DNA from: Chloroflexota bacterium
GTDB lineage: Bacteria > Chloroflexota > Dehalococcoidia > SHYB01
NCBI GenBank assembly: GCA_016875535.1
Contig: VGPF01000004.1
Span: 1,588-65,587 of the forward strand
Direction of reading: 5' to 3'
DNA: 64,000 bases
Part shown: one piece after another, positions 1 through 64,000 of the stretch
How positions within the stretch are numbered: position 1 is the first letter of the stretch
Layout of the letters: every line of letters begins with the position of its first letter
Position numbers and translations under genes: made by a program
The notes under the pieces: generated by a model
What the model was told of the DNA's origin: nothing
The model's database searches: none
Seen by the model: the letters and a program-made list of their open reading frames with translations, nothing else

Positions 1-192
1 GCACAGGTGGTGATGGATCGCGATACCAACCGCTCGAAGGGCTTCGGCTTCGTTGAGATGCCCGAGTCCTCCGAGGCGGCTGCCGCCATCAAGGCCATGA
101 ACGGCAAAGATATGGGCGGCCGTCCCCTCACCGTCAACGAGGCCCGCCCCCGCGAAGAGCGCGGCGGCGGTTCCTTCCGCAAGCGCTACTAA
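1..192 (+). CDS. RNA-binding protein with RRM domain (5'-truncated at window edge)
   Basis: RNP-1 motif KGFGFVEM plus C-terminal RGG-like tail. Reading frame is open from base 1. A strong terminator follows. Confidence 0.75.
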   Translation, partial: AQVVMDRDTNRSKGFGFVEMPESSEAAAAIKAMNGKDMGGRPLTVNEARPREERGGGSFRKRY

Positions 193-207
193 ACCGGCGC
201 CGCACGA

Positions 208-250
208 ATCAAAAAACCGCCCCGGGTGCCGGCCTGGGGCGGTTTTTTTT
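208..250 (+). terminator. Rho-independent terminator (CCGCCCCGG...CCGGGGCGG followed by T9)
   Basis: Perfect GC-rich stem followed by ttttttttt immediately after the RRM gene stop. Confidence 0.8.
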
Positions 251-624
251 TGCTCTTCCCGATGGCGTCGGTCCCGGCCTACGTCTTCCTCTTCCCCATC
301 AGCCGCTTCATCAGGTCCTTCGGCGCCAAGGGCAAAGAGACCGGCCGGCTCGATCAGCCGCGCGGCGTGGCCGTGGACGCCAACGGCTACCTCTACGTGG
401 CCGATACGGGGAACCACCGCGTCCAAGTCTTCAATGATGAGGGCGAGGTGGTGATGGTCCTGGGCGGCCTGGGCAGCGGGCGCGGCAAGCTGCGCCGGCC
501 AAGCGGCGTGGCCGTGGACGCCCAGGGCAACATCTACGTGGCGGACGCCCTCAACGACCGCATCCAAAAGTTCGTGCCCATGCGGCCGATGGAGTCCGCC
601 GCGGCGGAAGCCAAGGCAATCTAG
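226..624 (+). CDS. NHL-repeat protein fragment (2 NHL repeats; start uncertain, possibly M at 262)
   Basis: Two repeats of G..G.G.F..P.GVAVD..G.lYVAD..N.RvQ.F. High GC3 codon bias. Only ~120 aa, and the annotated start overlaps the upstream terminator, so it is likely truncated or a remnant. Confidence 0.35.
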   Translation: MPAWGGFFLLFPMASVPAYVFLFPISRFIRSFGAKGKETGRLDQPRGVAVDANGYLYVADTGNHRVQVFNDEGEVVMVLGGLGSGRGKLRRPSGVAVDAQGNIYVADALNDRIQKFVPMRPMESAAAEAKAI

Positions 625-665
625 GCGGGCGGGGGCGGGTATTGAAAGCCGAAGCTTTCTAGCCT

Positions 666-697
666 ATCGGCGACCGACTCTTCAGTGCTAGAGTCGG
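666..697. repeat. Perfect 12-bp inverted repeat GCGACCGACTCT-(8 nt)-AGAGTCGGTCGC
   Basis: Read directly. Lies in a lower-GC spacer between the NHL fragment and fic. No U-tract follows, so it is not a canonical terminator. Confidence 0.6.
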
Positions 698-766
698 TCG
701 CATTAGCATCGGCAAAGCTGCTTACATTCTTCCTGGATGCCTGGAGGTTGATTTGTCGCAGTAGGT

Positions 767-779
767 ATGATAGTATCAT
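767..779. promoter_or_regulatory. Palindrome ATGATAgTATCAT overlapping the putative -10 region upstream of fic (possible operator)
   Basis: Perfect 6-1-6 inverted repeat in an AT-rich stretch 17 nt upstream of the fic ATG at 796. Confidence 0.3.
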
Positions 780-795
780 TTTTATCTAAAAAGAT

Positions 796-1869
796 ATGAA
801 TGATAAAATCTTCGCGCCACAATTTCACACGACGGCTCAACTCAAATCCAGCCTAGAAGACATCGAACGAAACCAGTGGCTCATTGAGCGAGTGCTCATC
901 ATGCCCAAGCATGAGGCTTGGGTGCGACGCGATGTGGCTGTGCGGCGCGCCACCGGCACAACGCGCATCGAAGGCGCTGCCCTAGACCAGCGCCAGGTAG
1001 CAGAGCTCGCACGCCGCACCCAGCCCGCAAAACTGAGCGAAGATGAAGCCGCGAACGTCAACGCCCTCGAGACCTATGAGTGGATTGACTATCTCAGCGG
1101 CCAGCAGGACATCCCGATGGATGAGTTTGTCATCCGGGAGATCAATCGGCACTTCCTGCGCGGCGCTTCAGAGATGCTGACGCCCGGCGTCTACCGCAAG
1201 GGACAGAATCACATCGGCAGCTTCCTGCCACCGGACCAGGGCGATGTGCCCGACCTGATGCGCGCATTCGGCTTGTGGCTCCGCCAAGAACCGGGCGATC
1301 TCAACCCTGTCTCGCGCGCCGCCATCGCCCACCTGCACTTCGTCGCCATCCACCCGTTCTGGGACGGCAACGGCCGGACTGCTCGCGGGCTCGCCACGTT
1401 GATCCTTCAGCGGTCGCGCTTCAGCTTCCACAAGCTCCTCTCTCTGGAGTACCGCTTCTACGAGCGCAGAGAGGCCTACCAGTCCGTCATCGCCGGAGCG
1501 GTCGGAACACGCTTCTCGCTCACTTATGATGCGACTCCCTTCGTTGAGTTCTTCGCGGCAGAGCTCGCGGGCCATGTCCAGGACCTTGTGAACTCCCTTA
1601 CCGATTGGCACCGCCGGATCGCGGAGCTGCATGGGCGCTTGGAGCGAGAGCATGCCGGACTCAACCCTCGTCAGATAGATGGGCTCATCTACGCCCTGCA
1701 AACGGGAGAACTGCGGCCGGCCGACTATAAGGAAATCACCAAGGCATCCGATGTGACATGCTCGCGGGATCTTGCGGGCCTGGTGAAGGCCGGCCTCCTC
1801 GCCGCCGAAGGCCGCACGCGAGGGCGGGTCTATAAAGTGGTGCGGAGTCAAGGGAAACAAAGGACGTAG
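796..1869 (+). CDS. Fic/DOC family protein (AMPylation/filamentation domain)
   Basis: Canonical Fic motif HPFWDGNGRTARG (HPFx[D/E]GNGR). Length 357 aa. Confidence 0.9.
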   Translation: MNDKIFAPQFHTTAQLKSSLEDIERNQWLIERVLIMPKHEAWVRRDVAVRRATGTTRIEGAALDQRQVAELARRTQPAKLSEDEAANVNALETYEWIDYLSGQQDIPMDEFVIREINRHFLRGASEMLTPGVYRKGQNHIGSFLPPDQGDVPDLMRAFGLWLRQEPGDLNPVSRAAIAHLHFVAIHPFWDGNGRTARGLATLILQRSRFSFHKLLSLEYRFYERREAYQSVIAGAVGTRFSLTYDATPFVEFFAAELAGHVQDLVNSLTDWHRRIAELHGRLEREHAGLNPRQIDGLIYALQTGELRPADYKEITKASDVTCSRDLAGLVKAGLLAAEGRTRGRVYKVVRSQGKQRT

Positions 1870-1887
1870 GCAACCACGCTTTCCCTC

Positions 1888-2643
1888 TCACGCCTCTTCG
1901 CGCTCCTCCTTCGCCGTGAAGCGCAGGCCCACCACGCGCCCGATCTCTGCGTAAGCGAACTTCCGCGCCAGCATCGTGTAGCGCCGCGATATCGCCTCCG
2001 CGTGGAAGGCGCTGCGGCACGCCACCACCAGCGTCGCGATCTGGTCGCCGCTGCGCTCGTCGGCGATGCTCACGGCTCTCGCTTCGCTGAAGTACATCTC
2101 AAAGCTCTGGATCGGGACCTCCTCCTTCAGCCGCTCCCGGATCTTCTCCCACAGCGCTGCACAAGTCACTCGCTCGCCTTTGAGGTTCACGATAGTAGGT
2201 TCCTTGGAAGGTTCCCTGGAAGATTCAATACTATGGGGGTGACGCTCTGCCGCCCCTGCATGACTCTCCGACGCCCCAGCCTGCTCCTCCGCCGCGCCCC
2301 CTCCCGTCGCAGCGACGCTCTCTCCCGTCGCGCCGTCGCCAGGAGGCGGCGCAGCGACGCCCTCCCGCGGCGGCGCATGGATGGGCAGGATGTAGAAGTT
2401 GGAGCTGTGCGACCCATCGGCCCGGCGGCGGCCGTCGCATTGGATGATGCCTTCGGCGATGAGCTGCTTGAGGGAGCGCTGCACCGTGCGGCGGTTCATC
2501 TCCAGCCGCCCGGCCAGTTCAAGGATGCCGGGCCAGCAGACGCCGCGCGCATCGGCGTGGTCGGCCAGGGCCAGCAGGACGGCCTTCGCTGTCGCGCTGC
2601 CCGCCCGCTGCTTCCATGCCCACTGCATCGCCGCGCCGCTCAT
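1888..2643 (-). CDS. Phage/plasmid replication-initiator-like protein: N-terminal winged HTH plus C-terminal DnaA-N-like domain
   Basis: N-terminus AKAVLLALADHADARGVCWPGILELAGRLEMNRRTVQRSLKQL is a typical replisome-organizer HTH. C-terminus ALWEKIRERLKEEVPIQSFEMYFSEARAVSIADER resembles the DnaA N-terminal helicase-interaction domain. Confidence 0.55.
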   Translation of the reverse strand: MSGAAMQWAWKQRAGSATAKAVLLALADHADARGVCWPGILELAGRLEMNRRTVQRSLKQLIAEGIIQCDGRRRADGSHSSNFYILPIHAPPREGVAAPPPGDGATGESVAATGGGAAEEQAGASESHAGAAERHPHSIESSREPSKEPTIVNLKGERVTCAALWEKIRERLKEEVPIQSFEMYFSEARAVSIADERSGDQIATLVVACRSAFHAEAISRRYTMLARKFAYAEIGRVVGLRFTAKEEREEA

Positions 2644-2847
2644 CCTATTTCCCTTCCTCCTAGCACAACTGTCGTAACTGAACGATCGAACAACCTAACC
2701 TCCCGATGCGGAATCTAAGAGAAAGTCACTTGGTTAGCTTGGGCAATTGCGTTCGAAGTAGTCAGCAAAACGTCCCTCTCGAGCAGCGCCATCCCGATGG
2801 CGTGAGCTCGTCTTCGAGCTACGTGAGGGATTGAGGGAGAGGTCTCC

Positions 2848-3060
2848 CTACCCCAGCCCGTTCACCGCTTTGATCACCGCCCCGATCTCCACGCTCTCCA
2901 CCGTCTGCTCATAGAGCGTCTTGCTGTCCGCCACCGCCTCGTCAACCTCCTGCAGACGGAAGGTCGCCTCGTCCTGCCCGTTCACCGGGGAGACGCGCAT
3001 CCACGTATTCAGTTTCCGCTGGCCCATGTGGTTCTCTTTGATGATCACCGTGTAGGACAT
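2848..3060 (-). CDS. Hypothetical small protein (70 aa)
   Basis: Strong RBS AGGAAAGGAG upstream of the ATG at 3060. Part of a co-directional small-gene array. Confidence 0.5.
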   Translation of the reverse strand: MSYTVIIKENHMGQRKLNTWMRVSPVNGQDEATFRLQEVDEAVADSKTLYEQTVESVEIGAVIKAVNGLG

Positions 3061-3103
3061 CTCGCTCCTTTCCTGCGGGCGACCATGCAAGATCGCCCTT
3101 CCA

Positions 3104-3355
3104 TCAGGTCCGCTCGCTCCTGCCCGCTGCCTCCATCTGCGCGACCTGCGGCTCCATCTTCCGCTCCGCCTCCTCCAGCGCCCCCCGCGCGCTGAGCAGC
3201 TCTTCGAACAGCTCCCGGCGTTCCTTGCGGAAGGCCTCCAGCGCCGCTTCGAAGGCCGCGTTATAGGCCGCCTCCGCCCGGGCCAGCCGCGCCTTCGCCC
3301 GGCAATAGGCCCGCAGCATCGTCTCCGCCTCGCTCAATCCTTCGCGCCACTGCAT
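3104..3355 (-). CDS. Hypothetical coiled-coil protein (83 aa)
   Basis: Ala/Glu-rich heptad-like sequence. In the operon array with its neighbours. Confidence 0.45.
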   Translation of the reverse strand: MQWREGLSEAETMLRAYCRAKARLARAEAAYNAAFEAALEAFRKERRELFEELLSARGALEEAERKMEPQVAQMEAAGRSERT

Positions 3356-3373
3356 CAGGGATCTCGCCTTTCG

Positions 3374-3694
3374 CTAATTCCGCGGCATCGTTCCCGGGCG
3401 GTAGGCTATTGCATCACGCACCGCCCAGGCGGAGTGCTCAACGTCCTCAACTTCGCTCCACGCCCGATCCGCCCTGGCGATGCCCTCAGGCCCAAGCTCC
3501 TCCGCGATGGCGGCCTTCACCCGCCCTGCGATGGCCAGCCAGTGCTCGAACATGGAGACCACCACCGGGTCCAAGCAGGGCAGAACGGCCAGGAGCGCAT
3601 ACCGGCGGGCGTCGATCTCCCACTGCCGCACCGCGTTGTAGTTCACCACCAGCACGAGTTCGGCGCTCATGCCGCAGCGTGGCTCGCCGAACAT
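3374..3694 (-). CDS. Hypothetical protein (106 aa)
   Basis: Excellent RBS AAGGAGGTG placed 8 nt before the ATG. Stop/start overlap (ATGA-type) with the upstream gene. Confidence 0.55.
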   Translation of the reverse strand: MFGEPRCGMSAELVLVVNYNAVRQWEIDARRYALLAVLPCLDPVVVSMFEHWLAIAGRVKAAIAEELGPEGIARADRAWSEVEDVEHSAWAVRDAIAYRPGTMPRN

Positions 3695-3696
3695 CG

Positions 3697-3966
3697 CTAC
3701 GCCACCTCCTTGCCCAGGATCTCCCGCTTGAAGCGGCGATCGCTCACCGCCTTGCGGCTCACCAGGTGCCGCTGGAGCGCGCGCATCGCCGCCTCATCCC
3801 AGGCCAGGGGCCCGCGGCGGCGCAGGCTGGCGCCCGTGGCCCGGTCCACCGGGCCGGAGCAGGAGGCGCACGTCACCTCCACGCCCGAAGGGTGCCGGGC
3901 GATGAAGATGGCGTTCCCGCAGCAGGAGCTGCGCACCGAGCAATCGAAGTGGGCGTAGGGCTCCAT
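3697..3966 (-). CDS. Cys-rich small protein (zinc-ribbon-like), first gene of the array divergent from the repressor
   Basis: C-x6-CC ... C-x2-C-x2-C pattern. RBS GAGAGGAG. Sits in the position a Cro/antirepressor would occupy. Confidence 0.5.
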   Translation of the reverse strand: MEPYAHFDCSVRSSCCGNAIFIARHPSGVEVTCASCSGPVDRATGASLRRRGPLAWDEAAMRALQRHLVSRKAVSDRRFKREILGKEVA

Positions 3967-4117
3967 CGCGCTCCTCTCGGTTCAAATACATGTCTAGTCA
4001 TCTATGGCTTATCGTAACTCCTGATGCCTAGTTGCCGTCAATGGGCGGATGGCGTACACTCGTAGCCACTTTGTATCACCATAGCTAGCCTCTGCTGGCT
4101 ATCACAGGAGCATAACG
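3967..4117. promoter_or_regulatory. Divergent promoter/operator region between the CI-like repressor and the small-gene array
   Basis: 150-bp spacer with short inverted repeats (ATAGCtagcc...ggGCTAT). Lambda-like immunity-region architecture. No operator consensus identified. Confidence 0.35.
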
Positions 4118-4747
4118 ATGGGAACACGGAAGAAGCTGCCGCAACGGGGTAAAGGGACCACCTTGGGCCAGCGCCTGCGCGAGGCGCGCCTGGCCCGCAA
4201 GCTCACCCAGCAGGAGGCGGGCGGTAAGACCAACCTCGCCAACATGTCCATCTCCCGCTACGAGCGCGACGCCGTGGAGCCCGGCCTCGACGCCCTCAAC
4301 CGCCTGGCCACCATCTACAAGGTCTCCGTGGACAGCCTCATCAAGGGCACCAACTTCCGCACCCCCCAGTTCGCCGGCGAGATCCCCATCCGCGGCTGGG
4401 TCGCCGCAGGCACCCCGCGCGAGGCCTACGAGCAGGACCTCGGCTCCATCACCGTCCCCGATTTCTTCCGCCTCGATTCGCCCAAATGCTTCGCCCTCAC
4501 CGTCTCCGGCGACTCCCTGGAAGGCGACGGCATCCGCAACGGCGACTTCCTCGTCGTGGACCCGGACGCCTCCGTCAAGCAGGGCGCCATCTTCATCGTC
4601 CGCGTCGGCGAAGAATTCGTCGCGCGTCACCTGCACATCGAAGAGGGCCACGTCCGCCTGCGGGCCGCCAACAAGAAGTACGAGGACATGAAGGCCTCCA
4701 GCGTCCAGTTCGTCGGGCGCGTCATCGGCCACATCAGGAAACTGTAG
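4118..4747 (+). CDS. CI/LexA-like repressor: XRE-family HTH plus S24 peptidase (self-cleaving)
   Basis: HTH 'TQQEAGGKTNLANMSISRYERD'. Ala-Gly cleavage site (VAAGTP). Ser nucleophile in SGDSL and Lys in ANKKY. Confidence 0.85.
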   Translation: MGTRKKLPQRGKGTTLGQRLREARLARKLTQQEAGGKTNLANMSISRYERDAVEPGLDALNRLATIYKVSVDSLIKGTNFRTPQFAGEIPIRGWVAAGTPREAYEQDLGSITVPDFFRLDSPKCFALTVSGDSLEGDGIRNGDFLVVDPDASVKQGAIFIVRVGEEFVARHLHIEEGHVRLRAANKKYEDMKASSVQFVGRVIGHIRKL

Positions 4748-4845
4748 GCGGCTTGAGCCAAGTCCATGGACATTTCGATGGACAATGTCCACTTGCTATG
4801 ATGCGCGCCAACCTCAGCCTCATGGACCCGTCCGCCGAGTAGCCC

Positions 4846-5268
4846 ATGCTCCGCATCCACACCGCCATCGAGATCGCCGCTCCACCGGAGCGCATCTGGC
4901 ACGAGATCACGTCCCTGGACCAATGGGCCCAGTGGAACCCCATCATGACCCGCGCCTCCGGCGTCGTGGCCGTCGGTCGGCGCGTGAAGGTCTACATCGC
5001 GCCCGTCACTTACAAGGTGCGCGTCACCGAAGTCGTCCCAAACAGAGTCTTCCGCTGGGTGGGCAAGCGCCTCATCCAGGGCTTCATGGACGGCGGGCAC
5101 GCCTTCCTCATCACGCCCCTGGAGGGCGGCCGCGTGCGCCTGGAGCACACGGAGCAGTTCACCGGCATGCTGGTGCCACTCTTGAACCTCGTGGGCCTGG
5201 GGCGCATCACCCGCAACGGCTTCGAGAAGATGAACGCCGCCCTCAAGCGGCGCTGCGAAGGCCCGTAG
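4846..5268 (+). CDS. SRPBCC (polyketide cyclase/dehydrase-like) family protein
   Basis: Sequence pattern typical of the SRPBCC ligand-binding fold, ~140 aa. Confidence 0.6.
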   Translation: MLRIHTAIEIAAPPERIWHEITSLDQWAQWNPIMTRASGVVAVGRRVKVYIAPVTYKVRVTEVVPNRVFRWVGKRLIQGFMDGGHAFLITPLEGGRVRLEHTEQFTGMLVPLLNLVGLGRITRNGFEKMNAALKRRCEGP

Positions 5269-5271
5269 CCG

Positions 5272-5532
5272 CTACCGCCCGCCGTCCTTGAACTTCACCT
5301 TCATCCACAGGATGGCACCCGCAAGCGCCAGTGTCGCCGCGTTCGCCAGGATGATCGGCAGCGAGGCCTTCACCACGCCGTAGATAAGCCACAGCGCGAC
5401 GCCCATGACAAAGATGGCGTACATCCACAGCGAGACGTCCTTCGCCGACCGCTTGCGCCAGATCTCCGCCACCTGGGGCACAAAGGCCGCCGTCGTCAGC
5501 ACGCCCGCCAGAAAGCCGATCGCAGACTCCAT
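5272..5532 (-). CDS. SemiSWEET-type (PQ-loop) small membrane transporter
   Basis: ~86 aa, three predicted TM helices, PQ motif in TM1 (FVPQVAEIW). Confidence 0.6.
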   Translation of the reverse strand: MESAIGFLAGVLTTAAFVPQVAEIWRKRSAKDVSLWMYAIFVMGVALWLIYGVVKASLPIILANAATLALAGAILWMKVKFKDGGR

Positions 5533-5614
5533 AGCGCCGCCTTTCGAACGCACTCGCTACAGATTGTAATGGAAGGCGAAGAACTCCATTTGCACCCTGT
5601 GCTACCATCGTCCG

Positions 5615-7075
5615 ATGTGGAAGCTGCTGCTCGCAGTCTCCTTCGTCGCGGCCCTCCTCCTATCGGGCGCCCTCACCCATGCCCAGGGCAAACAGCCATC
5701 CCTGAGCATCACTGCACCTCGGCCAGGCAGCGTGCAGGCCAAGGCCGATGTTGAAATCAAGTTCAAGGCCGCGAACTTCAAGCTCGATGGCAAGTCCATC
5801 GGGGCCGGCAACAAGGCCGGCACCGGGCACATCGTCGTCTCCGTCAACGGCGTCGAGTTGACCCGCACCGCAAAGACCAGCATCAAAATCACGAGGCTTG
5901 ATGCAGGGGAGCACACCGTCACTGCCGCCCTCAGCAACAACGACCTCTCGCCGCTCGCGTCCCCCGTTGAAGCGAGTGTCACCTTCTCCTACCAACCGCC
6001 TGCCTCCGCAAAAGCAAGCTCCGGCTCGCTTGTGGTCCGGCCCACGCCGACCCTCACACCGACGCCAACCGCCACGCCGACGCCGACAGCGACTCCAACC
6101 CCAACACCGACCGTCACACCGACGCCGACACCGACGCCCACACCCACTCCAACACCGCCTCCCACTCCAACGCCCACGCCGACGCCAACACGAACGCCCA
6201 CGCCGACACCATCACCAACCCCCTCGATCTCTCAGGTCGCGTCGCGCTCACGGCCTGCCGTCGTGCGAATCAACGCGAGTGGCGCCAGCGGCAGCGGCTT
6301 CATCTTTGAGATTGACCGCGCTTCGGGTTCCGCCCTGGTTATGACCAATCAGCATGTCATCAGAGGAGCCCTCTCCTTGCGCGTCACGGTGAACGACAGC
6401 GACCAATACACGGCGACGCTCATCGGCGAGGACGCCTTCCGCGACCTTGCCGTCCTTCGCATTTGCTGTTCACCATCCTTCCAAGCCGCCGCCATCGTCC
6501 CCGATATCGGGATAGACCCAGGCGCTCCCGTCTTCACGCTTGGCTACCCGGTGAGCTTGCCGGGTCAGTCCACCCTCACCAACGGTATCCTGACGGCGAC
6601 GCGCTTCGATACTGCCTCGGACAGCTGGCTCATCCAGACCGATGCCGAAGTCAACCCAGGCAACAGCGGTGGGCCGCTCTTCCTCCTCGCCACCGGCGAA
6701 GTCATCGGCGTGGTCACGTCGCGCACCACCACCTCTGCCGATGGTCGTCCGGTCTTCGGCATCGGCTTCGCCGTCATGGGACGCACCGTTCTCGAGCGAT
6801 TACCTTCTCTCCGTTCAGGCGCCACGGCGCCCACGCCTGTGCCCACGCCGACCCCTACGCCGAACCCCCTGCCAAGCTCGGGCTTCGGCCCGGTCAGCGG
6901 CTCCCTGGCCCATTCCACAACAGCCGTCGCCAACGCCCTCGCCGGCATCGTGACAAGAGACGGCCTCGTTTCAGCGACCTTCACCGTTCCCTATACCGGC
7001 AGCACTGCGAACGGTTGGGACTTCGGCTTCTTCTTGCGATACACTGCCGCCACGGCAAATACCGCTAGCTCCTAG
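5615..7075 (+). CDS. Secreted trypsin-like S1 serine protease with Pro/Thr-rich linker
   Basis: Signal peptide. (PT)n linker. Catalytic motifs TNQHV, DLAVLRI and GNSGGPLF. Confidence 0.85.
6046..6232 (+). repeat. Tandem PT-encoding low-complexity repeat (ACNCCNACNCCG)n
   Basis: Read directly. Similar PT tracts occur at ~10390-10640 (minus-strand lipoprotein) and ~23650-23770. Confidence 0.8.
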
Positions 7076-7399
7076 TACGCCGTCGTCGTTGATGACCGCT
7101 TCCAGTGGTATCTCCTCATCCGCACCGCTAGTGGGACCACAGGCACAGCAACGCTCGTTACACGCGGCGTCTTTTCCACCCTCACCCGCTTCGGCCTCGC
7201 CGCAGGCTCCCAGAACACCGTCTCCGTTGACTTCCGCGGCAACTCCGGCCGCCTCCTCGTGAACGATGTCTTTGTCGCGAATCTGGACTTGAGCCAGCGA
7301 ACCGCCTCCGGCGATGTCGGCGTGCTCACCGGCTTTTTCGATATAGATGCGCGCCCTGGCGTCTCTACGGTCTACTCCAACTTCCGTCTCGCGCCGTAG
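7076..7399 (+). other. In-frame continuation of the protease ORF after a TAG stop at 7073-7075 (107 codons, beta-sandwich-like domain)
   Basis: Same frame, high GC3. The sequence ...[40 protein letters not shown]... reads as a single domain cut by the amber codon. Confidence 0.5.
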
Positions 7400-7486
7400 T
7401 CATAGAGGCCCCCCCTGCCCATCTCGCTCCGAAACTCCCTCCCTCCCCTCTTGACATCCTCTCCTCATTTCCATATATTTAGAAAT

Positions 7487-7795
7487 ATGAAAGCGCTCAC
7501 TCTCCTGCCCGCCCATGAGACCCTCCTCAAAGAGGAGCACGTCGAGGCCTTCAAGGCCCTCGCCCACGAAACGCGCATGCGCGTCTTCGTCCATCTGGTG
7601 CGCGCCGATCGCGAGGCGCCCGCAGGCGAGATCCAAGAGACCCTCGGCGTCCCCGGACCCACCCTCTCCCACCACCTGGACCTCCTCCGCAGGGCGGGCC
7701 TCATCCAGAGCCGGCAGGAGGAGCGCTACATCTACTACTCGGTCAAACGCGAGACAGTGCAGGAATTAGTTCGGTTGCTTACCGCTTGCTGCTAA
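7487..7795 (+). CDS. ArsR/SmtB family metalloregulator
   Basis: Winged-HTH signature (HETRMRVFVHLV...GEIQETLGVPGPTLSHHLDLLRRAGL). C-terminal CC. Confidence 0.8.
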   Translation: MKALTLLPAHETLLKEEHVEAFKALAHETRMRVFVHLVRADREAPAGEIQETLGVPGPTLSHHLDLLRRAGLIQSRQEERYIYYSVKRETVQELVRLLTACC

Positions 7796-7806
7796 AAGGA
7801 GGACCC

Positions 7807-8319
7807 ATGCCCGCGCGCATCCATATCCACATCCATAGTGACGACCTCGCCAAGAGCAAGGACTTCTACGAGAAGTTCTTCGGCGTCAAGCCCGTCAAGG
7901 ACCTGGCCGACTACGTCAAGTTCCTTCCCGATTTCGCTCCCGTCAACCTCGCCATCTCCGGCGGCTCCCTGGAGGCCGAAGGCGCCCGGCAGGTCAGCCA
8001 CGTCGGCGTCCAGCTCGATTCCTCCGAAGAGGTCTTCGAGCAGATGCAGCGCGTCAAGGCCACCGGCCTCAAGGTGCGCGACGAGATCAGCGTGAACTGT
8101 TGCCACGCCAACCAGGACAAGTTCTGGGTCCGCGACCCCAGCGGCATTGACTGGGAGGTCTATCACCTCAACTACGACCTTGACCCCATCGAAGAGAAGA
8201 AGATGGGCATGGCCAAGCGCGGCAAGCTGATCGGCCTCACCACTATGGCTCCCGCCGCAGGCTGCTGCCCCACGCCTCCGGCCCGCAGCCGCACGGAGCG
8301 GCACGAGACCCACGCCTAG
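7807..8319 (+). CDS. VOC (glyoxalase-like) family metal(loid)-resistance protein, ArsI/CadI-like
   Basis: VOC fold with vicinal Cys pairs (VNCCHANQD and CCPTPP). Start overlaps the arsR stop and is preceded by RBS AAAGGAGGA. Confidence 0.55.
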   Translation: MPARIHIHIHSDDLAKSKDFYEKFFGVKPVKDLADYVKFLPDFAPVNLAISGGSLEAEGARQVSHVGVQLDSSEEVFEQMQRVKATGLKVRDEISVNCCHANQDKFWVRDPSGIDWEVYHLNYDLDPIEEKKMGMAKRGKLIGLTTMAPAAGCCPTPPARSRTERHETHA

Positions 8320-8340
8320 TCCCCGCGATCGTCGGCGTCG

Positions 8341-10698
8341 CTACCCCGTCACCAGGATCAGCGCGTCGCGCCCGGGGACGCTCACCGCATCTCCCGCAGG
8401 CGCGCCGCTGTTCACGGCGGCGTCCTGCGTCCCCGCGATGCGCCGCAGGGCTATCCCGGGGAAGAGGGCGCGCAGCTCGAACGTCACCGCCTGCAGGCTC
8501 GCGTTCACCAACACCACGCCGCGTTCGAAGCGCCGCGCAAAGATATCGCCGGGGCCTTCCATCAGCCGCGCGTCGTCCAGCCACACATCGCCGGCCTCCC
8601 TGCCGAGCTCCATTACCAGCGTCGCTCTGGCCTCGTCGCTCCGCACGATGAACGTCAGCGAATAGTCCCGCCACGCGCCATCGGCCATCACATCCTGCGT
8701 CGCTGGCCGCGACCCGGCCACGCTCGGCGTCGCGATGCCGAAGGCGATGCGGCGCGGGATCCGCCCGTACGCGGCGTCCCGAGCGCCGTACTTCGGGTCG
8801 GCGGCGACCTTCACGCGCAGCGTATATTCCCGATCCTTCCGCACGGCGAATGTGCCGATGCTCACGCTGATCTTCGAATCGGCAGGGTCTCGATCGAGCT
8901 GAGTGATGCTTACTTTGAGCGAGCCGCTTCCGCTGCCCGCCTTCGCCGCGTCCCTCGAGAGCGTCGCCCGCGATTGGCCGAGCTGGGTGAGCGTCGCGCC
9001 GCTGGTGTCCCGCTCGAAGTCGCCGCTCGCGAGAAGGTTCGGCGCATTCGTCAGGCGGTCGAGCCTGCGCGGCTCCTCCACGGGCCTGCCCAGATAGCCC
9101 CAGCGGTTCTCCCGTCCCGCCTTGAACTCATCCGGCTCCGCGTAGTTGAGCCGCGTCGCCGGGTCCACGTAGGCGCACTGGTCCCGTTCCACTTCAGGGT
9201 TCACGGGGATGTAGGCGAAGTAGCCGTTGCCCAGCAGCGCCGCGCCAAGGGCCAGGCGTATCTTCCAGTTCGTCCCCTTCTCCTCCTCCGGACAGCGCGT
9301 GAATGCCTCGGTGAACTCCTTCAGCTGCAGGTAGGAGAGTCGCGGCGCGCGGGCCTCCTGGAGCCAGTAGAAATAGCGCTGCAGCGGCGCCGAGATCTCG
9401 TCCCACTGGTGCAGGTCGGGGAACGACTCGTTCTCGATGCCGTTGGCGAACTCCGTGTCCCGGTTGCTGGTATCGCCCGTCGCCTCGCTGATGAGGAAGA
9501 CGCTCTCGCCCACCAGGGAGCGCAGCGTCTGCATGAAGGTCACGGCGCCCAGCCCGTACGAGCTGGCGTTGTTGCTGTAGCCTGCGTCCGCCGCGCCGTC
9601 GTTGTCGCAATCCAGCCTGCGGTTCGGGCCTTGCACCGTGGAGGCGGCCGTGAAGCGCGAGACGTCGAACTGGTAGCCGTCTATCCCCTCAAGCGCCCCG
9701 CCCGGGCGCAGATAGCCCGCCAGCGTCTGCGCCAGCGCCTCGATAAGCCTTCTGCCCTGGGCGTCCCGCGGGCCTTCCAGGCAAAAGTTATACTTCCACA
9801 CTTCGTTGCTGTAGCGCACGTAGGCGTGGGCGGCCAGGCGCGTCTGCCCCGCGCGGAACTCCTGCGCCGTGGAGCCGTGGGCGCCCCGTGTCACCTGCAC
9901 CTGGCCGGGCGTCACAGCCACGATCCGCACCTGCTCCACCCGGCTATAGTCCGGCTTCCCATCGGCGCCCAGGGCCGTCATCTGCGCCGCTTCGCCGGGC
10001 AGGAACAGACTGCTGTCGGCCACGGGCAAGATCGTCGCGGCGGCGGAGACATTCGCTGCGAGCGTTGTGCCGTTCATGAGTAGCCAGTGGCCGGGAAAGA
10101 CTGCCGGCTGGCTGCCATCCGGGTTGCGCCCCTCGAAGAGGAAGTGGTCGAGGACGATCTTCTCCGGGTATCGCGATTTCACGGCGCGCAGGTACGGCCC
10201 CACGGCCTGCAGGCCGATGACCTCTTCGTCCAGCCCTTTCGCGATCACCATATCGTAGTTCGCCGCGATCGCAAGCGCTTGTTCCAGGGACTCATTGCCC
10301 GGCGTGCGCGCCAGCCGCTCGAGCACCGCGCGAAAGAGCGTCGCATGCGGATATGCCCGTTGCTGGTCCAGCAGCGCCTGCCCGCGAAGCGGCGGGCGCG
10401 TCGGCGTCGGCGTGGGCCTCTGCGTCGCGGTCGCCGTTGCGGTAGGCACAGGCCTGCCCGTCGCCGTCGGCGCGAGGGTCGGCGTTGGGGCGCGGGTCGG
10501 CGTCACCGTGCTGCCCGGCGTTGGGCTGGGCTGTGGCGCAACCGTTGTCCCCTGGGGCGGCGGCGTTCTTGCAGCCGTCGCCGTCGCCTGCGGCGTAGGC
10601 GTCGGCGAAGGTGGATCACCGCCGCCTGAAGCGCACGCCGCCAGCATGAGCGCCGCGCCGATCGCGATGAGTAGCGCCTCGATTCTTTGCCTCAACAT
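8341..10698 (-). CDS. Secreted lipoprotein, glycoside-hydrolase-like, with N-terminal PT linker and C-terminal CBM4/9-like domain
   Basis: Lipobox LMLAAC. Long PT linker. C-terminal ~150 aa resemble a galactose-binding-like CBM. The catalytic family was not identified. Confidence 0.5.
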   Translation of the reverse strand: MLRQRIEALLIAIGAALMLAACASGGGDPPSPTPTPQATATAARTPPPQGTTVAPQPSPTPGSTVTPTRAPTPTLAPTATGRPVPTATATATQRPTPTPTRPPLRGQALLDQQRAYPHATLFRAVLERLARTPGNESLEQALAIAANYDMVIAKGLDEEVIGLQAVGPYLRAVKSRYPEKIVLDHFLFEGRNPDGSQPAVFPGHWLLMNGTTLAANVSAAATILPVADSSLFLPGEAAQMTALGADGKPDYSRVEQVRIVAVTPGQVQVTRGAHGSTAQEFRAGQTRLAAHAYVRYSNEVWKYNFCLEGPRDAQGRRLIEALAQTLAGYLRPGGALEGIDGYQFDVSRFTAASTVQGPNRRLDCDNDGAADAGYSNNASSYGLGAVTFMQTLRSLVGESVFLISEATGDTSNRDTEFANGIENESFPDLHQWDEISAPLQRYFYWLQEARAPRLSYLQLKEFTEAFTRCPEEEKGTNWKIRLALGAALLGNGYFAYIPVNPEVERDQCAYVDPATRLNYAEPDEFKAGRENRWGYLGRPVEEPRRLDRLTNAPNLLASGDFERDTSGATLTQLGQSRATLSRDAAKAGSGSGSLKVSITQLDRDPADSKISVSIGTFAVRKDREYTLRVKVAADPKYGARDAAYGRIPRRIAFGIATPSVAGSRPATQDVMADGAWRDYSLTFIVRSDEARATLVMELGREAGDVWLDDARLMEGPGDIFARRFERGVVLVNASLQAVTFELRALFPGIALRRIAGTQDAAVNSGAPAGDAVSVPGRDALILVTG

Positions 10699-10756
10699 GC
10701 TGGGATTCTAGCGCATGCCGTCCAGTTGCGCCGCTCCCAAAACAAAGAGGCCCCGC

Positions 10757-10790
10757 CGGACGGCGGGGCCTCTTTTGCACGCTATCGCTT
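10757..10790 (-). terminator. Terminator hairpin AAGAGGCCCCGCC-GGAC-GGCGGGGCCTCTT followed by a T-tract
   Basis: Perfect 13-bp stem. Lies downstream of the minus-strand membrane-protein gene. Confidence 0.65.
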
Positions 10791-10795
10791 ACCGC

Positions 10796-11680
10796 TTAGC
10801 CGTTGCGCGGCGCAGGCCGGAAGGCGTTCTCCAGGCAATCGGGAGAGAAGCCCTGCACGCCCACCTTGCCCGTCTTCGCATACTCGTACAGCACCGCTCG
10901 GTAGACCGAGCTGAGCGCGGAGAAAAAGGCGATGGTCAGCAGGATACCGCCGATGCCGATCGCCAGCAGGATCGCGCCGAAGACGATGGCCGCCGTCGCG
11001 CCGCTCGTGATGAGCGCGATGCCGCTCACGCCGAAGACGACTCCCAGCACAAGGATGATGACCATGGAGATCAGCCCCATGCCTGCATTGCCCACCGCCG
11101 CCTCGCCCCAGCGGTTCTTCACAACGTTGAAGGAGCGCTTCACCGCCTCGAAGCCGCCCACGCCCTCGTAGGCGATGACAGGGATCACGAAGAACGTCAT
11201 CAACGTCCACGCCACGCTCACCAGGCTGATGATGATCTGCGAGATGATGCGCGCCACGCCGTCGCTGTTGCGGCGGGCCGCCATCTGCAAGCCCTGGATG
11301 ATCATGCCCACCACCGCCGCGATGATCGTCCACGTCACGATGGGCCCCAGGCGCTTGTTCGCCTCCCGCAGGGAAGAGCGGATCGTCGGGTCGCCGCCGC
11401 CCAGGCGCTGCTTCACCCCGGCCACCAGCGCCACCTGGCAGTAGATCGTCAGGAAGTACGTTCCCAAGTAGAAAAAGAGGATCAGAATCACATCCGTTAT
11501 CGTGAACGACTCTCCCTCATCAAAGACGCCAAAGGCGATGCCCACGCTCGCCAGGATGCCGGCGAGGACGACGCCGAAGATGAAGGAAATGACCGGGAAG
11601 ATCGCCAGCTCCTTGTCCTGCTTCAGGACGTGCCAGCTCTGCTTCGCCAGCCGCCAACTACGCGTCCAAGAATCGAACAT
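10796..11680 (-). CDS. Polytopic membrane protein (DUF6159-like)
   Basis: Six or more hydrophobic helices, Gly-rich. Confidence 0.6.
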   Translation of the reverse strand: MFDSWTRSWRLAKQSWHVLKQDKELAIFPVISFIFGVVLAGILASVGIAFGVFDEGESFTITDVILILFFYLGTYFLTIYCQVALVAGVKQRLGGGDPTIRSSLREANKRLGPIVTWTIIAAVVGMIIQGLQMAARRNSDGVARIISQIIISLVSVAWTLMTFFVIPVIAYEGVGGFEAVKRSFNVVKNRWGEAAVGNAGMGLISMVIILVLGVVFGVSGIALITSGATAAIVFGAILLAIGIGGILLTIAFFSALSSVYRAVLYEYAKTGKVGVQGFSPDCLENAFRPAPRNG

Positions 11681-11817
11681 AGCCCCTCCTCGTTGATGCT
11701 CGCATGCGGCCTCGGGCCGCTGCAGACAGCTTAGAGCCGCGCGCCCCGGGCGTCAATGGAAGAGGTTCTGCTGCTATACTCGGCCAAGCACGAGATTTGG
11801 AACGGGTCTTGGATTCC

Positions 11818-12138
11818 ATGACAGAGCAAAGCCTCCTCCACCTTCGGCGCGCGATTCGCCTGGGACGCTATCGTCTGACAGAGCATGCCGAGCACGAGCG
11901 TGAAGCAGATACGATCGCCATGCACGAACTGGAGGAGGCCTTCTCTTCCGCAAATGTCGAGATTCTGGAAGACTATCCTCGCGATCCACGCGGCCCAAGT
12001 GCGCTCTTCCTTGGATTTACAAAGGTAGGCCGACCCATCCATGCTGTGATCGGACTTTCCGGCCCTGCTATAGTAGTGGTTGTAACCGTCTACCGGCCCG
12101 ATTCGAAGCTCTGGAAAGATTGGCGCATCCGAATATGA
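11818..12138 (+). CDS. DUF4258-family type II toxin
   Basis: Conserved core ...GRPIHAVIGLSGPAIVVVVTVYRPD. Start chosen at the internal ATG. Overlaps the downstream antitoxin gene. Confidence 0.6.
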   Translation: MTEQSLLHLRRAIRLGRYRLTEHAEHEREADTIAMHELEEAFSSANVEILEDYPRDPRGPSALFLGFTKVGRPIHAVIGLSGPAIVVVVTVYRPDSKLWKDWRIRI

Positions 12139-12368
12139 AATCTCTCACCATCTGTCCTTTCTGCAAAGGGCGGGTTCAACGCAAGCGCATCGAGCACGTC
12201 CACCGTTGGAAGGGTGCTCTCTTCATCCTGCGTAACGTGCCCGCGGAGGCATGCACCCAGTGCGGCGAGACCTTCTTTGCGCCTTCAGCCTTGAAGGCGA
12301 TGGACCGCATCGTCGCCGGGGGCGCCGAACCGAAAGAGCGTCGCTCCGTCCCTGTCTTCTCGCTCTAA
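12120..12368 (+). CDS. YgiT/MqsA-type zinc-finger antitoxin
   Basis: CPFCKG...CTQCGE double C-x2-C zinc ribbon. Overlaps the DUF4258 gene by 19 nt. Confidence 0.65.
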   Translation: MAHPNMKSLTICPFCKGRVQRKRIEHVHRWKGALFILRNVPAEACTQCGETFFAPSALKAMDRIVAGGAEPKERRSVPVFSL

Positions 12369-12430
12369 CCTCGCGCCGGCTTCGCAACGGCGCGGCCAAG
12401 CCCGCCGCCTATACACGCTAGGAGGCTCCC

Positions 12431-12931
12431 GTGCCTGCACAACGTCCGCCCTCCCCCCGCGCCGCGCGGCCAAACTTCACCCCCGGCTACGGCATCGAGC
12501 GCAGGCTCACCAAAGAGATGCTCGCATGGCCTGCCGTTCAGCGCGCCCTGGCCAAGTCTCGCAACTACTGGATCGTCACCGCCTCCGGGGATGGCGCGCC
12601 CCACGCCGCCCCCGTCTGGGGCCTCTGGTTCGATGGCTCCCTTTGCTTCTCCACGGACCCCAACTCCCGCAAAGGGCGCAACCTCGCCGCCAACCCCCGC
12701 CTCGTCGTCCACCTGGAAAGCGGCGATGATGCCGTCATCCTCACCGGCCGCGCCGAGCGCATCACGGACCCCAAGCTCCTCAACCGCTTCGCGCGCGCCT
12801 ACAAGCGGAAATACGCCTTCCGCCCCAACACGGACGATCCCAACGGCGCCTTCTTCCGCCTGCGCCTCGCATCCGCCCTCGCCTGGAAAGAGCGCAACTT
12901 CCCCAAGTCCGCCTCCAAGTGGTCCTTTTAG
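12431..12931 (+). CDS. Pyridoxamine 5'-phosphate oxidase-family (FMN/F420-binding split-barrel) protein
   Basis: PNPOx-like motifs WIVTASGDGAPHAAPVWGLWFDGSL. Confidence 0.7.
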   Translation: MPAQRPPSPRAARPNFTPGYGIERRLTKEMLAWPAVQRALAKSRNYWIVTASGDGAPHAAPVWGLWFDGSLCFSTDPNSRKGRNLAANPRLVVHLESGDDAVILTGRAERITDPKLLNRFARAYKRKYAFRPNTDDPNGAFFRLRLASALAWKERNFPKSASKWSF

Positions 12932-13010
12932 GCTGCCTCCCGGCATCGCCCGCGCCGTGCCCCGTCACCGGTGCTATCATGGGTAGCCGCGAGACGCTCA
13001 CCGCAGAACG

Positions 13011-15290
13011 GTGCAGAGGGGTCGCGGTTGCCACGGCTCTTTGCAAGCCTCCGCTCCCGCCTCATCCTTCTCTCTCTGCGCCTTCCTTCCGGCGCTGGGG
13101 CTCATCCTCTTCATCGCCGATGCACAGCACGATGACGCCGCCCTTCACGCCCGCGAAGATGTGCTCCGCGCCTCCGGCGGCGTCGCCAAGCTCGAGAGCG
13201 ACCTCGTCACCACCGCCAACCAACAGCTCATCGAGTTCCAAAACCTCTTCTCCGACCTCCGCTCCGGCACCGCCGCCGAATGCGACGCCATCGCCAACGT
13301 CGTCCTCGCCCTCTATCCCTCCTTCGCCTCCTTCACCGTCGCCGGCAGGAATGGCTCTCCCGTCTGCGGCGCCCCTTCCGGCGCCGCCCCGCTGGACCTG
13401 ACCCAGCGGCCCGATCTCCGGCAAAGCATTGACCTCAAAACCTTCGTCATCGGCGGCTATAAGACCGATCCCCTCTCCGGCAAGTTCGCCCTCGCCGTCA
13501 GCTTCCCCCTCCTTGATGATGCCGGCTCCGTCGTCCGCGTCATCGCCGCATATCTGGATCTCTCCTGGCTCCAGACCGTCGCCGATGAAGAGCGCCTGCC
13601 CAACGGCTCCACTATCACCCTCCTCTCCGCCGGCGGCATCGTCCTCGCCCGCTATCCTGATCCTGAGCGCTGGGTCGGCAGAACCGTTCCCGCGCCCGGC
13701 ATCACCAGGGCCATCAGCGGCGGCCTCTCCGGCTTCACCGTGGAGAGCGGCGGGATTGACGGCGATCGCCGCATCTACGGCTTCTCCCGCATGAAAGGCG
13801 CCCACGGCAACACCTCCGCCTTCATCGCCGCAGGCATCCCCTCCTCCGTCGCCTTCGCCGAGGCGAACAGCGTCCGGGATCGCAGCCTCATCGCTCTCAT
13901 CATCATCGCCGCCGCCGTCTTCATCATCGCCTCCCTGGGAAGCGAGCTCCTTGTCCTCCGCCCCGTCCGCGCCCTTCGCGCCGCCGCCCTTCGCATCGCC
14001 CAGGGCGATGCCGCAAGCCGCGTCCGCATGAAAGGCGGCGCCTCTGAGTTCCTCAGCACCGCCGCCACCTTCAACACCATGGCCGATGAGTTGGAAGCCC
14101 GCCAGGGCAAGCTGGGGGAGGCCGCCGCCGAGCGCACCGCAGAGCTCCAGGCCCAGGTCGGCCTCACCGCCAGCGCCAACTCCATCCTTCGCTCCACCCT
14201 GGACGCCACGGCAGACGCCGTCATCGTCTACGATCCGGACGGCGTCACCCTGGCCGTCAACGAGCGCCTTCGCGATCTCTTCCCGGACGGCATCGCCGTC
14301 ACCCAGCTCATCGGCCGGCCCTTCGCTGTCTCTGCAAGCCGCCTCCTCGGCGCCTTCGACGATGCGGAGCGCGCCATCGCCGCCGTCAAGGATAGCCTCA
14401 CCGATGGCGACCGCACCTTCAAGGAGAAGCTCTTCACCAAGCCCCCCGTCCGCGAATTCGAGCTCTTCTCCACCCCGGCCTGCGGCAGGGACGGCTCCCT
14501 CATCGGCCGCCTCGTCGCCTTCCGCGATATGACCCAGGAGCGCGAGCTCGGGCGCATGCGCACCGAATTCATCAGCATGGTCTCCCACGAGCTGCGCGCG
14601 CCCCTCACCATCATCAAGGGCTACAACGGATTCCTCGCCGATGGCGATGCCGGCCCCCTCAACGCCCGGCAGGCCGAGTACGTAAGCGAGATACAAAAGA
14701 GCGCCAACCAGCTCATCGCCCTCGTCAACGACCTCCTGGACATGCAGCAGATCGAAGCCGGCAAAGTCGCCCTCGCTCCCGCAGCCCTCCACGTGCGCGA
14801 TTGCGCGGACGCCACCGTCGCCGCCTCCGCCCCCACGTTCGCCCAAAAGCGGCACTCCATCGTCATTGATGTCCCAAGAGACCTCCCCAAGATCTGGGCC
14901 GATCCCCAACGCCTCACCCAGGTCCTCGCGAACCTCCTCTCCAACGCCCACAAATATACGCCCGATGGTGGCCGCATCACCCTCCGCGCCTCCCTGGCGG
15001 GAGACATGGTCCGCATCAGCGTCCAGGACAGCGGCATCGGCATCTCCAAGGAAGACCTCGTCAAGCTCTTCACCAAGTTCTTCCGCTCCGGCAACCGCGC
15101 CGCCCGTGCCGAAGACGGCACCGGCCTCGGCCTCGTCATCACCAAGCTCCTCGTCGAGCTCCACGGCGGCAAAATCACCGTTGATTCGGAGCTGGGCAAA
15201 GGCTCAACCTTCTCCTTCACCCTGCCCGTCGCGGGATCAGGCGGAACCGGTCCTCCCTCGGCGGCGCCCGCCGTCGGGAAGGCCCCCTGA
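13011..15290 (+). CDS. Sensor histidine kinase (extracytoplasmic Cache-like domain, HAMP, PAS, HisKA, HATPase_c)
   Basis: H-box [11 protein letters not shown] plus N, G1 and G2 boxes. The N-terminal start is uncertain. Confidence 0.85.
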
Positions 15291-15699
15291 ACCTTTGGAC
15301 CCTGGAGAAGCGCCTTCCGCGCTAACCGGCCTTTGGTAACGCTCGGTAACGCCCTTCACACACTCCAGCTTCCGGACGCACGCCCGTCCGCTTCCAGACA
15401 GGCTAGTTGCTAGCCAAAAAAACCTATCCAAACCCACACCATACTCTTATACGGCATTTCCAGCTATCCATCTTGGGATCCCACCGCCGGCGATGCCTTG
15501 CCACGGCTCTCTTTCGGGTATGGGTAAGAGAAGCGCCCGCCGCCTACGGAGCCGACCTCCCTAGGTATGGGGTGGGTGCTGTCCCGATTGCGCTATTGCC
15601 CCCACCCTCTACAATCCAGCTATGGTGCCCTGGCACCAGGGGGAGCCGCGATGGATGTCTTCCATGCATCAACGCGGATAATAGTGCCTTGCGCGGGGC

Positions 15700-18600
15700 G
15701 TGACGGCGGTTATGGCCAGAGACCTGATGACCAAGCATCCGCAGACAACCAGCGGGCATTCGCTCTTTGCCAGCCTGGCGGAGATCACTCCGGCGGGCGT
15801 CTATATCCTTGCCGGCGGCCGCTTCCGCCTGGTGAGCGACGCCTTCTGCGCCTTCACCGGCTACACCCGCGCTGAGCTCCTCGCCCTCGACCCCTGGACC
15901 ATCATCGCGCCCCAAGACCGGGAGCACGTCCGCGCTCAAGCCGTCAAGCGCCTCCGCTCCGGCGATACCTCCCCCTACCGCTTCCAGGCCGTCGCCAAGG
16001 ACGGCTCCCCGCGGTGGATCGTCGAATCCGTTCGCAGCGTCACCTTCGAAGGCACGCGCGCCACCCTCGGTAGCTTCTTCGATATCACCGAGTTCAAGCG
16101 CTCCGCTGATGCCCTTCGCGAGTCCGATGCCCAGCTCCGCTTCCTGGCGGAAACCTCCCGGGACGTCATCTTCATCCATCGGATCCGCCCCGCGCGCGCC
16201 TACGAATACATCAGCCCCAGCTGCGAAGCGTTGTTCGGCTTCGCGCCGCAGGACTTCTACGCCGCCCCCGATCTCCTCGCCCGCATCACCCTCCCGGACG
16301 ATCTTCCCCTCCTCAACCGCGACGTCAGCCGACCTGACTCCGCGGAAAGCCCCCCTCGCATCCGCGTCGTCCGCAAGGACGGCCGCGTTATCTGGATAGA
16401 GACCCGCGTCTCCTATGAGCGCGATCCCGCCGGCAAGCCCCTCGTCGCCCGGGGCATCATCCGCGATGTCACGGACTCCGTCCAGGCCAACCGCGCCCTC
16501 CGCCGGAGCGAAGAGAGCTTCCGCGCCATCGCCGAACACTCCAAGGACGTCATCTATCGCTACCACTATCAGCCCCAGCGCGGCTACGAATATATGAGCC
16601 CCTCAGCCCTGGCGCTCTACGGCTACAGCCCCGCCGATTTCTACAATGACAGCCGCCTCCTGACCAAGATCGTCCATCCGGACGACCGCAAGCTCCTGGA
16701 AGACCGCCCCAGCGGCCGCGCCAGGAGTGCGGAGCCTGCCACCGTCCGCATCATCACGAAAGACGGCAAGATGGTCTGGATCGAGCGCAGGGTCTCCTAT
16801 ATCTATGACGATGACGGCGCCCTTGTGGCCGCCCAGGGCATCACCCGTGACATCACCGACCGCGTCGAAGCCCAGGAGGCCCTCCGCGCGCGCGGCGAGA
16901 TCTTCCGCCTCCTGGCGGAAAATTCCGGTGACATGATCTACCGCTACCGCATGACCGAGCCCTACGGCTATGAATACGTCAGCCCCGCCGGTGCCGCCAT
17001 CTTCGGCTACACTCCGGAAGAGTTCTACGCCGACCCCAAGATCACCCGCAAGCTCTGGGCCCCGGAACAGGCCGATGCCATCCACAATGAGGTTAGCGAC
17101 CTCGATAAGTCGTGGCAGGCTCTGGTTCTGCCCGCCCAGCACAAGAACGGCGCCAAGCTCTGGGTGGAAGTCTCCCGCCGCTGCATCTTCGATGACCAAG
17201 GCGCCCTCTCCGCCGTCGAAGGCGTCATCAGGAACGTCACCCAGCGCGTGGAGGCCGAGCAGTCGTTGCGCAAGCGCGAAGAGACCTTCCGCCTCCTGGC
17301 GGAGAACGCCCATGACATGATCTACCGCTATCGGATGACAGAGCCCGTGGGCTACGAATACGTCAGCCCCGCCTGCGAGCGCATCTACGGCCTCACGCCG
17401 GAAGACTTCTATGCAGACCCCCACATCACACGCAAGTACTGGCTGAAGGACGATATCCCCGACTTGATGAAGCGGACCGGAAAGCTCAGCTCCGATTGGA
17501 CCACTTTCACCCACCGCTCCCTGCGCACGGACGGCGCCGTCATCTGGGTGGAAGTGACCCGCCGCCATCTCTTCGATGGCTCGGGCCGCTTGGCGGCGGT
17601 GGAAGGCGTCATCCGGGACGTCACCGAGCGCATGCAGCAACTGCAGGAGCTCGATCGCCGCCGCACCCTCTTGAACCAGCTCGTCATGTCCACCCCGGAC
17701 GCTCTCATCGTCGCCGACCCCGAGGGCCGCATCATCCTCGCCAATCCCGCCTGCCACGACCTCCTCAAAAAGGCCGAAGACTCCCTCGCAGGCGTCACCC
17801 TCTCAGACGCCCTTCCTCTGCCCGAGCTCTCCAGCGCCCTCACCGCAGGCCGGCACGTCACCAACCTGGAGCTCCGCTACCAGGAATCCGGCGCCGACCG
17901 CTACCTCATCGCCAGCGTCATCCCCATGCACAGCCCGGAAGCGGAAGGCGGCGCCGGCGATCTCTACCTCGTCATCCTCCATGACGCCACTATGGAGCGC
18001 GCCTCCCAGGCCGCCCTCTACCACACCGCGCGCCTCGCCTCCATCGGCGAGATGGCCGCCGGCGTCGCCCATGAGATCAACAACCCCCTCACCAGCGTCC
18101 TCGGCTATAGCGAGCTTATCTCCACCTCCCCGGCCCTCCCCCAGAGCCTCCGGCGTGACATCCTCACCATCAAGGCTAACGCCGAGCGCGCCTCCCACAT
18201 CGTTCGCAACCTCCTCGCCTTCGGGCGGCCCTACAAGCTCCAGCGCGCCCCCGTCAACATCAATGACGCCCTCGCCAGCGCCCTCCAGCTGCGCTCCTAC
18301 GAGCTCAAGGCCGGCAACATCCAGGTCGTCACCCGCCTCCAGCCCGACCTCCCGCGCATCATCGGCGATGGCAACCAGCTCCAGCAGGTCTTCATCAACA
18401 TCATCATCAACGCGGAGCACGCCATGCTCGCCGCCAACGGCAAGGGCGTCCTCGTCATCGCCACCGCAAAAGCCGGCGAGCGCGTCTCCATCTCTTTCGC
18501 CGATGACGGCCCCGGCATGACCCCCGATGTCATCGCCAAGATCTTCGACCCCTTCTTCACCACCAAAGAGCCCGGCAAAGGCACCGGCCTCGGCCTCTCC

Positions 18601-18720
18601 ATCTCCCACACCATCATCAAGGCCCACGGCGGCGATATCTCCGCCATCAGCTCCCCCGGCAAGGGCGCAACTTTCCTGATCACCCTGCCCGCTCAAGAGG
18701 CCGAGCAAAAAACGCCATGA
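15700..18720 (+). CDS. Multi-PAS (>=6 PAS/PAC) sensor histidine kinase
   Basis: Repeated PAS blocks (…DMIYRYRMTEPYGYEYVSPA…). HisKA box HEINNPLTSVLGY. HATPase_c motifs. Confidence 0.85.
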   Translation: MTAVMARDLMTKHPQTTSGHSLFASLAEITPAGVYILAGGRFRLVSDAFCAFTGYTRAELLALDPWTIIAPQDREHVRAQAVKRLRSGDTSPYRFQAVAKDGSPRWIVESVRSVTFEGTRATLGSFFDITEFKRSADALRESDAQLRFLAETSRDVIFIHRIRPARAYEYISPSCEALFGFAPQDFYAAPDLLARITLPDDLPLLNRDVSRPDSAESPPRIRVVRKDGRVIWIETRVSYERDPAGKPLVARGIIRDVTDSVQANRALRRSEESFRAIAEHSKDVIYRYHYQPQRGYEYMSPSALALYGYSPADFYNDSRLLTKIVHPDDRKLLEDRPSGRARSAEPATVRIITKDGKMVWIERRVSYIYDDDGALVAAQGITRDITDRVEAQEALRARGEIFRLLAENSGDMIYRYRMTEPYGYEYVSPAGAAIFGYTPEEFYADPKITRKLWAPEQADAIHNEVSDLDKSWQALVLPAQHKNGAKLWVEVSRRCIFDDQGALSAVEGVIRNVTQRVEAEQSLRKREETFRLLAENAHDMIYRYRMTEPVGYEYVSPACERIYGLTPEDFYADPHITRKYWLKDDIPDLMKRTGKLSSDWTTFTHRSLRTDGAVIWVEVTRRHLFDGSGRLAAVEGVIRDVTERMQQLQELDRRRTLLNQLVMSTPDALIVADPEGRIILANPACHDLLKKAEDSLAGVTLSDALPLPELSSALTAGRHVTNLELRYQESGADRYLIASVIPMHSPEAEGGAGDLYLVILHDATMERASQAALYHTARLASIGEMAAGVAHEINNPLTSVLGYSELISTSPALPQSLRRDILTIKANAERASHIVRNLLAFGRPYKLQRAPVNINDALASALQLRSYELKAGNIQVVTRLQPDLPRIIGDGNQLQQVFINIIINAEHAMLAANGKGVLVIATAKAGERVSISFADDGPGMTPDVIAKIFDPFFTTKEPGKGTGLGLSISHTIIKAHGGDISAISSPGKGATFLITLPAQEAEQKTP

Positions 18721-18760
18721 ACAGCCCCAGCAACCCATCTTCCCACTGGAGCGCACCAGA

Positions 18761-19345
18761 ATGAGCAAGCCCCTGATCCTCGCCATAGACGATGAGCCGG
18801 ACATCCTCTTCCTCATCCGCCGCTTCCTGGAGCCCAACGGCTACGAGGTCATCGGCGCATCCAGCGGCCGGCAAGCCCTGCAAGCCGCCGGCCAGCGCCA
18901 GCCCGATCTGGTCCTCACGGATATGAAGATGCCCGGCATGACCGGCATCGAAGTCATGCGCGGCCTCCATGCCATCAGCGCCGATATCCCCATCATCATG
19001 GTCACCGGCACCGGCGATATCGAAACCGCCGTCCAGGCCCTCCGCCACGGCGCCTACGACTACATCCCCAAGCCCTTCCACGGCGAAGAGATCCTCAACG
19101 CCGTCCACCGCGCCCTGGAGCGCCAGCGCCTCGTCCGCGAAAACTTGGCCTACCAGCGCCAGCTCGAGCAAAAGGTCGCCGAAGCCACCGAACACCTGGA
19201 GCAGAAGATCCGCGAGCTGACCGCCCTCAACGAGCTCTTCCAGAAACACCTCGCCGAGAAATATCAGACGGAGGCCTCCCTGGCCAAGCTCTCCGCTGAA
19301 GTCGCCCGCCTCGCCAAGCAAGTCACCGGCAACCCCAGGCCCTAA
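18761..19345 (+). CDS. Response regulator, receiver domain plus C-terminal coiled coil (no DNA-binding domain)
   Basis: Phospho-acceptor context LVLTDMKMPGMTG. KPF motif. Confidence 0.85.
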   Translation: MSKPLILAIDDEPDILFLIRRFLEPNGYEVIGASSGRQALQAAGQRQPDLVLTDMKMPGMTGIEVMRGLHAISADIPIIMVTGTGDIETAVQALRHGAYDYIPKPFHGEEILNAVHRALERQRLVRENLAYQRQLEQKVAEATEHLEQKIRELTALNELFQKHLAEKYQTEASLAKLSAEVARLAKQVTGNPRP

Positions 19346-19568
19346 CAACCCATCTGCGTACGGGCAGCCCTTTCCCGTGAGCGTGCGCTGCGCCGATCTG
19401 TCCCTCTCCCGAGGTTCATTCCAATGAACCGTCGGGGAGAGGAACCCGAGAAGCATTTGTCCTCAGGCCGTATCCTCGGCCCCGATGTTTCCCGGAAGGT
19501 GAGGGTGCATCTTCCCCAGATTGCCTTCGTAATCCCATCCCCATCGGGCGCACACTCCGCCCTGGCCC

Positions 19569-19934
19569 TCACCCCCGCTTCCCCTCCAGATACCCCCTCA
19601 ACGCCTCGGCGTTGCTGTGCTGCGCATCCTTCGCCGCGAAGACCAGCGTCACATCGCCCTTCGCCAGCGCCTCCATGATCGGCCGCCACGTCGCCTCCTT
19701 CGCCTCAAGCTCCAGCGCGTATCTGCGCCGGAACTCCTCCCACTTCGCAGGCTCGTGCGCGAACCACTTCCGCAGCCCATCGCTCGGCGCGACCTCCCGC
19801 AGCCAGGCTTCGATCCGCGCCGATTCCCGAGAGACTCCCCTGGGCCACAGCCCGTCCACAAGGAACCGCCTCCCGTCCCTCGCCTCCGGCGCCTCGTAGA
19901 CCCGCTTCGTCCGTATGCTGTGCCGCTTCGCCAT
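19569..19934 (-). CDS. DUF488 (YeaO-like) family protein
   Basis: MAKRHSIRTKRVYEAP...LVDGLWPRG...LRKWF signature. Confidence 0.75.
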   Translation of the reverse strand: MAKRHSIRTKRVYEAPEARDGRRFLVDGLWPRGVSRESARIEAWLREVAPSDGLRKWFAHEPAKWEEFRRRYALELEAKEATWRPIMEALAKGDVTLVFAAKDAQHSNAEALRGYLEGKRG

Positions 19935-19980
19935 GGCGCTAGTCTACGCCCTCCGCGATGGAACGCCTATAATCTGCCCA

Positions 19981-20588
19981 TGCCCCTTCGCGAAGAAGAC
20001 CGCGCCCGTCGCGCCAAAGACGACCTCAAGTTCTGCGTCCTCTGCAAGCAATACCTCGCTCCCGCCGCCTGGGCGCAGCACGAGCACAACCCCGCTTCGC
20101 GCCCTCCTCCAAAACCGGGGACCGCGCCTAGATCCGCCGCGCTCACCTGCACCCTCCTCCTCGGCCCCTGCGCCATCGGCAACACCAGCGGCGTCATCGT
20201 CCTCGAAGGCCTCGAAATCTTCCGGCTCCGCCACCGGGGCGAAGACGGCCATATCGCCGTCAACATGGACCTCCGCGCGCGTGACGGCAAACCCCTCGCC
20301 AAAATCGAGCGCAACAGCCCGCTCCTCCTCGCGCCAGGCCTCTCCTTCGCCGCGGAAGGCCCCGCCGTTCGCATCGCCGATGCCTCCGGCGCGCTCCTCG
20401 CCTCCGCCACAGCCGATGGCGATTCCCTCCGCCTCACCGGCGATTTCTTCTCCGGCGGCCTTCGCCTCCACATCACCAACGATTCGGCAACCCTCGATGA
20501 TCAACCCCTCGCCCCGCCGCGACTCTACGGCCCAGGCACCGCCCTCCTCCTCCGCAAAGGCAAGCCCATCGCCTTCGCCAAGAGTTGA
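19981..20588 (+). CDS. Hypothetical protein (202 aa)
   Basis: High GC3 and balanced composition. The other two long ORFs here (19915..20613 + and 19944..20684 -) are low-complexity shadows. Confidence 0.5.
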
Positions 20589-20628
20589 TCCTCCCCATGC
20601 GGGACGGCCTTGATATAATCGCTCCGAT

Positions 20629-21912
20629 ATGCCTGGCTCACGAAGAAACCAGCGCTGCTTAGCGGTGTTCCTCGTCCTCTGCATGACGATTCTTCCCGCC
20701 TGTAGGAAGCAGTCCGGTTATGACATCCTCAAGCCTGTCGAGGGCACTCCATTCCCAAACTCTCTTCGCGCCAATGTCCAGATCTACGATCAACGCGTCT
20801 CGGAGATCCGAGGCCTCTCCCTCCAGACTCCTCCGGGCCGAAGACTAGTCTCACAAAAGAACCTCGATCTCATCGTGCAACAGTCTTTCATCTTCAGAGA
20901 CATCTCGGACGAAAAACGATTCAGCCAGATGCTGACCGCCCTCGGGCTGCTCCCACCCAGCGTAGACTTCTTCGATCTGATGAATAGCCTGGAAGGCAAA
21001 GCGCTCCTTGGATACTTTTACCCAAGCACCAACCAGATTTTCATCGTCCAACGCGGTCCATCTTTCACGCAAGCCGAGGAACAGGTCTACGTCCACGAGT
21101 ACCTCCATGCCCTGCAAGATGCGAATGCTCTCCTTCCTGATTTGCTCAGGCCCTATGGCGCAGACGCTGACGCTTCGCGTGCGGTGCTCGCGCTAATCGA
21201 AGGCGATGCGATGCTCACCGAAGGGCTCTATATGCAGCGGTTCTTGCCGGGTGACGCGATAGCCGTTGCTCCCAACAGCGACCTTGCCCCCCTCCTGGCT
21301 GAGGCTCCGCCTGTGCTGAGGGCCCTTGAACGGTTCGTATATGTTGACGGGTTGGCCTTTGTTACGGAGCTCCATCGTCGGGGCGGGTGGGAGGCTGTGA
21401 ACCGAGCCTATCAGGACCGCCCCGTCTCTTCGGAGCAGGTTCTGCACATCGAAAAATATCTCGCCCGCGAATCGCCGGTCGCCCTCAGGCCACCTAGCAT
21501 CCTCCTAAGCCGCGTGGACGCATGGCGCGTCGCAAGCGGAGGCGTTTTCGGCGAATTGCTCTACCGCACTCTGCTCGAAATCCATATCGGCCGGGATGCC
21601 GCGAGCCAAGCGGCCGCCGGATGGGGCACTGACAGCTATGTACACATGAAAGCAACCGGTGGAGAAACGGGAGAGGCGGTCGCGCTTGTGGCGAACTGGG
21701 ACACGCAGAATGATGCTCGCGAATTCTTCGAGGCCTATCGCGAGTCGTTGCGCGCCCAAGGCGCCTCCCCGGAAAGCTCGGGGAGCGACGTCAGAGCCGC
21801 GGCGGGCGGGCGCTACCACTACATCGGCATCAGGGACCGCCGCACCACCATCATCGTCGCAGACAGCCAAACCTCCGCCGACCATTTCATCCACGGACCC
21901 TGGAATCCCTAA
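20629..21912 (+). CDS. Lipoprotein with HExxH zinc-metallopeptidase-like motif (paralog 1)
   Basis: Lipobox ILPAC. VHEYLHALQD ... ALIEGDAML (HExxH...E). C-terminal WDTQNDAREFF and GGRYHYIGIRDRRTTIIVADS shared with paralog 2. Confidence 0.6.
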   Translation: MPGSRRNQRCLAVFLVLCMTILPACRKQSGYDILKPVEGTPFPNSLRANVQIYDQRVSEIRGLSLQTPPGRRLVSQKNLDLIVQQSFIFRDISDEKRFSQMLTALGLLPPSVDFFDLMNSLEGKALLGYFYPSTNQIFIVQRGPSFTQAEEQVYVHEYLHALQDANALLPDLLRPYGADADASRAVLALIEGDAMLTEGLYMQRFLPGDAIAVAPNSDLAPLLAEAPPVLRALERFVYVDGLAFVTELHRRGGWEAVNRAYQDRPVSSEQVLHIEKYLARESPVALRPPSILLSRVDAWRVASGGVFGELLYRTLLEIHIGRDAASQAAAGWGTDSYVHMKATGGETGEAVALVANWDTQNDAREFFEAYRESLRAQGASPESSGSDVRAAAGGRYHYIGIRDRRTTIIVADSQTSADHFIHGPWNP

Positions 21913-21993
21913 CGTACCCAGCCGTCAAAAACTGCTGGTCTCTTCACGGCGATCCATCCGGCACAGCTTCCCTCGCCTCTATCATGCGCCTCC

Positions 21994-22806
21994 TCACCGC
22001 CCTGTGAAGCCGTAGCCCATCTGCCGCAGGATATCCTCCGGCACGTGTTCGCCGCTCAGGCCGAACCGCTCCGGCTGACGCCCCTTCGGCAGGTAGAGCG
22101 TCTTGAAGACAAGGTCGGGCCAGACCAGCCCGCCAGAGAAGTTCTTGTCCAGTCCCTCATCCTGCGACGTATGGTGCCAGCGGTGAAAGACCGGCGTCGC
22201 GATGACATAGCGCAGCGGCCCGAAGCCCCACGGCACGTTCGCGTGGATGAAGATCGCATACAGCGTCAGCGCCGGCGCGGCAGCCGCCACCGCCGAGAAA
22301 TGGAAGCCGCACACCAAGAGCGGCGGCGCCTGGAGGAGGCGCATCCCCAGCTCGTTCACCGGGTGCACGCGAACGGAGGAGAGCCAGTCCACCCATTCGG
22401 AAAAGTGGTGGACGGCGTGGAACCGCCACAAGCGCTTCACCCGATGGAACCACCGGTGGCCCCAATAGCCCGCCAGGTCCAGCCACAGCACCACGATGGC
22501 CGATTGCGCCCACAGCGGCAGGCGGCTCACGGCATTCTCCCGCTCAAAAAAGCGGCGGATCCCTTCGCCCTCCGGCCTGCCGAAGGTTACTGCCACGATC
22601 GCCGCCGCCACGACCAGCGTGACCACCATCGCGATGCGACTCATGAACGGCGTCACGAACCACCACAGAATGTCCGTCGTCAGCGCATTCGGCGCGCGAG
22701 GACGCCTCGGTATCGCCGGCCACACCCGCTCGATACCATAGAACACCGCCCCCAGCGCCAAGAGGCCGATCACCAGCCCGATGAACGAAACGCCCAGGAA
22801 CGACAT
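21994..22806 (-). CDS. Fatty acid hydroxylase / sterol desaturase superfamily membrane protein
   Basis: His boxes HRWFHRV..FHAVHH and HRWHH. Confidence 0.75.
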   Translation of the reverse strand: MSFLGVSFIGLVIGLLALGAVFYGIERVWPAIPRRPRAPNALTTDILWWFVTPFMSRIAMVVTLVVAAAIVAVTFGRPEGEGIRRFFERENAVSRLPLWAQSAIVVLWLDLAGYWGHRWFHRVKRLWRFHAVHHFSEWVDWLSSVRVHPVNELGMRLLQAPPLLVCGFHFSAVAAAAPALTLYAIFIHANVPWGFGPLRYVIATPVFHRWHHTSQDEGLDKNFSGGLVWPDLVFKTLYLPKGRQPERFGLSGEHVPEDILRQMGYGFTGR

Positions 22807-23568
22807 GCCCCTATCCTATCGCCTCAGCGCGGGTCTTGCATGCTCCCAGGCGTGGAGTGTCTATCGCCCCGTTGCGGCGCTTCGAGTCCTTCGTGGATAC
22901 TCTCTTCCTCCCCGTTCCCTTCTCATCTCTGTGCCCTCCGTGGTAGACCCTCTTGTCCTCTCCCTACTTAACATTAGTACTTATCATTGAAGTAGAGGAA
23001 CGTATGGCGATACACCCTCAGCCTATGCCACAGAGTTCTGCAGAGCGGCCCCGTTGCGGGACGCCGCGCCGAATGGTACCCGGCGCTCAGCCCCCGCTTC
23101 GCACTCGCACTTGGCCTAGGCCCACGCGACGAAGGAAGATCGTACGATCTGTCCGTCTTGGACGACTCACACGCGGGCGTGACCGGCTGACCCATGTCGC
23201 CGAGGGCACTGTGGGGAAGTCGCGAGACTGCTATCGCGATGCCCTGTCCCACTGGGACGTTAAACGCCCGCACCTTTGCTGGACGCGTCCACCCATGGCA
23301 CACCGTCGGGCCCTCTGCAGCACACCTATCCCCACACCCATCACACCTGAAAGGAGAAACCACAGCGTAGGGGCGCGGGGCACGCGCCCTGGGTCCACCG
23401 AACGGGGCGCCCCCTCTGTCACCCTGAGGAGCGGCGATGGCAATTGCCACGACGAACGGGCCTACGCTGACTGGGCTGCCCCGCAACCCTAACTCACGCG
23501 CCCCGCGCCCCCGGTCGTCCCAAAACCCCCTGCCCGTCGTACTATGAATAGCTACGGCACCTACTCCT

Positions 23569-24936
23569 ATGCGCCTCCCAACCCACATCGCCATCCGCCT
23601 TGCGCTCCTGGGCGCGGCGCTCTCCTTGGCCCTTGCCGCCTGCCAGACGGTCAAGCCCACGCCGACGCCCACGCCCATCCCTGCGCCCACCCGTCCGGCG
23701 CCGGCGCCAACGCCGACCCCGATCCCGGATGCAGGACCCACGCCCACGGCCCGGCCTACGCCTACCCCGGTTATCGGCCTGCCATTCCCGCCGGACCTCC
23801 TTGAGCGCCTGAAGGTCACGGAGGAGCGCATCGTCAACATGCGGGGTCTCCAGCCGGCCGGGGAGCCGAAGCGAAAGCTGCTTACCAAAGAGAGCCTGGC
23901 CGAAAAGCTCCGCCGGGGTTTCGAATCGGAGGACGCCAAGGAGATGCAGACCGTCCAGGAGGTGCTGATCGCCCTGGGCCTGCTTTCTCCCGGGACCGAT
24001 CTCGCGGCCCTGCAGCTCAAGCAGCTCGGCGATGAGATCCTGGGCCTCTTCGACACCAAGACGGGCGACCTCTATATCGTGACCTCAGGCAAGACCTTCA
24101 GCCAGCTGGAGGAGATGACCCACGCCCACGAGTTCGTCCACGCCCTCCAGCAAGACCACTTCGATATCCACACGAAAGGCGATGCGCTGGAAGACGACTC
24201 CGAAGCCTCCGCCGCCCTCACCGCCCTCATCGAAGGCGATGCCACCCTGGCGGGACAGCTCTACGCCCAGGCCTTCCTCGACCCCCGGAAGATCAACGAA
24301 GAGGCCCGCGCCATCATCAGCACGATTGACCGCGCCTCCATCCCCTTCGTCCTGGAACAATCGCTCAACTTCCCCTATACGGACGGCCTGCTGTTCGCCG
24401 TTTACCTCTACCGCACCGGCGGCTGGAAGGCCATCAACGACGCCTACGCCGACCCGCCGAAGACGACGGAGCAGATCCTCCACCCGGAGAAATACACGAG
24501 CCGCGAGCCCGCCCTGGCGGTGACGCTGCCCGGCGGCCTAGCCGAGCGCCTGGGCGCGGGCTGGGTGCTTGCGGACACCGATTACATGGGCGAGCTCTCC
24601 TACCGCATCCTGCTGGACGCCCACCTGAGCCGGGCGGACGCGAACCGGGGCGCGGAGGGCTGGGGCGGCGATAGGCTCGCCTATTTCCGGGGGCCGAGCG
24701 GCGAAAAGGCCATCGCCATCCCCACGCGCTGGGACACGCAGAACGACGCGAAGGAGTTCTTCGATCTCTATGCGAAATCGCTCGAGGCGCAGAAGGGCCA
24801 GGCGCAGAAGACGCCCACCACCATCGCCGGCGCCGCCGGGGGCCGCTACCACTATCTCCGCATCACCGGCGATCGCACGCTCCTCATTATCGCGGACGAA
24901 GCCTCCCAGGCAGAGCGGCTTGCCGGGGGCTTCTAG
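23569..24936 (+). CDS. Lipoprotein with HExxH zinc-metallopeptidase-like motif (paralog 2, with PT linker)
   Basis: Lipobox LALAAC. PT-rich linker. HAHEFVHALQQ ... ALIEGDATL. WDTQNDAKEFF. GGRYHYLRITGDRTLLIIADE. Confidence 0.6.
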   Translation: MRLPTHIAIRLALLGAALSLALAACQTVKPTPTPTPIPAPTRPAPAPTPTPIPDAGPTPTARPTPTPVIGLPFPPDLLERLKVTEERIVNMRGLQPAGEPKRKLLTKESLAEKLRRGFESEDAKEMQTVQEVLIALGLLSPGTDLAALQLKQLGDEILGLFDTKTGDLYIVTSGKTFSQLEEMTHAHEFVHALQQDHFDIHTKGDALEDDSEASAALTALIEGDATLAGQLYAQAFLDPRKINEEARAIISTIDRASIPFVLEQSLNFPYTDGLLFAVYLYRTGGWKAINDAYADPPKTTEQILHPEKYTSREPALAVTLPGGLAERLGAGWVLADTDYMGELSYRILLDAHLSRADANRGAEGWGGDRLAYFRGPSGEKAIAIPTRWDTQNDAKEFFDLYAKSLEAQKGQAQKTPTTIAGAAGGRYHYLRITGDRTLLIIADEASQAERLAGGF

Positions 24937-24956
24937 CGCGCCATCCCTCCCGAACA

Positions 24957-24980
24957 AGAAGGCCCCGGTTGCCCGGGGCC
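24957..24980. terminator. Bidirectional terminator palindrome AAGGCCCCGG-ttgc-CCGGGGCCTT
   Basis: Perfect 10-bp palindrome between two convergent genes. Confidence 0.6.
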
Positions 24981-25010
24981 TTCCTCCATGATCAGTAAGA
25001 AATGCCTCTG

Positions 25011-25952
25011 CTAGCCCGCATGGGCACCGGCGTGGCCTTTGCCCTGGGGCTTGAGCTTGAGCGAGAGGAGAACGGAGACCGCCAGGATGCCCGCCACAAC
25101 GCCAAGGGAGAGCACGATGGGCGCCTTCCAGACGTCCGTCATCAGCATCTTCACGCCCACCCACGCCAGGATGACGGCCAGGCCATAGTGCAGGTAGTGG
25201 AACATCTGCAGGATGCCCGCCAGGGCGAAGTAAAGAGCGCGCAGGCCGAGGATGGCGAAGACGTTGGAGGTGTAGACGATGAAGGAGTCCGTGGTGATGG
25301 CAAGGATGGCGGGGATGGAGTCTATGGCGAAGATGAGGTCCGTGACCTCCACCACAAGCAGGACGATGAAGAGGGGAGTCGCCACCCGCTTGGCATTTTC
25401 GACGACGAAGAATTTCGCGCCGTGGTAGGTATCCGTCGTGGGGATGACCTTCTTGGCCAGGCGGATGACGGGATTCCTTTCCGGGTGGATCTCCCTGTCT
25501 TTATCCTTCACAAGGCGGTAGGCGCTGAAGATGAGAAAGCCGCCGAAGATGTAGATGACGAAGTGGAAGTTCTCCAGGAGGGTGATGCCGACGGCGATGA
25601 GGATGGCGCGCATCACCAGGGCGCCCAGGATGCCCCAGAAGAGGATGCGGTGCTGGTATTCGCCCGGCACCTTGAAGTAGGTGAAGATGAGGGCGAAGAC
25701 GAAGACGTTGTCCACGCTGAGCGACTTTTCGATGAGGTAGCCAGTGAGGAACTTGACGCCGTCGTCCGACCCGCGCCAGATGAAGATGCCGAGGTTGAAG
25801 AGGAGGGCGAGGCTGATCCAGACGGCGCTCCAGGCGATCGCCTCTTTAAAATGGACGACGTGAGCCTTGCGGTGGAAGACGCCGAGATCGAGGGCGAGGA
25901 CGCCGGTGACGACGCCGCCGAAGACGATCCAGAGAGCAAGTTCGGAGGACAA
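25011..25952 (-). CDS. TerC/Alx family integral membrane protein (TTG start)
   Basis: Typical TerC sequence throughout (…SLSVDNVFVF…DLIFAIDSIPA…). Confidence 0.85.
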   Translation of the reverse strand: MSSELALWIVFGGVVTGVLALDLGVFHRKAHVVHFKEAIAWSAVWISLALLFNLGIFIWRGSDDGVKFLTGYLIEKSLSVDNVFVFALIFTYFKVPGEYQHRILFWGILGALVMRAILIAVGITLLENFHFVIYIFGGFLIFSAYRLVKDKDREIHPERNPVIRLAKKVIPTTDTYHGAKFFVVENAKRVATPLFIVLLVVEVTDLIFAIDSIPAILAITTDSFIVYTSNVFAILGLRALYFALAGILQMFHYLHYGLAVILAWVGVKMLMTDVWKAPIVLSLGVVAGILAVSVLLSLKLKPQGKGHAGAHAG

Positions 25953-26267
25953 GCAGGGGCTCGCTTTCTTGGCTGCGCATGCCTGAGTATGGGCAGCGCC
26001 GAGCGCGGTTCGTTGGGGCGCTTATCGCCGACCCAACTGCCGGAGCGCGCGATCGCTGCGGGGCTATTCGGTTCGGACAGGTGAAGCGTGCTGCAACCAG
26101 CAAGCCTCAAACGCGTCTATTCTGCCAGATGCGGCGTCGCTCCGCCAGAGGTTGCAGACTGACTCGAGACGGCACCTCCCCATCTCCACACCTTAGGGCG
26201 TCACCGAAACCTCCGCCGCCCTGCTAGAATCGGAGCAGATGTCCCTCCTTAGGGAACCGGAGGCCGC

Positions 26268-26849
26268 ATGAACTGGCTCGATATCGTCATCCTGGTCATG
26301 ATTCTGCTCAGCGCCTATAAGGGCTGGAAGTCCGGCTTCATCAGGTCCGTCTTCCTTATCCTCGGCATCCTGCTGGCGGCCCTCATCGGCGCGCGGCTGA
26401 GCGAGCCCATCGCGTCCTGGGCGACGAACAGTGTGGAGAACGACGCGACGGCCACGGTGATCGCCTATGTGGTCATCGGCGCCATCGTCTTCATCGTCGT
26501 GCAGATCATCGGCGCGGCGATCCAGAAGTTCTTGAAGCTGGTCTTCCTGGGTTTCGTGGATAAGATCGCCGGGGCCGGGTTAGGCGCGCTGACGGGCGTC
26601 ATCGGGGCGGGCTTCCTGATCGCCGTCCTGGCGCGCCTGGCGGTGCTGGTGCCGGAGAGCGCGCCCCTGGCGGGTGAAGAGGTGACCAAGATACGCGAAG
26701 GGCTGACCAACACCCTTGTTGACTCGGCCTTTGTCCCTGTATATCTTAGTGCTGAGGAAAAACTCCCCGGCAACGCCTTCGGCATGGTGCCCGGAGACTT
26801 CCACGAGGCCTACGCGGAGCTGCGAGCCATCCGAGACGCAAGGGAGTGA
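26268..26849 (+). CDS. CvpA family membrane protein
   Basis: N-terminal MNWLDIVILVMILLSAYKGWKSGFIR is typical of CvpA. Confidence 0.75.
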   Translation: MNWLDIVILVMILLSAYKGWKSGFIRSVFLILGILLAALIGARLSEPIASWATNSVENDATATVIAYVVIGAIVFIVVQIIGAAIQKFLKLVFLGFVDKIAGAGLGALTGVIGAGFLIAVLARLAVLVPESAPLAGEEVTKIREGLTNTLVDSAFVPVYLSAEEKLPGNAFGMVPGDFHEAYAELRAIRDARE

Positions 26850-26868
26850 CACCGATCGGGCAGGCTGT

Positions 26869-27378
26869 ATGGGAACGAATACGCTCGTTCTGCTGCTGAA
26901 CCAAAACTACGAGCCGTTGAACGTCTGCAATGTGCGCCGCGCCCTTGTGCTCATTGATAAGGGCAAGGCCGAGATGGTGGAGAACGGGGCGGGAAGCCTG
27001 CGCACGGCGACGAGGATCTTCCACCTGCCCACAGTGGTGCGTCTTCGATACCACGTCCGCCGTCCCCTGCCGATGCGCCGCCTGACCCGGCGCGATGCCT
27101 TCATCCGCGATAAGCACCGCTGCCAGTATTGCGGCAACGAGGTGCGCCCGCTGACATTGGACCATGTTGTTCCCCGGGTGCGCGGCGGCAAGCATGAGTG
27201 GGAGAATGTGGTGACGGCGTGCATGGCGTGCAACCACCGGAAGGCGGGGCGCACGCCGAAGGAGGCGGGGATGACGTTGCTTTCGAAGCCGACGCGGCCC
27301 AGCACAACGCCGTACTCGCTCTTTGTGCCGTATCTGGATTCGCGGGCCGAGTGGCGGAAGTTCGTCTTCGCGGACTAG
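26869..27378 (+). CDS. HNH endonuclease (McrA-like)
   Basis: HNH motif CQYCG...LTLDHVVPRVRGG...ENVVTACMACNHRK. Confidence 0.8.
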   Translation: MGTNTLVLLLNQNYEPLNVCNVRRALVLIDKGKAEMVENGAGSLRTATRIFHLPTVVRLRYHVRRPLPMRRLTRRDAFIRDKHRCQYCGNEVRPLTLDHVVPRVRGGKHEWENVVTACMACNHRKAGRTPKEAGMTLLSKPTRPSTTPYSLFVPYLDSRAEWRKFVFAD

Positions 27379-27463
27379 CGGCGCGAGGGACGGCCTTCCG
27401 GCGCATGGCGCCGGCCCTTCGGAAAGGGCAGGCCGTCCCCTACCAGGAAGGATGTCGCATCCC

Positions 27464-28474
27464 CTAGGCGAAGCTCTTGGGCGCGAGGCCTTCGATGGTA
27501 TCGCGGAGCTGGTCGCGGGAGAGGCTGAAGGGCAGGAAGACGACCGGCGCGCTCACGCCTTGGGCCTCCATCTCCAGCATGCGCTCCTGGCAGCGCCGCC
27601 TAGGCCCCACGATGGCGATGGCGTCCACCATCGCATCGGTCACCAGGGCGGCGGCGCCCTTGCGATCGCGCTGGAGCCACAGCTCGCGGATGCGCTTGGC
27701 CTCTTCCACGTAGCCGTAGCGCTGCATGAGCTCGTTGTAGTACCTGCCCATCCCGCCGACGTAATAGGCCAGATGGCCGCGCGCGAGGTCGCGGGCCTGG
27801 GCCAGGTCGTCCGTGACGCAGCAGAGGAGCCACGGGGAAATGGCGACGGCGTCCAAGGGCCTGGCACGCCTGGCTGCGCCGGCCTGGAGCTGCCGCCGGA
27901 ACTCGGGCAGGTGGCCCAGGGAGAAGAAGACGGGGGACCAGCCATCGGCCACTTCGCCCACCATCTCGATATTCTTGGGCCCCATGGCGGCGACGTAGAT
28001 GGGGACCTTCCGGCGCGGCGGGTTGAACCTGAGCTGGAAGTCGCGGATCTTCACGAAGTTGCCGCTATAGTCGGCGCGCGCGCCGCTCAAAATAAGGTTG
28101 ATCGCTTCGATATATTCGCGGGTGCGGGCGACGGGCCTTTCGAAGGGGAGGCCGTGCCAATCGCGCACGACCTTCTCGCCGGAGGAGCCGAGGCCGAGGA
28201 TGGCGCGGCCCCCGGAGATCTCATCGAGGGAGGCGATGGTCTGGGCGATGAGGGCGGGCGTGCGGCTGAAGACGTTGACGATGCCGGTGGCGAGTTTGAT
28301 GCGGCTGGTGCTGCAGGCGATGTGGGTGAGGCCAGTGAAGACGTCCCGTCCCCAGGATTCGCCCATCCAAAGGGCGTCATAGCCCAGGGCTTCGGCGCGC
28401 TGGGCGAACTCGATGACGCGGGAGCGTGGCGCATGCTCCCCGATGCTCATCACTAGGCCCATGCGCGGCGGCAT
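27464..28474 (-). CDS. LLM-class flavin (F420)-dependent oxidoreductase
   Basis: Luciferase-like monooxygenase fold signatures. 336 aa. Confidence 0.8.
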   Translation of the reverse strand: MPPRMGLVMSIGEHAPRSRVIEFAQRAEALGYDALWMGESWGRDVFTGLTHIACSTSRIKLATGIVNVFSRTPALIAQTIASLDEISGGRAILGLGSSGEKVVRDWHGLPFERPVARTREYIEAINLILSGARADYSGNFVKIRDFQLRFNPPRRKVPIYVAAMGPKNIEMVGEVADGWSPVFFSLGHLPEFRRQLQAGAARRARPLDAVAISPWLLCCVTDDLAQARDLARGHLAYYVGGMGRYYNELMQRYGYVEEAKRIRELWLQRDRKGAAALVTDAMVDAIAIVGPRRRCQERMLEMEAQGVSAPVVFLPFSLSRDQLRDTIEGLAPKSFA

Positions 28475-28514
28475 GCGATCCTCCGGCCGAAAGGCGGCGC
28501 TTGCGAAAGGCTAG

Positions 28515-29744
28515 CTACTGCCCGCTCGGGCTGCTCTGGCCCTGGTCCGGCCCCTGCTGAGGCGGCGGGGGCGGCGGCTGGCCCCCCTCATCGCGCCGCT
28601 GGTCCTGGGGGCGCGGGCCCTGCTGCTGGTAGGGCGGGCGCTGATCGCGGCGATCATCGCGCCGGTCATGCCGGGGCGGGCCACCGCGGTCGTCGCGGCG
28701 ATCATCACGGCGGTCGCCCCTGGGCTGATCGCCCCGGGGCTGGTCCCGGCGGTCGTCGCGGCGCTGGTTGTCCTGGCGGGGCTCGTTGCGGCGGTCGTCG
28801 CGCCGATCATCTCTGCGGTCGCCTCGCGGGCCGCCTCTGCGGTCGTCGCGGCGGTCGCGCTCCTGGGGCGGGCGCGGCTCGACGCGCCCCATGCCTTCGG
28901 CGGCGCTGGGCGCGGCGGGCACGGGGACGGGAAGAGGCTTGGCGGGGGCGGCGCCGCTCAGCTCGGCCATGGAGACTTCCACCCATGCGCCGCTTTCCAG
29001 CTGGACGGTGACGGTCTGCTTGAGGGGGTGGCCGACGACGACGCGGGCGGGGCCGTTGGCTGTGGGTACGGTCGCGCCGATCTTGGGGAGGCCCTGCTTC
29101 AGCTCGCGGTACTGCTCATACTCATAGCGGAGGCAGCAGCGGAGCCTTCCACAGACCCCCGCCAGCCCCGGGGGGCTGAGGGGAAGGTCCTGCTCTTTCG
29201 CCATCTTCATCGTGACCGGCGCGAACTCTGTGAGCCAGCTGCTGCAGCAGAGTTCGCGCCCGCAGCGTCCCAGTCCGCCGAGGGCCTTGGTATGGTCCCG
29301 CGGCCCAAGCTGCTTCAGGTCTATCTTCCCGGCGTGCTTGGCGCCCAGGCGCTGGAGGATGGGGCGGAATTCGATGCGCTCTTCGCTGGTGTAGCTCACG
29401 GTGAGGCGCTCGCCCGTGAGGTCAATGAAGGCCTCGACGATCTTCATCTCGAGATTGAGGTCGCGCACGATGGCGCGGGCCTCGTTATAGATCTCGTCGG
29501 CGCGGGCCTTGTTGCGGTCGCGGGCGGCCAGGTCCTCAGGGGCGGCCTTGCGGACGATCCTGGGCAAGGAGCCCTTGATCTTCTGCATCAGCACCTGGGT
29601 GGGGGCGATGGCGACGAGCCCCGTCTCCAGGCCGCGCTCGGTCTCGACGACGGCCGATTCGGCGACGGCGAACTCCTCGTCCCCAGGGTCGAAGTACTGG
29701 ACCTTGCCAGCCTTCATGAATCGTAAGCCGACGACTCCTGCCAT
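28515..29744 (-). CDS. ricT: PSP1-domain protein RicT/YaaT with long Arg/Asp-rich C-terminal tail
   Basis: PSP1 core GRCGRELCCSSWL. Conserved position downstream of holB. Confidence 0.75.
   Translation of the reverse strand: MAGVVGLRFMKAGKVQYFDPGDEEFAVAESAVVETERGLETGLVAIAPTQVLMQKIKGSLPRIVRKAAPEDLAARDRNKARADEIYNEARAIVRDLNLEMKIVEAFIDLTGERLTVSYTSEERIEFRPILQRLGAKHAGKIDLKQLGPRDHTKALGGLGRCGRELCCSSWLTEFAPVTMKMAKEQDLPLSPPGLAGVCGRLRCCLRYEYEQYRELKQGLPKIGATVPTANGPARVVVGHPLKQTVTVQLESGAWVEVSMAELSGAAPAKPLPVPVPAAPSAAEGMGRVEPRPPQERDRRDDRRGGPRGDRRDDRRDDRRNEPRQDNQRRDDRRDQPRGDQPRGDRRDDRRDDRGGPPRHDRRDDRRDQRPPYQQQGPRPQDQRRDEGGQPPPPPPQQGPDQGQSSPSGQ
28530..28900 (-). repeat. Imperfect tandem repeats encoding the (RDDRR)n-like tail
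   Basis: Recurring gcggtcgtcgcggcg units on the forward strand. Confidence 0.7.
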
Positions 29745-29756
29745 GTCTGCTCTGAT

Positions 29757-30815
29757 CTAGACCTGTTCCGCTTCCGGCTCGGCCGCGGGCCGCCCTGTTG
29801 GAGCGGGCTCCGCCGCCTTCACCAGCGGCAGGTTCAACGCAAAAGTTTCGAGGGTCAAGCGCGGGTTGGCGTTCAACTGCAGCCGCGCTATGGCCGACTC
29901 GGTTTCCCGGATGGCCCCCGCCAGCTCAGCCAGCGTGAGCGACCCGGTCATCCTCTCCAGCATATCACGCCTATCGGCGTTGACGACGGCCTGGGGCGAC
30001 CCGCCCTTCAGCAGGAGGGCGTCCCGCCAGAGCCGGCGCAAGAGGGCGAGGGCCTCATAGGACTCCTCCCGCCTGCGGGAGAAGTCCTGGGCCATGCGCC
30101 CCGCCAGCTGGAGGCGCTCCACATAACCCGACTCGATAAGCTCGACGGCCTCATCCACCAGGTCGCGGCGGGTTTCCTCCACGGCGGGGTTCTGCGCCGC
30201 CGCCAGGGCCCAGCCGATGCGCCCCTCGGAGAGGCGGGCGAGCTCGCGGGCGCGCTCCTTATCGGTACCGTGGAGCTTCATCAGGGCATCGGTGATGGCC
30301 TGTTCCGGCACGGAGCGGAGGTCGTAGACGCGGCAGCGGGAGACGATGGTGGGGAGGAGCTTCGCCGGCTCACGAGAGAGGAGGAGGATGCAGACCTGCG
30401 CGGGAGGCTCCTCCAGCGTCTTCAAGAGGCGGTTGGCGGCGTTCACGTTCAACAGCTCGGCGTTTTCGATGATGAAGACCCTGTGCGCGCCTTCGAAAGG
30501 AGCCAGGCTGGCCATCTCCTGCAGGGCCTCCACCTGCTTGATGCTGATCTCTTTCTGCGTCTCTTCGCCGTCTCCCCCCAAGCCCACCACCTGCACATCG
30601 GCGTGCTTGCCATCCAGGATGCGCTTGCACTGGGCGCAGGCGCCGCAGGGCTTGCCATCGGCGAGGCAGTTGAGGGCGCAGGCCAGCTGCATCGCGAGGG
30701 TCATCTTGCCGATGCCCTGGGGACCGGTGAAGAGGTAGGCGTGGGCCAGCTTTCCATCCTTGACCGATTGGGCCAGGGCTAGGACCACCCGCTCATGCCC
30801 GATGACGTTCCACAT
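29757..30815 (-). CDS. holB: DNA polymerase III delta' subunit
   Basis: AAA+ Walker A FTGPQGIGK. Zinc module C-x8-C-x2-C-x2-C. SRC motif. Confidence 0.85.
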   Translation of the reverse strand: MWNVIGHERVVLALAQSVKDGKLAHAYLFTGPQGIGKMTLAMQLACALNCLADGKPCGACAQCKRILDGKHADVQVVGLGGDGEETQKEISIKQVEALQEMASLAPFEGAHRVFIIENAELLNVNAANRLLKTLEEPPAQVCILLLSREPAKLLPTIVSRCRVYDLRSVPEQAITDALMKLHGTDKERARELARLSEGRIGWALAAAQNPAVEETRRDLVDEAVELIESGYVERLQLAGRMAQDFSRRREESYEALALLRRLWRDALLLKGGSPQAVVNADRRDMLERMTGSLTLAELAGAIRETESAIARLQLNANPRLTLETFALNLPLVKAAEPAPTGRPAAEPEAEQV

Positions 30816-30893
30816 AGAAAGAACCTGAGTGATCCAGGGGCAAAGCGCCCTGGGGCAGAAATACTATCGTGCACTTCTGCTCACGATAGTCTT

Positions 30894-30949
30894 CACCCTC
30901 TCCTCTCGGGCTACGCTCGAGTTCCTCTCCCATCGAGGGAGAGGAGGAT
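30894..30949 (+). repeat. Hairpin repeat element copy A (CACCCTCTCCTCTCGGGCTACGCTCGAGTTCCTCTCCCATCGAGGGAGAGGAGG)
   Basis: Terminal hairpin CCTCTCCC-atcga-GGGAGAGG. Near-identical copies at 52305 (inverted) and 54313. Confidence 0.8.
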
Positions 30950-30985
30950 TCGCATCAGGACGCTGTCCGAAATACAAAGGTCTCC

Positions 30986-32305
30986 TTACAGCACTTCGTT
31001 CCGCATCAAGTCTTCCGCGGTCTCCCGCCTGCGCCACAGCTTGGACCTGCCCTTATTGACGAGGACGATGGCCGGGCGCGAGACGGCGTTGTAGTTGCTG
31101 GACATGGCGATGCAGTAGGCGCCGGAGGCCGGGATGGCGATGATATCGCCGGCCCGGACCTTCGGCAGTTTGTAGTCCTTGATGAGCACGTCGCCGGATT
31201 CGCAGTATTTCCCGGCGATGGTCACCTTCTCGCGCTCCTTGGACTCGACGCGGTTGGCGACGAAGGCCTCATACTTGGAGCCGTAGATGGCGGGGCGGAT
31301 GTTATCCCCCATGCCGCCGTCCACGGAGACGTATTTGCGGACGCCGGGGATCGTCTTGGTCGCGCCGACGGTGTAGAGGGCGACACCCGCGCGACCGACG
31401 ATGGAGCGGCCGGGCTCCAGCACGAGCTTCGGCAGATCGAACTTGTGCCGCTTGCAGGCGGCCTTGAGCGCCGCCGTGATGGTCTCGGCGTAGTTCGCCA
31501 GGGGCGGCGGCGCCTTGTCCACGACGTACCGGATGGGAAAGCCGCCGCCGGGGCTGAACTCCAGCAGCTTCAGGCCGTGTTTGTCCCTCGCCTTGGCGAT
31601 GAAGCCGAAGATGACGTTGATCCCTTCGGCGTAGGGCGCCACTTCATAGATCGGCGAGCCGAGGTGGATATGGATGCCGATGAGGTTGAGGCTCCTGGCC
31701 TCTTGGGCCAGCCGCACGGCCTCCATCGCCTGCCCGTTCTCCAAGGTGAAGCCGAACTTGCTGTCCGTGATGCCCGTGGTGGTCTTGTGGTGCGTGTGGG
31801 GGTCCACGCCGGGGGAGATGCGCAGGAGGATGTCCTGCTTGCGCTTCGCCTTGGCGGCCAGCTCGTCCAGCAGCTTCAGCTCATGGAAGTTGTCCACGAC
31901 GATGCGCCCGATCTTCCACTTGAGCGCGAGCTCCAGCTCATCGGGCGTCTTGTTGTTGCCGTGGAAGTAGGCGCGCTCCGCCGGAAGGCCCGCAGCCCTG
32001 GCGATGGCGGCTTCGTTCCCGGAGACGACGTCCAGCCCGAGCCCCTCTTCGGCGATGAGCTTCACCAGCGGCGCGAGGAGGAGGGCCTTGGAGGCGTAGA
32101 GGACCTGCACCGATGGGTAGCGCTTGCCGAACTCCTGCTTGTAGGAGCGGCACTGGGAGCGGAGGGTCTGCTCATCGAAGACGTAGAGGGGCGTGCCGTA
32201 GGTCTTGGCCAGCGCGGCGGCCTCGATGCCGCCGATGCTCAGCCGGTTGTCCGGCCCGATGACCGCCGTCTTAGGAAAGATGGGAAGGATGGGATTGGAG
32301 GGCAT
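30986..32305 (-). CDS. lysA: Diaminopimelate decarboxylase
   Basis: PLP fold-III decarboxylase motifs. 439 aa with full-length similarity to LysA. Confidence 0.9.
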   Translation of the reverse strand: MPSNPILPIFPKTAVIGPDNRLSIGGIEAAALAKTYGTPLYVFDEQTLRSQCRSYKQEFGKRYPSVQVLYASKALLLAPLVKLIAEEGLGLDVVSGNEAAIARAAGLPAERAYFHGNNKTPDELELALKWKIGRIVVDNFHELKLLDELAAKAKRKQDILLRISPGVDPHTHHKTTTGITDSKFGFTLENGQAMEAVRLAQEARSLNLIGIHIHLGSPIYEVAPYAEGINVIFGFIAKARDKHGLKLLEFSPGGGFPIRYVVDKAPPPLANYAETITAALKAACKRHKFDLPKLVLEPGRSIVGRAGVALYTVGATKTIPGVRKYVSVDGGMGDNIRPAIYGSKYEAFVANRVESKEREKVTIAGKYCESGDVLIKDYKLPKVRAGDIIAIPASGAYCIAMSSNYNAVSRPAIVLVNKGRSKLWRRRETAEDLMRNEVL

Positions 32306-32432
32306 AGCGTCTCTGCTTAGTGAAGAGGAAGGCCGGGATGGAAGGCTTGCGCCGCCCGGTTCGCACTTCTGAAGGTTGGCACCATGCTACCCAGGGGCGC
32401 CCCGGCGTGTCAATTTGTGACAGGAAGGCGGC

Positions 32433-32807
32433 CTAGCGGCGCCGGGAAGAGGCGCGGACCTTGCGCGAAGGGGTCTTCTTGGGGCCGACGGGCTTCAAGC
32501 GGCGGCCCTTGAGCACGACGCGCGGCTCATAGCCCAGGGCGACGGCCATCTTGGCGATGGTGGTGAGGGTCATGTTGGGCGGCGCGCTCATGACCTTGGA
32601 GACGTGAGCCTGGGAGACGCCCATCTGCCGGGCGAGCCAGGCTCGGGTGAGCTTGCGCCGCCGCAGCTCCCGCGCGACGGACTCGGTGACCTCCATGGCG
32701 AGGCCGATGGCGATGTAGACGGGGTCGTTGCGGTATTCGTCCGCCCATTGTTGAAGCAGAGGCTTCTCACTGGTTTCCGTATAGTACCGCCGTGGATTTG
32801 TGGTCAT
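32433..32807 (-). CDS. HigA-like XRE-family HTH antitoxin
   Basis: HTH 'LTRAWLARQMGVSQAHVSKV'. Downstream of the toxin gene (HigBA gene order). Confidence 0.65.
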   Translation of the reverse strand: MTTNPRRYYTETSEKPLLQQWADEYRNDPVYIAIGLAMEVTESVARELRRRKLTRAWLARQMGVSQAHVSKVMSAPPNMTLTTIAKMAVALGYEPRVVLKGRRLKPVGPKKTPSRKVRASSRRR

Positions 32808-32812
32808 TAACG

Positions 32813-33196
32813 CTATCCCTTCGGGCGCATCCATGTGAGAATCACGTCGCGGTATCGCTCTGCTCTCTCGAACTCCGGTTCGGGCGGCGCGCCCTTGTGA
32901 AATCCTCCCAAGAAGGCGATATCTCCATTGGGCAGGAGGGAATAGAGGAGCCTGTCCCCCTGATGCGACTTAAGCTCGAAGAGGTTCTTCCTCCCTTTGA
33001 TTTGGCGCGAGATCGCTGTGTTTGCGACTGGGCCGTGATTCGCAAGGCTCTCCGATCGTCGAACAAGGGCCTCGGCAGAGTTCCTGTTCGTCCGACGCAG
33101 CCGCTCCAGAAAGTCCATCGCAGGGGACCTTCCGGAACTATCGTACAGCGCCACTACTTTATGCAGCCTGCCGTGATAGACAACATCAAGTCGCAT
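32813..33196 (-). CDS. RelE/ParE-superfamily (HigB/Gp49-like) toxin
   Basis: ~125 aa, upstream partner of the HTH antitoxin. The family assignment is by weak similarity and gene order. Confidence 0.5.
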   Translation of the reverse strand: MRLDVVYHGRLHKVVALYDSSGRSPAMDFLERLRRTNRNSAEALVRRSESLANHGPVANTAISRQIKGRKNLFELKSHQGDRLLYSLLPNGDIAFLGGFHKGAPPEPEFERAERYRDVILTWMRPKG

Positions 33197-33333
33197 AGTA
33201 ACTCACAAGTTAAGTCTTGTCCACAGCCCGCGCCGTCGCTCGCAACGCACGCCACAAGTATTCGGCCCGTCCCCCGCGCCTGTCCAGGGGCGGTTGGCAC
33301 ACCCCCCGCACAAGGGGCCCCATCCCTGCGACA

Positions 33334-34755
33334 ATGGGTGCCAAGGAACACACCGTGTCCGAACTCTCCCTCACCTTCCTCGGCGCCGCCGGGACTGTCA
33401 CCGGCTCGAAGTATCTTCTCCGCTTCGGCCGCGCGACCTACCTCATTGATTGCGGCCTCTTCCAGGGGAATGACGACCTAGAGCAGCGGGACCGCCAGCC
33501 CTTCTTCATAGATCCGCGCAGGATCACCGCCGTCATCCTCTCCCACGCGCACATTGACCACTCGGGCTATCTGCCCAAGCTCGTGAAGGACGGCTTCCGC
33601 GGCAAGGTCTTCGCCTCCCAGGGAACCCGCGACCTGGCGCAGATCATGCTCCCCGATTCGGGGCGCTTGCAGGAGGAGCAGGCCGCCTACGCGAACAAGC
33701 TGGGCTACTCCAAGCACCGTCCCGCGGTCCCGCTTTACACGGAGAGGGACGCCGAGCGCGCCCTGCGGCTCATCCGCGCGGTGCGCCCGAACGAGCCGAC
33801 CAAGGTGGGCGAGCACATCAGCGTCACGATGCGCCGCGCCGGCCACATCCTCGGCTCCTCTATCCTCGAATTCACCGTGGAGCTGCGCCGCCGCCGCGCG
33901 GCCATCGTCTTCTCCGGCGACCTGGGCCGCTACGACCGCGTCTTCATGAAGCCGCCGGAGCCGGTGACGGAGGCCGACTACCTGGTGGTGGAGTCCACCT
34001 ACGGCCATCGCGCGCACCCGGCGACCTCGGTGGAAGAGCAGCTCGCCGAAGTCGTCAACAAAGTCGCGCAACGGAAAGGGGTCCTGCTCATGCCGGCCTT
34101 CGCGGTGGGGCGCACCCAGCGGATGCTCTACCACCTGCGCCGGCTGCAGGATAGCGGACGCATCCCGGATATCCCTGTCTATGTGGACAGCCCCATGGCG
34201 AGCGATGTTTCGGAGGTCTACTGCCGCCATAGCGACGAGCATGAGCTGAGCGTGGCGCTCCTCAAAGACCCGGAGCGCTGCCCCCTGCATGCGCACCGCC
34301 TGCGCTTCGTCCGCACGGTGGAGGAATCGAAGCGGCTCAACGATATGCCGGGCCCGATGATCATCATCGCCGCCAGCGGCATGTGCGAAGGCGGGCGCAT
34401 CGTGCATCACCTGAAGCACCGCCTGCCGGATCCGGCGACGACGGTGCTGTTCGTGGGCTATCAGGCCCAAGGCACCAGGGGGCGGCGCCTTTTGAGCGGC
34501 GAGAAGACGGAGCGCATCCACGGCCAGTTCATCCCCGTGCGCGCCTCCATCGAAGTCATCAACGGGATCTCCGCCCACGCCGATTGGCAGGACACGCTGC
34601 AGTGGCTGAGCAATTTCACCGCCGCGCCGCGCACGCTCTTCATCACCCACGGCGAGCCCGAGGCGCGCGCCGGTCTGAAGCAGCGCATCGCCGAGCGCTT
34701 CGGCTGGGCCGCCGAAGAGCCCGACTACAAGGCAAGCTTCTCACTGGAAATATAA
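33334..34755 (+). CDS. MBL-fold beta-CASP RNA-metabolising hydrolase
   Basis: HxHxDH (SHAHIDHSG), beta-CASP and C-terminal motifs. Confidence 0.8.
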   Translation: MGAKEHTVSELSLTFLGAAGTVTGSKYLLRFGRATYLIDCGLFQGNDDLEQRDRQPFFIDPRRITAVILSHAHIDHSGYLPKLVKDGFRGKVFASQGTRDLAQIMLPDSGRLQEEQAAYANKLGYSKHRPAVPLYTERDAERALRLIRAVRPNEPTKVGEHISVTMRRAGHILGSSILEFTVELRRRRAAIVFSGDLGRYDRVFMKPPEPVTEADYLVVESTYGHRAHPATSVEEQLAEVVNKVAQRKGVLLMPAFAVGRTQRMLYHLRRLQDSGRIPDIPVYVDSPMASDVSEVYCRHSDEHELSVALLKDPERCPLHAHRLRFVRTVEESKRLNDMPGPMIIIAASGMCEGGRIVHHLKHRLPDPATTVLFVGYQAQGTRGRRLLSGEKTERIHGQFIPVRASIEVINGISAHADWQDTLQWLSNFTAAPRTLFITHGEPEARAGLKQRIAERFGWAAEEPDYKASFSLEI

Positions 34756-35276
34756 TGAGAACCATGAAACACCTCCGCATCGCCGCATCCGCCCTCGTCG
34801 CCCTGCTCATCGCGCTGGCCGTCACCGCCTGCGGCGATGACCCGCCGACCATCGGCATCCTGGAGCCGGACCTCGGCGCGAGCACGGAGGCGACGCGACT
34901 CGCCTTCCTGGAAGCGCTCAAGGCCGACGGCTTTGCGGCGGGCGACAACGTGCGCTTCTTCCGCCGGAACTATGAGTTCCGCGACGACCCCTACGACGAG
35001 CTTGCCGACTACCTGGCGAACGAGAAGAAGGTGGACTACTTCTTCGCCATGTCGCCAGAGGCCTTGGATGCCATCGCCAATGTGGCGGGCGGGAGGCCCA
35101 TCGTCTACGCCTTCGCGGGCGGCATCGTGAACCGCCCGCCCAACGCCGTCGGCGTCTCCATCGCCGCCGGGCCGGCGGCCGATCACAAGGGGCTTGGCAG
35201 CGCAGCGGGACACATCATGTCCCAGGTGCTGAGGGGCGTCCCCATCGCGGAGATCCAGGCGCCGGCGATCAGGTGA
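34755..35276 (+). CDS. Lipoprotein resembling an ABC-transporter substrate-binding protein, possibly truncated (174 aa)
   Basis: Lipobox AVTAC. Start overlaps the upstream stop (TAATG). Short for an SBP. Confidence 0.4.
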   Translation: MRTMKHLRIAASALVALLIALAVTACGDDPPTIGILEPDLGASTEATRLAFLEALKADGFAAGDNVRFFRRNYEFRDDPYDELADYLANEKKVDYFFAMSPEALDAIANVAGGRPIVYAFAGGIVNRPPNAVGVSIAAGPAADHKGLGSAAGHIMSQVLRGVPIAEIQAPAIR

Positions 35277-35322
35277 AACGGGCGTGTTATCACGCCATGC
35301 AAAGGACGCATGCCCTGCGCCC

Positions 35323-35940
35323 CTACGGTTTCGACGGGCGCGGGCGTTTCACTTCGTCTATGTTCATCTGAGAGACGAAGAGCGCGTGGAGGCCGTCCCA
35401 GGTCTTGAGGGCATCCTTCGGGTCGTCGCCGGCTGTGATTCGGAGGAAGAAGGCGCTGCCGTTCTCGAAGACAAAGGTCGGCGTGCCGAAGATGCCCAGC
35501 TTCGCCCCGCGCGTGTGGTCTTCGGCCAACCGGGCCAAGATCGCGGGGTCGCGTACATCCTTGTGGAAGCGGGCCATGTCCAGGCCAGCCGCCCGCGCGA
35601 TCTCTTCCATGTCCCCCGGCTCGCTGAACTCCTTCCGCCGCAGGTGCCGGCCCTCCATCAGCGACCAGCGCATGCGCTCGAAGGCCTCCTCCCCCTGGCG
35701 TCGCGCCGCCTCAGCGGCGCGGAAGGCGTGGAGGCCCCGGCTGGGCGTCTCCGGATGCTCCCACAGGCGCCAATCGGGGCCGTTCTTCTGGTTCACCTGG
35801 TCGAGGGCGAAATAGCGGAAGGTCCAGCGCAGCGGCCGTCCAGCGGCCTCCTCAGCCCGCTTCAACAGAAGCGAGGCCTGGTAGACCCAGGGGCAGGTGA
35901 AGTCGCCGTACAGATCGAAGGTTGCTTGCTTTGTGTCCAT
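35323..35940 (-). CDS. DsbA-like thioredoxin-fold protein (single-Cys CPW motif)
   Basis: FTCPWVYQ active-site region. DsbA-like fold features. Confidence 0.6.
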   Translation of the reverse strand: MDTKQATFDLYGDFTCPWVYQASLLLKRAEEAAGRPLRWTFRYFALDQVNQKNGPDWRLWEHPETPSRGLHAFRAAEAARRQGEEAFERMRWSLMEGRHLRRKEFSEPGDMEEIARAAGLDMARFHKDVRDPAILARLAEDHTRGAKLGIFGTPTFVFENGSAFFLRITAGDDPKDALKTWDGLHALFVSQMNIDEVKRPRPSKP

Positions 35941-36161
35941 ATCGCGTGCGCACGTGCGCGCGACATATAGTACCACTGGCCATCCAGACTGAAGAGCTTA
36001 CCCGAAGCCGCCTCTTATGCCGTTGCCCCTCCTCTGAAGCCTATGGTATGCTTTCCGGGTCCTTCTCCCCCTGTGAACGGGGGCATTTCGCCCGGCGCGC
36101 AACCCCAGCGTACCGCCCGGCGTTCCCTGATGGACAAGCGTTGGCGTGAGAGTCTGGTCGG

Positions 36162-36224
36162 CGGGGCGTGCGCGGTCCATAGCGCATCCCGAGCGGCTCG
36201 GGAGGGTTCCGAGTTCGCGATTGT
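36162..36224 (+). pseudogene. Truncated tRNA-like fragment (acceptor and D-arm intact, aberrant anticodon arm, partial T-arm)
   Basis: CGGGGCG-TG-CGCG...GCGC...GGTTCCGAGTTCG mirrors tRNA-Pro positions 1-25 and 45-58. Bounded by 24-bp direct repeats GTGAGAGTCTGGTCGGCGGGGCGT at 36146 and 36225. Confidence 0.55.
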
Positions 36225-36240
36225 GTGAGAGTCTGGTCGG

Positions 36241-36317
36241 CGGGGCGTAGCGCAGCCCGGTAGCGCACCTGCATGGGGTGCAGGGGGTCCCGAGTTCAAA
36301 TCTCGGCGCCCCGACCA
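36241..36317 (+). tRNA. tRNA-Pro (anticodon GGG)
   Basis: Manual fold: C1:G72 (hallmark of bacterial tRNA-Pro). D-stem GCGC. Anticodon stem CCTGC/GCAGG with loop AT-GGG-GT. T-arm CCGAG-TTCAAAT-CTCGG. Encoded CCA. Confidence 0.85.
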
Positions 36318-36351
36318 GTTCTTCTTTTCTCTACCACAGGCCTTAGGCCGA

Positions 36352-36403
36352 CTGCATGGGGCGCGAGGGGGTCCTCCGGTGCAGAACCGGAGCGCCCCGA
36401 CCA
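36352..36403 (+). pseudogene. Diverged tRNA 3'-half fragment (anticodon loop through ACCA)
   Basis: CTGCATGGGG...TCCTCCGG-TGCAGAA-CCGGAG-CGCCCCG-ACCA parallels the tRNA-Pro 3' half. Lies 35 nt downstream of the intact tRNA. Confidence 0.5.
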
Positions 36404-36470
36404 GTCTTTCCGCCTGCATTGACGCTCGCCGCGCCGTGGCATAGGCTGGCGGCCATAGGAGGCTGAGGCC

Positions 36471-37628
36471 ATGGCGAGAAACGGCCACCCCGTCGCCGAT
36501 TGCGATATGCACGTCATCGAGCCGCCGGACCTGTGGCAGCGCTACATGGAGCCTGCCTACAAGCACGCCGCCCCGATAGGCTTCGCCGAATCGCCGCGCG
36601 ACCTGCGCATCCGCATCAAGTGGCAGATCCTGCCCCACAGCGGCGCGACGCGCTTCGTGGACAGGCAGCCCCTCGCCTGGCACAAGCAGCGCGAAGACCT
36701 CTACGAATCGGCCATCAAGCGCCGCTGGGACCCGGCCTCCCAGCTCGCCGCCATGGAGACGGAAGGGCTGGACTACGCCCTTCTCTTCCCGACGCGCGGG
36801 CTCTTCGCCCTGAGCGTTGATTCACAACAGGCCATCGGCCGCGACGGCCTGAAGCCCGACGAGGCCGCGGCGATCGCCCGCGCCTACAACAACTGGATGG
36901 CCGACTTCGTGAAGGCGGACCCGAAGCGGCTCCTGGGCTGCGGCATGATCGCGCCGCACGATGTGCCCTCGGCGGCGGCGGAGGCGCGACGCTGCGTCCA
37001 AGAACTGGGCTTCAGGGGCGTCTTCCTCGCGCCCGGGTGCGTCAACCGCACGCCCTGGGACAGCCGCCACTATGACCCGCTCTGGGCCGAGCTGCAGCGG
37101 CTCAACGTCCCGGTCCTCTTTCACGGGGGCGGCAGGACCTGCCTCCAGTCCGACTTCTCCTTCGATATCTTCGACAACCTGATGCAGCACCACACCCTCT
37201 CGCAGCCCGTCGGCCTCATGACCGTCGCCGTCAGCCTCACTTCCGGCGGCGTCTTCGAGCGCTTCCCCAAGCTGCGCGCCGGACTTTTGGAGGGCAGCTG
37301 CTCCTGGGCGCAGTGGCTCTTCCACCGGCTCGATGAGCACTACGAATGGCTCCACGAATCGGCGCCCGACCTCACGATGAAGCCCTCCGCATACTTCCGC
37401 CGGAACTGCTTCCTGGCCGTTGATGCCGATGAGCTTCCCGTGAAGCAGTACATCGAGTGGTTCGGCGACGACAACCTGGTCTTTTCGACGGACTATCCCC
37501 ACGGCGACTCGAAGTATCCGCACGCGATAGATTCACTCTTCAAGCTTCCCATCCCCGAAGCCTCCAAGCGCAAGATCGTGTGGGACAACTGGTGCAAGCT
37601 GTACGATATGCCGCCCGGCCGCCCATAA
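36471..37628 (+). CDS. Amidohydrolase-2 (TIM-barrel metal-dependent hydrolase) family protein
   Basis: N-terminal DCDMHV. C-terminal DYPH motif. RBS AGGAGG. Confidence 0.75.
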   Translation: MARNGHPVADCDMHVIEPPDLWQRYMEPAYKHAAPIGFAESPRDLRIRIKWQILPHSGATRFVDRQPLAWHKQREDLYESAIKRRWDPASQLAAMETEGLDYALLFPTRGLFALSVDSQQAIGRDGLKPDEAAAIARAYNNWMADFVKADPKRLLGCGMIAPHDVPSAAAEARRCVQELGFRGVFLAPGCVNRTPWDSRHYDPLWAELQRLNVPVLFHGGGRTCLQSDFSFDIFDNLMQHHTLSQPVGLMTVAVSLTSGGVFERFPKLRAGLLEGSCSWAQWLFHRLDEHYEWLHESAPDLTMKPSAYFRRNCFLAVDADELPVKQYIEWFGDDNLVFSTDYPHGDSKYPHAIDSLFKLPIPEASKRKIVWDNWCKLYDMPPGRP

Positions 37629-37701
37629 CCGGCGCAGCTCTTTACCGATGCACCCCTTCGCCTCCCCGCTATAATCGGCACAGTCCCGTCTGGAGGTCTC
37701 C

Positions 37702-38511
37702 ATGCCTAAATGGCTCGAAGGGCGCACGGCCCTGGTCACCGGCGCGAGCCGCGGCATCGGCGTCGGCATCGCCGTCTGCCTCGCCAAGGAGGGGGCGAAG
37801 GTCGCCCTCGCCTCTCGCACCGTCTCCGGCCTGGAGGCCGCGGCGGCTGAAGTGCGCAAGGCCGGCGGCGAGGCGCTGGTCGTCCCGGCCGATGTCACCA
37901 AAGAGGCGGACGTCGCCGCGATGGTGCGCGCGGTTGAGAAGAAGTGGGACCAGGTGGACATCCTGGTCAACAACGCAGGGGCCATGGGCGGCCCCGGGTG
38001 GAACACCGTGTGGCCCGAGCGCCCCCACGACTGGGAGCACGCCTTCCGCGTCAATACGCTCTCGCGCGTCCTGGCGATAAACGCCGTCGCCGAATCCATG
38101 AAGAAGCGCACATGGGGGCGCATCATCAACATCGCCTCGCCCGCCGGGCTGGAAGGCGTGACGCTGCACGTGGCCTACGCCGCCACCAAGGCGGCCGAGA
38201 TCAACTACACCCAGGCCATGGCTAAGGAGCTGGGCAAGTTCAACATCACGGTGAACGCCGTCCTCCCTGGCCTGGTCTACACGGAGATCTCCAACGAGCT
38301 GTGGCATCAGCTCAAGCTGAAGCACGGCGAGCGGCTCGCGGGCGACGACCCGAAGAAGTGGTTCGACGGCCTGGTGACGCGGCAGATCCCCCTGGGGCGC
38401 GCCCAGACGGCGGAAGACATCGGCTGGATGTGCGTCTTCCTCTGCTCCGAGCTCGCGCGCAATATCACGGGCCAGGCCATCAACGTGGACGGCGGCATGA
38501 AACCCCATTAA
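37702..38511 (+). CDS. SDR-family oxidoreductase
   Basis: TGASRGIG Rossmann motif, NNAG, YxxxK. Confidence 0.85.
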   Translation: MPKWLEGRTALVTGASRGIGVGIAVCLAKEGAKVALASRTVSGLEAAAAEVRKAGGEALVVPADVTKEADVAAMVRAVEKKWDQVDILVNNAGAMGGPGWNTVWPERPHDWEHAFRVNTLSRVLAINAVAESMKKRTWGRIINIASPAGLEGVTLHVAYAATKAAEINYTQAMAKELGKFNITVNAVLPGLVYTEISNELWHQLKLKHGERLAGDDPKKWFDGLVTRQIPLGRAQTAEDIGWMCVFLCSELARNITGQAINVDGGMKPH

Positions 38512-38547
38512 GAGATCTCCGCACCCTCTCTCCCCCGGCTGGAGAGA

Positions 38548-39264
38548 ATGAAAGAGAGGAGGATCGAGAGCGCCATGATTTACTACCAAGACATCGTCCA
38601 AGCCGAACCCGGCATGATGGACAGATACCTGAAGATCTTCGGCGAAAAGGCCCTCCCGCCGCTGCTAGAGCGCGGCAACAAGCCCATCGGCATGTACCGC
38701 GTCGTCCCCGGCACAGGCACCTATAACGAAGTGATCTTCATCAACGGCATTGACGATTGGCGGCGCTGGGGCAAAGACGTGGCGACGACCGAAGGCCACC
38801 CCAATCGCGATGAGTGGCACCCCGGCGTGCGCTCCTGGGCCGAGATGGCCTTCGATTACCGCAAGCGGTGGATCAAGAACTTCTACTTCCCCGCGCCCTT
38901 TGCGCCATCGCATGAGCAGCTCATGAAGCGCAAGAAGAACGGCGCGACCTTCATCCACTTAATGTACCGCGTCACCCCGGGCAAGATGGAGCAGTGGCTC
39001 GATTTCGCAGGCTCCACCCTCAAGCCCGCCTGGGAGAAGCAGGGCATGGAGCTCATCACCTTTCTTCACATCTTCCCCGGCACCGGCCCCAGCGACCAGT
39101 GCGTGGAGCTCTGGGCCGTGAAGGACTGGAACGACTGGTCCGATGTGGTCCAGGCGCGCCAACGGCACCTGCCGCTCAAGCGCGCCCTCGCCAGGGCCCT
39201 CGCCTTCCGCGACCGCTGGGACGAGCGCACGCTTCTCCCGGCTCCCTGGTCGCCCGTCCAGTAG
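38548..39264 (+). CDS. NIPSNAP-like dimeric alpha/beta-barrel protein (two repeats)
   Basis: Two ~100-aa internal repeats. Weak family assignment. Confidence 0.45.
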   Translation: MKERRIESAMIYYQDIVQAEPGMMDRYLKIFGEKALPPLLERGNKPIGMYRVVPGTGTYNEVIFINGIDDWRRWGKDVATTEGHPNRDEWHPGVRSWAEMAFDYRKRWIKNFYFPAPFAPSHEQLMKRKKNGATFIHLMYRVTPGKMEQWLDFAGSTLKPAWEKQGMELITFLHIFPGTGPSDQCVELWAVKDWNDWSDVVQARQRHLPLKRALARALAFRDRWDERTLLPAPWSPVQ

Positions 39265-39509
39265 CGGCGCGACTCGCGAACGAGAACCCCTTCGGCCTCG
39301 CCGCCGGCATCTGGACCAGGGACATCACCAAGGCTCGCCGCCTGGCCGGAGCGCTCAAGGCCGGCTCCGTGTGGGTCAACTGCTTTCAGGCGGCCGATCC
39401 CGCCGTTCCCTTCGGCGGCTACAAGCTCAGCGGCTTCGGCCGTGAGAGCGGCACGGAGCAGTACGAGCATTCCCTCGAGACGAAGGCCGTCTGGATCAAG
39501 CTGGGCTAG
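39265..39509 (+). pseudogene. Aldehyde dehydrogenase C-terminal fragment (~80 aa) without an N-terminal body
   Basis: RLANENPFGLAAGIWTRD...PFGGYKLSGFGRESG matches the ALDH C-terminal consensus. It starts immediately after the upstream stop. Confidence 0.7.
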
Positions 39510-39514
39510 CCGAT

Positions 39515-39850
39515 GCGCTCCCGCGAAACGATCGCGCCGCAGCCGCCAGCGAGACGGAGAGCGCCCTCGCCCGCCTCCTGGTCGTCGTCGAGAACTACCC
39601 GCAGATCGCATCCGCCCAGAACGTGCGCGCCCTGCAAGCCCAGCTTGAAGGCACCGAGAACCGCATCTCCGTCGAGCGCCCCCGCTACAACGATGCGGTC
39701 CTGAGCCTCAACAACGCCGTCCGGCGCTTCCCCAGCAACGTCGTCGCTGGCATGTTCGGCTTCGAGAAGCGCACCTACTTCAACGCCGCCCCAGGGACCG
39801 ATGTCGCTCCGCCGGTGAACTTCGGCCGCACGCCAACGCCCTCGAGATAG
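39515..39850 (+). pseudogene. LemA-family C-terminal fragment
   Basis: LLVVVENYPQIASAQNVRALQAQLEGTENRISVERPRYNDAV...FPSNVVAGMFGFEKRTYF is the LemA C-terminal consensus. The N-terminal TM and first half are missing. Confidence 0.65.
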
Positions 39851-39860
39851 CGAGGTCGCC

Positions 39861-40769
39861 ATGTCGCGCCTGCGACGGCTCTTCATCGTCTGCGCGGCGC
39901 TGGCGGCCCTGTTGCCGCTGGCCTCGGCCGCCGCGCAGAAGTATCCCGAGCCCCAGGGGTACGTGAGCGATTTCGCGCGCATCCTCACGCCTGAGATTCG
40001 CACCCCGCTGGAGACGGCCCTTCGCCAGTTCGAGCAGGAGACCACCGTGGAGATCGCCGTCGTCACGGTCCCGAGCCTCCAGGGGGACACCATCGAAGGC
40101 TATGCGGTTCGCCTCTTCGAGAAGTGGGGCATCGGGAAGAAGGGCGTAGATAACGGCCTTTTTCTCCTCTTCGATAACGAATCGAAGCGCGTTCGCATCG
40201 AGGTCGGCTACGGCATGGAGCCCTATATCCCGGATAGCCTCGCGGGCTTCCTCCTCGAGGTGAACTTCGTCCCGCAGCGCGCCAGGGGCAACGTGCCCCT
40301 GGGACTCGTCTCCACGGCGCGGGCCATGGCCCAGGCCGTCAAGGACAGCAGCTACGTTCCCGGCACTGTGCGGACTCGGCCCGTCTCTGAAAAGGTCGGC
40401 GACTATTTCGGACGGCACTTCTGGTGGTTCGTTGGCTTGGGCATCCCATCGATCTATGCCTGCGCCTACATGGCCCGCTCGAAGTCCATCTGGCTCGGCG
40501 GCATCTGGGGCGTCGTCGTCGGCCTCATCGCAGGCATCCTGGCCAATGGCTGGCCTCCGATCGTGCTTGGGATCTTCATCGGCGCCGTCGCAGGTCTTGT
40601 CCTGGACTACATCCTCTCCAACGCCTACAAGTGGCAGTCCTCCAGCGGGCATTCCACATCCTGGGGCAGCACGTGGGGCGGCTTCTACGGCGGCTATCGA
40701 GGCGGAGGAGGAGGGGGCTTCGGAGGCTTCGGCGGAGGCCGCTCCGGCGGCGGGGGCGCTTCCCGCTAG
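39861..40769 (+). CDS. TPM-domain (YgcG-like) membrane protein with Gly-rich tail
   Basis: Signal peptide, TPM domain, TM helices, C-terminal GGGFGGFGGG. LemA-TPM is a conserved pair. Confidence 0.75.
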   Translation: MSRLRRLFIVCAALAALLPLASAAAQKYPEPQGYVSDFARILTPEIRTPLETALRQFEQETTVEIAVVTVPSLQGDTIEGYAVRLFEKWGIGKKGVDNGLFLLFDNESKRVRIEVGYGMEPYIPDSLAGFLLEVNFVPQRARGNVPLGLVSTARAMAQAVKDSSYVPGTVRTRPVSEKVGDYFGRHFWWFVGLGIPSIYACAYMARSKSIWLGGIWGVVVGLIAGILANGWPPIVLGIFIGAVAGLVLDYILSNAYKWQSSSGHSTSWGSTWGGFYGGYRGGGGGGFGGFGGGRSGGGGASR

Positions 40770-40772
40770 CTG

Positions 40773-41678
40773 CTAGCGAAAGTTCGCCATGATCTTGGAG
40801 GCGAAGGTCTCCAACTGCTCGCAGTAGTGCTCCAGGGACTTCGCCCGGAAGTAGAAGTTCATCCCCGTGGCGCCCGCCTTTTGATAGGCCGCAATTTGGT
40901 CCACCAGGGCTGCGAAACCCTTCGGCTCGCTGATGTCATAGTTCGGGTCGCCCATGATGACGACTTCCAGGGGCGAGGCGCGGGCCTTCCACTCGGGAGT
41001 CTGCTTCACCGCCGTGATGATCTCGGTGAACTGCTCGATGGATAGGCCGGGGGTGTCCCAGCCGTCCGCACTCGCCACGGCGCGCCGCAGGGAGACCTTC
41101 GTGTTCCCGCCCAGCCAGATGGGCATGCGCTCCTGGACGGCGTGCGGGTCAATAATGAAATCATCGAAGTTGTAGTACTTCCCGTGAAAGACCGGCTGCC
41201 GCTCCCCCATGGCTGCGCGCAGGGCCTGCAGTCCCTCGGTGTAGCGCTCGGCCCGATGCTCGAACTCCACGCCCAGCAGGTCGAACTCCTCTTTCAACGT
41301 GCCGACGCCGACTCCCAGGATGAGCCGCCCGCCGGAGATCACGTCCAGCGTCCCGTAGCGCTTCGCCACGGAGAGCGGGTGGTGGTACGGCAGCACGATG
41401 ACGTGCGTCAGGAACTTCAGCCGCTTCGTCACCGCCGCCAGGTAGCCGAAGGTTGCCAGCGGGTCGTAGTACCGCGGCCCGCGCGACTGCACGATGTGCG
41501 TAGGGATGCCCACATGCTCGCTGCAGGAGATGTGGTGGATGCCCAGGCGGTCCGCCGTGACAGCGATCTGCCGCAGCTCCCTGGGGCCGCTCTCTACCTC
41601 CCACGGCTGGTGCCGGCGCGTCAGGTGCGTCGCGATTGGCGTCACCAGCCCGAAGAGCATCCCGCGCTCAGCCATCAA
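40773..41678 (-). CDS. LLM-class F420-dependent oxidoreductase (paralog a)
   Basis: Luciferase-like fold. 50% identity to the adjacent paralog. Confidence 0.8.
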   Translation of the reverse strand: MMAERGMLFGLVTPIATHLTRRHQPWEVESGPRELRQIAVTADRLGIHHISCSEHVGIPTHIVQSRGPRYYDPLATFGYLAAVTKRLKFLTHVIVLPYHHPLSVAKRYGTLDVISGGRLILGVGVGTLKEEFDLLGVEFEHRAERYTEGLQALRAAMGERQPVFHGKYYNFDDFIIDPHAVQERMPIWLGGNTKVSLRRAVASADGWDTPGLSIEQFTEIITAVKQTPEWKARASPLEVVIMGDPNYDISEPKGFAALVDQIAAYQKAGATGMNFYFRAKSLEHYCEQLETFASKIMANFR

Positions 41679-41741
41679 TCCCCCCGATCATCCTTGGCTC
41701 AAGCTCCGTCTTCCTACTCTGTGCGCTCTGTGGACGAATCT

Positions 41742-42644
41742 CTACTGGAACTTCCCCGCGACTCGGTCCCTAAATATCTCCAGCTGTTCGCAGTAGTGCT
41801 CCAGGGATGTTGAGCGGAAATACATGTTGAGGATCGTCCCGCCCGCCCTTCGATAGCTGGCGATCTGGTCCGTCACGCCGGCAAGCCCGCTCGTGGTCGT
41901 GACGTCGTAGACCGGCTCCGGCCCGAGCACCACATCGAAGGGCTCCCTCCGCGATCGCCACTCAGGCCACTGCTTCGCCTCGGGCAGCAGCGCGCCCAGC
42001 GTCGCCAGGTCGAAGCCGAACGGGTCCCAGCCGTCGGCCGAGGCCAGCGCCCGCTTGAGCGAAAGCTTGGTGCGCCCGCCCAGCCAGATCGGCACATGCT
42101 CCTGTACGCCGTGGGGCTCGATCACGAAGTCGTCGAACTCGTAGAACTTCCCCTTGAAGACGGGCTTCTGCTTGCCGAAGGATTCGCGAAGAGCCTGCAG
42201 CGCCTCCGTGTAGATCTCCCCACGGCGCTCGAACTCGGCGCCCAGCAGCTCGAACTCTTGCCGCAGGCTGCCGACGCCGATGCCCAGGATGACCCGCCCT
42301 TCGGACATCCTGTCCAGCGTGCCGTAACGCTTCGCCACCGCGAGCGGGTGATGGTACGGCAGCACCAGCACGTGGGTCGCGAACCGGATGCGCTTGGTAA
42401 GCGCGGCGAAATAGCCGAAGGTCGCCAGCGGATCGTAGTAGCGGTGGCCGCGTATCTTCCCGATCTCCGTGGGGATGCCCACATGCTCGCTGCACGTCAT
42501 GTGGTAGAAGCCGCAGCGGTCCGCCGTGATGGCGATCTGCCGCAATTCCGCCGGGCCGCCCTCCGTCTCCCATTTCCCATGCCGCCTGGGCAAATGCGTC
42601 AGGATCGGCGTCAAGATGCCGAACTTCAGCGCCTGCTCTGCCAT
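41742..42644 (-). CDS. LLM-class F420-dependent oxidoreductase (paralog b)
   Basis: Tandem duplicate of the previous gene. Confidence 0.8.
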   Translation of the reverse strand: MAEQALKFGILTPILTHLPRRHGKWETEGGPAELRQIAITADRCGFYHMTCSEHVGIPTEIGKIRGHRYYDPLATFGYFAALTKRIRFATHVLVLPYHHPLAVAKRYGTLDRMSEGRVILGIGVGSLRQEFELLGAEFERRGEIYTEALQALRESFGKQKPVFKGKFYEFDDFVIEPHGVQEHVPIWLGGRTKLSLKRALASADGWDPFGFDLATLGALLPEAKQWPEWRSRREPFDVVLGPEPVYDVTTTSGLAGVTDQIASYRRAGGTILNMYFRSTSLEHYCEQLEIFRDRVAGKFQ

Positions 42645-42747
42645 CTCTGCCTCCCGATGACTCTACTGTCTCACGACCGAGCTCGTGCCGTCTCCCGTCC
42701 CGCGCGCTCTGTACAGAGCGACGAGCGGGCTAGAGGGAGAAACTCGC

Positions 42748-43632
42748 TCACCCTCTCCATCGCGCGAAGATCGCCGTGGGCAACAATCGCCCCTTGCTCT
42801 TCTCCACGTTCGCCAGCTCGCCCGCCGTCACCTGTCCTCCCTTGCCCGCCATCGCGTCGCCCACGATGTTCGCCAGGCTCACCGGCGAAAGCTGGGCAGC
42901 ATAGCACGTCAAGATAAGAAAGAGCGGACGCTCGCTCGCGACGGCCCGGCACTCCTCCAGCAGCCCCGCCAGCGACGTCTCGATCTGCCATAGCTCTCCC
43001 TCCGGCCCGCGCCCGTACTTCGGCGGGTCAATGATGAAGCCGTCGTACCGCGCGCCGCGCCTGCCCTCGCGCTTCACGAACTTCAGCGCGTCGTCCACGA
43101 TCCACCGCACGGGGCGCTCTCCCAACCCGGAGAGACGGTGGTTCTCGGAGGCCCAGTGCACCACCTTCTTGGATGCGTCCACGTGCGTCACGTGGGCCCC
43201 GGCCGCCGAGGCCGCGAGGGTCGCGAGGCCGGTATAGGCGAAGAGGTTCAGCACCTTCACCTCGCGCTTGGCCCCCTGGATCAACGGCGTCATCCACTCC
43301 CAGTGGCTCGCCTGCTCCGGGAAGAGGCCCATGTGGCGGAAGGGCGTCGGCTGCGTCCAGAACGTCAGCCTCTCGTAGCTCATCTGCCACCGCGGCTCGA
43401 TCTCCTTCGGGAAGAACCATCGGCTCCCCGCATCGTCCGTCCCCCGGAAGGTGCCGTGCGCCTTGTCCCACGCCTCTTGCGGCAAGCCCGGCTTCCAGAT
43501 CGCCTGGGCCTCCGGCCGCACGAAGGTGTACGGCCCGAAGCGCTCCAGCTTCTGCCCGTTGCCGCTATCCAACAGCTCATAGTCCTTCCACCCGGAAGGC
43601 GTCAGCACATCGAGCTGTGATCGGCCCTTCAT
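42748..43632 (-). CDS. Class I SAM-dependent methyltransferase (RlmI/RlmK-like)
   Basis: SAM-binding motif NLFAYTG. DPPKYG-type motif. Confidence 0.65.
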   Translation of the reverse strand: MKGRSQLDVLTPSGWKDYELLDSGNGQKLERFGPYTFVRPEAQAIWKPGLPQEAWDKAHGTFRGTDDAGSRWFFPKEIEPRWQMSYERLTFWTQPTPFRHMGLFPEQASHWEWMTPLIQGAKREVKVLNLFAYTGLATLAASAAGAHVTHVDASKKVVHWASENHRLSGLGERPVRWIVDDALKFVKREGRRGARYDGFIIDPPKYGRGPEGELWQIETSLAGLLEECRAVASERPLFLILTCYAAQLSPVSLANIVGDAMAGKGGQVTAGELANVEKSKGRLLPTAIFARWRG

Positions 43633-44654
43633 CGCCGCACCCGCGCCAGGTGCCGGTTGATCTCCTTCACGATCCCCGGCCCCCGGTAGACCATCCCAGT
43701 GTAGACCTGCACCGCATCCGCCCCGGCGTTCAGCATCGCCTCGGCATCCTCGCCGCCGAAGATGCCGCCGACGCCGATGATGAAGTAGTCCTTGGGCGCA
43801 TGGGTGCGGACCGCCCGCACCACCGCAAGGGAGCGCTGGTGCAGCAGGCGCCCGCTCAGACCGCCCTCCCAGGCGCGCGCCCGCTCGGGCCGCAGCGACT
43901 TCTCCGTCGTGGTGTTCGTCGCGATGATTCCGTCCATGCCGCTCTCCACGCAGGCCCTCACCGCATCGGCCAGTTGCTCATCGCTCATATCGGGCGAAAG
44001 CTTCACCAGCAGCGGCTTCGGCGGCCTTCCCTGGGAGACGCGGCTCCGCACCGCGATGAGCCGCGCAGCCAGGTCCCGCAGCGACTGCGCCGATTGCAGG
44101 GAGGTGAGCCCCGCCGTGTTCGGCGAGCTGACGTTGACGGTGAAATAGTCGCCGTGGGCGTAGAGCGATTCCAGGCAGTTCTCATAGTCCGTCGCCGCCC
44201 GCTCCATCGGCGTCGAAGCGTTCTTCCCGATGTTGATTCCCAGGGGCACGCGTCGCGTCGCATAGCGCGCAAGGTTGGAGGAGACCTTCAGCGCGCCCTT
44301 GCTTGGGAAGCCCAGGCGGTTCACCAGCGATTGCTCTTGCTTGAGGCGGAAGACCCGCGGCTTCGGGTTCCCGGGCTGCGCCAGGGGCGTCACGGTGCCG
44401 ATCTCCACGAACCCCAGGCCGATCGCCTCGAACATCCTCGGGGCCTCGGCGTTCTTGTCCGCTCCCGCCGCGAGTCCCACGGGGCTCGGGAAAGTCAGGC
44501 CCTTCCACGTGAAGGCCAGCCGCGGGTCCGCATAGGCGTACAGCCGACGCGTCACCTGATAGGAAAGCGGCAGCCGCTGGACGGCGCGAAGAAAGGCGAG
44601 CGTTGCCTGATGACTGCGTTCAGGGTCCAGCCGGTGCAGCGCCGGCCGCAGCAT
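43629..44654 (-). CDS. pyrD: Dihydroorotate dehydrogenase (quinone), class 2
   Basis: Full-length DHODH motifs (GFVEIGTVTP, NVSSPNT, IGVGGI). Start set at the internal ATG (MLRPALHRLDPE) typical of class-2 N-termini. Confidence 0.85.
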   Translation of the reverse strand: MLRPALHRLDPERSHQATLAFLRAVQRLPLSYQVTRRLYAYADPRLAFTWKGLTFPSPVGLAAGADKNAEAPRMFEAIGLGFVEIGTVTPLAQPGNPKPRVFRLKQEQSLVNRLGFPSKGALKVSSNLARYATRRVPLGINIGKNASTPMERAATDYENCLESLYAHGDYFTVNVSSPNTAGLTSLQSAQSLRDLAARLIAVRSRVSQGRPPKPLLVKLSPDMSDEQLADAVRACVESGMDGIIATNTTTEKSLRPERARAWEGGLSGRLLHQRSLAVVRAVRTHAPKDYFIIGVGGIFGGEDAEAMLNAGADAVQVYTGMVYRGPGIVKEINRHLARVRR

Positions 44655-44806
44655 ATGTTCGTAGAAGATGCCCACCTGTGCGCGTTGCCCCCGCCTCGCT
44701 CCACAAGGCTCGCGCCAGTATACCCGACTCATCCCTCGTCGCGCGATTGACCGCCTGCTCACACCAGGCGATAATCCCTCACTATGCGCCCTCCCGCGAG
44801 TGCCTC

Positions 44807-46219
44807 ATGACCCAGCGCGCGCCACGCCCCCACCTCATCCTCGCCGTCGTCGCTCCCGTCCTCCTCGTCGCCTCCATCAACTCCACCATCGTCGCCGTCG
44901 GCCTGCCCACCATGCGGCGCGAGCTCGGCACCTCCCTTGCCTCCATCGGCTGGACCATCACCGCCTTCCAGCTCGCCCAGACCATCATGATGCCCCTGGC
45001 CGGCAAGCTCAGCGACGATTTGGGCCGCAAGCGCGTCTTCATCGCCGCCCTCATCCTCTTCACCTCCTGCACCATCGCCTCCGGCCTTTCGCCCAACATC
45101 GGCGTCCTCATCGGCTTCCGCATCCTCCAGGGCTTCGGCAGCGCCTTCTTCCAGCCCTCCTCCACGGCCATCGTCAGCGATACCTTCGGCGCGAAACGCT
45201 CCACCGCCATCGGCCTTTTGGCCAGCATCGTCCCCATCGGCGCCATCGCCGGCCCCAACATCGGCGGCCTCATCCTCACCCACCTCTCCTGGCGGTGGAT
45301 CTTCTTCGTTACCGTCCCCCTCAGCATCGGCCTCATCATCGGCGCCTCCATCGTCCTTCCCAACGTGCCGAAGAAGGCCCCGGAGAGGCTCGATCTCACC
45401 GGCGTGGGGCTCTTCGCGGGCGGGCTCAGCCTCACCCTCTACGGCCTTACCGACCTGGCGCACAACACGGGGGTTATCCCTTGGAGCGTTCCCCTACTCC
45501 TCTGCCTCGGCCCGCTCTTCCTAGCAGCTTTCATCCTGCACGAGCGACGCGCCAGCGCCCCCTTCCTGAAACTGGACCTCTTGCGGCAGCCAGCCTTCGC
45601 CGCTATCAACTTCTACAACGTCGTCTTCGGCATCGCCACCCTCTCCATCCCGGCCTTCCTGCCGTACTACGCCAGCGTGGCCTTCGGCCTCTCCCCGGGG
45701 AAGAACGGCCTGGCCCTCACGCCCTATTCCACCGCCACCCTCGCGGCCTCGCTCCTCTGCAGCTTCTTCTTCCTCAGATACAGCTACCGCCGCCCCATGA
45801 TCGCCGGATCGCTCCTCATGGCCGCAGGCCTCTTCCTCCTGAGTCTGGGGCTGGACGGCGTTCGCATCGGCTCCTTCGAGCTGTCCAACGCCGCGCTCCT
45901 GGGGCTCATCTTCATGATCACGGGAATCGGCGTCGGCTTCAGCAATCCTGCCGCGAATAACGCCGTCCTTGATCTTGCCCCAGGCCAGGTTGGCGCGGCA
46001 TCCGGCATCCGCGGCATGTTCCGCATCTCCGGCGGCCTCATCGGCACGGCTTCGATCCCCCTCGTCCTCAGCCGCTTCGGCGATGAGGCCATCGGCATGC
46101 GCTACATCTTCGCGGGCCTCGGCGTCATCCTGCTTCTCATGATCCCCCTGGTCCGCGTCATCCCGGACCACGGGCGCATGCGGTACTTGGCATCACAAGG
46201 CGCCTCTCCCGGGAAATAA
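44807..46219 (+). CDS. MFS transporter (DHA2-like, 14 TM)
   Basis: MFS motifs (GKLSDDLGRKR). Start at the internal ATG. Confidence 0.8.
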   Translation: MTQRAPRPHLILAVVAPVLLVASINSTIVAVGLPTMRRELGTSLASIGWTITAFQLAQTIMMPLAGKLSDDLGRKRVFIAALILFTSCTIASGLSPNIGVLIGFRILQGFGSAFFQPSSTAIVSDTFGAKRSTAIGLLASIVPIGAIAGPNIGGLILTHLSWRWIFFVTVPLSIGLIIGASIVLPNVPKKAPERLDLTGVGLFAGGLSLTLYGLTDLAHNTGVIPWSVPLLLCLGPLFLAAFILHERRASAPFLKLDLLRQPAFAAINFYNVVFGIATLSIPAFLPYYASVAFGLSPGKNGLALTPYSTATLAASLLCSFFFLRYSYRRPMIAGSLLMAAGLFLLSLGLDGVRIGSFELSNAALLGLIFMITGIGVGFSNPAANNAVLDLAPGQVGAASGIRGMFRISGGLIGTASIPLVLSRFGDEAIGMRYIFAGLGVILLLMIPLVRVIPDHGRMRYLASQGASPGK

Positions 46220-46344
46220 AAAGGGCCGCCGCTCATCTCCCTGGGGCTTCCTCACCAGGAAAAGGGAGACAGGCGGCGGCCGGACTCGCTCTTAGAGCCC
46301 GACGGGGCAGATCGGGCCGAGCCGAGCGAAAAAGGCTCCGATCG

Positions 46345-46636
46345 TTATGATGCGATGCGCTGCGGCGAAGGTGCAGCCTGCCGGATGATGCGATGCACCG
46401 TCCGCACGCTGACGCCGAAGCGGCTCGCCAGGTCGTCCACGGACGCCCGGCCGCCCACGCGGAACTTCAAGATCTCGGCGTTCCGCGAGGTCCGCTCCTC
46501 TTTCATGAGCCACCCAGGCTCGTCATAGCGGCAGCGCGGCAGCGGGCACGTCAGGCACGAAGGATGCATATCGCATCCCGTGTCTCGATAGCTGGTGAAT
46601 TCCGGAAGATGATCGAGCGATGATGTCCGAGCCATA
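46345..46636 (-). CDS. Small Cys-rich protein with C-terminal sigma-70-region-4/LuxR-like HTH
   Basis: C-x6-C-x2-C-x4-C cluster followed by ASVDDLASRFGVSVRTVHRIIRQ. Confidence 0.5.
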
Positions 46637-46694
46637 GCGATGTCCTCTCCTTGTTCCAGTGCGCTCAACTGCAATCCAATGCTCCGTTGCGACG

Positions 46695-47480
46695 CTATGC
46701 CGTCACGGCGGCGAGATAGAGACCCCGGGCCGCCTCCAGGGCTAATGCCAAGCTCATCAGATACCCATCGTCGGAGGCCGTGTCCGGCGGGAACTCCAGG
46801 CCCCCGTCCGGCTTCGCCTTGGCCTGCGCCCGCACGATCTGCGCCCAGAAGTCCATCGCCTCCCGGGAGCCGTCCTGGGCGTAGACCTTCACCAGCTCGG
46901 CCTCCACCTCATGGAGGAGGCGCGCGCACAGCTCCGTGCGCTGTCGCCCGTAGAGGCCAGTCACCTCCACGCGCCCGTCGCCCATCGCCCCGTCGCGCTC
47001 GATGTGATCCGCCGCCGACGCCAGCGACGGCATCCCCGCGACGACCCGGCTCAAGCGCCACGGCGCGAGCTGTTCCCTGACCAGCGCGGAGAGGCGCACA
47101 TCTTCCAGCTTGCCGCTCCACTGCTCGTGATGCACCACGCGCACCATGGGCCTCGGCATCCCGGCGTCCGTTTCGGCGATGGTCAGCGTCAGCGCTTCGC
47201 GAGGCTCGCCGGAGAAGAGTGAATAGCTGTTGTACTGGGTCTGGGGCGCGGAGACCGCAAGCCCCGCCACATACGATTTGCCCGCCAGCGGCTGTTTCCG
47301 GCGCGGATAGACGCCGCGCATCCCCACCCGCTGCACCAGGGAGAACATCCGCGAGGCATTGGGCTGCTCAACCGCCGCCGCTTGCCTCGCCTGCCACGGG
47401 CGGTCCGCCGCTGCCGCCATCCGCGTCCGCGCCGTTTCAATCGCCTCTTGGAACTGCCTCACCTCGGCCTTTGCTGACAT
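46695..47480 (-). CDS. Hypothetical protein (261 aa), co-operonic with the Cys-rich HTH protein
   Basis: High GC3. No recognisable domain. Confidence 0.45.
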   Translation of the reverse strand: MSAKAEVRQFQEAIETARTRMAAAADRPWQARQAAAVEQPNASRMFSLVQRVGMRGVYPRRKQPLAGKSYVAGLAVSAPQTQYNSYSLFSGEPREALTLTIAETDAGMPRPMVRVVHHEQWSGKLEDVRLSALVREQLAPWRLSRVVAGMPSLASAADHIERDGAMGDGRVEVTGLYGRQRTELCARLLHEVEAELVKVYAQDGSREAMDFWAQIVRAQAKAKPDGGLEFPPDTASDDGYLMSLALALEAARGLYLAAVTA

Positions 47481-47859
47481 CGCTGTGCTCCTTCAAATCA
47501 AGTTGCCCCTTCTGCAATCCGAACGCACGTTCTGATGAATGGCTCGATGGTAGCACAGGCGTTCTACTGCCGTCAAGCCCCCTCCGCCGCCTGAGGCGGC
47601 GGCCCTTGGGCCTCGGGCGTGCAAGATGCGCCGACGCCCTTGGCAGCCGCCCGCAAGCCGTCCTGAGGTATAATCATTCGAGCGGCCCAGGCCGCCTTTC
47701 CTATGGACGAGCGCCAGGCATACGCGAAGGGCCATCCGGCCGCCTGCACCTGCGCGGACTGCAGCAGGCGGCGGCTTGAGCGGCAGCAGCGCAAGGGCCT
47801 CCTCTCGCGCCTGCTGGCCAGGCTGCGCGGCAAGCGCTAGCGCGCCCGTCCGGTCTCAC

Positions 47860-47933
47860 TGCCCCGTTGTGTAGCGGTAGCACAGAGGACTTTGGATCCT
47901 TTAGCCCTGGTTCGAATCCAGGCGGGGCAGCCA
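47860..47933 (+). tRNA. tRNA-Gln (anticodon TTG)
   Basis: Manual fold: U1:A72 (as in bacterial tRNA-Gln). 3-bp D-stem. Anticodon stem GAGGA/TCCTT with loop CT-TTG-GA. T-arm CCTGG-TTCGAAT-CCAGG. Encoded CCA. Confidence 0.8.
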
Positions 47934-48028
47934 TTCCACTCGCTTCGCTCGCTCATGGCTTCCAGCCGCGGAAAGCGAGTCGAATGCACTGAGCGACGAG
48001 CGTGAGCGAGGAGCCGAAGGGTATCAAC

Positions 48029-48301
48029 ATGTCCTATACCATCTACGTGCTTCGTTTTGCGGACAACAGTCTGTATATCGGTCAGACAGGCAACTTACAG
48101 GCCCGATTGCGAGAGCATTTGCACGGCGCATCAAAAGGGGCGAAGTTCACAAGAGAGCACGGTAATTTTCAGCTTGCATACCAGGAGAGGTATCAGACCA
48201 GAACAGCGACAATGGAAAGAGAACAGCAGCTCAAGAGGTGCACAAGGGCAAAGAACGAAGCCTTGATTTCTGGAGTTCTGGAATTGCTAAGACGACTCTG
48301 A
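48029..48301 (+). CDS. GIY-YIG nuclease family protein
   Basis: YTIYVL...LYIGQTGNLQARLREH motif. Confidence 0.75.
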   Translation: MSYTIYVLRFADNSLYIGQTGNLQARLREHLHGASKGAKFTREHGNFQLAYQERYQTRTATMEREQQLKRCTRAKNEALISGVLELLRRL

Positions 48302-48526
48302 AGCGATCGCCCCTTGCTCCCTCTAACGACTAGCACTAGGCCTTGGCTGATTCGCCTCCGCCGTGAGTTCAAGAAGGCAGGCCGTTTCACCTGGCCTCGC
48401 ACATCGGCCTACCCATGCATCGCGCTGAACGTGCCCGCTAGTCCCACCCACCGCCGCGCCATTGACGGAGCGCCGGCTTGGCTCTATGCTGGTCATACCA
48501 AAGTATGATTTAGGTATGAATCCAGT

Positions 48527-48799
48527 ATGAACAGGACAGAAAAAGTCGCCATCAGCATCCCAAAGGACCTCTACCGTTGGGTTGAGCGCCAGCGCCGCGC
48601 GAAGGGGCAATCGCGCAGCGAGTTCTTCTGCAAGGCGCTGGAAGAAGCACTGCATCGGGACGCCGAATCTGCGCGTGAGGAGCAATATCGCACCGCCTAC
48701 CTCCGGAGCAAGGGCAAAGGTGACGAGGTGCCGTGGGCGGCCGCCACTGCGCCATCGGCATTCCGAGATTCGCCATGGCGTGCAGGTGACAAACAGTGA
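48527..48799 (+). CDS. Ribbon-helix-helix (CopG/MazE-like) antitoxin
   Basis: RHH N-terminus (KVAISIPKDLYRWVE). ATGA overlap with the downstream toxin gene. Confidence 0.65.
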   Translation: MNRTEKVAISIPKDLYRWVERQRRAKGQSRSEFFCKALEEALHRDAESAREEQYRTAYLRSKGKGDEVPWAAATAPSAFRDSPWRAGDKQ

Positions 48800-49113
48800 A
48801 GCGCGGCGAAGTCTGGTGGGCGAACATCCCGGCTCCGATCGGTAGCAGGCCCGTCGTGCTGCTCTCCCGCGATGTCGCCTACGAGGTGCGCGATTCCATA
48901 ACCGTCGCTCCGATAACCACCAGGATCTATGGCATCCCGGCCGAAGTTCTACTCGGTCAGGCCGATGGCCTGCCCGAGCGGTGTGTCGCAAACCTGGACA
49001 ACATCGCTACGATCGAGAAGGCTTGGCTTGACCGGTATATCACCACCCTCATCCCTGAAAAGGCGGCCGCCGTGAATAAGGCCATCCGCTTCGCCCTCGC
49101 CCTTCGCGATTGA
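48796..49113 (+). CDS. MazF/PemK family toxin (mRNA interferase)
   Basis: RGEVWWANIP...GSRPVVLLS...APITT signature. Confidence 0.8.
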   Translation: MKRGEVWWANIPAPIGSRPVVLLSRDVAYEVRDSITVAPITTRIYGIPAEVLLGQADGLPERCVANLDNIATIEKAWLDRYITTLIPEKAAAVNKAIRFALALRD

Positions 49114-49182
49114 CGGGTGCTTCCATCCCTTCCACCCAGTTGCTTGCCCTGGTAAAGTGGTGCCACTCTCCAAGAGGCCTAC

Positions 49183-49830
49183 GTGGCGAACCAACAAGCA
49201 ATCGCTCTTCCCAACCTTGCCCCGCTCCGCAGGGAGCAGATCAATGAGGCGGCCTACATCCTGGGGCGCGCCTTCCAGACGGACGGCATGTTCATCTACG
49301 TCTTCCCGGATGAGCGCGCCCGCGCCCGCCATGTTCCCGTCATCATGAAGTCCGGCGTCACCTACGCCTTCACCTACGGCCAGGCGCACGTCACCCAGGG
49401 CGCTATCCACGGCGCCTCCGTCACCGCCGTCCATGGCCGCCCGGGTGCGCCGAGGCCCAAGCCCGGCAGGACCTACAAGCTGCGCCAGCTCATCACCCGC
49501 CTCAAGTACGGCCGCGAATCCTGGCGCCGCTATCAGCTCGCCTCCGCCGCCATCCGGGAGCTCCACGTGCGCAACATCAGCGGCCCGCACTGGTACCTCC
49601 TCCTCCTGGGCGTCAATCCTCCCCGGCAGGGAACCGGCCTCGGCGGCCTCTTGCTCAAAGAGCTCCTCGCGCGCGCGCACCGCGATAAGCTCCCCATCTA
49701 CCTGGACACCTTCAAGCGCGAGAACCTGAGCTTCTACCAGAAGTACGGCTTTGAAGTGAAGCAGCAGCTGAGCATAGACGGCGGCAAGGCGATGGCCTGG
49801 GCCATGGTTCGCCAGCCTAAACCGGCGTAA
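49183..49830 (+). CDS. GNAT family N-acetyltransferase
   Basis: Acetyl-CoA binding motif RQGTGLGGLLLKEL. Confidence 0.7.
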   Translation: MANQQAIALPNLAPLRREQINEAAYILGRAFQTDGMFIYVFPDERARARHVPVIMKSGVTYAFTYGQAHVTQGAIHGASVTAVHGRPGAPRPKPGRTYKLRQLITRLKYGRESWRRYQLASAAIRELHVRNISGPHWYLLLLGVNPPRQGTGLGGLLLKELLARAHRDKLPIYLDTFKRENLSFYQKYGFEVKQQLSIDGGKAMAWAMVRQPKPA

Positions 49831-49912
49831 TCGGCCTCCGCGCTTTAGCCTTCGGTCACCCTCCCCTTATCCGGTATAATGATTGCTTGGGTGCCTTGCG
49901 CCCATAACCGAC

Positions 49913-51040
49913 ATGGCTACCACCAAGCGCGACTACTACGAAGTCCTCGGCATCGAAAAGAACGCCTCGGAAGAGGACATCCGCAAGGCCTTCCGCAAGA
50001 AGGCCTTCGATCTGCATCCCGACCGCAACAAAGCGCCCGATGCCGAGGCGAAGTTCAAAGAGGTCAACGAGGCCTACGCGGTCCTGCGCGACCCGGAGAA
50101 GCGCGCCCACTACGACCGCTTCGGCCACGCGCGACCCGGCGCACAGGCGCCCAACGGCGACGACTTCGGCTTCGGCGGCTTCGGCGATATCTTCGACGCT
50201 TTCTTCGGCGGCGCCACAGGCGCCCGAGCGGGCCGCCGCAACGGCCCCATCCGCGGCGCGGACCTGGCGGCCACCATCGCGATTGATTTCGAAGAGGCGG
50301 CCTTCGGCGTGGAGAAGGAGTTCGAGATCAACCGCCTGGAGACGTGCGAGCGGTGCAAGGGCGCGCGCAGCGAGCCCGGCACCTCGCCGAGCCGGTGCGC
50401 CGCCTGCAACGGCTCGGGCGAGATCCGCCGCGTCCAGCGGAGCGTCTTCGGCCAGTTCGTGAACGTCGCCGCCTGCAGCGCCTGCCAGGGCATGGGCCAG
50501 GTGATCTCCAGCCCCTGCAAACAGTGCAAGGGCGCGGGGCGCGAGCGCAAGAAGCGCAACATCGGCGTGGCGATCCCGACGGGCGTCAGCGAAGATTCGC
50601 AGGTGCGCCTCACCGGGCAAGGCGAACCGGGCGTCAACGGCGGCCCCTCCGGCGATCTCTTCATCACGCTGAACATCGCCCCGCACCCCATCTTCGATCG
50701 CCAGGGCGACGACGTGCTCTACACCCTGCCGCTCAACATCGCCCAGGCAACCCTCGGCGCGGAGCTTGAGATCGGCGTCCTCCAGGGAAAGAAGACCGAG
50801 ATCAAGATTTCGCCGGGGACACAGCCCGGCACCGTCTTCCGGCTCAAGGGCCAGGGCGTCCCCCACCTGCGCGGCGGCGGTCGCGGCGATTTCCTGGTCA
50901 CGATAGACGTCGTCATCCCCAAGAGCCTGGATTCACACCAGCGCAAGCTTATGGAAGAGCTGCATAGGTCCCTCCCGAAGCCGGACGTCTCCAAAAAGGA
51001 CAAAGGCTTCTTCGAGCGCATCAAGGACGCCCTGGGTTAA
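49913..51040 (+). CDS. dnaJ: Molecular chaperone DnaJ
   Basis: J-domain HPD. G/F region. Four CxxCxGxG zinc-finger repeats. Confidence 0.9.
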
Positions 51041-51058
51041 GGAGGAGGTTGAGGATTC

Positions 51059-51262
51059 ATGAAGCTTCGAGTAGTCCTGCAAAAGAGCGACGAGGGCGGG
51101 TACACGGTCTACGTTCCCTCGCTTCCCGGCTGTATCAGTGCGGGCGAGACGAAGAAGCAAGCCCTGGCGAACATCAGGGAGGCGATCGCCCTCTATCTTA
51201 AGCCCGCCGAAGACGATATGGTCGCGGCGGAGAAGGCTGAAGTGGTAGAGTTGGCGTTGTGA
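51059..51262 (+). CDS. HicB family antitoxin
   Basis: MKLRVVLQKSDEGGYTVYVPSLPGCISAGETKKQALANIREAIALYL matches the HicB/UPF0150 fold. Confidence 0.75.
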   Translation: MKLRVVLQKSDEGGYTVYVPSLPGCISAGETKKQALANIREAIALYLKPAEDDMVAAEKAEVVELAL

Positions 51263-51414
51263 CTGTTGTTCCCAGCCTTTCGTATCGGCTCATCGTCCGC
51301 GCCCTGTAACGAGACGGCTGGATCGTGGTCCGCCAGCGCGGCAGCTTCTCACGCAGTTTGATTCAGAAGTCAAGATTCCTGAATCGTCTTGCCTCCCGCC
51401 GCGCGATTCGCTAG
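51259..51414 (+). pseudogene. Decayed HicA toxin (in-frame TAA at 51307-51309; C-terminal half diverged)
   Basis: GTG overlaps the hicB stop. ...YRLIVRAL*RDGWIVVRQRGSF... parallels the HicA consensus LIkaLekdGWvlvRqkGSH, but has a stop codon and lacks the catalytic His. Confidence 0.55.
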
Positions 51415-51514
51415 ACTGGTTCCTGTGCACCCTTCCCATGGTGAGTCCGGCGAGGGCGTACCAATACAACTCGCGCTGTTCGAGATTTTCGAGGCCTTCT
51501 CCTACCCCGTTCCT

Positions 51515-52264
51515 ATGCCTCCCTCCCAGCGAACAACAAGCGCGAAGGCGACCCTGCGCGTCGGGCGCTCCACCATCCGCTACCAGGTGGTCCGCAGCCC
51601 CAAGCGCCGCCGCACGCTCCAGATCACCGTTGACCCCAGCGATGGCGTCATTGTGGCCGTGCCCATGCGCGCCTCCTGGAGTGATATCAACAGCTTTGTG
51701 AAGCAGAAGGCCCGCTGGATCCTCAAGACCGTCGGCGAGATGCGCAAGCGCGGGCGGCGGCGCGCCTTCGTCACCGGGGAGACGCTCCCCTATCTCGGCC
51801 GCCCGGCCAAGCTGGTGCTGGAAGCCAAGCCCGTGGCCGAAGTCTCCGTGACCCTGGAGGGCTGGCGCTTCCACGTGGGCGTGCCGGAGGAGCTGCGGGG
51901 CAAGCGCCGCCGCGAAGCCATCGTGGAGGCCTTCAAAGGCTGGTACACCAGGCACGCCTACGAGCCTATCGCCAACAGCCTCGCCAGGTGGTCGGAGGTC
52001 ATGGGCCTCAAGGCCAAGCGCCTCCTCATTCGCGATCAGCGCCAGCGGTGGGCCAGCTGCGCCAGGGATGGCACCCTCCGCTTCAACTGGCGCGTCGCCC
52101 TGATGGAGCCTTCGCTCATAGACTACATCGTCGTCCACGAGCTGGCGCACATCGCTGTGCCGAACCATTCGCAGCGGTATTGGCAGCGCGTCGCCAGGTT
52201 CATTCCGGATTTCACCGCCCGGCGCGCCAAGCTCCGCCAGGCAGGCCACCTCTTCACGATGTGA
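51515..52264 (+). CDS. M48-family / YgjP-like (DUF45) metal-dependent hydrolase
   Basis: HELAH zinc-binding motif near the C-terminus. Confidence 0.7.
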   Translation: MPPSQRTTSAKATLRVGRSTIRYQVVRSPKRRRTLQITVDPSDGVIVAVPMRASWSDINSFVKQKARWILKTVGEMRKRGRRRAFVTGETLPYLGRPAKLVLEAKPVAEVSVTLEGWRFHVGVPEELRGKRRREAIVEAFKGWYTRHAYEPIANSLARWSEVMGLKAKRLLIRDQRQRWASCARDGTLRFNWRVALMEPSLIDYIVVHELAHIAVPNHSQRYWQRVARFIPDFTARRAKLRQAGHLFTM

Positions 52265-52304
52265 CCCTCTTTGGGTGGAAGTTCACTTCTGCCCGCGCGC
52301 TTCT

Positions 52305-52350
52305 CCCTTGATGGGAGAGGAACTCGAGCGTAGCCCGAGAGGAGAGGGTG
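52305..52350 (-). repeat. Hairpin repeat element copy B (inverted orientation)
   Basis: Reverse complement of copy A with one mismatch. Confidence 0.8.
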
Positions 52351-52354
52351 TCTC

Positions 52355-53512
52355 TCAGTCCAGGTGGTAGACCCGCCGCGCATTCTCGTACACGATCTTG
52401 CGGCGCTCGTCCTCTGGCACGCCCTTCAGCGATTTGTCCACCGCCTGGTGGGAGAAGGGCCACGTGGTGTCCGTGTGCGGGTAATCGGACTCCCACAGGA
52501 TGTTTTCGACGCCGATGAGGCTGCGCGCGAAGATGCCGGCATAGTCTTCGATGAAGGCGACGTAGCACTGGCGGTGGAAGTAGCTGGAGGGCAGCTCCTT
52601 GATCTGGGCCTTCATCCAGAAGCGGTGACGGTTGAAGGCATGGTCGGCGCGCTCCAGGAAGTAGGGCACCCAGCCGATGCCGCCCTCCGATGAGACGCAG
52701 ACGAGCTTGGGATGCCGCGCCAGCAGTCCGCCCCAAACGATCCAGGCCAGGATGGAGAAGTTGGTGAGGGAGCTTTCCGTGAGGAAGACCTCCGCCTGGC
52801 CGGGCAGCGGGTCCTTGAGGAAGTTCGCCTGCTGGGTGCGTCCCCCGGCGATGTGGAGGTTGATGGGCAGGTTGTACTCTTCGCAGAGCGACCAGACGGG
52901 GTCGTACTGCGGGTGGACGATGGACTTGCACCCGGGGACTTCGGCGAGCCAGGCCGGGATGGAGAGGGACTTGATGCCGCGCTTGGCGATGCGCCGCAGC
53001 TCCGCCTCCGCTTCATCGGGGTCGTTCATGGGCAGGATGCCCAGGCCGATGAGCCGTCCCTTGCGCGGCCCCTGGTACTCTTCGATCAGCCAATCGTTGT
53101 AGGCCTGGAAGGAGAGGCGGCGCACCTCCGGGTCTGCGATCTGCATCAGCTTCTCGCCGCCGATGCCCGGGACAGAGGGGAAGGAGATCTGGGTGCGGAT
53201 GCCGTCCAGGTCCATATCTTTTACCCGGGCCGCCGGGTCGTAGCAGCCGGGGCGCATATCAGAGAACTTCTGCGCCTTGGCGGAATACTCCTCGAACTTC
53301 TTGCCCGCCTGGGCGTTGAGGCCGATGTTGGGGTAGACCTTCCCTTCGATCTGCCAGGATTCGGTGCCGTCCGCCGCGGGGACCACATGGGGGACCTTGG
53401 CCTTCAGCGCCCCCGTTGCCCGGGAGGTCCAGACGTGCGCCGGCTCGATGATATGGTCGTCGGCAGAGATGAGGTCAAGCTTTCCCCAGGGTTTCGTCGG
53501 GATATCCAGCAC
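52355..53512 (-). CDS. Amidohydrolase-2 family protein
   Basis: Same family as 36471..37628 (DDHIIEP...DYPH). Confidence 0.75.
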   Translation of the reverse strand: MLDIPTKPWGKLDLISADDHIIEPAHVWTSRATGALKAKVPHVVPAADGTESWQIEGKVYPNIGLNAQAGKKFEEYSAKAQKFSDMRPGCYDPAARVKDMDLDGIRTQISFPSVPGIGGEKLMQIADPEVRRLSFQAYNDWLIEEYQGPRKGRLIGLGILPMNDPDEAEAELRRIAKRGIKSLSIPAWLAEVPGCKSIVHPQYDPVWSLCEEYNLPINLHIAGGRTQQANFLKDPLPGQAEVFLTESSLTNFSILAWIVWGGLLARHPKLVCVSSEGGIGWVPYFLERADHAFNRHRFWMKAQIKELPSSYFHRQCYVAFIEDYAGIFARSLIGVENILWESDYPHTDTTWPFSHQAVDKSLKGVPEDERRKIVYENARRVYHLD

Positions 53513-53566
53513 GTGCCACCTCCGTAGTCAAAGGTCGGGTGCGGCTATTGTACCGCGCCGCAGCAA

Positions 53567-54244
53567 TCACGTGACGGCGTGCGCCAGGGAGGTGGCGGCA
53601 TCGTAGATGGCGTTGCTGAAGGCGCTGCCGCCCACCAGGAGCACGACGAGCAGGATGGGGATGCCGTAGGGCTCCAGCCGCCCGATATCGTTGGCGGTCT
53701 CCCGGGGAAGGATGCCCTGGAGGACCTTGAAGCCGTCCAGGGGCGGGATCGGGATGAGGTTGAAGATGGCCAGGGTGAGGTTGATGAGGACGGCGAAGCT
53801 GAGGGTGATGGAGAAGAAGGCGGTGCCGCTATAGGTGAGGAGATCCCAGCTCAGGCCGGGGAACCAGACGAGGTGGCCCAGCTTGAAGGGGATGGCCAAA
53901 AGGAAAGCAAGGGCGACGTTGGCAAGCGGCCCCGAGGCGGCGACGAGGGCCATGCCCCGGCGCGCCCCCGCCGTGAGGGCGTTGGGGTTCACCGGCACGG
54001 GCTTGCCCCAGCCGAAGCCGGCCAAGAGCATCATGAGGGTGCCCGCCGGGTCCAGGTGGCGAATGGGATTCAGCGAGACGCGCCCGAGCCGCTTGGCCAT
54101 GCTATCTCCCTGGAGGTGGGCGACGAGGGCGTGGCCGAACTCATGGATGGTGAGGCCGATGAGGAGCGACGGGATGATGACGACGATGAATGCGCCGAGG
54201 GCTTGGAAGAAGTCGTCGCGGTTGTTGAGGAGGTAGAGGACCAT
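53567..54244 (-). CDS. Site-2 protease family (M50) membrane metalloprotease
   Basis: HEFGHAL zinc motif in a TM helix, with a second downstream motif. Confidence 0.8.
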   Translation of the reverse strand: MVLYLLNNRDDFFQALGAFIVVIIPSLLIGLTIHEFGHALVAHLQGDSMAKRLGRVSLNPIRHLDPAGTLMMLLAGFGWGKPVPVNPNALTAGARRGMALVAASGPLANVALAFLLAIPFKLGHLVWFPGLSWDLLTYSGTAFFSITLSFAVLINLTLAIFNLIPIPPLDGFKVLQGILPRETANDIGRLEPYGIPILLVVLLVGGSAFSNAIYDAATSLAHAVT

Positions 54245-54312
54245 GGACTTACATGATACAGCAGGGCTCTGTATCAGAATCAGAGTTGTAAACCGATGGT
54301 CCGACAATCAAT

Positions 54313-54366
54313 CACCCTCTCCTCTCGGGCTTCGCTCGAGTTCCTCTCCCATCGAGGGCGAGGAGG
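54313..54366 (+). repeat. Hairpin repeat element copy C
   Basis: TCACCCTCTCCTCTCGGGCTTCGCTCGAGTTCCTCTCCCATCGAGGGCGAGGAGG. Confidence 0.8.
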
Positions 54367-55167
54367 ACTGGGGCGAGGTCTCCTTTAGGAGGGGGACTGC
54401 TCAGCGCGGCTTGCAGTGTCCCGGCGGATCGTCTGATTGTGTGTTCCGCGATCGTGGTTGGCGGATACGGCGTTGCGCAGACGGCCCAAGGTTCGAGGTG
54501 TCCCGGTGCCACCGGGGACTGCGAGGCTCGGCAGGGGCGCTGCGCACCTTGGAGAGATGCGCGCCGCCTCCGGCGTTTCTCCCTTGCGGGAGGACGGGCC
54601 CACCGAACGCCCAGCGACAGGTGTCTGCCGGCCAGCCTCGCGGGTGAGCCTACGGGAATCTACGAGGCGCATGCCTTGCGCCTCTTCGCCCCGCCCCGCT
54701 AACGGGGCGAGCGCTGTCTGCGAACGAAGACCTCCTTTGGGGCCTTGCCCCGGATATGCGGGTGGCCCTTAGGGCGCACCCCTACGGCGCATCCCTACCA
54801 GAATGTTCAGCCCGGCGGGTTGAACTCCGGAGGGCGTGCCTTTCGCCTCCCGATGGGATCGGGATCTCCGACGCCCTCTTATGAGGACGTCTTCGACCTA
54901 CCTTTCATTTCCTCTCCCTGTAATGCCTTGCCGCGCGAGGAGTCTTCGGCGGTTCGGCGCGCGCCCTACGCGTCGGGCTTACGCCGGCCACTGGGGCCGT
55001 CCACGCAACGCTGGACAAACAAAAAGGGGAAGCGTTCCGACCGAGGGCGCGGTTTCGCGCTCCTTCGAATCGTCACGCCTCCCCGGCTCGCTGTCCTGGC
55101 GAAGGCTTACAAGTGAATAATAGTCAGGTTGTGCGAGAGCGTCAAGAGCTTAGCTTCGTCCCTGGAG

Positions 55168-56322
55168 TCACGGGCGCTGGGAGAGGGGGATGTAGGGGAG
55201 GTCCATGGGGCCGACGTAGTGGGTGAGGGGGCGGATGAGGATGTTGTTTTCGAGCTGTTCGACGGCCTGGGCGGTCCAGCCGGGGACGCGGCCTGCGGCG
55301 AAGATGGGGACGAAGAGATCGGGCGGGAAGCCGTTGAGGTAGTAGATGACGCCGGCGTAGAAGTCCACGTTGACGTAGAGGCCGTGGCGACCCAGGGGCT
55401 TCATGGCCTCGACGACGGCTTCCAAGACGGCGTACCAGCGCGGCTCGTTGCGCTCGGCGCTGAGGCGCTTGACGCCTTCGCGGAGGTGCTTGGCGCGGGG
55501 GTCTTCGACGCGGTAGACGCGATGGCCGAAGCCGGTGATGCGCTTGCCTTCGGCGCGGAGGCGCTTCACGTAGGCCTCGGCATCCTCGGGGCGGCCGATC
55601 TCCATGGCCATCAGCATGACGTTTTCGGCGGCGCCGCCGTGGGCAGGCCCGGAGAGTGCGGCGATGGCGCCGACGACGGCGGCGTGGAGGTTGGCCTGCG
55701 TGCCGATGATGACTCGGGCGGCGAAGGCGGAGGCGTTGGGGCCGTGCTCGGCGTGGAGGATGAAGTCCACGTCCATGAGCCGGGCGGCATCGGCCGTGGG
55801 CTCGGCGCCGTGGAGCATGTAGAGCATGTTGGCGGCGTGAGAGAGGGTCTTGCTGGGCGCAACGGGGGCGCGGCCGTTCCGGATGGCGTGATGGGCCATC
55901 ATGATGACGGGGACCTGCGCGGTGAGTCGCGTGCCCTTGCGAATGGCGGCGGGGATGGAGCTGTCGCCGTTATCGGGGTCGAAGGCGCCCAGGGCAGAGA
56001 CGGCGGTGCGCAGGACGTCCATGGGGTGGGCGTGCTTGATGGTGCGGATGATATCGAGCACCTGAGGCGGAATCGCTCGCGCGGCCTTCAGCTCGGCATC
56101 GAAGGCAGCGAGCTCGGACTTGGAGGGCAGGCGTCCGTGGAGGAGGAGGTAGGACGTCTCTTCGAAGGTGGAATAGTTCGCCAGGTCGTCTATCGAATAG
56201 CCGCGATAGAGGAGCTTGCCGACCTTGCCATCTATGAAGGAGGCGCGGGTGCGGTCGAAGTAGACGCCATTGAGGCCGCGGTGGATGGGAATCCCGCCAG
56301 CCGAATCGCCGGATTGGGTCAT
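55168..56322 (-). CDS. Citrate synthase
   Basis: Full-length citrate synthase signatures (GFGHRVY, catalytic His and Asp). Confidence 0.9.
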   Translation of the reverse strand: MTQSGDSAGGIPIHRGLNGVYFDRTRASFIDGKVGKLLYRGYSIDDLANYSTFEETSYLLLHGRLPSKSELAAFDAELKAARAIPPQVLDIIRTIKHAHPMDVLRTAVSALGAFDPDNGDSSIPAAIRKGTRLTAQVPVIMMAHHAIRNGRAPVAPSKTLSHAANMLYMLHGAEPTADAARLMDVDFILHAEHGPNASAFAARVIIGTQANLHAAVVGAIAALSGPAHGGAAENVMLMAMEIGRPEDAEAYVKRLRAEGKRITGFGHRVYRVEDPRAKHLREGVKRLSAERNEPRWYAVLEAVVEAMKPLGRHGLYVNVDFYAGVIYYLNGFPPDLFVPIFAAGRVPGWTAQAVEQLENNILIRPLTHYVGPMDLPYIPLSQRP

Positions 56323-56378
56323 GCAGCCTCTCTCAACAAGGGGGCTTTGCCCCAAAAGTCATTAAGTTGTCGTTGTGC

Positions 56379-56447
56379 CCCCTCACCTCTCGGGAAGCAT
56401 CGGAATGCTTCTCGAGTTCCTCTCCCCCGATGGGGCGAGGGACGAGG
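56379..56447 (+). repeat. Hairpin repeat element copy D (variant with internal AAGCAT-cgga-ATGCTT palindrome)
   Basis: CCCTCACCTCTCGGG...CTCGAGTTCCTCTCCCCCGATGGGGCGAGGGACGAGG. Confidence 0.7.
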
Positions 56448-56616
56448 TGTGAGTTGCCAGCAACGTCTATTTTTGAGGCAAGTCCCCACAAAGGCCTGAG
56501 GGCATCATACCGCAGAGGGCGGGGGCGTATCAGTCGTGAAGGAACTGCAAGGGGGCGTTTTCCGGTTCGTTCCAGGAGTAGCAGGGCGACGGCGACAATT
56601 CGGCGAAGGCTTTGGG

Positions 56617-57102
56617 TTATTCGCGGAAGTTGACGTATTGCAAGGGCTGATTGAGCTTGAGGGACTTGACGAGGGCGATGGCGGACTGAAGGTCGTCGCG
56701 CTTTTTGCCGGTGACGCGAAGCTCTTCGCCCTGGATGGAGGCCTGGACTTTGATGCCGCTATCCTTGACGGCCTTGGCGATCTTCTTGCCCAGCTCCTGG
56801 GGGATGCCTTGCTTCACCACGGCGGGCTGTCGCACGGTGCCGCCGGCCGCCGGCTCGACGGTCTTGAAATCGAGGGCGGCGAGCTCGATGCCTCGGCGCA
56901 CCAGGTATTTGGCGAAGACTTCCTTGAGCTGTTTCAGCTTGAACTCATCGGCGGTGGCGAGGGTGAGGCTGAGCTTATCGCGGTCTATGGAGAACGTGGT
57001 GTCCTTGAAATCGTAGCGTTCGCCCAGCTCGCGCCGGACGCCGTTGATGGCGTTGTCTACCTCATCGAGGTTGGTGCGGGAGACGATGTCAAAGGAGGGC
57101 AT
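56617..57102 (-). CDS. YajQ family (UPF0234) nucleotide/c-di-GMP-binding protein
   Basis: MPSFDIVS...full-length similarity to YajQ. Confidence 0.8.
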   Translation of the reverse strand: MPSFDIVSRTNLDEVDNAINGVRRELGERYDFKDTTFSIDRDKLSLTLATADEFKLKQLKEVFAKYLVRRGIELAALDFKTVEPAAGGTVRQPAVVKQGIPQELGKKIAKAVKDSGIKVQASIQGEELRVTGKKRDDLQSAIALVKSLKLNQPLQYVNFRE

Positions 57103-57225
57103 GAACAGTTTCCCTGGGGAAGGTGTGGGAACCATGATAGCAGGTTGGGCGGTGCATCCGGCGAATCATTGCTATACTGCGTCACCTGGGGAACGTGCTC
57201 AAGCTGGTGCTTAAGCCAGGGAAAA

Positions 57226-57282
57226 TCACCCTCTCCCTTCGAGGGACTCAGGACAAGCTCTCTCCCATCAAGGGAGAGGAGG
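57226..57282 (+). repeat. Hairpin repeat element copy E (variant)
   Basis: TCACCCTCTCCCTTCGAGGGA...CTCTCCCATCAAGGGAGAGGAGG. Confidence 0.7.
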
Positions 57283-57344
57283 TCAAAGAAGCATCACTCC
57301 CTTGGCGCGCTTTGGCCGGGGAGCTTACGGAGCGGCAGGTGGCT

Positions 57345-59903
57345 ATGGATACGCGCGCAATCGCAGGGCTGCGGGTGCTGGACATGAGCCGGGGGATCGC
57401 GGGCGCATATTGCACGAAGCTTCTGGCTGACCTGGGGGCAGAGGTTATCTTTCTCGAGCCTCCGGGCGGCCACCCGCTGCGTCGAGAGGGGCCGTTTCTC
57501 ACGAGGCTGGGCAGGCCGGATGAGAGCGGGCTCTTTCATTTTCTGTGCGCGAATAAGTCGGCGATCATCGCGGATGTGGGAGTACCCTCATCTGAGACAG
57601 GAGCACCCTCTCCCGGCTTAGCGAGAGACTCGCAAAGCCGACCTCTCCCATCGAGCCCCGAAAGGCTCGGGGTGCGCGATAGGAATCGGCAGGAGAGGAA
57701 CGATGAGGCGGAGCGAGTGCGGAGGCTGATCGCAGGGGCGAACTTGGTGGTGGAGGATGGGCAGCCTGGAGAGATGGCGAGCCGCGGCTTGGGCCATGCA
57801 GCGCTGAAGGGGCTGCATCCATCCCTGGTGGTGACTTCGCTCACGCACTTTGGGCCGACGGGGAGATGGCGCGACTGGGAGGGGAGCGAGATCGCTGATT
57901 GGGCGATGGGCGGCTATATGTATTTCGGAGGGCATCCGGAGCGGGAGCCTTTGATGATCCCGTGCGACCAGGCGGCCTTCCATGCGGGGGTGCAGGCGGC
58001 GATCGGGTCGCTGGCGGCGCTGCGGTGGGCGAAGGCGACGGGCCAGGGACAGCGCGTGGAGGTCTCCGCGCTGGAGGCGCTGCTCTCCGCGCACATCTGG
58101 ACGGTGGCGCGGTGGACGCACCACGGGCAGGTGATGCGGCGGACGGGGACGGACGTGACGCGCTGCAAGGACGGCTTCGTGCGGTTCCTGGTGAACCGCT
58201 ATACGCCGGAGATGTTCCTGCTGGTTGACCGTCCGGACCTGATGGACGACCCGCGCTTCGCCGACCAGCCGAGCTGGCGGAAGAACTATCCCGAATTCCG
58301 CGTGATCCTGGAGGAGTGGTGCCTGGGACAATCGAAGGACGACATCTTCCGCCGAGGTCAGGAGCTGCGGATCCCGTGCGCGCCGGTGTGGGATGCGAAG
58401 GATCTGAGCACATCGGCGCTCTTGCAGGAGCGGAAGTGGCTTGTGGCGTACGAGCCGGGGCTGGTTTTTCCGGGGTATCCATATCTTATGAGCGAATCGC
58501 CGCCTTCGCTGCGAAAGCGGGCGCCGGTGTTGGGAGAGTCGGTGGAAGACTGGGCAAGCCCAGGGAATCCCCCTCTCTTTTCTTCTCTCCCGCCAGGGGA
58601 GAGAAAAGGAGCGCGGAAGGCCGCTTCCCGGCAAAAGAACAAAAGGAGGTTGCCGCTGGAGGGTATGCGGGTGCTGGAGATCACGGGGAACTGGGCGGGG
58701 CCGTACGCGGGACGCATGCTGGCGGACCTGGGGGCGGAGGTCATCAAGATCGAGGACCCAAAGAATCCCCAGGGGCGCAATATGCTGTACCCAGGGATCC
58801 AGCCGCTGAAGCACCACTACAACCGCTCGGCCTATTTCAACAAGCTGCACCGGAACAAGAAGTCGCTGACGCTGGACGTGAGCGAGCCGGAGGGCCGCGA
58901 GACCTTCCTGAAGCTCATCGAGCTTTCCGATGTGTTCATCGAGAACACGAGCCTGCGGGTGATGCGGAACTTCAACATCCGCTATAAAGACTTGCGCAGG
59001 GTGAACCCGCAGCTCATCTACGCGGCGATCTCGGCCTTTGGCGATACTGGGGCGCTGGCGGACTATGTGGCCTACGGCGGCAATATCGAGGCGGCCTGCG
59101 GGCTTTCGGCGGTGATGGGCTACCTGGGGGAGGACTATCCGTACAACAGCGGGCAGTTCTACTGCGACCCGATCACGGCTTCGCACGCGGCGGTGGCGGT
59201 GCTGGCGGCGCTGGAGTACCGGGAGCGCACGGGGAAGGGGCAGTACCTGGACCTTTCGCTGGCGGAGAACGGGATCAACTTTTTCGCGGAGTCGTTCCTG
59301 GAGTATGTCTGCACCGGGAAGAAGCGCCCGGCGATGGGGAATCGCCATCCGGTCTACGCGCCCCAGGGGTGCTATCCCACTGTGGGGGACGATATGTGGA
59401 TGGTGGTGACGGTGCGCTCGGATGAGGAATGGCAGCGGTTCGCTGATGTGCTGGGTGCGCCGGAGCTGAAGGACGAGCGGTATCGCACGGTGGAGGGAAG
59501 GCGGCGGCACCACGATGAGCTGGACGCCATGATCAAGAAGTGGTCGGCACGGTACGACCATGTAGAGGCGTCGTCGCTCTTGCAGCGGGTGGGGATTTCG
59601 GCGGCGCCGGTGCTGACGAACTGGGAAATGGTAAGCAACGCGCATATCTTCGACCTTGGCTTTTACCAAACGATCCCCCACCCGGAGATGGGGGCCTATC
59701 CGCAGCCTGGGATGCCGTGGCGGCTTTTGGAGTCGCCCGGGGTTATCCAGGCGCCGGCGCCGCTCTATGGGGCGCACAACGAGGAGATCCTGCGGGGGCT
59801 GCTGAAGCTGCCAGAGGAGCGCCTGGCGACGCTGTATGGGAAGGGGATCGTGGCGGACGTGCCGCCGAGGACGATACCGCCGCCTGCGGTGCTGAATACG
59901 TAG
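57345..59903 (+). CDS. Tandem-fused family III CoA-transferase (two complete CaiB/BaiF-like modules in one ORF)
   Basis: Two N-terminal motifs (GLRVLDMSRGIAGAYCTKLLADLGAEVIFLE and GMRVLEITGNWAGPYAGRMLADLGAEVIKIE), each followed by a full CoA-transferase body. No stop codon separates them. Confidence 0.7.
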   Translation: MDTRAIAGLRVLDMSRGIAGAYCTKLLADLGAEVIFLEPPGGHPLRREGPFLTRLGRPDESGLFHFLCANKSAIIADVGVPSSETGAPSPGLARDSQSRPLPSSPERLGVRDRNRQERNDEAERVRRLIAGANLVVEDGQPGEMASRGLGHAALKGLHPSLVVTSLTHFGPTGRWRDWEGSEIADWAMGGYMYFGGHPEREPLMIPCDQAAFHAGVQAAIGSLAALRWAKATGQGQRVEVSALEALLSAHIWTVARWTHHGQVMRRTGTDVTRCKDGFVRFLVNRYTPEMFLLVDRPDLMDDPRFADQPSWRKNYPEFRVILEEWCLGQSKDDIFRRGQELRIPCAPVWDAKDLSTSALLQERKWLVAYEPGLVFPGYPYLMSESPPSLRKRAPVLGESVEDWASPGNPPLFSSLPPGERKGARKAASRQKNKRRLPLEGMRVLEITGNWAGPYAGRMLADLGAEVIKIEDPKNPQGRNMLYPGIQPLKHHYNRSAYFNKLHRNKKSLTLDVSEPEGRETFLKLIELSDVFIENTSLRVMRNFNIRYKDLRRVNPQLIYAAISAFGDTGALADYVAYGGNIEAACGLSAVMGYLGEDYPYNSGQFYCDPITASHAAVAVLAALEYRERTGKGQYLDLSLAENGINFFAESFLEYVCTGKKRPAMGNRHPVYAPQGCYPTVGDDMWMVVTVRSDEEWQRFADVLGAPELKDERYRTVEGRRRHHDELDAMIKKWSARYDHVEASSLLQRVGISAAPVLTNWEMVSNAHIFDLGFYQTIPHPEMGAYPQPGMPWRLLESPGVIQAPAPLYGAHNEEILRGLLKLPEERLATLYGKGIVADVPPRTIPPPAVLNT
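57604..57674 (+). repeat. Hairpin repeat element copy F, inserted in-frame inside the CoA-transferase CDS
   Basis: CACCCTCTCCCGGCTTAGCGAGAGACTCGCAAAGCCGACCTCTCCCATCGAGCCCCGAAAGGCTCGGGGTG encodes a ~50-aa insertion between the conserved ADV and LVVEDG segments. Confidence 0.7.
58585..58604 (+). repeat. Short hairpin CTCTCCC-gcca-GGGGAGAG in the linker joining the two CoA-transferase modules
   Basis: Read directly. Same CTCTCCC/GGGAGAG arm motif as the repeat family. Confidence 0.5.
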
Positions 59904-60129
59904 GGGGACGACCTAACCCCTGACCTCCCGATGCGAAATCGAGGCCGAAGGTCCGGCCTGAGGACAGATCTCGATGACTCGACGTGTGAGTGCCCTCTTG
60001 TAGCTAGAGGACTAGCACAGCTCCTAAGAAGGGTATTAACTTACTTGCCTCAGTAAGCCAGCATGCAATAGTATTGCCTCGTCCTAGCCTGGAACCAGTC
60101 CATATGATCGAGGGTTGCACCTCACAGCG

Positions 60130-60999
60130 ATGCTAACGTTGGATGCATATGCAGATGAGAGCGGTGTTGAGGAAGCACCGGACTACTGCCTGATTGCAGG
60201 CTACATCGGTGCGCCGTCTACCTGGGAGTCCTTCAACCGACGCTGGATGGTTGCGCTTGACGGTGTGCCTGAGTTTCACGCAAAAGAGTTCTTCCCCCGC
60301 CGACGGGCGTTGAGTACTCGGAGTCCGTACCACGGCTGGAGTATTGAGAAGCGAGTCGCCTTTATCAGAAGGCTTGTGGGTGTCATCAAAAACCATGCAC
60401 TCTTACCTGTCGGTTCTGCTGTCGAAGTTGCTCCGTTTAGAGAGTTATCGCAAGAAGAGAGACGCATCTTCATAGGAGCAATCATCCGACAAATCACAGT
60501 GCACTTGAATCGGGTCGGAGGGCCTACTAGTCGCCAATTCACAGCCAGGTCAGAGTTCACACTCAAAGGAACGGGCTCTCCGCAGCGCCCCTATTTTGTG
60601 GCGTTTCGGAGCTTCTTAGAAGATACAATGCGCCACATCGCCTCGGGGACCAAGCTCAATATAACCTTGGATAGGAATAGGTCGCTTGAAGCTTACGCCG
60701 TTGATTTATTCAATCAGCTTGCAAAGGCGTGGGGCGACGCAGACCCACAGAAACGCCTAGGGCTGTTTGGGTATGCGGACTCATCCGAGCCTCCACTACA
60801 GGCGGCTGACTTGTATGCCTACATATGGACGCGGCGGCTTCATTCTCGAAGTATTACTCAGGAAATGCTAGAGACGGCCCCGGTCTTTGATGGATCAACA
60901 ATATCGGTTGTACGCCGAACCGACTTTGTGGAAATGCTGAAAAGCATGCGCGCTGGGCTGTCCGAGTTCAATGAAGTACCACTAAGGACGCCTTTGTGA
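60130..60999 (+). CDS. DUF3800-like hypothetical protein in a low-GC islet
   Basis: N-terminal LTLDAYADESG resembles the DUF3800 start. Local GC is visibly lower (~50%) than the flanks. Confidence 0.5.
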   Translation: MLTLDAYADESGVEEAPDYCLIAGYIGAPSTWESFNRRWMVALDGVPEFHAKEFFPRRRALSTRSPYHGWSIEKRVAFIRRLVGVIKNHALLPVGSAVEVAPFRELSQEERRIFIGAIIRQITVHLNRVGGPTSRQFTARSEFTLKGTGSPQRPYFVAFRSFLEDTMRHIASGTKLNITLDRNRSLEAYAVDLFNQLAKAWGDADPQKRLGLFGYADSSEPPLQAADLYAYIWTRRLHSRSITQEMLETAPVFDGSTISVVRRTDFVEMLKSMRAGLSEFNEVPLRTPL

Positions 61000-61099
61000 C
61001 CGCCTTGCCTTCTGGAGCCTTTCACGTTTGTCCGCCTCGGCCTTTGGCGTCGAGACGATTTTCTTGGTCATCTGCTCGAATCTTTCAAACGGCGTTTGC

Positions 61100-62200
61100 T
61101 CCCCTTTGCGGGGAGTCTCTTGCTTCTCCATCGTTTACCCCTTCCTTGCTTACGCAGGCGTCGTATTGGGGAGCGGCGAGGGTGCGCCGGTCAATTGTGC
61201 ATAGGTCAGTCGCTTGCCTGCGATCCGTCCGGCTACTTGTCGGGATCTGCCGCCGTCCTTGTCTCCGCGAGTGTTGTACCGAAACACCTCTTCGTCGAGG
61301 TATCTGAACAGATGGAACGGCTCGACGCTTACATATGTGCCTCGGATAGCCCTCTTCAGGAGGCTCCAGAAGTTTTCAACGCCATTGGTGTGGACATGCC
61401 CCTTCACATACGCCTCGGCATGGTTGATGATGTTGTGGACATATTCGGTATTGATGCCCTTATAGCCTGTCCAGTCATCGGTGATGACCTCGGAGCCGGG
61501 TTCGATGTGGTGGCGCACCATCGGCTGAAGAGTCTGCCGCTTCACGTCGGCAATCATCTTGGCCTTGACTGTGCTGTATCCATCCTTGCCATGCCGAGCC
61601 AAGAGGCCCATCACCGCAACCTTACCCACCATGCCAGTCGCGCCCTTGATGACCTTCTCTCTACGGCTCTTGTGCATGAATCGGGCCTGCCCGCCGATGA
61701 AAGTCTCGTCCACTTCAACTCTGCCTCCGAATATCCCGGTGTCACCCTCCATAGCCAAGCGGATGCGATGGAGCATGAACCAGGCGGTCTTTTGAGTCAC
61801 GCCAAGGCTACGGGCGATCTCATAGCTGGAGACGCCATTCTTGGCGTTGGCAATCATCCAGATAGCGGCAAGCCATTTATCAAGCCCAATGGGGCTGTCC
61901 TCAAAGATGGTCCCGACTTTGACCGAGAATTGCCGCTTGGCATGCTTAGTCTTGCACTCCCAGAGACGGCGAGTCGAAATGAAGCGCACGTCTTTACTCT
62001 GGCAAGAAGGGCACGTGACGCCATCAGGCCAGCGCAGCTTGACCATGTAGTCCAAGCAGGTGTCAGGGTCAGAAAAGTGCCGGATCGCTTCAAGAAGAGT
62101 CTTAGGTGTTGCCATCGCCGTCTCCTGTTTTCCTCTGTACAACAGAAGTCTAGCAGGGAAAGGCTGCTGAGTCAAGTATATTATTGCCCTAAGAAGGAGC
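61100..62200 (-). mobile_element. IS1595-family insertion sequence (approximate bounds; terminal inverted repeats not resolved)
   Basis: Contains the transposase gene. Lower GC. Flanked by the DUF3800 islet and hairpin repeats. Confidence 0.45.
61150..62115 (-). CDS. IS1595-family transposase (N-terminal zinc ribbon plus DDE domain)
   Basis: Zinc ribbon CPSCQS...C..K. DDE_Tnp_IS1595-like core (…FIGGQ…HTNGVENFWSLLKR…). Confidence 0.75.
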   Translation of the reverse strand: MATPKTLLEAIRHFSDPDTCLDYMVKLRWPDGVTCPSCQSKDVRFISTRRLWECKTKHAKRQFSVKVGTIFEDSPIGLDKWLAAIWMIANAKNGVSSYEIARSLGVTQKTAWFMLHRIRLAMEGDTGIFGGRVEVDETFIGGQARFMHKSRREKVIKGATGMVGKVAVMGLLARHGKDGYSTVKAKMIADVKRQTLQPMVRHHIEPGSEVITDDWTGYKGINTEYVHNIINHAEAYVKGHVHTNGVENFWSLLKRAIRGTYVSVEPFHLFRYLDEEVFRYNTRGDKDGGRSRQVAGRIAGKRLTYAQLTGAPSPLPNTTPA

Positions 62201-62398
62201 GTAGCTCATCAGAATGAGCACATGCCACCTGAATGGCTCTCCCGGCCGATGTGATGAATCACATCTGGGAGAGGGTAAGAGCGCAGTGGCGCGCTCCATG
62301 GGGAGGGCTGGCCTCTCCGATATATCGGAGCCCTGCGGGAAGGCCAGCCCCTACGGGAGCAGAGGGTGGGTTGCAAGGACAACTAGGGGGATTGATTT

Positions 62399-62500
62399 AG
62401 GTTGCGCCGCAACCTAGGGCGCACGCCCTGCGCCCCTACAGGAGACGGAGGAATCGGGTTGCGTGGCAACCTGGGGCGGATGGCCTGTGCCCTTACGCAG
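62399..62500 (+). repeat. Two tandem ~45-bp imperfect repeats, each with a GGTTGCG-NN-GCAACC palindrome
   Basis: GGTTGCGCCGCAACCTAGGGCGCACGCCCTGCGCCCCTACAGG / GGTTGCGTGGCAACCTGGGGCGGATGGCCTGTGCCCTTACGCAG. Confidence 0.65.
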
Positions 62501-63452
62501 AAGGCGATTTGGCGTCTGCGGCGAGGGCGGCCTGCATGGCGGCGACGGCGACTTCGATCTGCTGATCGTCGGGCTTTTGGGTGGTGAGCTTCTGCATGAG
62601 CAGGCCGGGGTAGGTGAGGACCTTGCCGATGGTGCTGTCTATGTGAGCGGCGTTGAAGCGGATGATCTCATAGCTGACGGCGGCGATGACGGGGATGAGG
62701 ACGATGCGCGAGACGACGAGGAGCCAGAGATCGGGGCGGCCGAGGAAGGCGAAGAGGATGATGGCGACGACCATGACGGTGAGGAGGAAGGCGGTGCCGC
62801 AGCGGGGGTGCTCTTTCTTGTATCTCCTGATGTTCTGGGTCTCGAGGGGCTCGTTGTGCTCATGGCAGGCGATGGTCATGTGCTCCGCGCCGTGGTACAT
62901 GAAGAGCCGCTTCATGTCTTTCATGCGGCCCATGAGCCAGATGTAGGCGATGAAGATGGCGAAGCGAATGACGCCTTCGAAGACGTTGGCGGCTATGTCG
63001 TTCTCGATAATGGAGTCGAAGGCTCTGCTGATGAAGAGGGGGATGATGAAGAAGATGCCGATGGCGAGGAGGAGGGAGACGGTGAGCATGGCGCCGGAGG
63101 CGAAGCCGGAGAGTTTGACCTCTTCCTTGGCGTCTTCCTCTTCGAGGGCGGCCTCAGCCGAGAACATGATGGCCTTGAGGCCGAGGGAGAGGGTCTCCGC
63201 GAGGACGATGGCGCCGCGGACGAAGGGGATCTTGCGCCAGCCGCCGGTGAAGAGCTTGGGCAGCGGCTCGATGAGCTGCTTGAGCATGCCGTTGGGCCTG
63301 CGGACGGCGACGGTGACGTGGGTGCGGCCGCGGATCATGACGCCTTCGATGACGGCTTGGCCGCCGTAGTTGAACTTGGGCTGTTTGGCGGTCTCGGCGG
63401 CGGAACAAAAAAAGCCCCCGATCTGCCGGGGGCTTTTTCGATGCTGAGGCAT
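62493..63452 (-). CDS. DUF1385 (YqhQ-like) membrane protein; 5' end uncertain
   Basis: Conserved N-terminal motif [17 protein letters not shown] and TM helices. An ATG at 63452 lies 4 nt after the rpmE stop, but the first codons would span the rpmE terminator hairpin. Confidence 0.6.
63405..63440 (-). terminator. Rho-independent terminator (GCCCCCG-gcagatc-GGGGGC followed by T7) after rpmE
   Basis: Read on the minus strand. A canonical stem plus U-tract. Confidence 0.75.
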
Positions 63453-63456
63453 CTGC

Positions 63457-63657
63457 TTATTTGAGGCCGTAGCGCTTCTTGAAGCGGTCAACGCGGCCTT
63501 CGGTATCGAGGATGCGCTGCTCACCGGTGAAGAAGGGGTGGCACTTGGAGCAGACCTCGACCTTGAGGAGCGAGGTTGTGGAGCGGGTGAGCCACTTGTG
63601 GCCGCAGGCGCACTGCACCTGGGCGGCTACGTATCTGGGATGGATGTCTGCTTTCAC
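63457..63657 (-). CDS. rpmE: 50S ribosomal protein L31
   Basis: MKADIHPRY...CxCG...[10 protein letters not shown]. Confidence 0.9.
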
Positions 63658-63926
63658 TTTGCTGCTCCCTGTCCCGCGGGCATGACGTTGGCGCGCTTGC
63701 GGAACTTGGTGGCGCGGTCGAACTTGACGAGGCCGTCCACGCGGGCGAAGAGGCTGTGGTCCCTGGCGAGGCCGACGTTGAGGCCGGGCTGGATGGCGGT
63801 GCCGCGCTGGCGGACGATGATGCTGCCTGCGGTGACGGGCTGGCCATCGAAGACCTTGACGCCGAGGCGCTGACCGGGGCTATTGCGACCGTTGGCGCTG
63901 GTGCCGCCGCCCTTTTTTTGTGCCAT
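63654..63926 (-). CDS. rpmA: 50S ribosomal protein L27
   Basis: [24 protein letters not shown]...full-length L27. Confidence 0.9.
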
Positions 63927-63929
63927 AGC

Positions 63930-64000
63930 TTACTTCCCCTTGGCCTTTGCCGCGGCCTTGAGGCTCGCGCCGCCGACTTCGATGCTTTCGATGGCGAGGC
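63930..64000 (-). CDS. Partial CDS (3' end of an upstream ribosomal-operon gene, possibly L21)
   Basis: Open frame running to the window edge and ending ...LKAAAKAKGK*. Its identity cannot be established. Confidence 0.3.
   Translation of the reverse strand, partial: LAIESIEVGGASLKAAAKAKGK

Follow-up and report, generated by a model that had tools for sequence, protein, structure and literature searches.

A six-gene core, comprising a CI/LexA-type repressor, four small genes and a lambda-O-like replication initiator, is carried in the chromosome of an uncultured Chloroflexi bacterium as a vertically inherited cassette under selection, and is neither a decaying prophage nor a mobile satellite. 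The explanation preferred here, which has about an even chance of being right, is that the core is a domesticated lambdoid immunity, early-gene and replication remnant, kept by selection as a repressor-gated in-situ replicon. The core lies in a window of 64,000 nucleotides, the whole stretch of DNA that was analysed. All features listed in a preliminary description of the region were located at their positions, and the lambda-like layout recognised there (repressor, early small genes, O-type initiator) was confirmed, with phage counterparts in viral contigs L037 and L078.

Distribution and descent of the core

The core was found in four lineages only among 5.8 billion proteins, all of them uncultured Chloroflexi represented by metagenome assemblies. 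Its gene order is identical in all four, and in each it is flanked by the same host genes, SRPBCC and PQ-loop genes on one side and an NHL-repeat protein gene on the other. The dS values of five of the six module genes are 0.25-0.8 (>1 for the fast-evolving 106-aa gene) and fall inside the range of the flanking host genes (0.27-1.3). All six ORFs are unbroken in every lineage despite a dS of ~0.3-0.8, and dN/dS in the closest lineage pair is 0.1-0.43 across all six genes. Under neutral substitution, the probability of the five operon ORFs staying open is ~1e-3 to 1e-4 per lineage, indels uncounted. The shared order and neighbours, the flank-like dS, the intact ORFs and the low dN/dS thus identify a vertically inherited and selectively maintained cassette; because these lineages are fairly closely related, with 72-90% identity in flank proteins, the retention spans a modest time only. 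The preliminary description had named conservation of the gene order at this locus across distant relatives, in ordinary chromosomal context, as evidence against its phage-like reading; such conservation was found, among fairly close relatives only.

As described previously, integrase, excisionase, packaging and structural genes are absent, both within 5 to 27 kb and in the 3.4 kb left of the neighbouring Fic gene (reaching ~2.6 kb beyond the window start on contigs of the same genome). Searches for att-like repeats flanking the cassette, for an empty site, for an intact prophage relative that would prove phage origin, for the cassette in another genomic context and for initiator relatives in 2.9 million viral contigs found none, and no core protein matched a known defence family. 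The left flank had been called housekeeping, which is not simply the case: an NHL-repeat gene there is truncated (226-624; orthologues of 623-630 aa), and beyond the window start lie a transposase fragment and a DUF5131 gene that is likewise truncated. The two ends of the cassette accommodate genes of defence or toxin type, namely SoFic-like Fic (twice), HicB-like and DUF2283, with HEC-01 nearby.

Repressor, control region and small genes

The repressor (209 aa, 4118..4747, plus strand) has an XRE helix-turn-helix and an S24 peptidase domain, with Pfam matches to HTH_3/HTH_31 and Peptidase_S24 (E 4e-26) and a match to PHROG 4 'transcriptional repressor' (E 2e-35), and evolves at a dN/dS of 0.09-0.18. 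The Ala97-Gly98 cleavage motif and Ser133 (GDSL) are retained and are conserved across relatives. The position of LexA Lys156 is occupied by Arg170 (HMMER alignment to LexA structures), which is followed by His171, invariant among close relatives; in the 117 nearest cluster representatives this position is Arg in 70 and Lys in 37, with His next to it in 68. The S24 domain is therefore a candidate self-cleaver only, and because the usual catalytic Lys is replaced, inactivation could proceed by self-cleavage or by another route.

The repressor is transcribed divergently from four minus-strand small ORFs, as reported, across a region of 151 bp. A palindrome, TAGCC-N6-GGCTA (4086..4101), 16 nt upstream of the repressor start codon, is a candidate operator for autoregulation. 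Neither arm varies among the four lineages; the palindrome occurs once in the window, where one occurrence is expected by chance, so the evidence lies in its conservation and not in its rarity. A putative promoter block of the early operon (4011..4041, minus strand) was recognised in the four-lineage alignment. It consists of an 18-nt block, TTGACGGCAACTAGGCAT (4041-4024), also invariant in all four lineages, followed by a TAnnAT element (TACGAT, 4016-4011), and was missed by the consensus scan because of its 19-nt spacer. No GAAC-N4-GTTC box was found in the cassette region.

The first operon gene (3697..3966, minus strand) encodes an 89-aa protein with a Cys-rich, zinc-ribbon-like N-terminal part, in agreement with the earlier description, and a variable tail. 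Cys 9, 15, 16, 33 and 36 are kept in all orthologues, and dN/dS is 0.12-0.44 over the N-terminal 58 codons and ~1 in the tail. The protein belongs to no significant Pfam or PHROG family (weak PHROG match only, E 0.03), and no HTH was detected in it, although the gene holds the position of lambda cro. The following three genes, on the same strand, are orphans. The second (106 aa, 3374..3694) evolves fast, with 33-62% identity among lineages and a dN/dS of 0.23-0.64. The third (83 aa, 3104..3355) encodes a helical, coiled-coil-like protein with the conserved core AEAAYNAAFEAAL..FR.E...LF.ELL. The dN/dS of this gene is 0.20 for the closest pair and reaches 1.1 between distant ones; neither of these two proteins was assigned by Pfam or PHROGs. 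The fourth (70 aa, 2848..3060), called from ATG 3060 in all lineages, encodes the best conserved of the operon's proteins (84-96% identity, dN/dS 0.09-0.14), which has 7 homologues only among 5.8 billion proteins, all within the core-carrying clade, and whose low-confidence structural model gave no fold match.

Near-consensus Shine-Dalgarno sites had been ascribed to all four small genes; those of the 89-, 106- and 70-aa genes are good, as are those of the initiator and repressor, and that of the 83-aa gene is weaker. The tight packing reported for the array is not uniform, as a non-coding spacer of 204 nt (2644..2847, minus strand) separates the 70-aa gene from the initiator gene. This spacer is hairpin-bearing (folding z-score -2.1), with a palindrome, AGGGAGAccTCTCCCT, directly 3' of the stop codon and GAGAGGGAC-GTTTTG; it has no match in Rfam and is possibly an attenuator or terminator. 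It is missing from the L010 lineage, in which the 70-aa and initiator genes overlap (ATGA).

Initiator, candidate origin and the Fic neighbour

The initiator (251 aa, 1888..2643, minus strand) consists of an HTH_36 winged helix (residues 1-90), a disordered linker (91-146) and a DnaA-domain-I-like domain (150-245), which bears out the HTH and DnaA-N-like assignment made previously. Its dN/dS is ~0.2-0.46, and both folds are kept under purifying selection. The linker-coding part contains iteron-like direct repeats with 21-bp phasing (2239..2298, minus strand; consensus GGGGCGGCnGAGnGTCAC), which are candidate origin repeats. Same-strand, in-phase copies lie at codons ~115, 122 and 129, with some lineages without all three, and 2-5 in-gene matches per lineage were counted when up to 4 mismatches were allowed. 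Since a peptide repeat of 7 residues is encoded by the same DNA, a function at the DNA level is presumptive.

Directly after the repeats lies a low-GC stretch (2175..2238, minus strand), a candidate DNA-unwinding element, with a GC of ~0.49 against 0.73, a GC3 of 0.44-0.52 against ~0.9, and GAACC recurring every 12-14 nt. It ranks in the lowest 0.25% of 30-codon windows among the window's genes, and in-phase repeats followed by a low-GC stretch are present in all four lineages. A Pro/Thr linker of another gene dips to an equally low GC3, so the unwinding-element reading is suggestive only, and synonymous sites in the stretch are not clearly better conserved than in the rest of the gene. Both the repeats and the low-GC stretch coincide with peptide repeats in a disordered linker, whose coding may by itself have produced these origin-like features. 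Whereas the initiator of the phage counterpart L037 is followed by a helicase gene, neither a helicase nor a loader gene comes after that of the cassette. Just 3' of the initiator stop codon, a consensus scan placed a terminator-like hairpin with a T-rich tail (1864..1879, minus strand), a class of match that shuffled sequence yields at least as often; the hairpin would block operon transcripts from running antisense into Fic.

The Fic gene (357 aa, 796..1869, plus strand) abuts the 3' end of the initiator gene and encodes an AMPylase of the SoFic defence type by Pfam Fic, PADLOC and motif evidence, with an inhibitory-helix TTRIEG (55-60) and the active-site motif HPFWDGNGRTAR (residues 186-197). 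The PADLOC SoFic profile is matched at E 1.3e-41 over positions 47-349 of 361. The AT-rich leader (767..795, plus strand) for which a perfect palindrome had been reported contains two, ATGATAgTATCAT (767-779) and ATCTaaaaAGAT (784-795), and the ATGATA/TATCAT arms are found again ahead of the orthologous Fic gene of L008. Fic had been described as carried by the module. It is missing from two of the four lineages (L010/L011 and L013), converges on the operon from behind the terminator-like hairpin with its own promoter region, has a GC3 of 0.74, lower than 0.83-0.92, and matches stand-alone SoFic; judged from these features, it is a separate, dispensable gene of anti-phage type and not part of the module.

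Alternative explanations and known systems

From the sequence evidence we infer operator and promoter activity, an origin function, helicase recruitment, an inducing signal and a biological benefit as follows. A remnant of a lambdoid temperate phage would have been fixed in the chromosome of the ancestor of a small uncultured Chloroflexi clade and have remained functional since. The repressor, acting on the conserved palindrome and promoter block of the divergent region, would hold the five-gene operon off until a signal inactivated it, by self-cleavage at Ala97-Gly98 or otherwise, and the operon would then be expressed. The initiator would bind through its winged helix to the 21-bp repeats inside its own gene and melt the adjoining low-GC stretch, and its DnaA-domain-I-like domain would recruit the host replicative helicase. 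With neither integrase nor excisionase, replication in place would amplify the surrounding chromosome, which carries variable defence-type genes such as Fic/SoFic. Counted against this explanation were the lack of a helicase or loader gene, the 19-nt -35/-10 spacer and the Arg for the catalytic Lys, along with the chance that linker coding alone produced the origin-like features, the closeness of the four lineages and the failure to find an empty site or intact prophage relative.

Of the three origins proposed earlier (decayed prophage, satellite or PICI-like element, SOS-responsive domesticated cassette), domestication fits best. It might also apply to a cassette that does not replicate, a possible though rather unlikely reading in which the core is a superinfection-immunity, abortive-infection or stress-regulatory module. 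The repressor would then silence related incoming phages or sense infection, the small proteins, notably the 70-aa protein, would be effectors, and the 'initiator' would be a DNA-binding regulator or a decoy titrating phage or host replication factors. Purifying selection is indeed strongest on the repressor and 70-aa protein and not on the initiator, defence- or toxin-type slots lie at both ends, the helicase or loader partner is absent and the origin-like features may be linker by-products; against this stand the retention under purifying selection of an origin-binding-type winged helix and DnaA-domain-I fold, the repeat and low-GC architecture of all four lineages, and the failure of all six proteins to match a defence family. 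The repressor cleavage previously suggested to induce the small genes and, indirectly, Fic, taken here as RecA-stimulated self-cleavage in an SOS cassette, is the least probable of the readings considered. The conserved Ala-Gly site and Ser nucleophile and the adjacency of Fic in this genome agree with it, but Arg170, the absent GAAC-N4-GTTC box and the absence of Fic from two lineages do not, and a convergent Fic behind a terminator-like hairpin, with its own palindromic leader, leaves no route from operon to Fic.

An element that is still mobile and inserts repeatedly at one site, be it a satellite or PICI-like island, an integrated plasmid or a user of host recombinases, is improbable. The compact repressor-plus-replication layout, the variable cargo at both ends and the very patchy distribution would suit it; the lack of integrase, recombinase, packaging gene and flanking direct repeats, the like host flanks and matching dS, and the absence of initiator relatives from 2.9 million viral contigs and of the cassette from other contexts argue against it. 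An inert, decaying prophage remnant, intact by chance, is disfavoured as very improbable: it would account for the missing integrase and structural genes, the decayed neighbourhood and the dN/dS near 1 in parts of the 89- and 83-aa genes, but not for six intact ORFs in four lineages at the dS observed, the small probability of neutral survival, the low dN/dS of every gene in the closest pair or the conserved regulatory DNA.

The preferred replicon reading is closest to lambda, in which the origin consists of direct repeats with a stretch of lower GC after them, all within the part of gene O that codes for the linker. The cassette shares with lambda this in-gene arrangement, a divergent CI-type HTH and S24 repressor, and an early operon whose last gene encodes an initiator that binds DNA through its N-terminal domain and, beyond a flexible linker, has a C-terminal domain for recruitment. 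It differs in having a zinc-ribbon-like first operon gene where lambda has the HTH protein Cro, in its three additional orphan genes, the DnaA domain I fold of the initiator C-terminus, Arg at the catalytic Lys position, the lack of a P/DnaC-like loader or helicase gene and of integrase, excisionase, lysis and structural genes, and its chromosome-fixed vertical inheritance. L037 carries a CI-like repressor, a cro-like gene, an O-like initiator and a DnaB helicase, its initiator being a distant full-length relative (27% identical, both domains), and the P22-like phage contig L078 carries a repressor, Cro and an HTH_36 protein.

Bartonella run-off replication (ROR) uses a domesticated, conserved phage-derived chromosomal origin and resembles the in-place amplification of neighbouring genes proposed here (PMC3610622, PMC6899734). 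ROR amplification is demonstrated, whereas that of the cassette is inferred; the DNA amplified in ROR is packaged by a gene transfer agent to which the process is linked, whereas the cassette shows no particle genes, and neither the host phylum nor the proteins are related. Prophages that fail to excise, through escape or in-situ replication in lambda (PMC2147009) and in P22 and lateral transduction (PMC8575938, PMC12829572), likewise amplify flanking chromosome, defence genes included, but those prophages are complete or recently crippled, whereas the cassette is a six-gene core retained over a dS of ~0.5. SoFic is a single-gene anti-phage defence (10.1101/2022.05.11.491447; PMC12249575), and the neighbouring Fic, which fits its profile almost end to end and has a canonical AMPylation motif, is predicted to share its activity; it lacks a small downstream anti-Sofic gene like that reported for AS1, and is a neighbour and not a component of the cassette. 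PICIs and other satellites share the compact repressor-plus-replication module without capsid genes, whereas integrase, att sites, packaging-redirection genes and signs of mobility set them apart from the cassette.

Gene content, distribution and maintenance of the cassette

The best description of the element is a six-gene immunity-replication cassette, domesticated and passed on vertically, of a small Chloroflexi clade. It comprises a repressor gene on the plus strand (4118-4747, 209 aa; Pfam HTH_3/HTH_31 and Peptidase_S24, PHROG 4) and, divergent from it on the minus strand, small ORFs of 89 aa (3697-3966, with a Cys-rich zinc-ribbon-like motif), 106 aa (3374-3694), 83 aa (3104-3355) and 70 aa (2848-3060), followed by a 251-aa initiator gene (1888-2643; Pfam HTH_36 and DnaA_N, PHROG 'replication initiation / O-like'). 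A 357-aa Fic gene (796-1869, plus strand; Pfam Fic) lies beyond the initiator. The ORF map and sequence contained all of the genes listed in the preliminary description. The four small proteins belong to no significant family in Pfam, PHROGs or PADLOC (weak matches only, E above 0.03), and neither Pfam nor PHROGs shows an HTH or Cro match for the 89-aa product of the first early gene. A search of positions 1-6000 against Rfam returned no match.

The region from 5 to 27 kb holds ordinary genes (two-component sensors, TerC, a fatty-acid hydroxylase and others), and the only two tRNA genes in the window are both far from the cassette. Exact sequence matches to the locus are found in metagenome contigs from Lake Tanganyika and in a 103-kb MAG contig. 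These contigs of the same genome extend the left flank by about 2.6 kb beyond the window, to about 3.4 kb from Fic. The genes seen there encode two RRM proteins, a 100-aa ORF product, a DUF5131 protein cut short at 98 aa and part of a transposase. The reported lack of integrase and structural genes holds over this extent, with no integrase, lysis or virion genes in the 5-27 kb to the right or in the 3.4 kb left of Fic, and no convincing att-like direct repeats flank the cassette.

Homologues of the initiator are rare, with eight in a collection of 5.8 billion proteins, and the full-length relatives number only three, one per cluster, of which one is an identical copy and the others are 68% and 65% identical. 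The 70-aa protein had seven matches in the same collection, all from the same clade. The core is present in four lineages, namely that of the window and three other uncultured Chloroflexi known from metagenomic contigs (L007/L008, L010/L011 and L013/L075), and in all four the order is repressor, 89-aa, ~106-aa, ~80-aa and 70-aa genes, and initiator. The host flanks are likewise identical in the four lineages, with SRPBCC and PQ-loop genes on the repressor side and an NHL-repeat gene on the initiator side; the flank proteins are 72-90% identical between lineages, which are not very distant from one another. The NHL-repeat gene shows independent decay in two lineages: what is left of it in the window is the ORF at 226-624, a C-terminal remnant (120-132 aa) of a protein of 623-630 aa in L008 and L013, and the L010/L011 lineage has another internal deletion in the same gene. 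Neither the initiator nor the SRPBCC protein had matches in 185,579 species genomes, and in the 5.8-billion-protein collection the SRPBCC protein matched sequences from the same clade only. No empty site and no intact ancestral prophage came to light in these searches.

Substitution rates were obtained as Nei-Gojobori estimates. The dS values are 0.25-0.8 in five of the six core genes and above 1 in the fast-evolving 106-aa gene. They fall inside the span seen for host genes on the flanks (0.27-1.3), which is the pattern predicted if cassette and chromosome are inherited together. The dN/dS ratio is 0.09-0.18 for the repressor, 0.09-0.14 for the 70-aa gene, 0.2-0.46 for the whole initiator gene (0.11-0.48 for both folded domains), 0.12-0.44 for the Cys-rich N-terminal part of the 89-aa gene, 0.23-0.64 for the 106-aa gene and 0.2-1.1 for the 83-aa gene; in the closest lineage pair every core gene has a ratio of 0.1-0.43. 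In a neutral simulation with substitutions only, the five operon ORFs all stayed open with a probability of ~1e-3 to 1e-4 per lineage. The low dN/dS ratios and this simulation indicate that the cassette is kept by selection, which excludes simple decay; the decayed prophage suggested in the preliminary description is not supported. Selection, the identical flanks, and the lack of att-like repeats and of a recombinase together argue against a currently mobile element. The other form suggested there, a satellite or PICI-like element, is not supported, as integrase, att sites, packaging genes and capsid-redirection genes are all lacking and the cassette occupies the same locus in all lineages. 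A filamentous-phage or CTX/RS1-like element was also considered and rejected, there being no rolling-circle initiator, Zot-like ATPase or small membrane coat protein.

Exchangeable genes at both ends

Each end of the cassette is a slot where defence-type genes, a SoFic-like Fic gene among them, come and go. Between the repressor and SRPBCC genes there is nothing in the window, a HicB-like gene in L010, a second Fic gene with a DUF2283 gene in L008, and a 213-aa orphan in L075. Beyond the initiator, the 357-aa Fic gene is found in the window and L008, and nothing in L010 and L013. L008 and L013 represent sister lineages with initiators 90% identical, yet they differ in Fic, which is therefore an accessory neighbour and not, as had been proposed, cargo carried by the module. 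This agrees with its GC3 of 0.74 against 0.83-0.92 for the core, its convergence on the operon with 18 bp separating the stop codons, the terminator-like hairpin 3' of the initiator stop codon, and its own AT-rich leader with two perfect palindromes (767-779 and 784-795); the Fic gene in L008 also retains its own palindromic leader.

The PADLOC SoFic profile aligns with both Fic proteins over almost its full length (E 1e-41 and 1e-46; for the window protein E 1.3e-41, profile positions 47-349 of 361), and both have the HPFx[D/E]GNGRxxR motif (residues 186-197 in the window protein) and an N-terminal TxxxEG inhibitory motif. The neighbouring Fic thus has the features of the SoFic family and, from its sequence, is a SoFic-like gene with a putative role in phage protection. 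SoFic has been described as a defence system made up of one gene (10.1101/2022.05.11.491447; PMC12249575).

The HicB-like gene of L010 (530-754) encodes an N-domain protein without HicA, begins 25 nt past the repressor stop codon and is probably co-transcribed with the repressor. The DUF2283 gene of L008 (4758-4979) lies 3' of the repressor gene and adjoins the second Fic gene. Both are lone antitoxin-type genes, with no partner toxin of the usual type visible for either. In L074, a contig of the L013/L075 sister lineage, a pair of genes for an AAA_15/AAA_21 ATPase and a DUF4276 protein (2711-4457) adjoins the PQ-loop gene. The ATPase, the one member of the pair that was tested, hits the profile of the candidate defence system HEC-01 (PADLOC E 4e-52) and supports the neighbourhood as a defence-gene hotspot. 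A DUF5131 (phage Gp37/Gp68-type) gene occurs near the cassette in two lineages (in the window's own genome at L001 5302-5782 and L006 8597-8893, ~2 kb left of window position 1; in the other at L010 4418-5146 and L011 4391-5691); it is intact in L011 (242-246 aa) and followed there by a 186-aa partner ORF, whereas the copy in the genome of the window retains 98 aa and adjoins a transposase (rve_2) fragment.

Repressor, regulatory DNA and candidate origin

The repressor combines an XRE-type HTH with a C-terminal S24 domain (Peptidase_S24 E 4e-26; PHROG 4 'transcriptional repressor' E 2e-35). It was aligned to LexA structures with HMMER, and with LexA, lambda CI and the 117 nearest cluster representatives with MAFFT. 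The cleavage site is retained as VAA-G at residues 95-98, where A97-G98 aligns with LexA A84-G85, as is the nucleophile in a GDS motif (Ser133, aligned with LexA S119). The position of the catalytic Lys (LexA K156, CI K192) is occupied by Arg170, followed by His171 (ARHL at 169-172), in the three lineages in which that part of the repressor is assembled (window, L008 and L010). The earlier designation of a CI/LexA-like repressor stands for the HTH and S24 domains, the Ala-Gly site and the Ser, and fails for the catalytic Lys. Among the 117 nearest relatives, Arg occupies this position in 70 and Lys in 37, and the next residue is His in 68; the His is invariant across the nine closest sequences. 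The sequence ARH also occurs in two viral-contig repressors. In these alignments Ala-[Arg/Lys]-His is a trait of a large XRE+S24 subfamily, and it may represent a catalytic arrangement of non-canonical type. That Ser and Ala-Gly are conserved suggests a continuing role for cleavage; with the canonical Ser/Lys dyad absent, however, induction of the SOS type cannot be taken for granted. The K156R variant of LexA shows poor cleavage at neutral pH, and eukaryotic signal peptidases, which are related, have a Ser/His pair. No relevant paper on S24 repressors with Arg or His in place of the catalytic Lys turned up in a literature search.

The 151-bp divergent spacer was aligned across the four lineages. 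An 18-nt block, TTGACGGCAACTAGGCAT (4041-4024, minus strand), is invariant in all four, with TAnnAT 19 nt further downstream, and a palindrome, TAGCC-N6-GGCTA (4086-4101), is conserved 16 nt 5' of the repressor start codon. The block is a candidate promoter element and the palindrome a candidate operator. The spacer has just this one conserved palindrome and one promoter-like block, and repeated or tripartite operators are not evident in it. The cassette region contains no GAAC-N4-GTTC (the Gram-positive-type LexA box). The whole window has only two matches to it, at 32870-32881 and 47521-47532, the latter ~40 nt upstream of the start (47480) of a minus-strand ORF (46695-47480) and ~330 nt before a tRNA-Gln gene. 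In three lineages a hairpin-rich non-coding spacer of 204 nt (2644-2847) separates the 70-aa and initiator genes and opens with a conserved palindrome, AGGGAGAccTCTCCCT; L010 lacks it wholly, and its 70-aa and initiator genes overlap by ATGA. The spacer between these two genes in L013 contains a perfect 14-bp stem.

The initiator matches PHROG 'replication initiation / O-like' families with E values down to 5e-27 and has the N-terminal winged-helix origin-binding domain of phage initiator families; its DnaA_N score is just above the Pfam cut-off (25.9 against 24.6 bits). The lambda O combination of a C-terminal domain that recruits a loader or helicase and a partner gene downstream was not found. 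In the AlphaFold model a disordered linker (91-146) joins a winged helix (residues 1-90) to an alpha-alpha-beta-beta-alpha-beta domain (150-245). In all four lineages, copies of GGGGCGGCnGAGnGTCAC lie in the linker-coding DNA on one strand with 21-bp phasing, at about codons 115, 122 and 129 (2-5 copies per lineage with up to four mismatches allowed), and directly after them comes a stretch with a GC of 0.49 instead of 0.73 and a GC3 of 0.44-0.52 instead of ~0.9. Within this low-GC stretch GAACC recurs at intervals of 12-14 nt. The lambda ori lies inside gene O in the same arrangement, with repeats and then a low-GC stretch. The GGGGCGGCnGAGnGTCAC repeats double as coding sequence for peptide repeats, and no clear dip indicating excess synonymous conservation was seen across the putative origin. 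A secreted trypsin-like protease encoded at 5615-7075 has a long Pro/Thr linker in which GC3 drops to ~0.5, so low-GC3 stretches in this genome can stem from linker coding alone; the length of this protease varies across lineages (486, 613 and 352 aa). An origin function for the intragenic repeats and low-GC stretch is a candidate assignment of moderate strength.

Proposed function and related systems

Phage counterparts of the locus bear out the lambda-like layout of repressor, small genes and replication gene recognized in the preliminary description. L037, a viral contig found by a repressor-based scan of viral contigs and then local tblastn, has a CI-like repressor, a divergent cro-like gene, an O-like initiator and a DnaB-type helicase in that order, and its initiator aligns with that of the window across both domains (27% identity). 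The P22-like phage contig L078 has a repressor, Cro and an HTH_36 protein upstream of terminase and portal genes. No full-length close relative of the initiator was found in viral contigs or GenBank phages; in the latter, repressors were at ~30% identity or less and initiator matches covered the HTH only.

Of the mechanisms considered, a repressor-gated in-situ replicon is the likeliest, although for the whole chain we would put the chances at about even; the descriptive parts of the account are held with much greater confidence. The leading alternative is that the cassette acts in immunity or regulation without replicating. The O-like initiator and the repeats with their low-GC stretch speak for replication; the want of a helicase or loader partner gene, and the low GC3 that linker coding can itself produce, speak for the alternative. 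An extension of the in-situ replicon, which we consider improbable, is that the cassette works as a switch for chromosomal amplification under repressor control: a domesticated phage origin would raise gene dosage in an immune island, with a non-canonical Ser/Arg(-His) S24 repressor as sensor and the four orphan proteins as new early-function effectors. Under such a scheme, phage attack or DNA damage would lead the O-like initiator to fire the intragenic origin in place, and this would raise the copy number of the flanking, often exchanged defence genes (SoFic-type Fic, HicB-like, HEC-01 and others).

Prophage remnants tend to be regarded as junk in decay or as a supply of individual useful genes. 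What has been kept here, alone and under purifying selection at one locus in the four lineages sampled, is a complete repressor-early-operon-initiator unit, and it supplies four orphan proteins that are clearly under selection. The large CI/LexA-like subfamily with Arg in place of the catalytic Lys, followed by a conserved His, bears on how repressors of this kind are inactivated. If the replicon reading is true, the cassette would be a minimal, naturally stripped-down domesticated phage switch and origin in a poorly studied phylum, adjoining a defence-gene slot; if it is false, the cassette would be an ordinary long-lived cryptic prophage fragment next to a SoFic-type gene.

Among the closest known systems are the phage-derived run-off replication origin of Bartonella (PMC3610622, PMC6899734) and the escape or in-situ replication of prophages (PMC2147009, PMC8575938). 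The cI-cro-O/ori region of lambda is equally among them, with the difference that the first early gene of the lambda switch encodes the Cro HTH protein, whereas that of the cassette encodes the Cys-rich, zinc-ribbon-like 89-aa protein instead.

Follow-up and report, generated by a model that had tools for sequence, protein, structure and literature searches.

A probable recent amber nonsense allele within the jelly-roll domain of a putatively secreted Trypsin_2 protease from a lake Chloroflexota bacterium

Where does this protease gene end, and is the protein encoded beyond its first stop codon still made? The window, a 64-kb stretch of Chloroflexota DNA from a metagenome-assembled contig (proteins MBM4404980-MBM4405005 in NCBI), contains an open reading frame of 486 codons (486 amino acids) that is closed by an amber codon, TAG 7073-7075. 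The same frame then continues for 107 codons, from 7076 to 7396, before the next stop is reached at TAG 7397-7399. Both the stop and the open frame behind it were confirmed by reading the window, as an earlier sequence-only reading had claimed; that reading offered a recent nonsense mutation, a sequencing error or programmed read-through into two isoforms as explanations. Our data make it probable that the codon is a recent nonsense allele, which truncates a putatively secreted Trypsin_2 protease within its C-terminal jelly-roll domain, in a gene that the clade is losing.

Domain architecture and the open frame

Read through the amber codon, the joined protein has 594 residues. Its N-terminus carries a putative Sec signal peptide, recognized by eye in the translation, which consists of MWK, 17 hydrophobic residues and THA, with QG following the cleavage site. 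An Ig-like domain and a long linker precede the catalytic domain (Table 1). The latter matches PF13365 with 85.3 bits (E 9e-24, residues 226-366, cut-off 27.6), and its catalytic residues His247 (6353-6355), Asp277 (6443-6445) and Ser351 (6665-6667) are intact. The corresponding motifs TNQH(247)V, RD(277)LAV and GNS(351)GGP are kept in the two closest relatives, P0001 and P0002, and in the homologues P0004-P0008. Judged from its sequence, the protein is an S1-type (Trypsin_2) serine protease with a putative signal peptide for secretion, and the earlier assignment as a secreted S1 protease agrees with the PF13365 match, the triad motifs and this signal. No Pfam match to a PDZ domain was found in the protease, the position of a PDZ domain being occupied by the jelly-roll; the missing PDZ rules out HtrA proper. 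A scan of GTDB genomes matched only distant HtrA-like relatives.

Table 1 Features of the protease locus and assemblies in which the same amber codon recurs
Feature	Position	Strand	Remarks
Segment with the whole protease gene, absent in L082	5569-7449	.	replaced by 10 nt, GCGTGATTGA
ORF as now ended	5615-7075	+	signal peptide, Ig-like domain, linker, Trypsin_2, linker, first 68 jelly-roll residues
Putative Sec signal peptide	5615-5683	+	by eye from translation
N-terminal Ig-like domain	5696-6019	+	weak Big_7 match
Pro/Thr-rich linker, ~65 residues	6038-6223	+	encoded by 12/18-nt imperfect repeats
S1 (Trypsin_2) catalytic domain	6224-6820	+	PF13365
Second short Pro/Thr linker	6821-6868	+	translation
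Jelly-roll residues 1-68 (strands 1-4), 5' of the stop	6869-7072	+	homologue alignments and orthologue model
Spurious 85-aa antisense ORF	7072-7329	-	call of JGI gene callers; codon score -0.25 per codon
In-frame amber codon TAG	7073-7075	+	codon 487, residue 69 of the C-terminal domain
Post-stop part, still intact	7076-7396	+	rest of strand 5 and strands 6-12
Ancestral terminator	7397-7405	+	TAG TCA TAG, tandem amber
JGI 3300020197 (L001), 3300020193 (L070)			same TAG
Logan SRR7990525 (L002), SRR7990526 (L071), SRR7053297 (L072 = L080), SRR16108669 (L083)			same TAG
ENA ERZ27247963 (L079)			same TAG

The C-terminal domain comprises 176 residues (6869-7396). It is found as an unbroken module, in one or two copies, in over 30 homologous proteases in our first search (query positions about 3-174), and in every homologue one HMM match or alignment runs across the position of the stop. 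A profile of the domain retrieved 3,202 cluster representatives from a library of 1.8 billion proteins, 762 of them at E<=1e-30, and the best profile matches listed each cover most or all of the 167 profile positions. Tandem arrays of two to six copies are frequent in the profile-matched proteins. No Pfam model reaches its threshold for this domain; weak sub-threshold matches were obtained to PF13385 and to PF06439 (3-keto-disaccharide hydrolase/DUF1080; 15.2-18.7 bits versus a cut-off of 26.8), the alignment to the latter crossing the stop. A sequence profile search of the PDB with the domain gave chance-level matches only.

Structure prediction was carried out on the domain of the orthologue P0001, which is 79% identical to that of the window and aligns with it without gaps. 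The AlphaFold2 model (pLDDT 92.4, pTM 0.88) shows one fold of 12 β-strands spanning the site. A Foldseek search with this model returned ConA-like jelly-rolls, among them GH16 lichenases, CBM66 and BoNT Hc (E about 1e-6, TM 0.55-0.61), and the domain is accordingly predicted to adopt the ConA-like lectin/glucanase jelly-roll fold. The amber codon replaces residue 69, which lies in the model within the strand formed by residues 67-75, the fifth of the 12. Homologue alignments and model thus agree with the proposal that the peptides on either side of the stop belong to one β-sandwich domain. The description of the stop as splitting the protease from a C-terminal domain holds as regards the continuous frame, but not as regards a domain boundary: the codon falls 68 residues inside the domain.

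By itself, the open extension is little evidence, because the window DNA has a G+C content of 65% and at least 100 open codons likewise follow the stop in 15 of the 55 genes called in it. More informative was a model of codon usage derived from the window. It gives the 107 codons a score of +0.34 bits per codon, while the other five frames across the extension score between -0.14 and -1.31, in line with the matching codon bias claimed for the downstream part. This codon-usage model was used in place of a GC3-based screen of the window for coding-stop-coding sites, which did not flag the codon since the composition of the protease gene is atypical. The protein encoded by the extension is moreover 77-79% identical to two orthologues, so that codon bias, homology and domain continuity across the stop together place the extension beyond chance. 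The antisense ORF of 85 amino acids called by the JGI pipeline fills the apparently empty stretch 3' of the stop.

In promoter/terminator and repeat scans, neither an internal promoter nor a terminator nor a credible site of restart was seen around the amber codon. The earliest in-frame start codon 3' of it is GTG 7259. As an SD-like motif is present in only 20 of the 55 window genes, a Shine-Dalgarno comparison says little on whether the rearranged 5' region impairs expression. The post-stop part is probably not translated now beyond basal read-through.

The amber codon in other assemblies and the fate of the gene in relatives

The identical codon is present in contigs of seven other assemblies (Table 1), of which some JGI and SRA items may share samples and several are clearly separate runs. 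One of them, ERZ27247963, differs from the window by 15 mismatches and a 3-nt gap in 4.6 kb and thus represents a variant strain with the same TAG, which is therefore common to at least two strain variants. An exact look-up with the neighbouring PQ-loop protein added no new strain variants. In a search of 5.8 billion proteins, no intact allele of the window population was found, and the nonsense mutation can consequently not be dated; at consensus level, the allele is fixed in the sampled lake population. That the window is a metagenome-assembled contig would be the argument for an artefact of sequencing or assembly that conceals a sense codon. However, the same TAG in 100% identical surroundings recurs in both JGI assemblies, in four Logan runs and in the ENA assembly, which shows that it is not a sequencing error. 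The artefact reading is effectively refuted, and we assign it a practically negligible probability.

Two close relatives of the protease were identified. The closest, P0001 (81% identity), is encoded on contigs L003 and L049 of the NCBI metagenome records SXGS/SXGR, and P0002 (75% identity) on contigs L004 and L005 of two ENA assemblies; a metagenome scan yielded only one further copy of the 81% orthologue, that of L049. The window lineage is the outgroup to these two lineages. At the site of the amber codon, P0001 has TGG (...TPST-W-YAVIVDD...) and P0002 has TAC (...SAST-Y-FAIVVDD...); in more distant homologues, Phe, Leu or His predominate. Both orthologues read on through the whole jelly-roll domain. 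Neither orthologue lineage shares the stop at codon 487, and a single base change separates the TAG of the window from an ancestral aromatic codon. The comparison with orthologues proposed in the sequence-only reading therefore returned sense codons in all four contigs. Neither orthologue ends at the site, and downstream of it the frame encodes a fold and is conserved, the opposite of what would have spoken against an interrupted gene.

In this clade, the gene is not stably maintained. The orthologue of L004 and L005, identical in the two assemblies, carries an independent amber codon in frame, TAG at codon 134 (...AFTY-stop-PPSKPG...), where the window has CAA (codon 127, 5993-5995) and L049 has CAG; past this codon, its frame is intact over 1.4 kb with a dN/dS of 0.06-0.12. 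In another strain, represented by a single 1.4-kb contig (L082, Logan ERR14789950) that is 97.5% identical to window positions 5169-5568 and 98.7% identical to 7450-8419, the segment containing the whole protease gene is absent. Since window positions 7424-7449 are similar to what precedes the gene for the ArsR-type regulator in L004, L082 appears to derive from a deletion. Gene order differs as well: cyclase, PQ-loop (on the minus strand), protease and ArsR in the window, and cyclase, protease and PQ-loop (minus strand) in L003, L049 and L004, with an AAA_15 + DUF4276 cassette in the slot before ArsR in L004. A gene that has been moved, deleted and twice hit by nonsense mutations among few relatives is expendable. 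Secreted proteases are classic shared goods, and their loss can be neutral or favoured. An amber codon, and not TGA or TAA, without other lesion in two of three sampled lineages is above the expectation for a typical gene.

Recoding, read-through and the state of the tail

The occurrence of in-frame TAG, and only TAG, in the protease gene of two related lineages would be expected if the codon were decoded as an amino acid, by pyrrolysine insertion or a dedicated amber suppressor tRNA, and the gene were intact. The codon usage of the window argues strongly against this. TAG is its commonest terminator (26 of the 55 genes called, compared with 15 TAA and 14 TGA) and also ends the protease gene itself, at the ancestral end, and both orthologues. 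None of the remaining ~54 window genes contains an in-frame TAG, and the ~8 neighbouring genes shared with L003, L004, L005 and L049 have no in-frame stop in those contigs. The only tRNAs in the 64 kb are Pro-GGG and Gln-TTG, with no CUA anticodon and no pylS/pylBCD, and at the two sites the orthologues have ordinary Trp/Tyr and Gln codons. As TAG is the commonest terminator and occurs in frame nowhere else, it is not recoded in this genome segment; we regard recoding as very improbable, and together with the artefact reading it is essentially excluded.

Further candidates for interrupted genes were examined and rejected. The single in-frame stop flagged among the neighbours falls in a probable 5' over-extension of the PQ-loop ORF call. 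The pair 29757-30815 and 28515-29744, which lies in the same frame across a TAG, is the only serious candidate among the window genes; it consists of holB and a PSP1-domain gene, which are commonly separate neighbours. The pair 3374-3694 and 3104-3355, also in the same frame across a TAG, consists of two small hypothetical ORFs with an ATG each.

Selection on the regions of the gene was estimated as dN/dS by the Nei-Gojobori method, for the window versus L049 and versus L004. The 107 post-stop codons give 0.068 and 0.157, respectively, similar to the values for the jelly-roll half before the stop (0.061 and 0.202) and the protease domain (0.164 and 0.176). Within the 107 codons there is no excess of dN, no frameshift and no second stop, and the family-conserved distal residues W80, N116, G127, N132, D140 and G148 are all kept. 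The undecayed tail indicates that the stop arose recently compared with the separation from the orthologues and is no proof of current translation; because the branches are long (dS >=0.9, partly saturated), these estimates do not register a short recent neutral phase. An intact tail fits a very young mutation and fits continued translation equally well. Relaxed selection or further lesions downstream, which a pseudogene may show, were not found; this counts against a young pseudogene and agrees with one only if its origin is very recent.

The main alternative is functional leaky read-through. A near-cognate tRNA (Tyr, Gln or Trp) would decode the amber codon at low frequency, so that a little full-length protease would be made, the tail would remain under selection and the TAG would act as an attenuator of expression or a reversible off-switch for a costly secreted enzyme. 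The intact 107 codons with their low dN/dS (0.07-0.16) and conserved residues are in keeping with this, as are the independent amber codon of the sister-lineage orthologue, likewise intact downstream, and the presence of the TAG in more than one strain variant; some bacterial in-frame stops have also been argued to be read through (PMC7918605). On the other hand, the stop is conserved in neither orthologue lineage, and the low dN/dS is an average over the same long branches and thus blind to a short recent neutral phase. According to the orthologue model, the stop lies within a β-strand, and the terminated product would be misfolded, a by-product and not an isoform made by design. Neither an RNA structure nor a known recoding element was detected 3' of the stop: the fold of the 141 nt at 7060-7200, from just 5' of the stop into the tail, was no better than that of shuffled sequences (z = 0.10), and a search of 5300-7900 against Rfam gave no match even at E<=1. 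With TAG as the main terminator of the window, amber termination is expected to be efficient.

The base after the codon is in accordance with this. It is T in the window and C in L004, while the genuine TAG terminators of the window are followed by C (13), G (9), A (2) or T (2). In E. coli, a following purine favours amber suppression, so neither context looks leaky by the E. coli standard. We consider functional leaky read-through, for which no positive signal was seen, unlikely. The more specific idea that amber codons recur because, as reversible and leaky "dimmer" alleles, they are tolerated or favoured by selection is more doubtful still. If it were true, basal near-cognate read-through would yield some full-length enzyme and reversion of one base would bring expression back to its full level; these uncultured freshwater Chloroflexi would then turn a costly public-good enzyme on and off by means of a nonsense codon. 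Programmed read-through into two isoforms, one of the options originally offered, is unsupported, given a stop that is not conserved and lies inside a fold, with neither RNA structure nor Rfam element.

A recent nonsense allele and its relation to known systems

The recent nonsense mutation among the original options is the one that the TGG and TAC codons of the orthologues, the independent TAG and the whole-gene deletion in relatives support. The allele would have arisen by a single-base change, TGG to TAG or TAY to TAG, at an aromatic codon at the start of strand 5. Translation would end at the amber codon, and the product would keep the catalytic domain and four of the 12 jelly-roll strands, a remnant that would be unable to fold alone. 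The 107 codons would then be left-over coding sequence, too recent to have decayed, and we infer that full-length protein is not made in any meaningful quantity. The allele probably represents one step in the ongoing loss of an expendable gene, to which the sister amber codon and the deletion in the ~98% identical strain would also belong. This loss is presumed to be neutral or favoured, for example because the cells no longer bear the cost of a secreted enzyme that is shared.

In annotation, 5615-7399 is best treated as a single gene interrupted by an internal stop; the split made by automatic callers into a 486-aa protease and an antisense 85-aa hypothetical gene is a wrong record. The locus is also a small, clean natural case of a gene that is being lost from an uncultured lake bacterium, with lineages carrying a late nonsense codon, an early nonsense codon and a deletion. 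Should leaky read-through prove true after all, the gene would be a testable case for bacterial in-frame stops as expression regulators.

The protease resembles S1 peptidases of the Trypsin_2 type (PF13365), which are related to HtrA/DegP (S1C), in its Trypsin_2 match of 85 bits, the His/Asp/Ser triad motifs and a putative N-terminal export signal. In contrast to HtrA/DegP, it has no PDZ domain but an Ig-like N-terminal domain, long Pro/Thr linkers and a ConA-like jelly-roll; its distant homologues mostly have two jelly-roll copies in tandem. The predicted domain shares a 12-strand β-sandwich with the ConA-like jelly-rolls of GH16 lichenases, CBM66, DUF1080 and BoNT Hc-N (Foldseek probability 1.0), with TM-scores of 0.57-0.61 for the P0001 model to CBM66 and GH16, although sequence identity is only 10-15%.

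With the established cases of programmed read-through, such as the Qβ coat extension, MuLV gag-pol and Drosophila genes, the locus has in common a stop behind which a conserved, protein-like frame stays open. In those systems, however, the stop is conserved and located at a domain or protein boundary, usually with a stimulatory context or structure, and the window protease has none of these: neither the conservation of the stop, nor its boundary position, nor the stimulatory context or structure.

The closest parallel is with young pseudogenes and nonsense polymorphisms. In bacteria, in-frame stops that last only briefly and keep a low dN/dS have already been reported as common (Belinky et al. 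2021, PMC7918605), and the stop in the window is therefore an instance of a known phenomenon. It shares with the cases described there a single nonsense codon in an otherwise intact, conserved gene, little or no divergence around the stop, a signature of purifying selection downstream and stops at differing positions in relatives (PMC7918605). It differs from them in that the nonsense allele is the sole one recovered from several samples of the natural population, and in that the whole gene is deleted in a near-identical strain.

Absence of the protease gene from a related contig, and the gene's surroundings

The entire protease gene is missing from L082, a related contig from a separate data set (Logan ERR14789950). 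Positions 1-1380 of this contig align to window 5169-5568 and 7450-8419 with 97.5-98.7% identity in the two flanks, and 10 nt replace the intervening segment. The position of the PQ-loop/MtN3 gene relative to the protease differs: it is upstream in the window but downstream in the contigs carrying the orthologues. In L004, which carries a 75%-identical orthologue, an AAA_15 and DUF4276 gene pair occupies the slot between the PQ-loop and ArsR-type regulator genes, which looks like a variable spot. Across assemblies, the sole polymorphism observed within the protease gene is an A/G difference in codon 260 (Asn/Ser), 5' of the stop; no variants were seen in the 107-codon tail. The 85-aa antisense ORF that automatic gene callers placed in the region following the stop is spurious, as shown by its codon statistics and conservation.

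Just upstream lies a gene cluster that resembles the remnant of an integrated element. It comprises a Fic gene, an HTH_36/DnaA_N-like gene, four small ORFs for which no Pfam hit is recorded, and a gene for a LexA-like repressor (HTH_3 and Peptidase_S24). The synteny of this cluster is largely kept in L049, a contig carrying the 81%-identical orthologue. Elsewhere, the window encodes a 785-aa protein annotated as hypothetical (MBM4404986.1), for which no Pfam hit is recorded; it carries a signal-like segment at its N-terminus and a region rich in Pro and Thr.

Positions of the features discussed (strand in brackets where given)
Feature	Sequence	Position
Cluster resembling an element remnant	window	796-4747
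PQ-loop/MtN3 gene	window	5272-5553 (-)
PQ-loop/MtN3 gene	L003	3316-3576
PQ-loop/MtN3 gene	L004	2312-2572
Segment absent from L082	window	5569-7449
In-frame TAG, codon 134	L004	870-872
Equivalent codon, 127	window	5993-5995
A/G polymorphism	window	6393
Jelly-roll domain	window	6869-7396
Antisense ORF	window	7072-7329 (-)
Tandem amber	window	7397-7405
785-aa protein gene	window	8341-10698 (-)
Frameshift site	L077	about 3270-3310
Frameshift sites	L078	about 3817-3831; about 4466-4475

The jelly-roll family and its distant homologues

The family of the C-terminal jelly-roll, which includes proteins P0129-P0278, is large, with 3,202 cluster representatives, and no Pfam model matched it at threshold. 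Its proteins frequently carry 2-6 tandem copies and reach up to 2,219 aa. In the distant homologues P0028 and P0032, the jelly-roll domains are broken by frameshifts and the remainder is conserved in another frame; similar Arg-rich tails occur in P0029, P0033, P0039 and P0061. The names of the contigs encoding the frameshifted homologues, of the form ctg..._18.90x_c, suggest long-read assemblies, and the frameshifts may therefore reflect indel errors rather than biology.

Amber codons within and at the end of the gene

The L004/L005 orthologue has an in-frame TAG of its own, located at the end of its Ig-like domain; the rest of that gene, 1.4 kb, is intact. The codon aligned with this TAG is CAA in the window and CAG in L049.

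TAG TCA TAG, a tandem amber, forms the ancestral end of the protease gene; in the orthologues, the terminal TAG is followed six codons later by another in-frame TAG. Among the 55 gene calls in the window, TAG is the commonest stop (26, against 15 TAA and 14 TGA), in a genome of 65% G+C. This preference looks unusual, because high-G+C bacteria more often favour TGA.

Follow-up and report, generated by a model that had tools for sequence, protein, structure and literature searches.

Short hairpin repeats between and within genes of an uncultured Thermoflexus relative are probably hairpin-expanded members of the BoxC/PIT/triplex-motif kind

The window, a 64-kb stretch of DNA analysed as a whole, carries short hairpin repeats between its genes and inside a reading frame, which raises the question of what kind of element they are. 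A preliminary description listed six copies and took them for a previously undescribed family, dispersed and mostly intergenic, with the behaviour of Rickettsia palindromic elements (RPEs) and some MITEs. All six are present, within a few bases of where they had been placed; sequence matches, covariance models and genomic context bear out the dispersed, mostly intergenic family, and Pfam agrees with the gene context. At least nine copies occur in the window (Table 1). Two hairpins reported as related, at 19393-19435 and 58585-58604, are indeed so, and belong to larger units: the former is the 3' part of the full copy G, the latter lies in the complete short-form copy S2. The copies probably represent a lineage-specific subfamily of the bacterial BoxC, PIT or 'triplex-motif' repeats, the lineage being an uncultured Thermoflexus relative of the Chloroflexota.

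Table 1. Repeat copies in the 64-kb window and the gene that hosts two of them
Feature	Positions	Strand	Form	Score or identity	Setting
Copy G	19396..19513	-	long, D type	28.2 bits, E 8.7e-7; not in R1 training	between response-regulator gene (18680-19342, +) and next + strand ORF
Copy A	30893..30948	+	long; TCACCCTCTCC, P1 CTCGGGC-TAC-GCTCGAG, CCTCTCCC-ATCGA-GGGAGAGG	83.4 bits with R1 (training copy)	between lysA (30986-32305, -) and holB (29757-30815, -), antisense to transcription of both
Copy S1	38511..38573	-	short	37.8 bits, E 1.8e-8 with R2	spacer or start region between + strand genes 37702-38511 and 38548/38575-39264
Copy B	52302..52351	-	long	98% complementary to A	between convergent YgjP (51389-52264, +) and amidohydrolase (52355-53512, -)
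Copy C	54312..54367	+	long; R block GGGCGAGG	96% to A	upstream of M50 protease gene (53567-54247/54307, -)
Copy D	56372..56449	+	long, diverged	alignment; R1 training copy	between citrate synthase (55168-56355, -) and DUF520 (56617-57135, -)
Copy E	57221..57290	+	long, diverged	alignment; R1 training copy	divergent spacer DUF520 / CoA-transferase
Double CoA-transferase family III (CaiB-like) gene	57345..59903	+			host of F and S2
Copy F	57603..57700	+	long	13.9 bits, E 0.017 with R1; not in training	in frame, first CaiB domain
Copy S2	58556..58620	+	short	17.3 bits with R1; 60 bits, E 2.9e-14 with R2	in frame, linker between two CaiB domains

On one strand, each unit runs from Y1 (CACCCTCNCC) through a variable hairpin, P1, to Y2 (CCTCTCCC), a loop and R (GGGNGAGG), the last of which pairs with Y2 in a second hairpin, P2. 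The connector between Y1 and Y2 measures 6-7 nt in short forms, whereas in long forms it is P1, a modular perfect hairpin of 13-53 nt, and further hairpins may nest in the P2 loop. Y1 is almost invariant yet unpaired in minimum-free-energy folds, and the purine-rich 3' tail is also conserved. Copy A folds into two hairpins with its 5' block unpaired. Copies A, B and C are mutually 94-98% identical over 49-56 nt, and more purine blocks, GGGGCGAGG and GGAGGGGGA, lie 3' of C. Copy D, matching the E. coli 'A mm' type, combines a 12-bp P1 hairpin (GGGAAGCAT-CGGA-ATGCTTCTC) with Y1 CCCTCACC and R GGGGCGAGG. In copy G, both P1 and the P2 loop contain additional nested hairpins, copy F has P1 CGGCTT-AGCGAG..CTCGC-AAAGCCG and a P2 in which the closing CCTCTCC/GGAGAGG stem encloses two nested hairpins, and the short copy S2 reads CCCCCTCTC-TTTTCT-TCTCTCCC-GCCA-GGGGAGAGA.

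Blocks rich in CT or GA, in copies open in five of six reading frames, could suggest that the matches reflect low complexity and chance, or that they belong to a conserved protein domain. Both origins are ruled out by match counts, covariance scores and homologue alignment. The CCTCTCCCATCGAGGGAGAGG hairpin, with up to three mismatches, has 4 matches against 0.02 expected, and 46 of 48 homologues of the host protein lack the coding segment of copy F. Covariance-model E-values fall as low as 1e-23 and reach 3e-14 for a copy outside training under R2, a model trained on loci other than 58556-58620 and 38511-38573. Model R1 was trained on five window copies and two Thermoflexus copies, D and E among them, so the R1 scores of these two are not independent. 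Copy F is confirmed despite its low score because its orthologous copy, inner-hairpin type and fold agree: the ortholog in L124 (1245-1320, 40.2 bits) sits at the identical codon position of the homologue and has the same inner-hairpin type.

The family extends beyond the window, with 75 copies in 258 kb of related metagenome contigs. Because the search pattern prescribed Y1, Y2 and the stem that closes P1, these parts are present by construction; it placed no requirement on complementarity inside P1, and all 36 distinct P1 spacers fold as hairpins. Of the cells in the modelled stems, 92.9% are paired, compensatory changes are present, and 30 of 72 copies have a T.C (= G.A) mismatch. Both orientations occur, as do tandem clusters, including a 72-nt tandem array, and inverted pairs (L145, 1130-1182 + with 1215-1281 -; L160, 1356-1419 + with 1433-1481 -).

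BoxC, PIT (potential intrastrand triplex) and TMECO repeats were reportedly described by Bachellier in the 1990s and by Hoyne/Maher in 2000. The TMECO triplex motif is defined as 5'-CCCTCNCCC N3-6 GGGNGAGGG N3 GGGNGAGGG (Holder et al. 2015, PMC4666352). When reverse-complemented, the window copies read CCTC[T/G]CCC-TCGAT-GGGAGAGG-[P1]-GG[A/T]GAGGG (3 matches against 0 expected), and both systems share three blocks in the order CCCTCNCCC / GGGNGAGGG / GGGNGAGGG on the purine-rich strand. The claim of an undescribed family therefore fails, since blocks and order are those of E. coli BoxC/PIT/TMECO (PMC4666352). R1 also recovers a BoxC element of E. coli K-12 (NC_000913 164590-164641) with 33.9 bits and an E-value of 2e-8. 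Among 120 genome loci chosen by the Y1 and Y2 pattern alone, 51 have the R block, and many of those, in several phyla, carry hairpin connectors; the hairpin-in-second-loop architecture appears in Proteobacteria, Acidobacteriota, Verrucomicrobiota and Dehalococcoidia. Both systems are multi-copy and intergenic, use both orientations including inverted pairs, often show the G.A mismatch of the E. coli 'mm' types and vary in their sites between relatives, and a promoter or terminator role is known for neither.

The differences lie mainly in the loops. Blocks are 8 nt long here and 9 nt in E. coli; the first loop may contain nested hairpins; and the second loop, 3 nt in E. coli, either measures 6-7 nt or consists of a modular 13-53-nt hairpin, far exceeding any described member. 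Nothing in the window fits the strict TMECO pattern, and the published pattern and ITxF search (loops of 1-6 nt) would miss these copies because their loops are longer. What is new appears to be a hairpin-expanded relative of the known BoxC kind, in which a modular hairpin takes the place of the 3-nt second loop. These repeats belong to a thermophilic Chloroflexota lineage, and in-frame gene insertions recur here, whereas no report of them for BoxC was found in the literature searched. Since Y1 is a mirror sequence, it could act as a third strand in the P2 major groove or replace Y2 as the partner of R; CCTCTCC is its own mirror image, so the sequence fits a Hoogsteen third strand and Watson-Crick Y1-R pairing alike. 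For E. coli BoxC, the triplex has been demonstrated for isolated single strands only, not in vivo (PMC4666352).

The CoA-transferase gene shows how such copies can lie within a protein. The gene truly begins with the ATG at 57345, and its homologues begin with MDTRAIAG or METNAIAG and measure 800-815 aa; by reading through copy E, the public gene call P0001 reaches 902 aa, so the warning that these repeats mislead gene callers was justified. Two in-frame copies are present rather than one: F at residues 87-119 of the 852-aa protein, and S2 at about residues 408-423. The insertion of F stands as first reported, with a net gain of 38 codons instead of about 50 aa and an end at about 57700 instead of 57674. 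The segment is also lineage-specific, as had been supposed: 45 of 48 homologues have 12 residues at the F site, against 50 in the window protein and 41 in P0003. An AlphaFold2 model with a pLDDT of 89.9 falls below 50 internally at just two places, residues 83-103 and 417-431, which match the two inserts, and it suggests that F and S2 add floppy peptide segments.

In-frame coding insertions recur in the CoA-transferase loop and linker, in an Lhr helicase (twice) and in a GHMP kinase. They are 45-110 nt long, lie between Pfam domains, run in sense orientation in all cases and use the SPSPL...SSPIEGEE frame in seven of eight. RPEs are likewise short palindromic repeats often found in frame in unrelated protein-coding genes, adding peptide at fold-compatible positions (PMC10969869). 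The RPE comparison holds for behaviour only, as the sequences are unrelated; RPEs are about 100-150 bp long and confined to Rickettsia, whereas the copies here are mostly intergenic.

Comparison of filled and empty sites, which are about 16-20% diverged, in relatives whose flanks at sites B, E, F and the linker are about 81-84% identical, reveals that copies come and go between related genomes. Site B is empty in L130, and in L123 the spacer homologous to site E is shorter by about 100 nt, E included. Site F is filled in L124 and empty in L123 and L125. The latter two also lack the linker element, of which the window has a short form and L124 and L155 have long forms. Conversely, elements in L147 and L130 are missing from the orthologous sites of the window. 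On the protein tree, where the window protein and P0002 are 84% identical, P0003 and P0004 87%, and the two pairs 74-78%, copy F is patchily distributed. Larger segments differ as well: a 2.4-kb segment with citrate synthase, flanked by C and D, is missing from L123, and L124 and L125 have DUF520, the gene between D and E, at another location. Deletion instead of insertion could be the source of such differences, and the compared sites define no exact insertion junction or target motif. A mobilising enzyme was likewise not found.

The intergenic bias of the copies is strong. By a rough stop-to-stop codon-score gene model, 34 of 83 copies lie between tandem genes, 9 between convergent and 1 between divergent genes, and 13 inside a stop-to-stop ORF, many of these upstream of the true start, in DNA with a predicted coding share of about 79%. 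Between tandem genes, 22 copies are antisense and 12 sense, a weak bias. Rarity in divergent promoter spacers (1/44) and enrichment between convergent and tandem genes would also suit a non-mobile cis-acting RNA or DNA motif selected site by site, such as a terminator without a U-tail, a protein-binding site or an mRNA stabiliser at the 3' end; so would the conserved Y1 and 3' tail and a conserved structure with compensatory changes and stems of variable length, as in structured RNAs. This explanation is quite unlikely. Both orientations are used, coding regions are also hit, and orthologous sites are empty in close relatives with unchanged flanking genes. Terminator-like sites at the elements show no enrichment (4 against 4.2 expected), the repeats have no Rfam match, and PIT elements showed neither promoter nor terminator activity in E. 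coli (PMC4666352).

Two kinds of mobile element also deserve attention. A classical MITE, derived by deletion from an insertion sequence whose DDE transposase moves it in trans, would have terminal inverted repeats and target-site duplications. Like MITEs such as Correia/NEMIS, ERIC and Nezha, the copies are small, dispersed, non-autonomous and non-coding, near-identical within one genome in both orientations, dynamic in number, at sites filled or empty between relatives, and occasionally fused in frame to genes; their outer blocks Y1 and R can be read as short inverted repeats (CCTCTCC/GGAGAGG). That complementarity spans only 7 nt, and the target-site duplications expected of a MITE did not appear: the longest flank match averages 4.03 nt in 73 copies, against 3.97 nt in shuffled pairings. 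No cognate insertion sequence and no transposase gene with matching ends was found in the window or the loci, a three-block core common to E. coli and many phyla is unexpected for the ends of a single insertion-sequence family, and modular nested hairpins and the tandem array are atypical. A MITE is thus very unlikely, and that part of the early comparison is weak. A REP/REPIN-like element, moved by a REP-associated tyrosine transposase (RAYT) or an IS200/IS605-type HUH enzyme that acts on hairpins of single-stranded DNA, is unlikely. It would account for short extragenic hairpins mostly downstream of genes, without target duplication, as singles, inverted pairs or clusters as in BIMEs. The copies nevertheless lack a 5' GTAG-type head and have a three-block mirror motif instead of a simple imperfect palindrome, and E. 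coli BoxC is a family separate from the REPs flanking rayT (PMC2267715). A single distant query, E. coli RayT, found no RAYT homologue in 393 kb of partial genomes (best E 0.7), a weak test.

As BoxC-like repeats, the elements would be non-autonomous DNA, selfish or near-neutral, with rapid gain and loss through a structure-dependent process that creates no target duplication. Single-stranded DNA at replication forks may allow gain through insertion or template switching, and slippage across the hairpins may excise copies. Element sites presumably coincide with local rearrangements, as in E. coli. Selection would then retain harmless copies only: intergenic ones chiefly between tandem genes or downstream of a gene, and coding ones that are stop-free and frame-preserving, in surface loops or linkers, and mostly in the Ser/Pro/Gly/Glu-rich frame.

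Nine or more copies of one hairpin repeat family lie in the 64 kb window, at least seven of them long forms and two of them short forms. The preliminary description had located six, and these were recovered: copies A, B and C are near-identical by repeat finding (94-98% over 49-56 nt), and D, E and F are diverged, with the 5' block CACCCTC(T/A)CC and CTCTCCC common to all three. The 21-nt hairpin CCTCTCCCATCGAGGGAGAGG, allowing up to three mismatches, gives four matches in the window against 0.02 expected. A covariance model trained on A-E and two Thermoflexus hugenholtzii copies (R1), run over the window without filters, revealed three sites outside its training set: copy G, copy F and a short form in the linker of a CoA-transferase gene, S2. 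A second model (R2), trained solely on short forms from loci other than the window, detects S2 and a further short form, S1. The separate "related hairpins" reported earlier belong to G and to the linker short form. An 11-mer census of the window for further high-copy repeats returned coding-biased words only. The gene neighbourhood first read from the sequence agrees with the Pfam assignments.

Repeat copies, a second small motif and neighbouring genes (window coordinates unless another contig is named; covariance-model E-values are rough)
Feature	Position	Strand	Basis
Copy A	30893-30948	+	near-identical to B and C
Copy B	52302-52351	-	near-identical to A and C
Copy C	54312-54367	+	near-identical to A and B
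Copy F	57598-57709 (R1)		R1 13.9 bits, untrained site
Copy G	19396-19513	-	R1 28.2 bits, E 8.7e-7, untrained site
Short form S1	38511-38573	-	R2 37.8 bits
Linker short form S2	58563-58611 (R1); 58556-58620 (R2)		R1 17.3 bits, untrained site; R2 60 bits, E 2.9e-14
Second small motif	57243-57258; 59960-59975; contig L123 1865-2069; contig L130, spacer at the site of B		
holB	29757-30815	-	Pfam
lysA-type decarboxylase	30986-32305	-	Pfam
YgjP	51389-52264	+	Pfam
Amidohydrolase	52355-53512	-	Pfam
M50 protease	53567-54307	-	Pfam
Citrate synthase	55168-56355	-	Pfam
DUF520	56617-57135	-	Pfam
Double CoA-transferase family III	57345-59903	+	Pfam

Each element follows one order: a first block Y1, (T)CACCCTC(T/A)CC; a connector; a second block Y2, CCTCTCCC; a loop, usually ATCGA; and a third block R, GGG(A/C)GAGG. 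The connector is TTT(T/A)NT (6-7 nt) in short forms and a perfect hairpin, P1, of 13-53 nt in long forms. Among 81 copies there are 36 distinct connectors, every one of which folds as a hairpin; they group into about seven hairpin modules with CTCG/CGAG as the common closing stem. The loop of the Y2-R hairpin, P2, measures 3-5 nt in basic copies and may enclose one nested hairpin or two, examples being G, F and several metagenome copies. Leftward, conservation ends at TCA; rightward, it ends a few purines beyond R.

Single-strand folds computed with ViennaRNA, which treats Watson-Crick pairs only, form P1 and P2 and leave Y1 unpaired beside the Y2-R hairpin. Across 73 distinct copies, 92.9% of the cells in the pair counts are paired, with compensatory changes; at one position, 30 of 72 copies have a T.C mismatch. 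These predicted folds are compatible with a triplex and are not evidence for one. Y1 is near-invariant though unpaired in them and therefore matters in some way. A 7-nt complementarity between Y1 and R, CCTCTCC/GGAGAGG, is readable from the sequence, and because CCTCTCC is its own mirror image, the sequence cannot separate a Hoogsteen strand, a Watson-Crick partner of R and a protein recognition site as roles for Y1. Coupling between the variable positions of Y1 and R, in which the combinations A/C and T/A dominate, was rejected as triplex evidence since the two positions are not in the same base triple; subfamily descent explains the association more simply.

The family had been presented as previously undescribed, and this part of the description does not stand. 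A text search for GGGAGAGGG led to the BoxC repeats of E. coli, also named PIT elements or TMECO (Holder et al. 2015, PMC4666352). According to that study, BoxC/PIT/triplex repeats, known since the 1990s, occur across hundreds of genomes and go with local genome variability; no function is known, and how they spread is also still open. The TMECO pattern, 5'-CCCTCNCCC N3-6 GGGNGAGGG N3 GGGNGAGGG, occurs 3610 times in 262 proteobacterial genomes; in vitro, the single strand on its own folds into an intrastrand triplex (PMC4666352).

All window copies carry the three blocks CCCTCNCCC ... GGGNGAGGG ... GGGNGAGGG in the same order or as the reverse complement; reverse-complemented, they read CCTC(T/G)CCC-TCGAT-GGGAGAGG-[P1]-GG(A/T)GAGGG, and each block agrees with Table 1 of PMC4666352 at 8 of 9 positions. 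D-type copies correspond to the E. coli 'A mm' type (CCCTCGCCCC/GGGGAGAGGG/GGGTGAGGGG), G.A mismatch included. R1, which had no E. coli training sequence, scores the K-12 BoxC repeat downstream of hrpB (L172 291-342) at 33.9 bits, with a rough E-value of 2.2e-8. The two groups are also alike in having many dispersed copies, mostly intergenic, at sites that vary among relatives. They differ in their loops, which are short in E. coli (first 3-6 nt, second 3 nt), whereas the second loop of the window copies is 6-7 nt in short forms or a 13-53 nt hairpin in long ones. Nothing in the window matches the pattern in its strict published form, and the relaxed pattern CCTCNCCC N3-7 GGGAGAGG N6-36 GGNGAGGG has three matches against none expected.

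A scan of the genome collection with CACCCTCTCCN{10,40}CTCTCCCATC, a pattern too unspecific for per-genome copy numbers, gave at least 120 loci. The R block formed no part of this pattern; it follows right after the loop in 51 of the 120 matches listed, and many of these R-bearing loci have hairpin connectors. Listed examples come from Pseudoxanthomonas, Hyphobacterium/Maricaulaceae, sphingomonads, Rhodospirillales, Geobacter, Verrucomicrobiia, Thermoanaerobaculia, Dehalococcoidia and Thermoflexus. The kind of repeat is thus already known and widespread; what is new is its hairpin-expanded modular variant and its host lineage. This extends the range of the motif to thermophilic Chloroflexota and to a modular architecture invisible to published short-loop searches.

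The window source is, judging by its sequence, an uncultured relative of Thermoflexus: one window gene has 83% DNA identity to a T. hugenholtzii metagenome-assembled contig, and metagenome assemblies contain exact matches to window proteins. Further copies were expected elsewhere, and R1 finds 75 in 46 related metagenome contigs (258 kb) gathered with a lineage-specific pattern. That pattern requires Y1, the P1 closing stem and Y2; about 24 of the 75 copies were not demanded by it, and these include short forms, long/short inverted pairs and a tandem array. The array (L139 2106-2480) has a 72-nt period and runs for 5.2 units to the contig end, directly downstream of an acyl-CoA dehydrogenase-like ORF. 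Every unit comprises a single element whose P1 (TGGCTGGGAGTACCCGCCT) is distinct, and several frames are open across the array, which gene prediction would therefore report as a repeat protein. A crude gene model based on codon scores places 34 of 83 copies in tandem-gene spacers (22 antisense, 12 sense), 9 between convergent genes, 1 between divergent genes and 26 at contig edges; 13 fall within stop-to-stop ORFs, several of them really upstream of the true start. With about 79% of the DNA predicted as coding, the intergenic bias is strong.

One of the genes with copies inside it encodes the double CoA-transferase, a conserved fusion of two CaiB-like domains that has 800-815 aa in most Chloroflexota. 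The warning that the repeats mislead gene callers applies here: the public call P0001 (902 aa) starts at GTG 57195, and it runs through copy E, since homologues begin at the position of ATG 57345, the true start of a protein of about 852 aa. Among 48 homologues, the segment at the site of F has 12 residues in 45 and 10 in one; it has 50 in the window, where F contributes 38 codons net, and 41 in P0003. The insert is thus lineage-specific, as had been suggested, being absent from 46 of the 48. An old coding feature as the origin of F is rejected, both on this distribution and on the DNA, which is a recognisable element.

In P0003 the corresponding DNA (L124 1245-1320) scores 40.2 bits as a clean element and shares the P1 type of F (CGGCTT...AAGCCGA); the inner stems differ by compensatory changes. 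F bears two extra hairpins nested in its P2 loop, and the P2 of F is closed by CCTCTCC/GGAGAGG at about 57643-57699. The element is missing from the closest homologue, P0002 on L123 (84% identical), and from P0004 on L125. The protein tree groups the window with P0002 and P0003 with P0004, and the presence of F is therefore patchy: it was gained twice at the same codon, or gained once and then cleanly lost twice. The inter-domain linker holds a short form in the window and long forms with differing P1 in L124 and L155, and it is empty in L123 and L125; the best reading of these sequences is that the linker tolerates such elements and received them independently.

In-frame copies also interrupt an Lhr helicase (twice) and a GHMP kinase, at points that separate Pfam domains. 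All eight coding copies are in sense orientation, and seven use one common frame, with SPSPLGLRSSSSPIEGEE as an example of the peptide encoded. The window CoA-transferase, modelled with AlphaFold2 (mean pLDDT 89.9, pTM 0.92), has only two internal segments with pLDDT below 50, residues 83-103 and 417-431, and these coincide with the two element-encoded inserts. In-frame insertion into unrelated protein genes at structurally tolerant positions upholds the comparison with Rickettsia palindromic elements (RPEs). The likeness ends with behaviour: the repeats have another sequence and another host lineage, and hence are not RPEs. In the literature searched, in-frame insertions of BoxC-type repeats have no earlier report. 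Their recurrence in one preferred frame shows that BoxC-class repeats can remodel proteins.

Comparison with related contigs reveals filled and empty orthologous sites. E, together with about 100 nt around it, is missing from L123, where the flanks align, and B is missing from L130. L147 has an element upstream of lysA, and L130 has one beside an 880-nt insertion in the M50/amidohydrolase spacer; the window is empty at both sites. Related contigs are about 16-26% diverged, which blurs the junctions. These site differences and the independent linker forms argue for ongoing gain and loss and against ancient fixed sites. The insertion in L130 (947-1837), orthologous to window positions around 53513-53566, contains small ORFs, has the element at one end and is flanked by a direct repeat of the target of about 40 nt (GGTGC..CTATTGTACCGCG..GCAAAAG.GGCGGA); it looks like a small cassette inserted beside the element.

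Rearrangements occur at several copies. C and D bracket 2.4 kb (54247-56617), comprising an 800-nt non-coding GC-rich region and citrate synthase, where L123 has 205 nt. The G+C-rich region (54368-55167) contains many short GC hairpins, such as GGGCGCACCCCTACGGCGCATCCC, and has no convincing ORF and no Pfam match; it is missing together with citrate synthase from the syntenic L123. In the window and L123, the DUF520/YajQ gene is located upstream of CoA-transferase, in divergent orientation; in L124 (3782-4267) and L125 (3617-4102) its place is downstream, in convergent orientation. This move is a small translocation or inversion, and its ends in the window coincide with D and E. The 2.6 kb after the CoA-transferase stop (59904-62502) are absent from L123, which has 27 nt between the flanking genes. 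This segment begins with stand-alone hairpins resembling P1 modules (CCCGATGCGAAATCGAGG; GGCCGAAGGTCCGGCCTGAGGACA), and its ORF 60115-60999 has no Pfam match. A second small motif, ...TCTTCGA..TCGACGGACCTCAGGACAGGC / CTGAGGACA, recurs both in spacers and within some of the elements, and may represent either a separate family of hairpin repeats or a P1-type module that occurs free. The ends of contigs L122 and L163 fall within copies, from which it follows that the repeats break assemblies.

Other repetition in the window is of different kinds. Four 384-nt tandem repeats (16136-17637, 60-76% identical) within the large ORF 15685-18717 are unrelated to the elements; their likely product is a series of sensor domains in a signalling protein. 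Repeats of the CACGCCGAC type with a short period of 12/18 nt (6025-6234 and 6825-6868, in ORF 5570-7072) probably encode a Thr/Pro-rich low-complexity stretch. The adjacent minus-strand genes 40776-41687 and 41745-42662 are tandem paralogues with 73% identity over 300 nt (41046-41345, 42015-42314).

Several known classes of element were compared with the family. Target-site duplications, the mark of the MITEs to which the repeats had been likened, are absent: over 73 copies the longest shared flank word averages 4.03 nt against 3.97 in shuffled pairings (maximum 4.27). No insertion sequence with ends like the 7-nt Y1-R complementarity was seen in the partial genomes. REP/REPIN repeats usually flank the gene for their cognate RAYT (Y1/HUH transposase); tblastn with one distant query, E. 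coli RayT, found no homologue over the window and related partial loci (393 kb; best E 0.7). An intrinsic terminator combines a G+C-rich hairpin with a T run; 52000-58800 contains four terminator-like sites against 4.2 expected, none of them a P2 hairpin with a T tail. Rfam at gathering score returned one tRNA only for the whole window, and at E <= 5 over 52000-58800 it had no match on the elements. On these negative results the family is read as non-autonomous, structure-defined DNA of the BoxC class.

The elements would be gained and lost fast, with selection filtering the surviving copies. Insertion and excision may take place on single-stranded DNA at replication forks, a step we infer by analogy with hairpin-dependent elements and with the slippage and stalling model proposed by Holder et al. 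(PMC4666352). In practice, the elements interrupt metagenome assemblies and lengthen predicted ORFs (902 versus about 852 aa). On a broader and rather unlikely reading, BoxC-type elements would be a pan-bacterial class of structure-defined mobile DNA, with the Y1-Y2-R core as the substrate of a duplication-free mobilisation route that, in Thermoflexus-like Chloroflexota, keeps inserting Ser/Pro-rich protein linkers, as RPEs do in Rickettsia. If this were true, the hairpin-expanded variants and polymorphic sites would be the first material for reading the insertion mechanism and its target.

Follow-up and report, generated by a model that had tools for sequence, protein, structure and literature searches.

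A gene for tRNA-Pro(GGG) on a contig of an uncultured Chloroflexota bacterium is bordered on both sides by sequences that resemble parts of the same gene, which raises the question of what these partial copies are and how they came to surround an intact tRNA gene. A preliminary description of the locus had interpreted them as scars of site-specific integration and excision, or of replication slippage, and had considered a fossil attachment site. Here, we have analysed this arrangement in the window, a term that we use for the entire 64-kb stretch of DNA under study, and in related genomes and contigs, which are referred to by L-numbers. In the reading that we favour, with a probability of about 0.6, the fragments are non-functional partial duplicates of the tRNA gene, old relics that are kept as a short tandem array and that are gained and lost by recombination. 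The 3' end of tRNA-Pro, in our best reading, also serves as insertion site.

Anatomy of the tRNA-Pro(GGG) locus

The locus resides between a gene coding for a DsbA-like thioredoxin on the minus strand and a gene coding for an Amidohydro_2 enzyme on the plus strand. It contains the following elements:

36023..36052, + strand: putative promoter of the tRNA-Pro transcription unit, read from sequence (TTGCCC, 18-nt spacer, TATGCT)
36067..36090, + strand: leader hairpin CCCCC-UGUGAAC-GGGGG, formed in the minimum-free-energy fold, and subsequent CAUUUCG
36091..36145, + strand: possible older, heavily decayed 5' unit (unit A), tentative, aligning at the position of unit A in L013
36146..36224, + strand: 5' pseudo-tRNA unit (unit B), 79 nt, defined by repeat D1 and by the alignment of tRNA bases 1-57
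36225..36240, + strand: leader of the live gene, containing part of inverted repeat I5, with the same leader found in L010, L013 and L032
36241..36317, + strand: functional tRNA-Pro(GGG) with encoded CCA, identified by ARAGORN and by Rfam RF00005 (60.2 bits in a local scan)
36318..36351, + strand: trailer 1, a pyrimidine-rich stretch and the 5' half of the ancestral terminator hairpin (CAGGCCTTAGGCC), then the junction GA
36352..36403, + strand: 3' pseudo-tRNA unit, 52 nt, corresponding to tRNA bases 28-76 (repeats D2 and D4)
36404..36447, + strand: trailer 2 (GTCTTTCC), then the putative promoter of the amidohydrolase gene, as judged from its letters
36419..36424 and 36442..36447, + strand: TTGACG and TAGGCT of the putative amidohydrolase promoter, separated by a 17-nt spacer

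The intact gene with a truncated copy on its 5' side and a diverged 3' half on the other, as initially described, is confirmed by ARAGORN, by Rfam, by the repeats and by alignments of the flanks against shuffled sequences. In local alignments of the tRNA with its own flanks, we obtain scores of 31 upstream and 45 downstream, compared to a shuffle maximum of 23-24. The live gene was missed in a whole-window Rfam scan at the gathering threshold, which is an artefact of the filter.

On the upstream side, an exact 24-nt repeat (GTGAGAGTCTGGTCGGCGGGGCGT) is found at 36146-36169 and 36225-36248, which extends to 32 nt at 91% identity (repeat D1). This repeat had been placed ahead of both copies of the gene, a position that has to be corrected since it is composed of 16 nt of leader and of bases 1-8 of the tRNA itself. 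The tRNA-like stretch that follows the leader part of the first repeat copy encompasses 63 nt. As a whole, unit B starts with a 16-nt copy of the leader and continues with the acceptor 5' strand, a hairpin resembling a D-arm, a second hairpin (TCCCGAG-CGG-CTCGGGA) and the 5' strand of a T-arm, for which there is no partner. The latter hairpin had been noted before with a loop of 4 nt, whereas the loop comprises 3 nt, or 5 nt if the stem is restricted to 6 bp. On the downstream side, the anticodon stem of the 3' unit is broken and its T-arm is altered (CTCCGG-TGCAGAA-CCGGAG), and its acceptor 3' strand including ACCA is intact. This unit matches the live gene in two blocks of 19 nt each, one starting with CTGCATGGGG at 84% identity (D4) and the other with GCGCCCCGACCAGT at 89% (D2). 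Unit B directly adjoins the live gene (0 nt) and the 3' unit follows at a distance of 34 nt, one less than had been stated.

Both units are arranged head to tail, with a spacing from start to start of 79 nt on the 5' side and of 83-86 nt on the 3' side (86 nt in L005), and thus display the near-constant period of a tandem array that evolves by unequal recombination. The array is not called by Tandem Repeats Finder because its units are too diverged. The stretch at 36091-36145 may be a further and much more decayed 5' unit; its sole match to the units of L013 is the 11-nt GCGCAACCCCA, a similarity that was equalled or beaten in 1-2 of 500 shuffles and that does not align under stricter scoring. 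No additional copy of the 24-nt repeat was detected within the 64-kb window when allowing for up to 3 mismatches. The window is equally devoid of further copies of the live and pseudo 3' ends, of the leader/acceptor block and of the 5' unit, and hence of the far attR, for which a genome search with the tRNA-Pro 3' end had been proposed.

The live gene has the same sequence in the window, L009/L010 and L013, and the last 8 nt of its leader (CTGGTCGG) have their complement in CCGACCAG at the tRNA 3' end (inverted repeat I5). The segment at 36023-36052 is its putative promoter: the window and L013 agree at 31 of 34 positions and the motif is kept in L010 and L032, although it was not called in a simple sigma-70 scan. 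At the matching position of the leader, a hairpin with a U run is also found in L010, L013, L032 and L012. Trailer 1 of the window can be aligned with L010 and with the right side of L032, where the trailer leads into an intact terminator (CCCCAGGCCTTTGCCTGGGG-CCATTTT). Further downstream, ATTGACGCTC from the region 36404-36447 is kept in four out of four species, and the TTGACG/TAGGCT pair would serve as promoter of the amidohydrolase gene.

The flanking fragments are not tRNAs

We next turn to the identity of the fragments. In ARAGORN runs with default and lowered thresholds, with and without introns, only the segment 36241-36317 is called and neither of the two flanking fragments, and the Rfam tRNA model at E-values up to 10 equally matches the live gene alone. 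This pseudogene-tolerant prediction, which had been proposed as a check of the locus, rules out valid alternative tRNAs in the flanks, irrespective of whether introns are permitted or the fragments are joined. Specifically, chimeras of the 5' and 3' units, constructed for the window and for L013, did not yield any ARAGORN call even at lowered thresholds, and we have consequently dropped a split or intron-containing tRNA as candidate. A canonical tRNA has both acceptor strands, an anticodon loop of 7 nt and a T-loop of the TPsiC type, a combination found in neither fragment: the 5' unit is devoid of the acceptor 3' strand and the T-stem 3' strand and carries a hairpin loop of 3-5 nt, and the 3' unit lacks the 5' half, retains only 3 pairs of the anticodon stem and contains the T-loop TGCAGAA. 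The locus is also not part of a universally conserved functional tRNA array, a possibility raised at the outset, since the fragments are absent from L010 and from 19 other tRNA-Pro(GGG) loci.

Similarly, we do not find the fragments to correspond to other described RNAs. A search against Rfam 15, which includes rtT, returned at E-values up to 10 only the tRNA and one spurious lncRNA match of 14.9 bits. In a scan for consensus terminators between 35800 and 36600, no terminator was detected on the + strand, and the hairpin of the 3' unit does not have the appearance of an intrinsic terminator, as it is followed by GACCAGUCUUUCC and the U-rich stretch begins 7 nt later. The fold energies of six units (four 3' and two 5' units) are no better than those of shuffled sequences (z-scores of -1.3 to +0.85), and the same applies to the entire region, with non-significant z-scores of -1.4 and -1.7. 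A selected RNA structure is therefore not indicated by folding. These results support the assignment of the flanking fragments as non-functional partial duplicates, with their lack of function being the more indirect part of this assignment.

The arrangement is shared by related species

To place the fragments in an evolutionary context, we have recovered the syntenic DsbA / tRNA-Pro / amidohydrolase locus from three species-level relatives. L009/L010 were found via the amidohydrolase (87% identical), L032/L033 (GCA_005802045.1) via DsbA (80% identical) and L013 (CAMAVV010000022.1) by a scan of species-representative genomes. Pairwise protein and DNA identities, taken from two genes only, define the tree (window,(L013,(L032,L010))), where L032 and L010 show 93% DNA identity. 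In L013, the live gene is accompanied by two 5' units, A and B, which are identical or nearly so over about 57 nt, and by one 3' unit. L032 contains the 3' unit and no 5' unit, and L010 a single tRNA with the same leader and an intact terminator, and neither of the units. The orthology of the fragments is evident from alignment scores: the 5' unit of L013 scores 74 compared to a shuffle maximum of 24, and the 3' units of L013 and L032 score 84 and 76, with shuffle maxima of 25-31.

In the window, L013 and L032, trailer 1 and the 3' unit meet at a common junction (GGCCGA|CTGCAT), which splits the ancestral terminator hairpin in its loop, and the 3' duplication consequently predates these species. 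Since L010 is nested within the tree, its clean single tRNA is best read as a loss of the fragments, an outcome that recombination between two trailer copies such as those of L032 (33 nt, 29/33) would be expected to produce. The comparison with close relatives, which had been proposed as a check, shows that the scar is neither recent nor private, as the arrangement is common to three species-level relatives.

Beyond these genomes, a weaker match to the 3' unit (35 versus 27), at the same distance from tRNA-Pro, is present in the non-syntenic L012, a MAG from deep Lake Baikal. No flank copies were found at the 19 other tRNA-Pro(GGG) loci, which are from more distant Chloroflexota, and a scan of metagenome contigs returned only three unrelated, ordinary tRNA-Pro loci.

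Copy number varies among close genomes

A comparison of very close genomes reveals differences in the number of units. The contig L005, whose amidohydrolase is identical to that of the window, begins within an array that comprises three or more tandem 3' units with a period of 86 nt. It contains a junction of a pseudo T-arm with a live-type trailer (TTCTTC..) that is absent from the window and that would be expected if the GCGCCCCGACCAG blocks of the live gene and the pseudo unit had recombined by unequal crossover. In L035 and L036, two independent Logan assemblies of one strain with 99% identical DsbA, the upstream region runs straight into the live gene without a 5' unit. Two hallmarks of a tandem array that evolves by unequal recombination are thus observed, namely copy-number differences among very close genomes and, in units A and B of L013, homogenisation within a genome. 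From the head-to-tail periods of 79-86 nt and this variation within one population, unequal recombination or slippage would be the process that currently acts on the array. Of the initial proposal, the status of the fragments as partial duplicates without function is supported.

An insertion at the tRNA 3' end and the relation to attachment sites

A different feature is observed in L032, where the 3' unit is followed by an insert of about 1.3 kb with a GC content of about 50%, compared to about 65% in its flanks. The 3' unit and the insert are bounded by a 33-nt direct repeat (29/33) that consists of the tRNA 3' end and trailer, and a third, weaker copy is found where the 3' unit ends. The ancestral trailer and terminator resume on the right-hand side of the insert, and L010 equals L032 minus everything between the outer repeats. 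The tRNA-Pro end with its trailer, or the pseudo copy thereof, is thus a place where foreign DNA enters and leaves.

The open reading frames of the insert could not be annotated. A 146-aa frame has no relative in viral contigs, and a 71-aa frame at the right end, at one point read as C-terminus of a tyrosine recombinase, was dropped as candidate since it did not match anything in Pfam, PHROGs, PDB, phage records, plasmid records or a set of 5.8 billion proteins. Consistent with the preliminary description, no integrase was found nearby, neither among the genes called in the surrounding 17 kb nor in a motif scan of all 64 kb.

These observations bear on the proposal that the fragments are purely the fossils of attachment sites. 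Two integrative elements, one crossing over at the anticodon stem-loop and carrying the 3' part of the gene, the other at the T-loop and carrying the 5' part, would have displaced pieces of the tRNA gene, and the later deletion of their interiors would have left attL and attR side by side. The configuration and orientation of the fragments conform to the signature of genomic islands, and the start of the 3' unit at base 28 and the end of the 5' unit in the T-loop coincide with the anticodon stem and the T-loop, the two crossover sublocations that are usual for tRNA genes (PMC4383910). The low-GC insert at the 3' unit of L032 with its bounding repeat and the resemblance of L010 to a clean excision are equally in line with this scenario, as is the distant genome L028, where tRNA-Pro(GGG) is preceded by a frameshifted N-terminus of a serine recombinase (PF00239) that was recognised at E = 3.4e-4, below the curated cut-off. 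Conversely, neither the window nor the 71-aa frame of L032 provides an integrase, and three scans of viral contigs, one each for the 5' unit and for the live and the pseudo 3' half, did not return a single match. Moreover, the gaps of 0 and 34 nt would require two clean deletions of exactly the interiors of both elements, in L013 the 3' unit is followed by a decayed ancestral trailer with no foreign DNA in between, as predicted for a plain tandem duplication, and copy number shifts by whole units within one population. On balance, we regard an origin of the locus solely from attachment sites as unlikely. The earlier suggestion of a fossil att site thus holds with respect to the orientation of the fragments and the bounded insert of L032, and it fails with respect to an integrase remnant and a viral attP.

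A nested arrangement, in which the live tRNA would have been inserted into an older copy of itself, was discarded because the 5' and 3' units are dissimilar in their overlap (bases 28-57), which leaves no shared att core.

Decay and unexpected conservation of the units

Parts of the units drift between species. In the 3' unit, the anticodon triplet varies between GGG, GGC and AGG among the three species that carry this unit, and the T-loop, TGCAGAA in the window, differs in sequence and length in the others. Still, a comparison of the window with L013 gives identities of 76% for the 5' unit and 83% for the 3' unit, whereas the adjacent gene reaches only 45% at its fourfold-degenerate sites and no alignment is possible for the spacer that precedes the tRNA-Pro promoter. 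The conservation of the units is thus above what simple neutral decay predicts. It includes stretches that are unlike the live tRNA, with 25/33 identities between the D-loop and the hairpin and 19/24 in the altered T-arm, and gene conversion from the live gene cannot account for these parts.

This conservation could reflect selection, with the 5' modules and the 3' hairpin being functional parts of the tRNA-Pro precursor. Possible roles would be a clamp between leader and trailer that guides or delays processing, a replacement for the terminator that was broken by the duplication, or a decoy. In accordance with such roles, hairpin stems are kept and loops vary between species, and downstream of the 3' unit, CCGACCAGTCTTTC provides a pairing partner for the leader of unit B (GAGAGTCTGGTCGG; 14 nt, 86%, inverted repeat I4) in an interaction that closes the minimum-free-energy fold of the entire region. 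Additionally, the pair between leader and tRNA 3' end covaries in L013, where TTGGTCGG faces CCGACCAA, and in the window, where the original terminator is gone, the 3' unit provides the only strong hairpin before the next promoter. These properties are opposed by the presence and absence of units among close strains and sister species, by the lack of co-occurrence of 5' and 3' units, since L032 and probably also L035 and L036 have a 3' unit without a 5' unit, and by fold energies that resemble those of shuffled sequences for single units and the whole region. Also, there is neither an Rfam family at E-values up to 10 nor a + strand terminator call, the anticodon-loop part drifts freely, the pair between leader and tRNA 3' end is broken in L032, and no clear compensatory change was seen in the hairpin stems among the species compared. 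We thus consider functional RNA elements in the flanks to be rather improbable.

A more specific version, in which the pseudo modules would be selected cis-acting elements of the tRNA-Pro(GGG) precursor whose acceptor, leader and trailer copies pair into a clamp controlling processing, stability or termination, appears very doubtful. If true, it would explain the 76-83% identity of the units despite near-saturated synonymous sites, and the leader hairpin, whose conserved loop ACCCCUU is complementary to the anticodon loop of tRNA-Pro, could be part of the same control. Selection as cause of the high conservation would describe a hitherto unreported way to build signals for pre-tRNA processing or termination from tRNA copies, which is not favoured by the present evidence.

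Finally, a mis-assembly of metagenomic reads around the tRNA gene, for which one could invoke the contigs L005, L035 and L036 that end inside repeats and hence illustrate the difficulties of assemblers in this region, is hardly credible in light of a 530-nt intergenic sequence with tRNA-Pro and fragments that is identical in four assemblies (L001-L004), which are independent and derive from two sources and different samples, of orthologous arrangements from unrelated projects (L013, L032/L033) and of shared exact blocks of 14-24 nt, which we take to be below usual assembly k-mers so that no collapse or false joins are expected. The exact amidohydrolase protein of the window is also found on metagenome contigs from JGI and ENA.

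Discussion

Our analysis favours a history of the locus as a short tandem array of partial tRNA-Pro duplicates. In this history, two duplications would have occurred in the ancestor of a species-level group of Chloroflexota: an upstream one encompassing the leader and tRNA bases 1 to about 57, with a period of 79 nt, and a downstream one encompassing bases 28-76 and about 34 nt of trailer, which would end inside the original terminator hairpin and establish the period of 83-86 nt. Units would subsequently be added and removed by recombination between short identical blocks, of 24 nt on the 5' side and 14 nt on the 3' side. An exchange with the live gene or between units is a likely reason why these blocks stay identical while the remainder decays. 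Unequal crossover or slippage, rather than a recombinase, and gene conversion would be the processes at work. With respect to the first duplications, the insertion of foreign DNA at the pseudo tRNA end and trailer of L032 implies that they could stem from integration and excision instead of slippage. Slippage or unequal exchange and integration with excision leave the same structure, and either may have given rise to the first duplications.

The locus offers a small and well-documented case of the ends of tRNA genes gathering duplications and insertions in uncultured Chloroflexota. It illustrates that such fragments can outlast speciation and act as a miniature tandem array, with copy-number variants visible inside one lake population.

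The arrangement can be compared to several known systems. The rtT locus that follows tyrT in E. coli consists of tandem units of about 178 bp, which contain the 3'-terminal segment of tRNA-Tyr, are co-transcribed and are thought to originate from unequal recombination. Both loci share tandem units after a tRNA gene that carry its 3'-terminal segment, whereas their sequences are unrelated, with no Rfam match to rtT in our locus, and the units of rtT are longer and have no 5' counterpart. Split, permuted and intron-containing tRNA genes are known from organisms such as Nanoarchaeum and Cyanidioschyzon. As in split and permuted genes, 5' and 3' parts are encoded apart and leader and trailer are complementary. 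Unlike in these genes, the joined fragments do not make a tRNA, the D-, anticodon- and T-loops are defective, and a normal live copy lies between them in a bacterial host.

Closer in phylogeny are the serial 20-bp direct repeats of the ssrA 3' end in Dehalococcoides, which have whole islands of several kb between them and are associated with a serine integrase module (PMC3146451). The two cases concern the same phylum and have in common serial copies of a 3' end downstream of a live gene, a number of copies that varies between strains and a connection to inserted DNA. In contrast to ssrA, the units described here measure 52-86 nt and are directly adjacent, and no recombinase was seen.

Fragments of tRNA genes left behind by integration have precedents in the literature (PMC4383910, PMC9897764). 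Partial, non-canonical tRNA genes of prokaryotes that are found beside canonical ones commonly result from the integration of elements and are mis-called by predictors (PMC9897764). The fragments of our locus equally reside next to a canonical gene and should not be counted as tRNAs, with the difference that predictors ignore them. In practical terms, they should be annotated neither as tRNA genes nor as functional pseudogenes.

In the signature used by Islander, fragments of the cognate tRNA gene, either of its 3' part downstream or of its 5' part upstream and in the same orientation, constitute the expected configuration of displaced fragments at islands (PMC4383910). This configuration is found here, with an intact tRNA gene, fragments of the same orientation that terminate at the anticodon stem and the T-loop, and a relative with repeat-bounded, low-GC DNA. 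The integrase that Islander expects between tRNA gene and fragment (PMC4383910) is found neither in the window nor in the insert of L032, and compared to its island length of 2-200 kb, the window has no insert and that of L032 measures about 1.3 kb. The locus further departs from this signature in having no island in the window, gaps of 0-34 nt, both kinds of fragments around one gene, a trailer that is duplicated together with the 3' fragment and a number of units that varies like a tandem repeat. With these similarities and differences, the locus adds a further example to a known and fairly ordinary type of genome scar.

Detection of tRNA genes and other features of the window

When the whole window (1-64000) was scanned with Rfam at gathering thresholds, only tRNA-Gln was reported and tRNA-Pro was missed, while a local Rfam scan assigns tRNA-Pro a score of 60.2 bits. 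The omission is an artefact of the speed filter, which calls for caution with other windows. The tRNA-Gln(TTG) is directly followed by a small putative GIY-YIG-like open reading frame (MSYTIYVLRFADNSLYIGQTGNL...; both within 47860-48301), whose likeness to this family was recognized by eye, and the GC content drops to 58% in this region. A second stretch of low GC content (52-56%) is located at 60-62 kb. Downstream of the NIPSNAP gene, positions 39369-39850 hold a 46-residue aldehyde dehydrogenase fragment and a LemA reading frame of 75 residues, the latter corresponding to a full LemA of 199 residues in the related species L009. This segment is a site of local gene decay or of an indel.

Variation downstream of the tRNA-Pro gene

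In a contig from the window's own population (L005), positions 1-215 contain at least three tandem 3' pseudo units with a period of 86 nt, a population variant whose copy number is a lower bound as the contig starts inside the array. A different change is found in a related species:

L032, 2400-3650 (same in L033): insert of 1.3 kb with about 50% GC, flanked by the 3' pseudo unit and the ancestral terminator

The sister genome L010 does not contain this insert, and its reading frames (146-149 and 144 residues) show no family match.

Other tRNA-Pro(GGG) loci

A distant Dehalococcoidia MAG (L028) carries the frameshifted N-terminal part of a serine recombinase (IYTRVSTDAQ..., minus strand, ~3100-3250) some 200 nt upstream of its tRNA-Pro(GGG) gene. 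With the frameshift repaired, this fragment matches PF00239 with an E-value of 3.4e-4, a match that does not reach the curated cut-off. In the terminator hairpin that follows tRNA-Pro(GGG) at two further loci (L008, 2050-2095; L006, 3000-3050, minus strand), the loop contains CCGCATGGGGTGG, a near copy of the anticodon stem-loop of this tRNA (score 23 vs. a shuffle maximum of 18).

Complementarity and a conserved hairpin in the tRNA-Pro leader

The final eight nucleotides of the leader (36233-36240, CTGGTCGG) are complementary to CCGACCAG at 36311-36318, which comprises the acceptor 3' end, ACCA and a G. All four related species show this complementarity, but it was not seen at any of the 19 other tRNA-Pro(GGG) loci that were examined. 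In the relative L013 the two segments covary (TTGGTCGG / CCGACCAA); in L032 the pairing is disrupted. Further upstream, a conserved promoter-like motif precedes a hairpin and U run that lie inside the leader:

window, 36023-36090
L010 (single-tRNA relative), 1020-1100
L012 (non-syntenic Lake Baikal MAG), upstream of tRNA-Pro

The motif consists of TTGCCS and TATGCT separated by an 18-nt spacer and is directly followed by the hairpin and U run. The loop of this hairpin has the sequence ACCCCUU(Y) in L010, L032 and L012 and is complementary to the tRNA-Pro anticodon loop AUGGGGU. The hairpin with its U run looks like an attenuator placed ahead of a tRNA gene.
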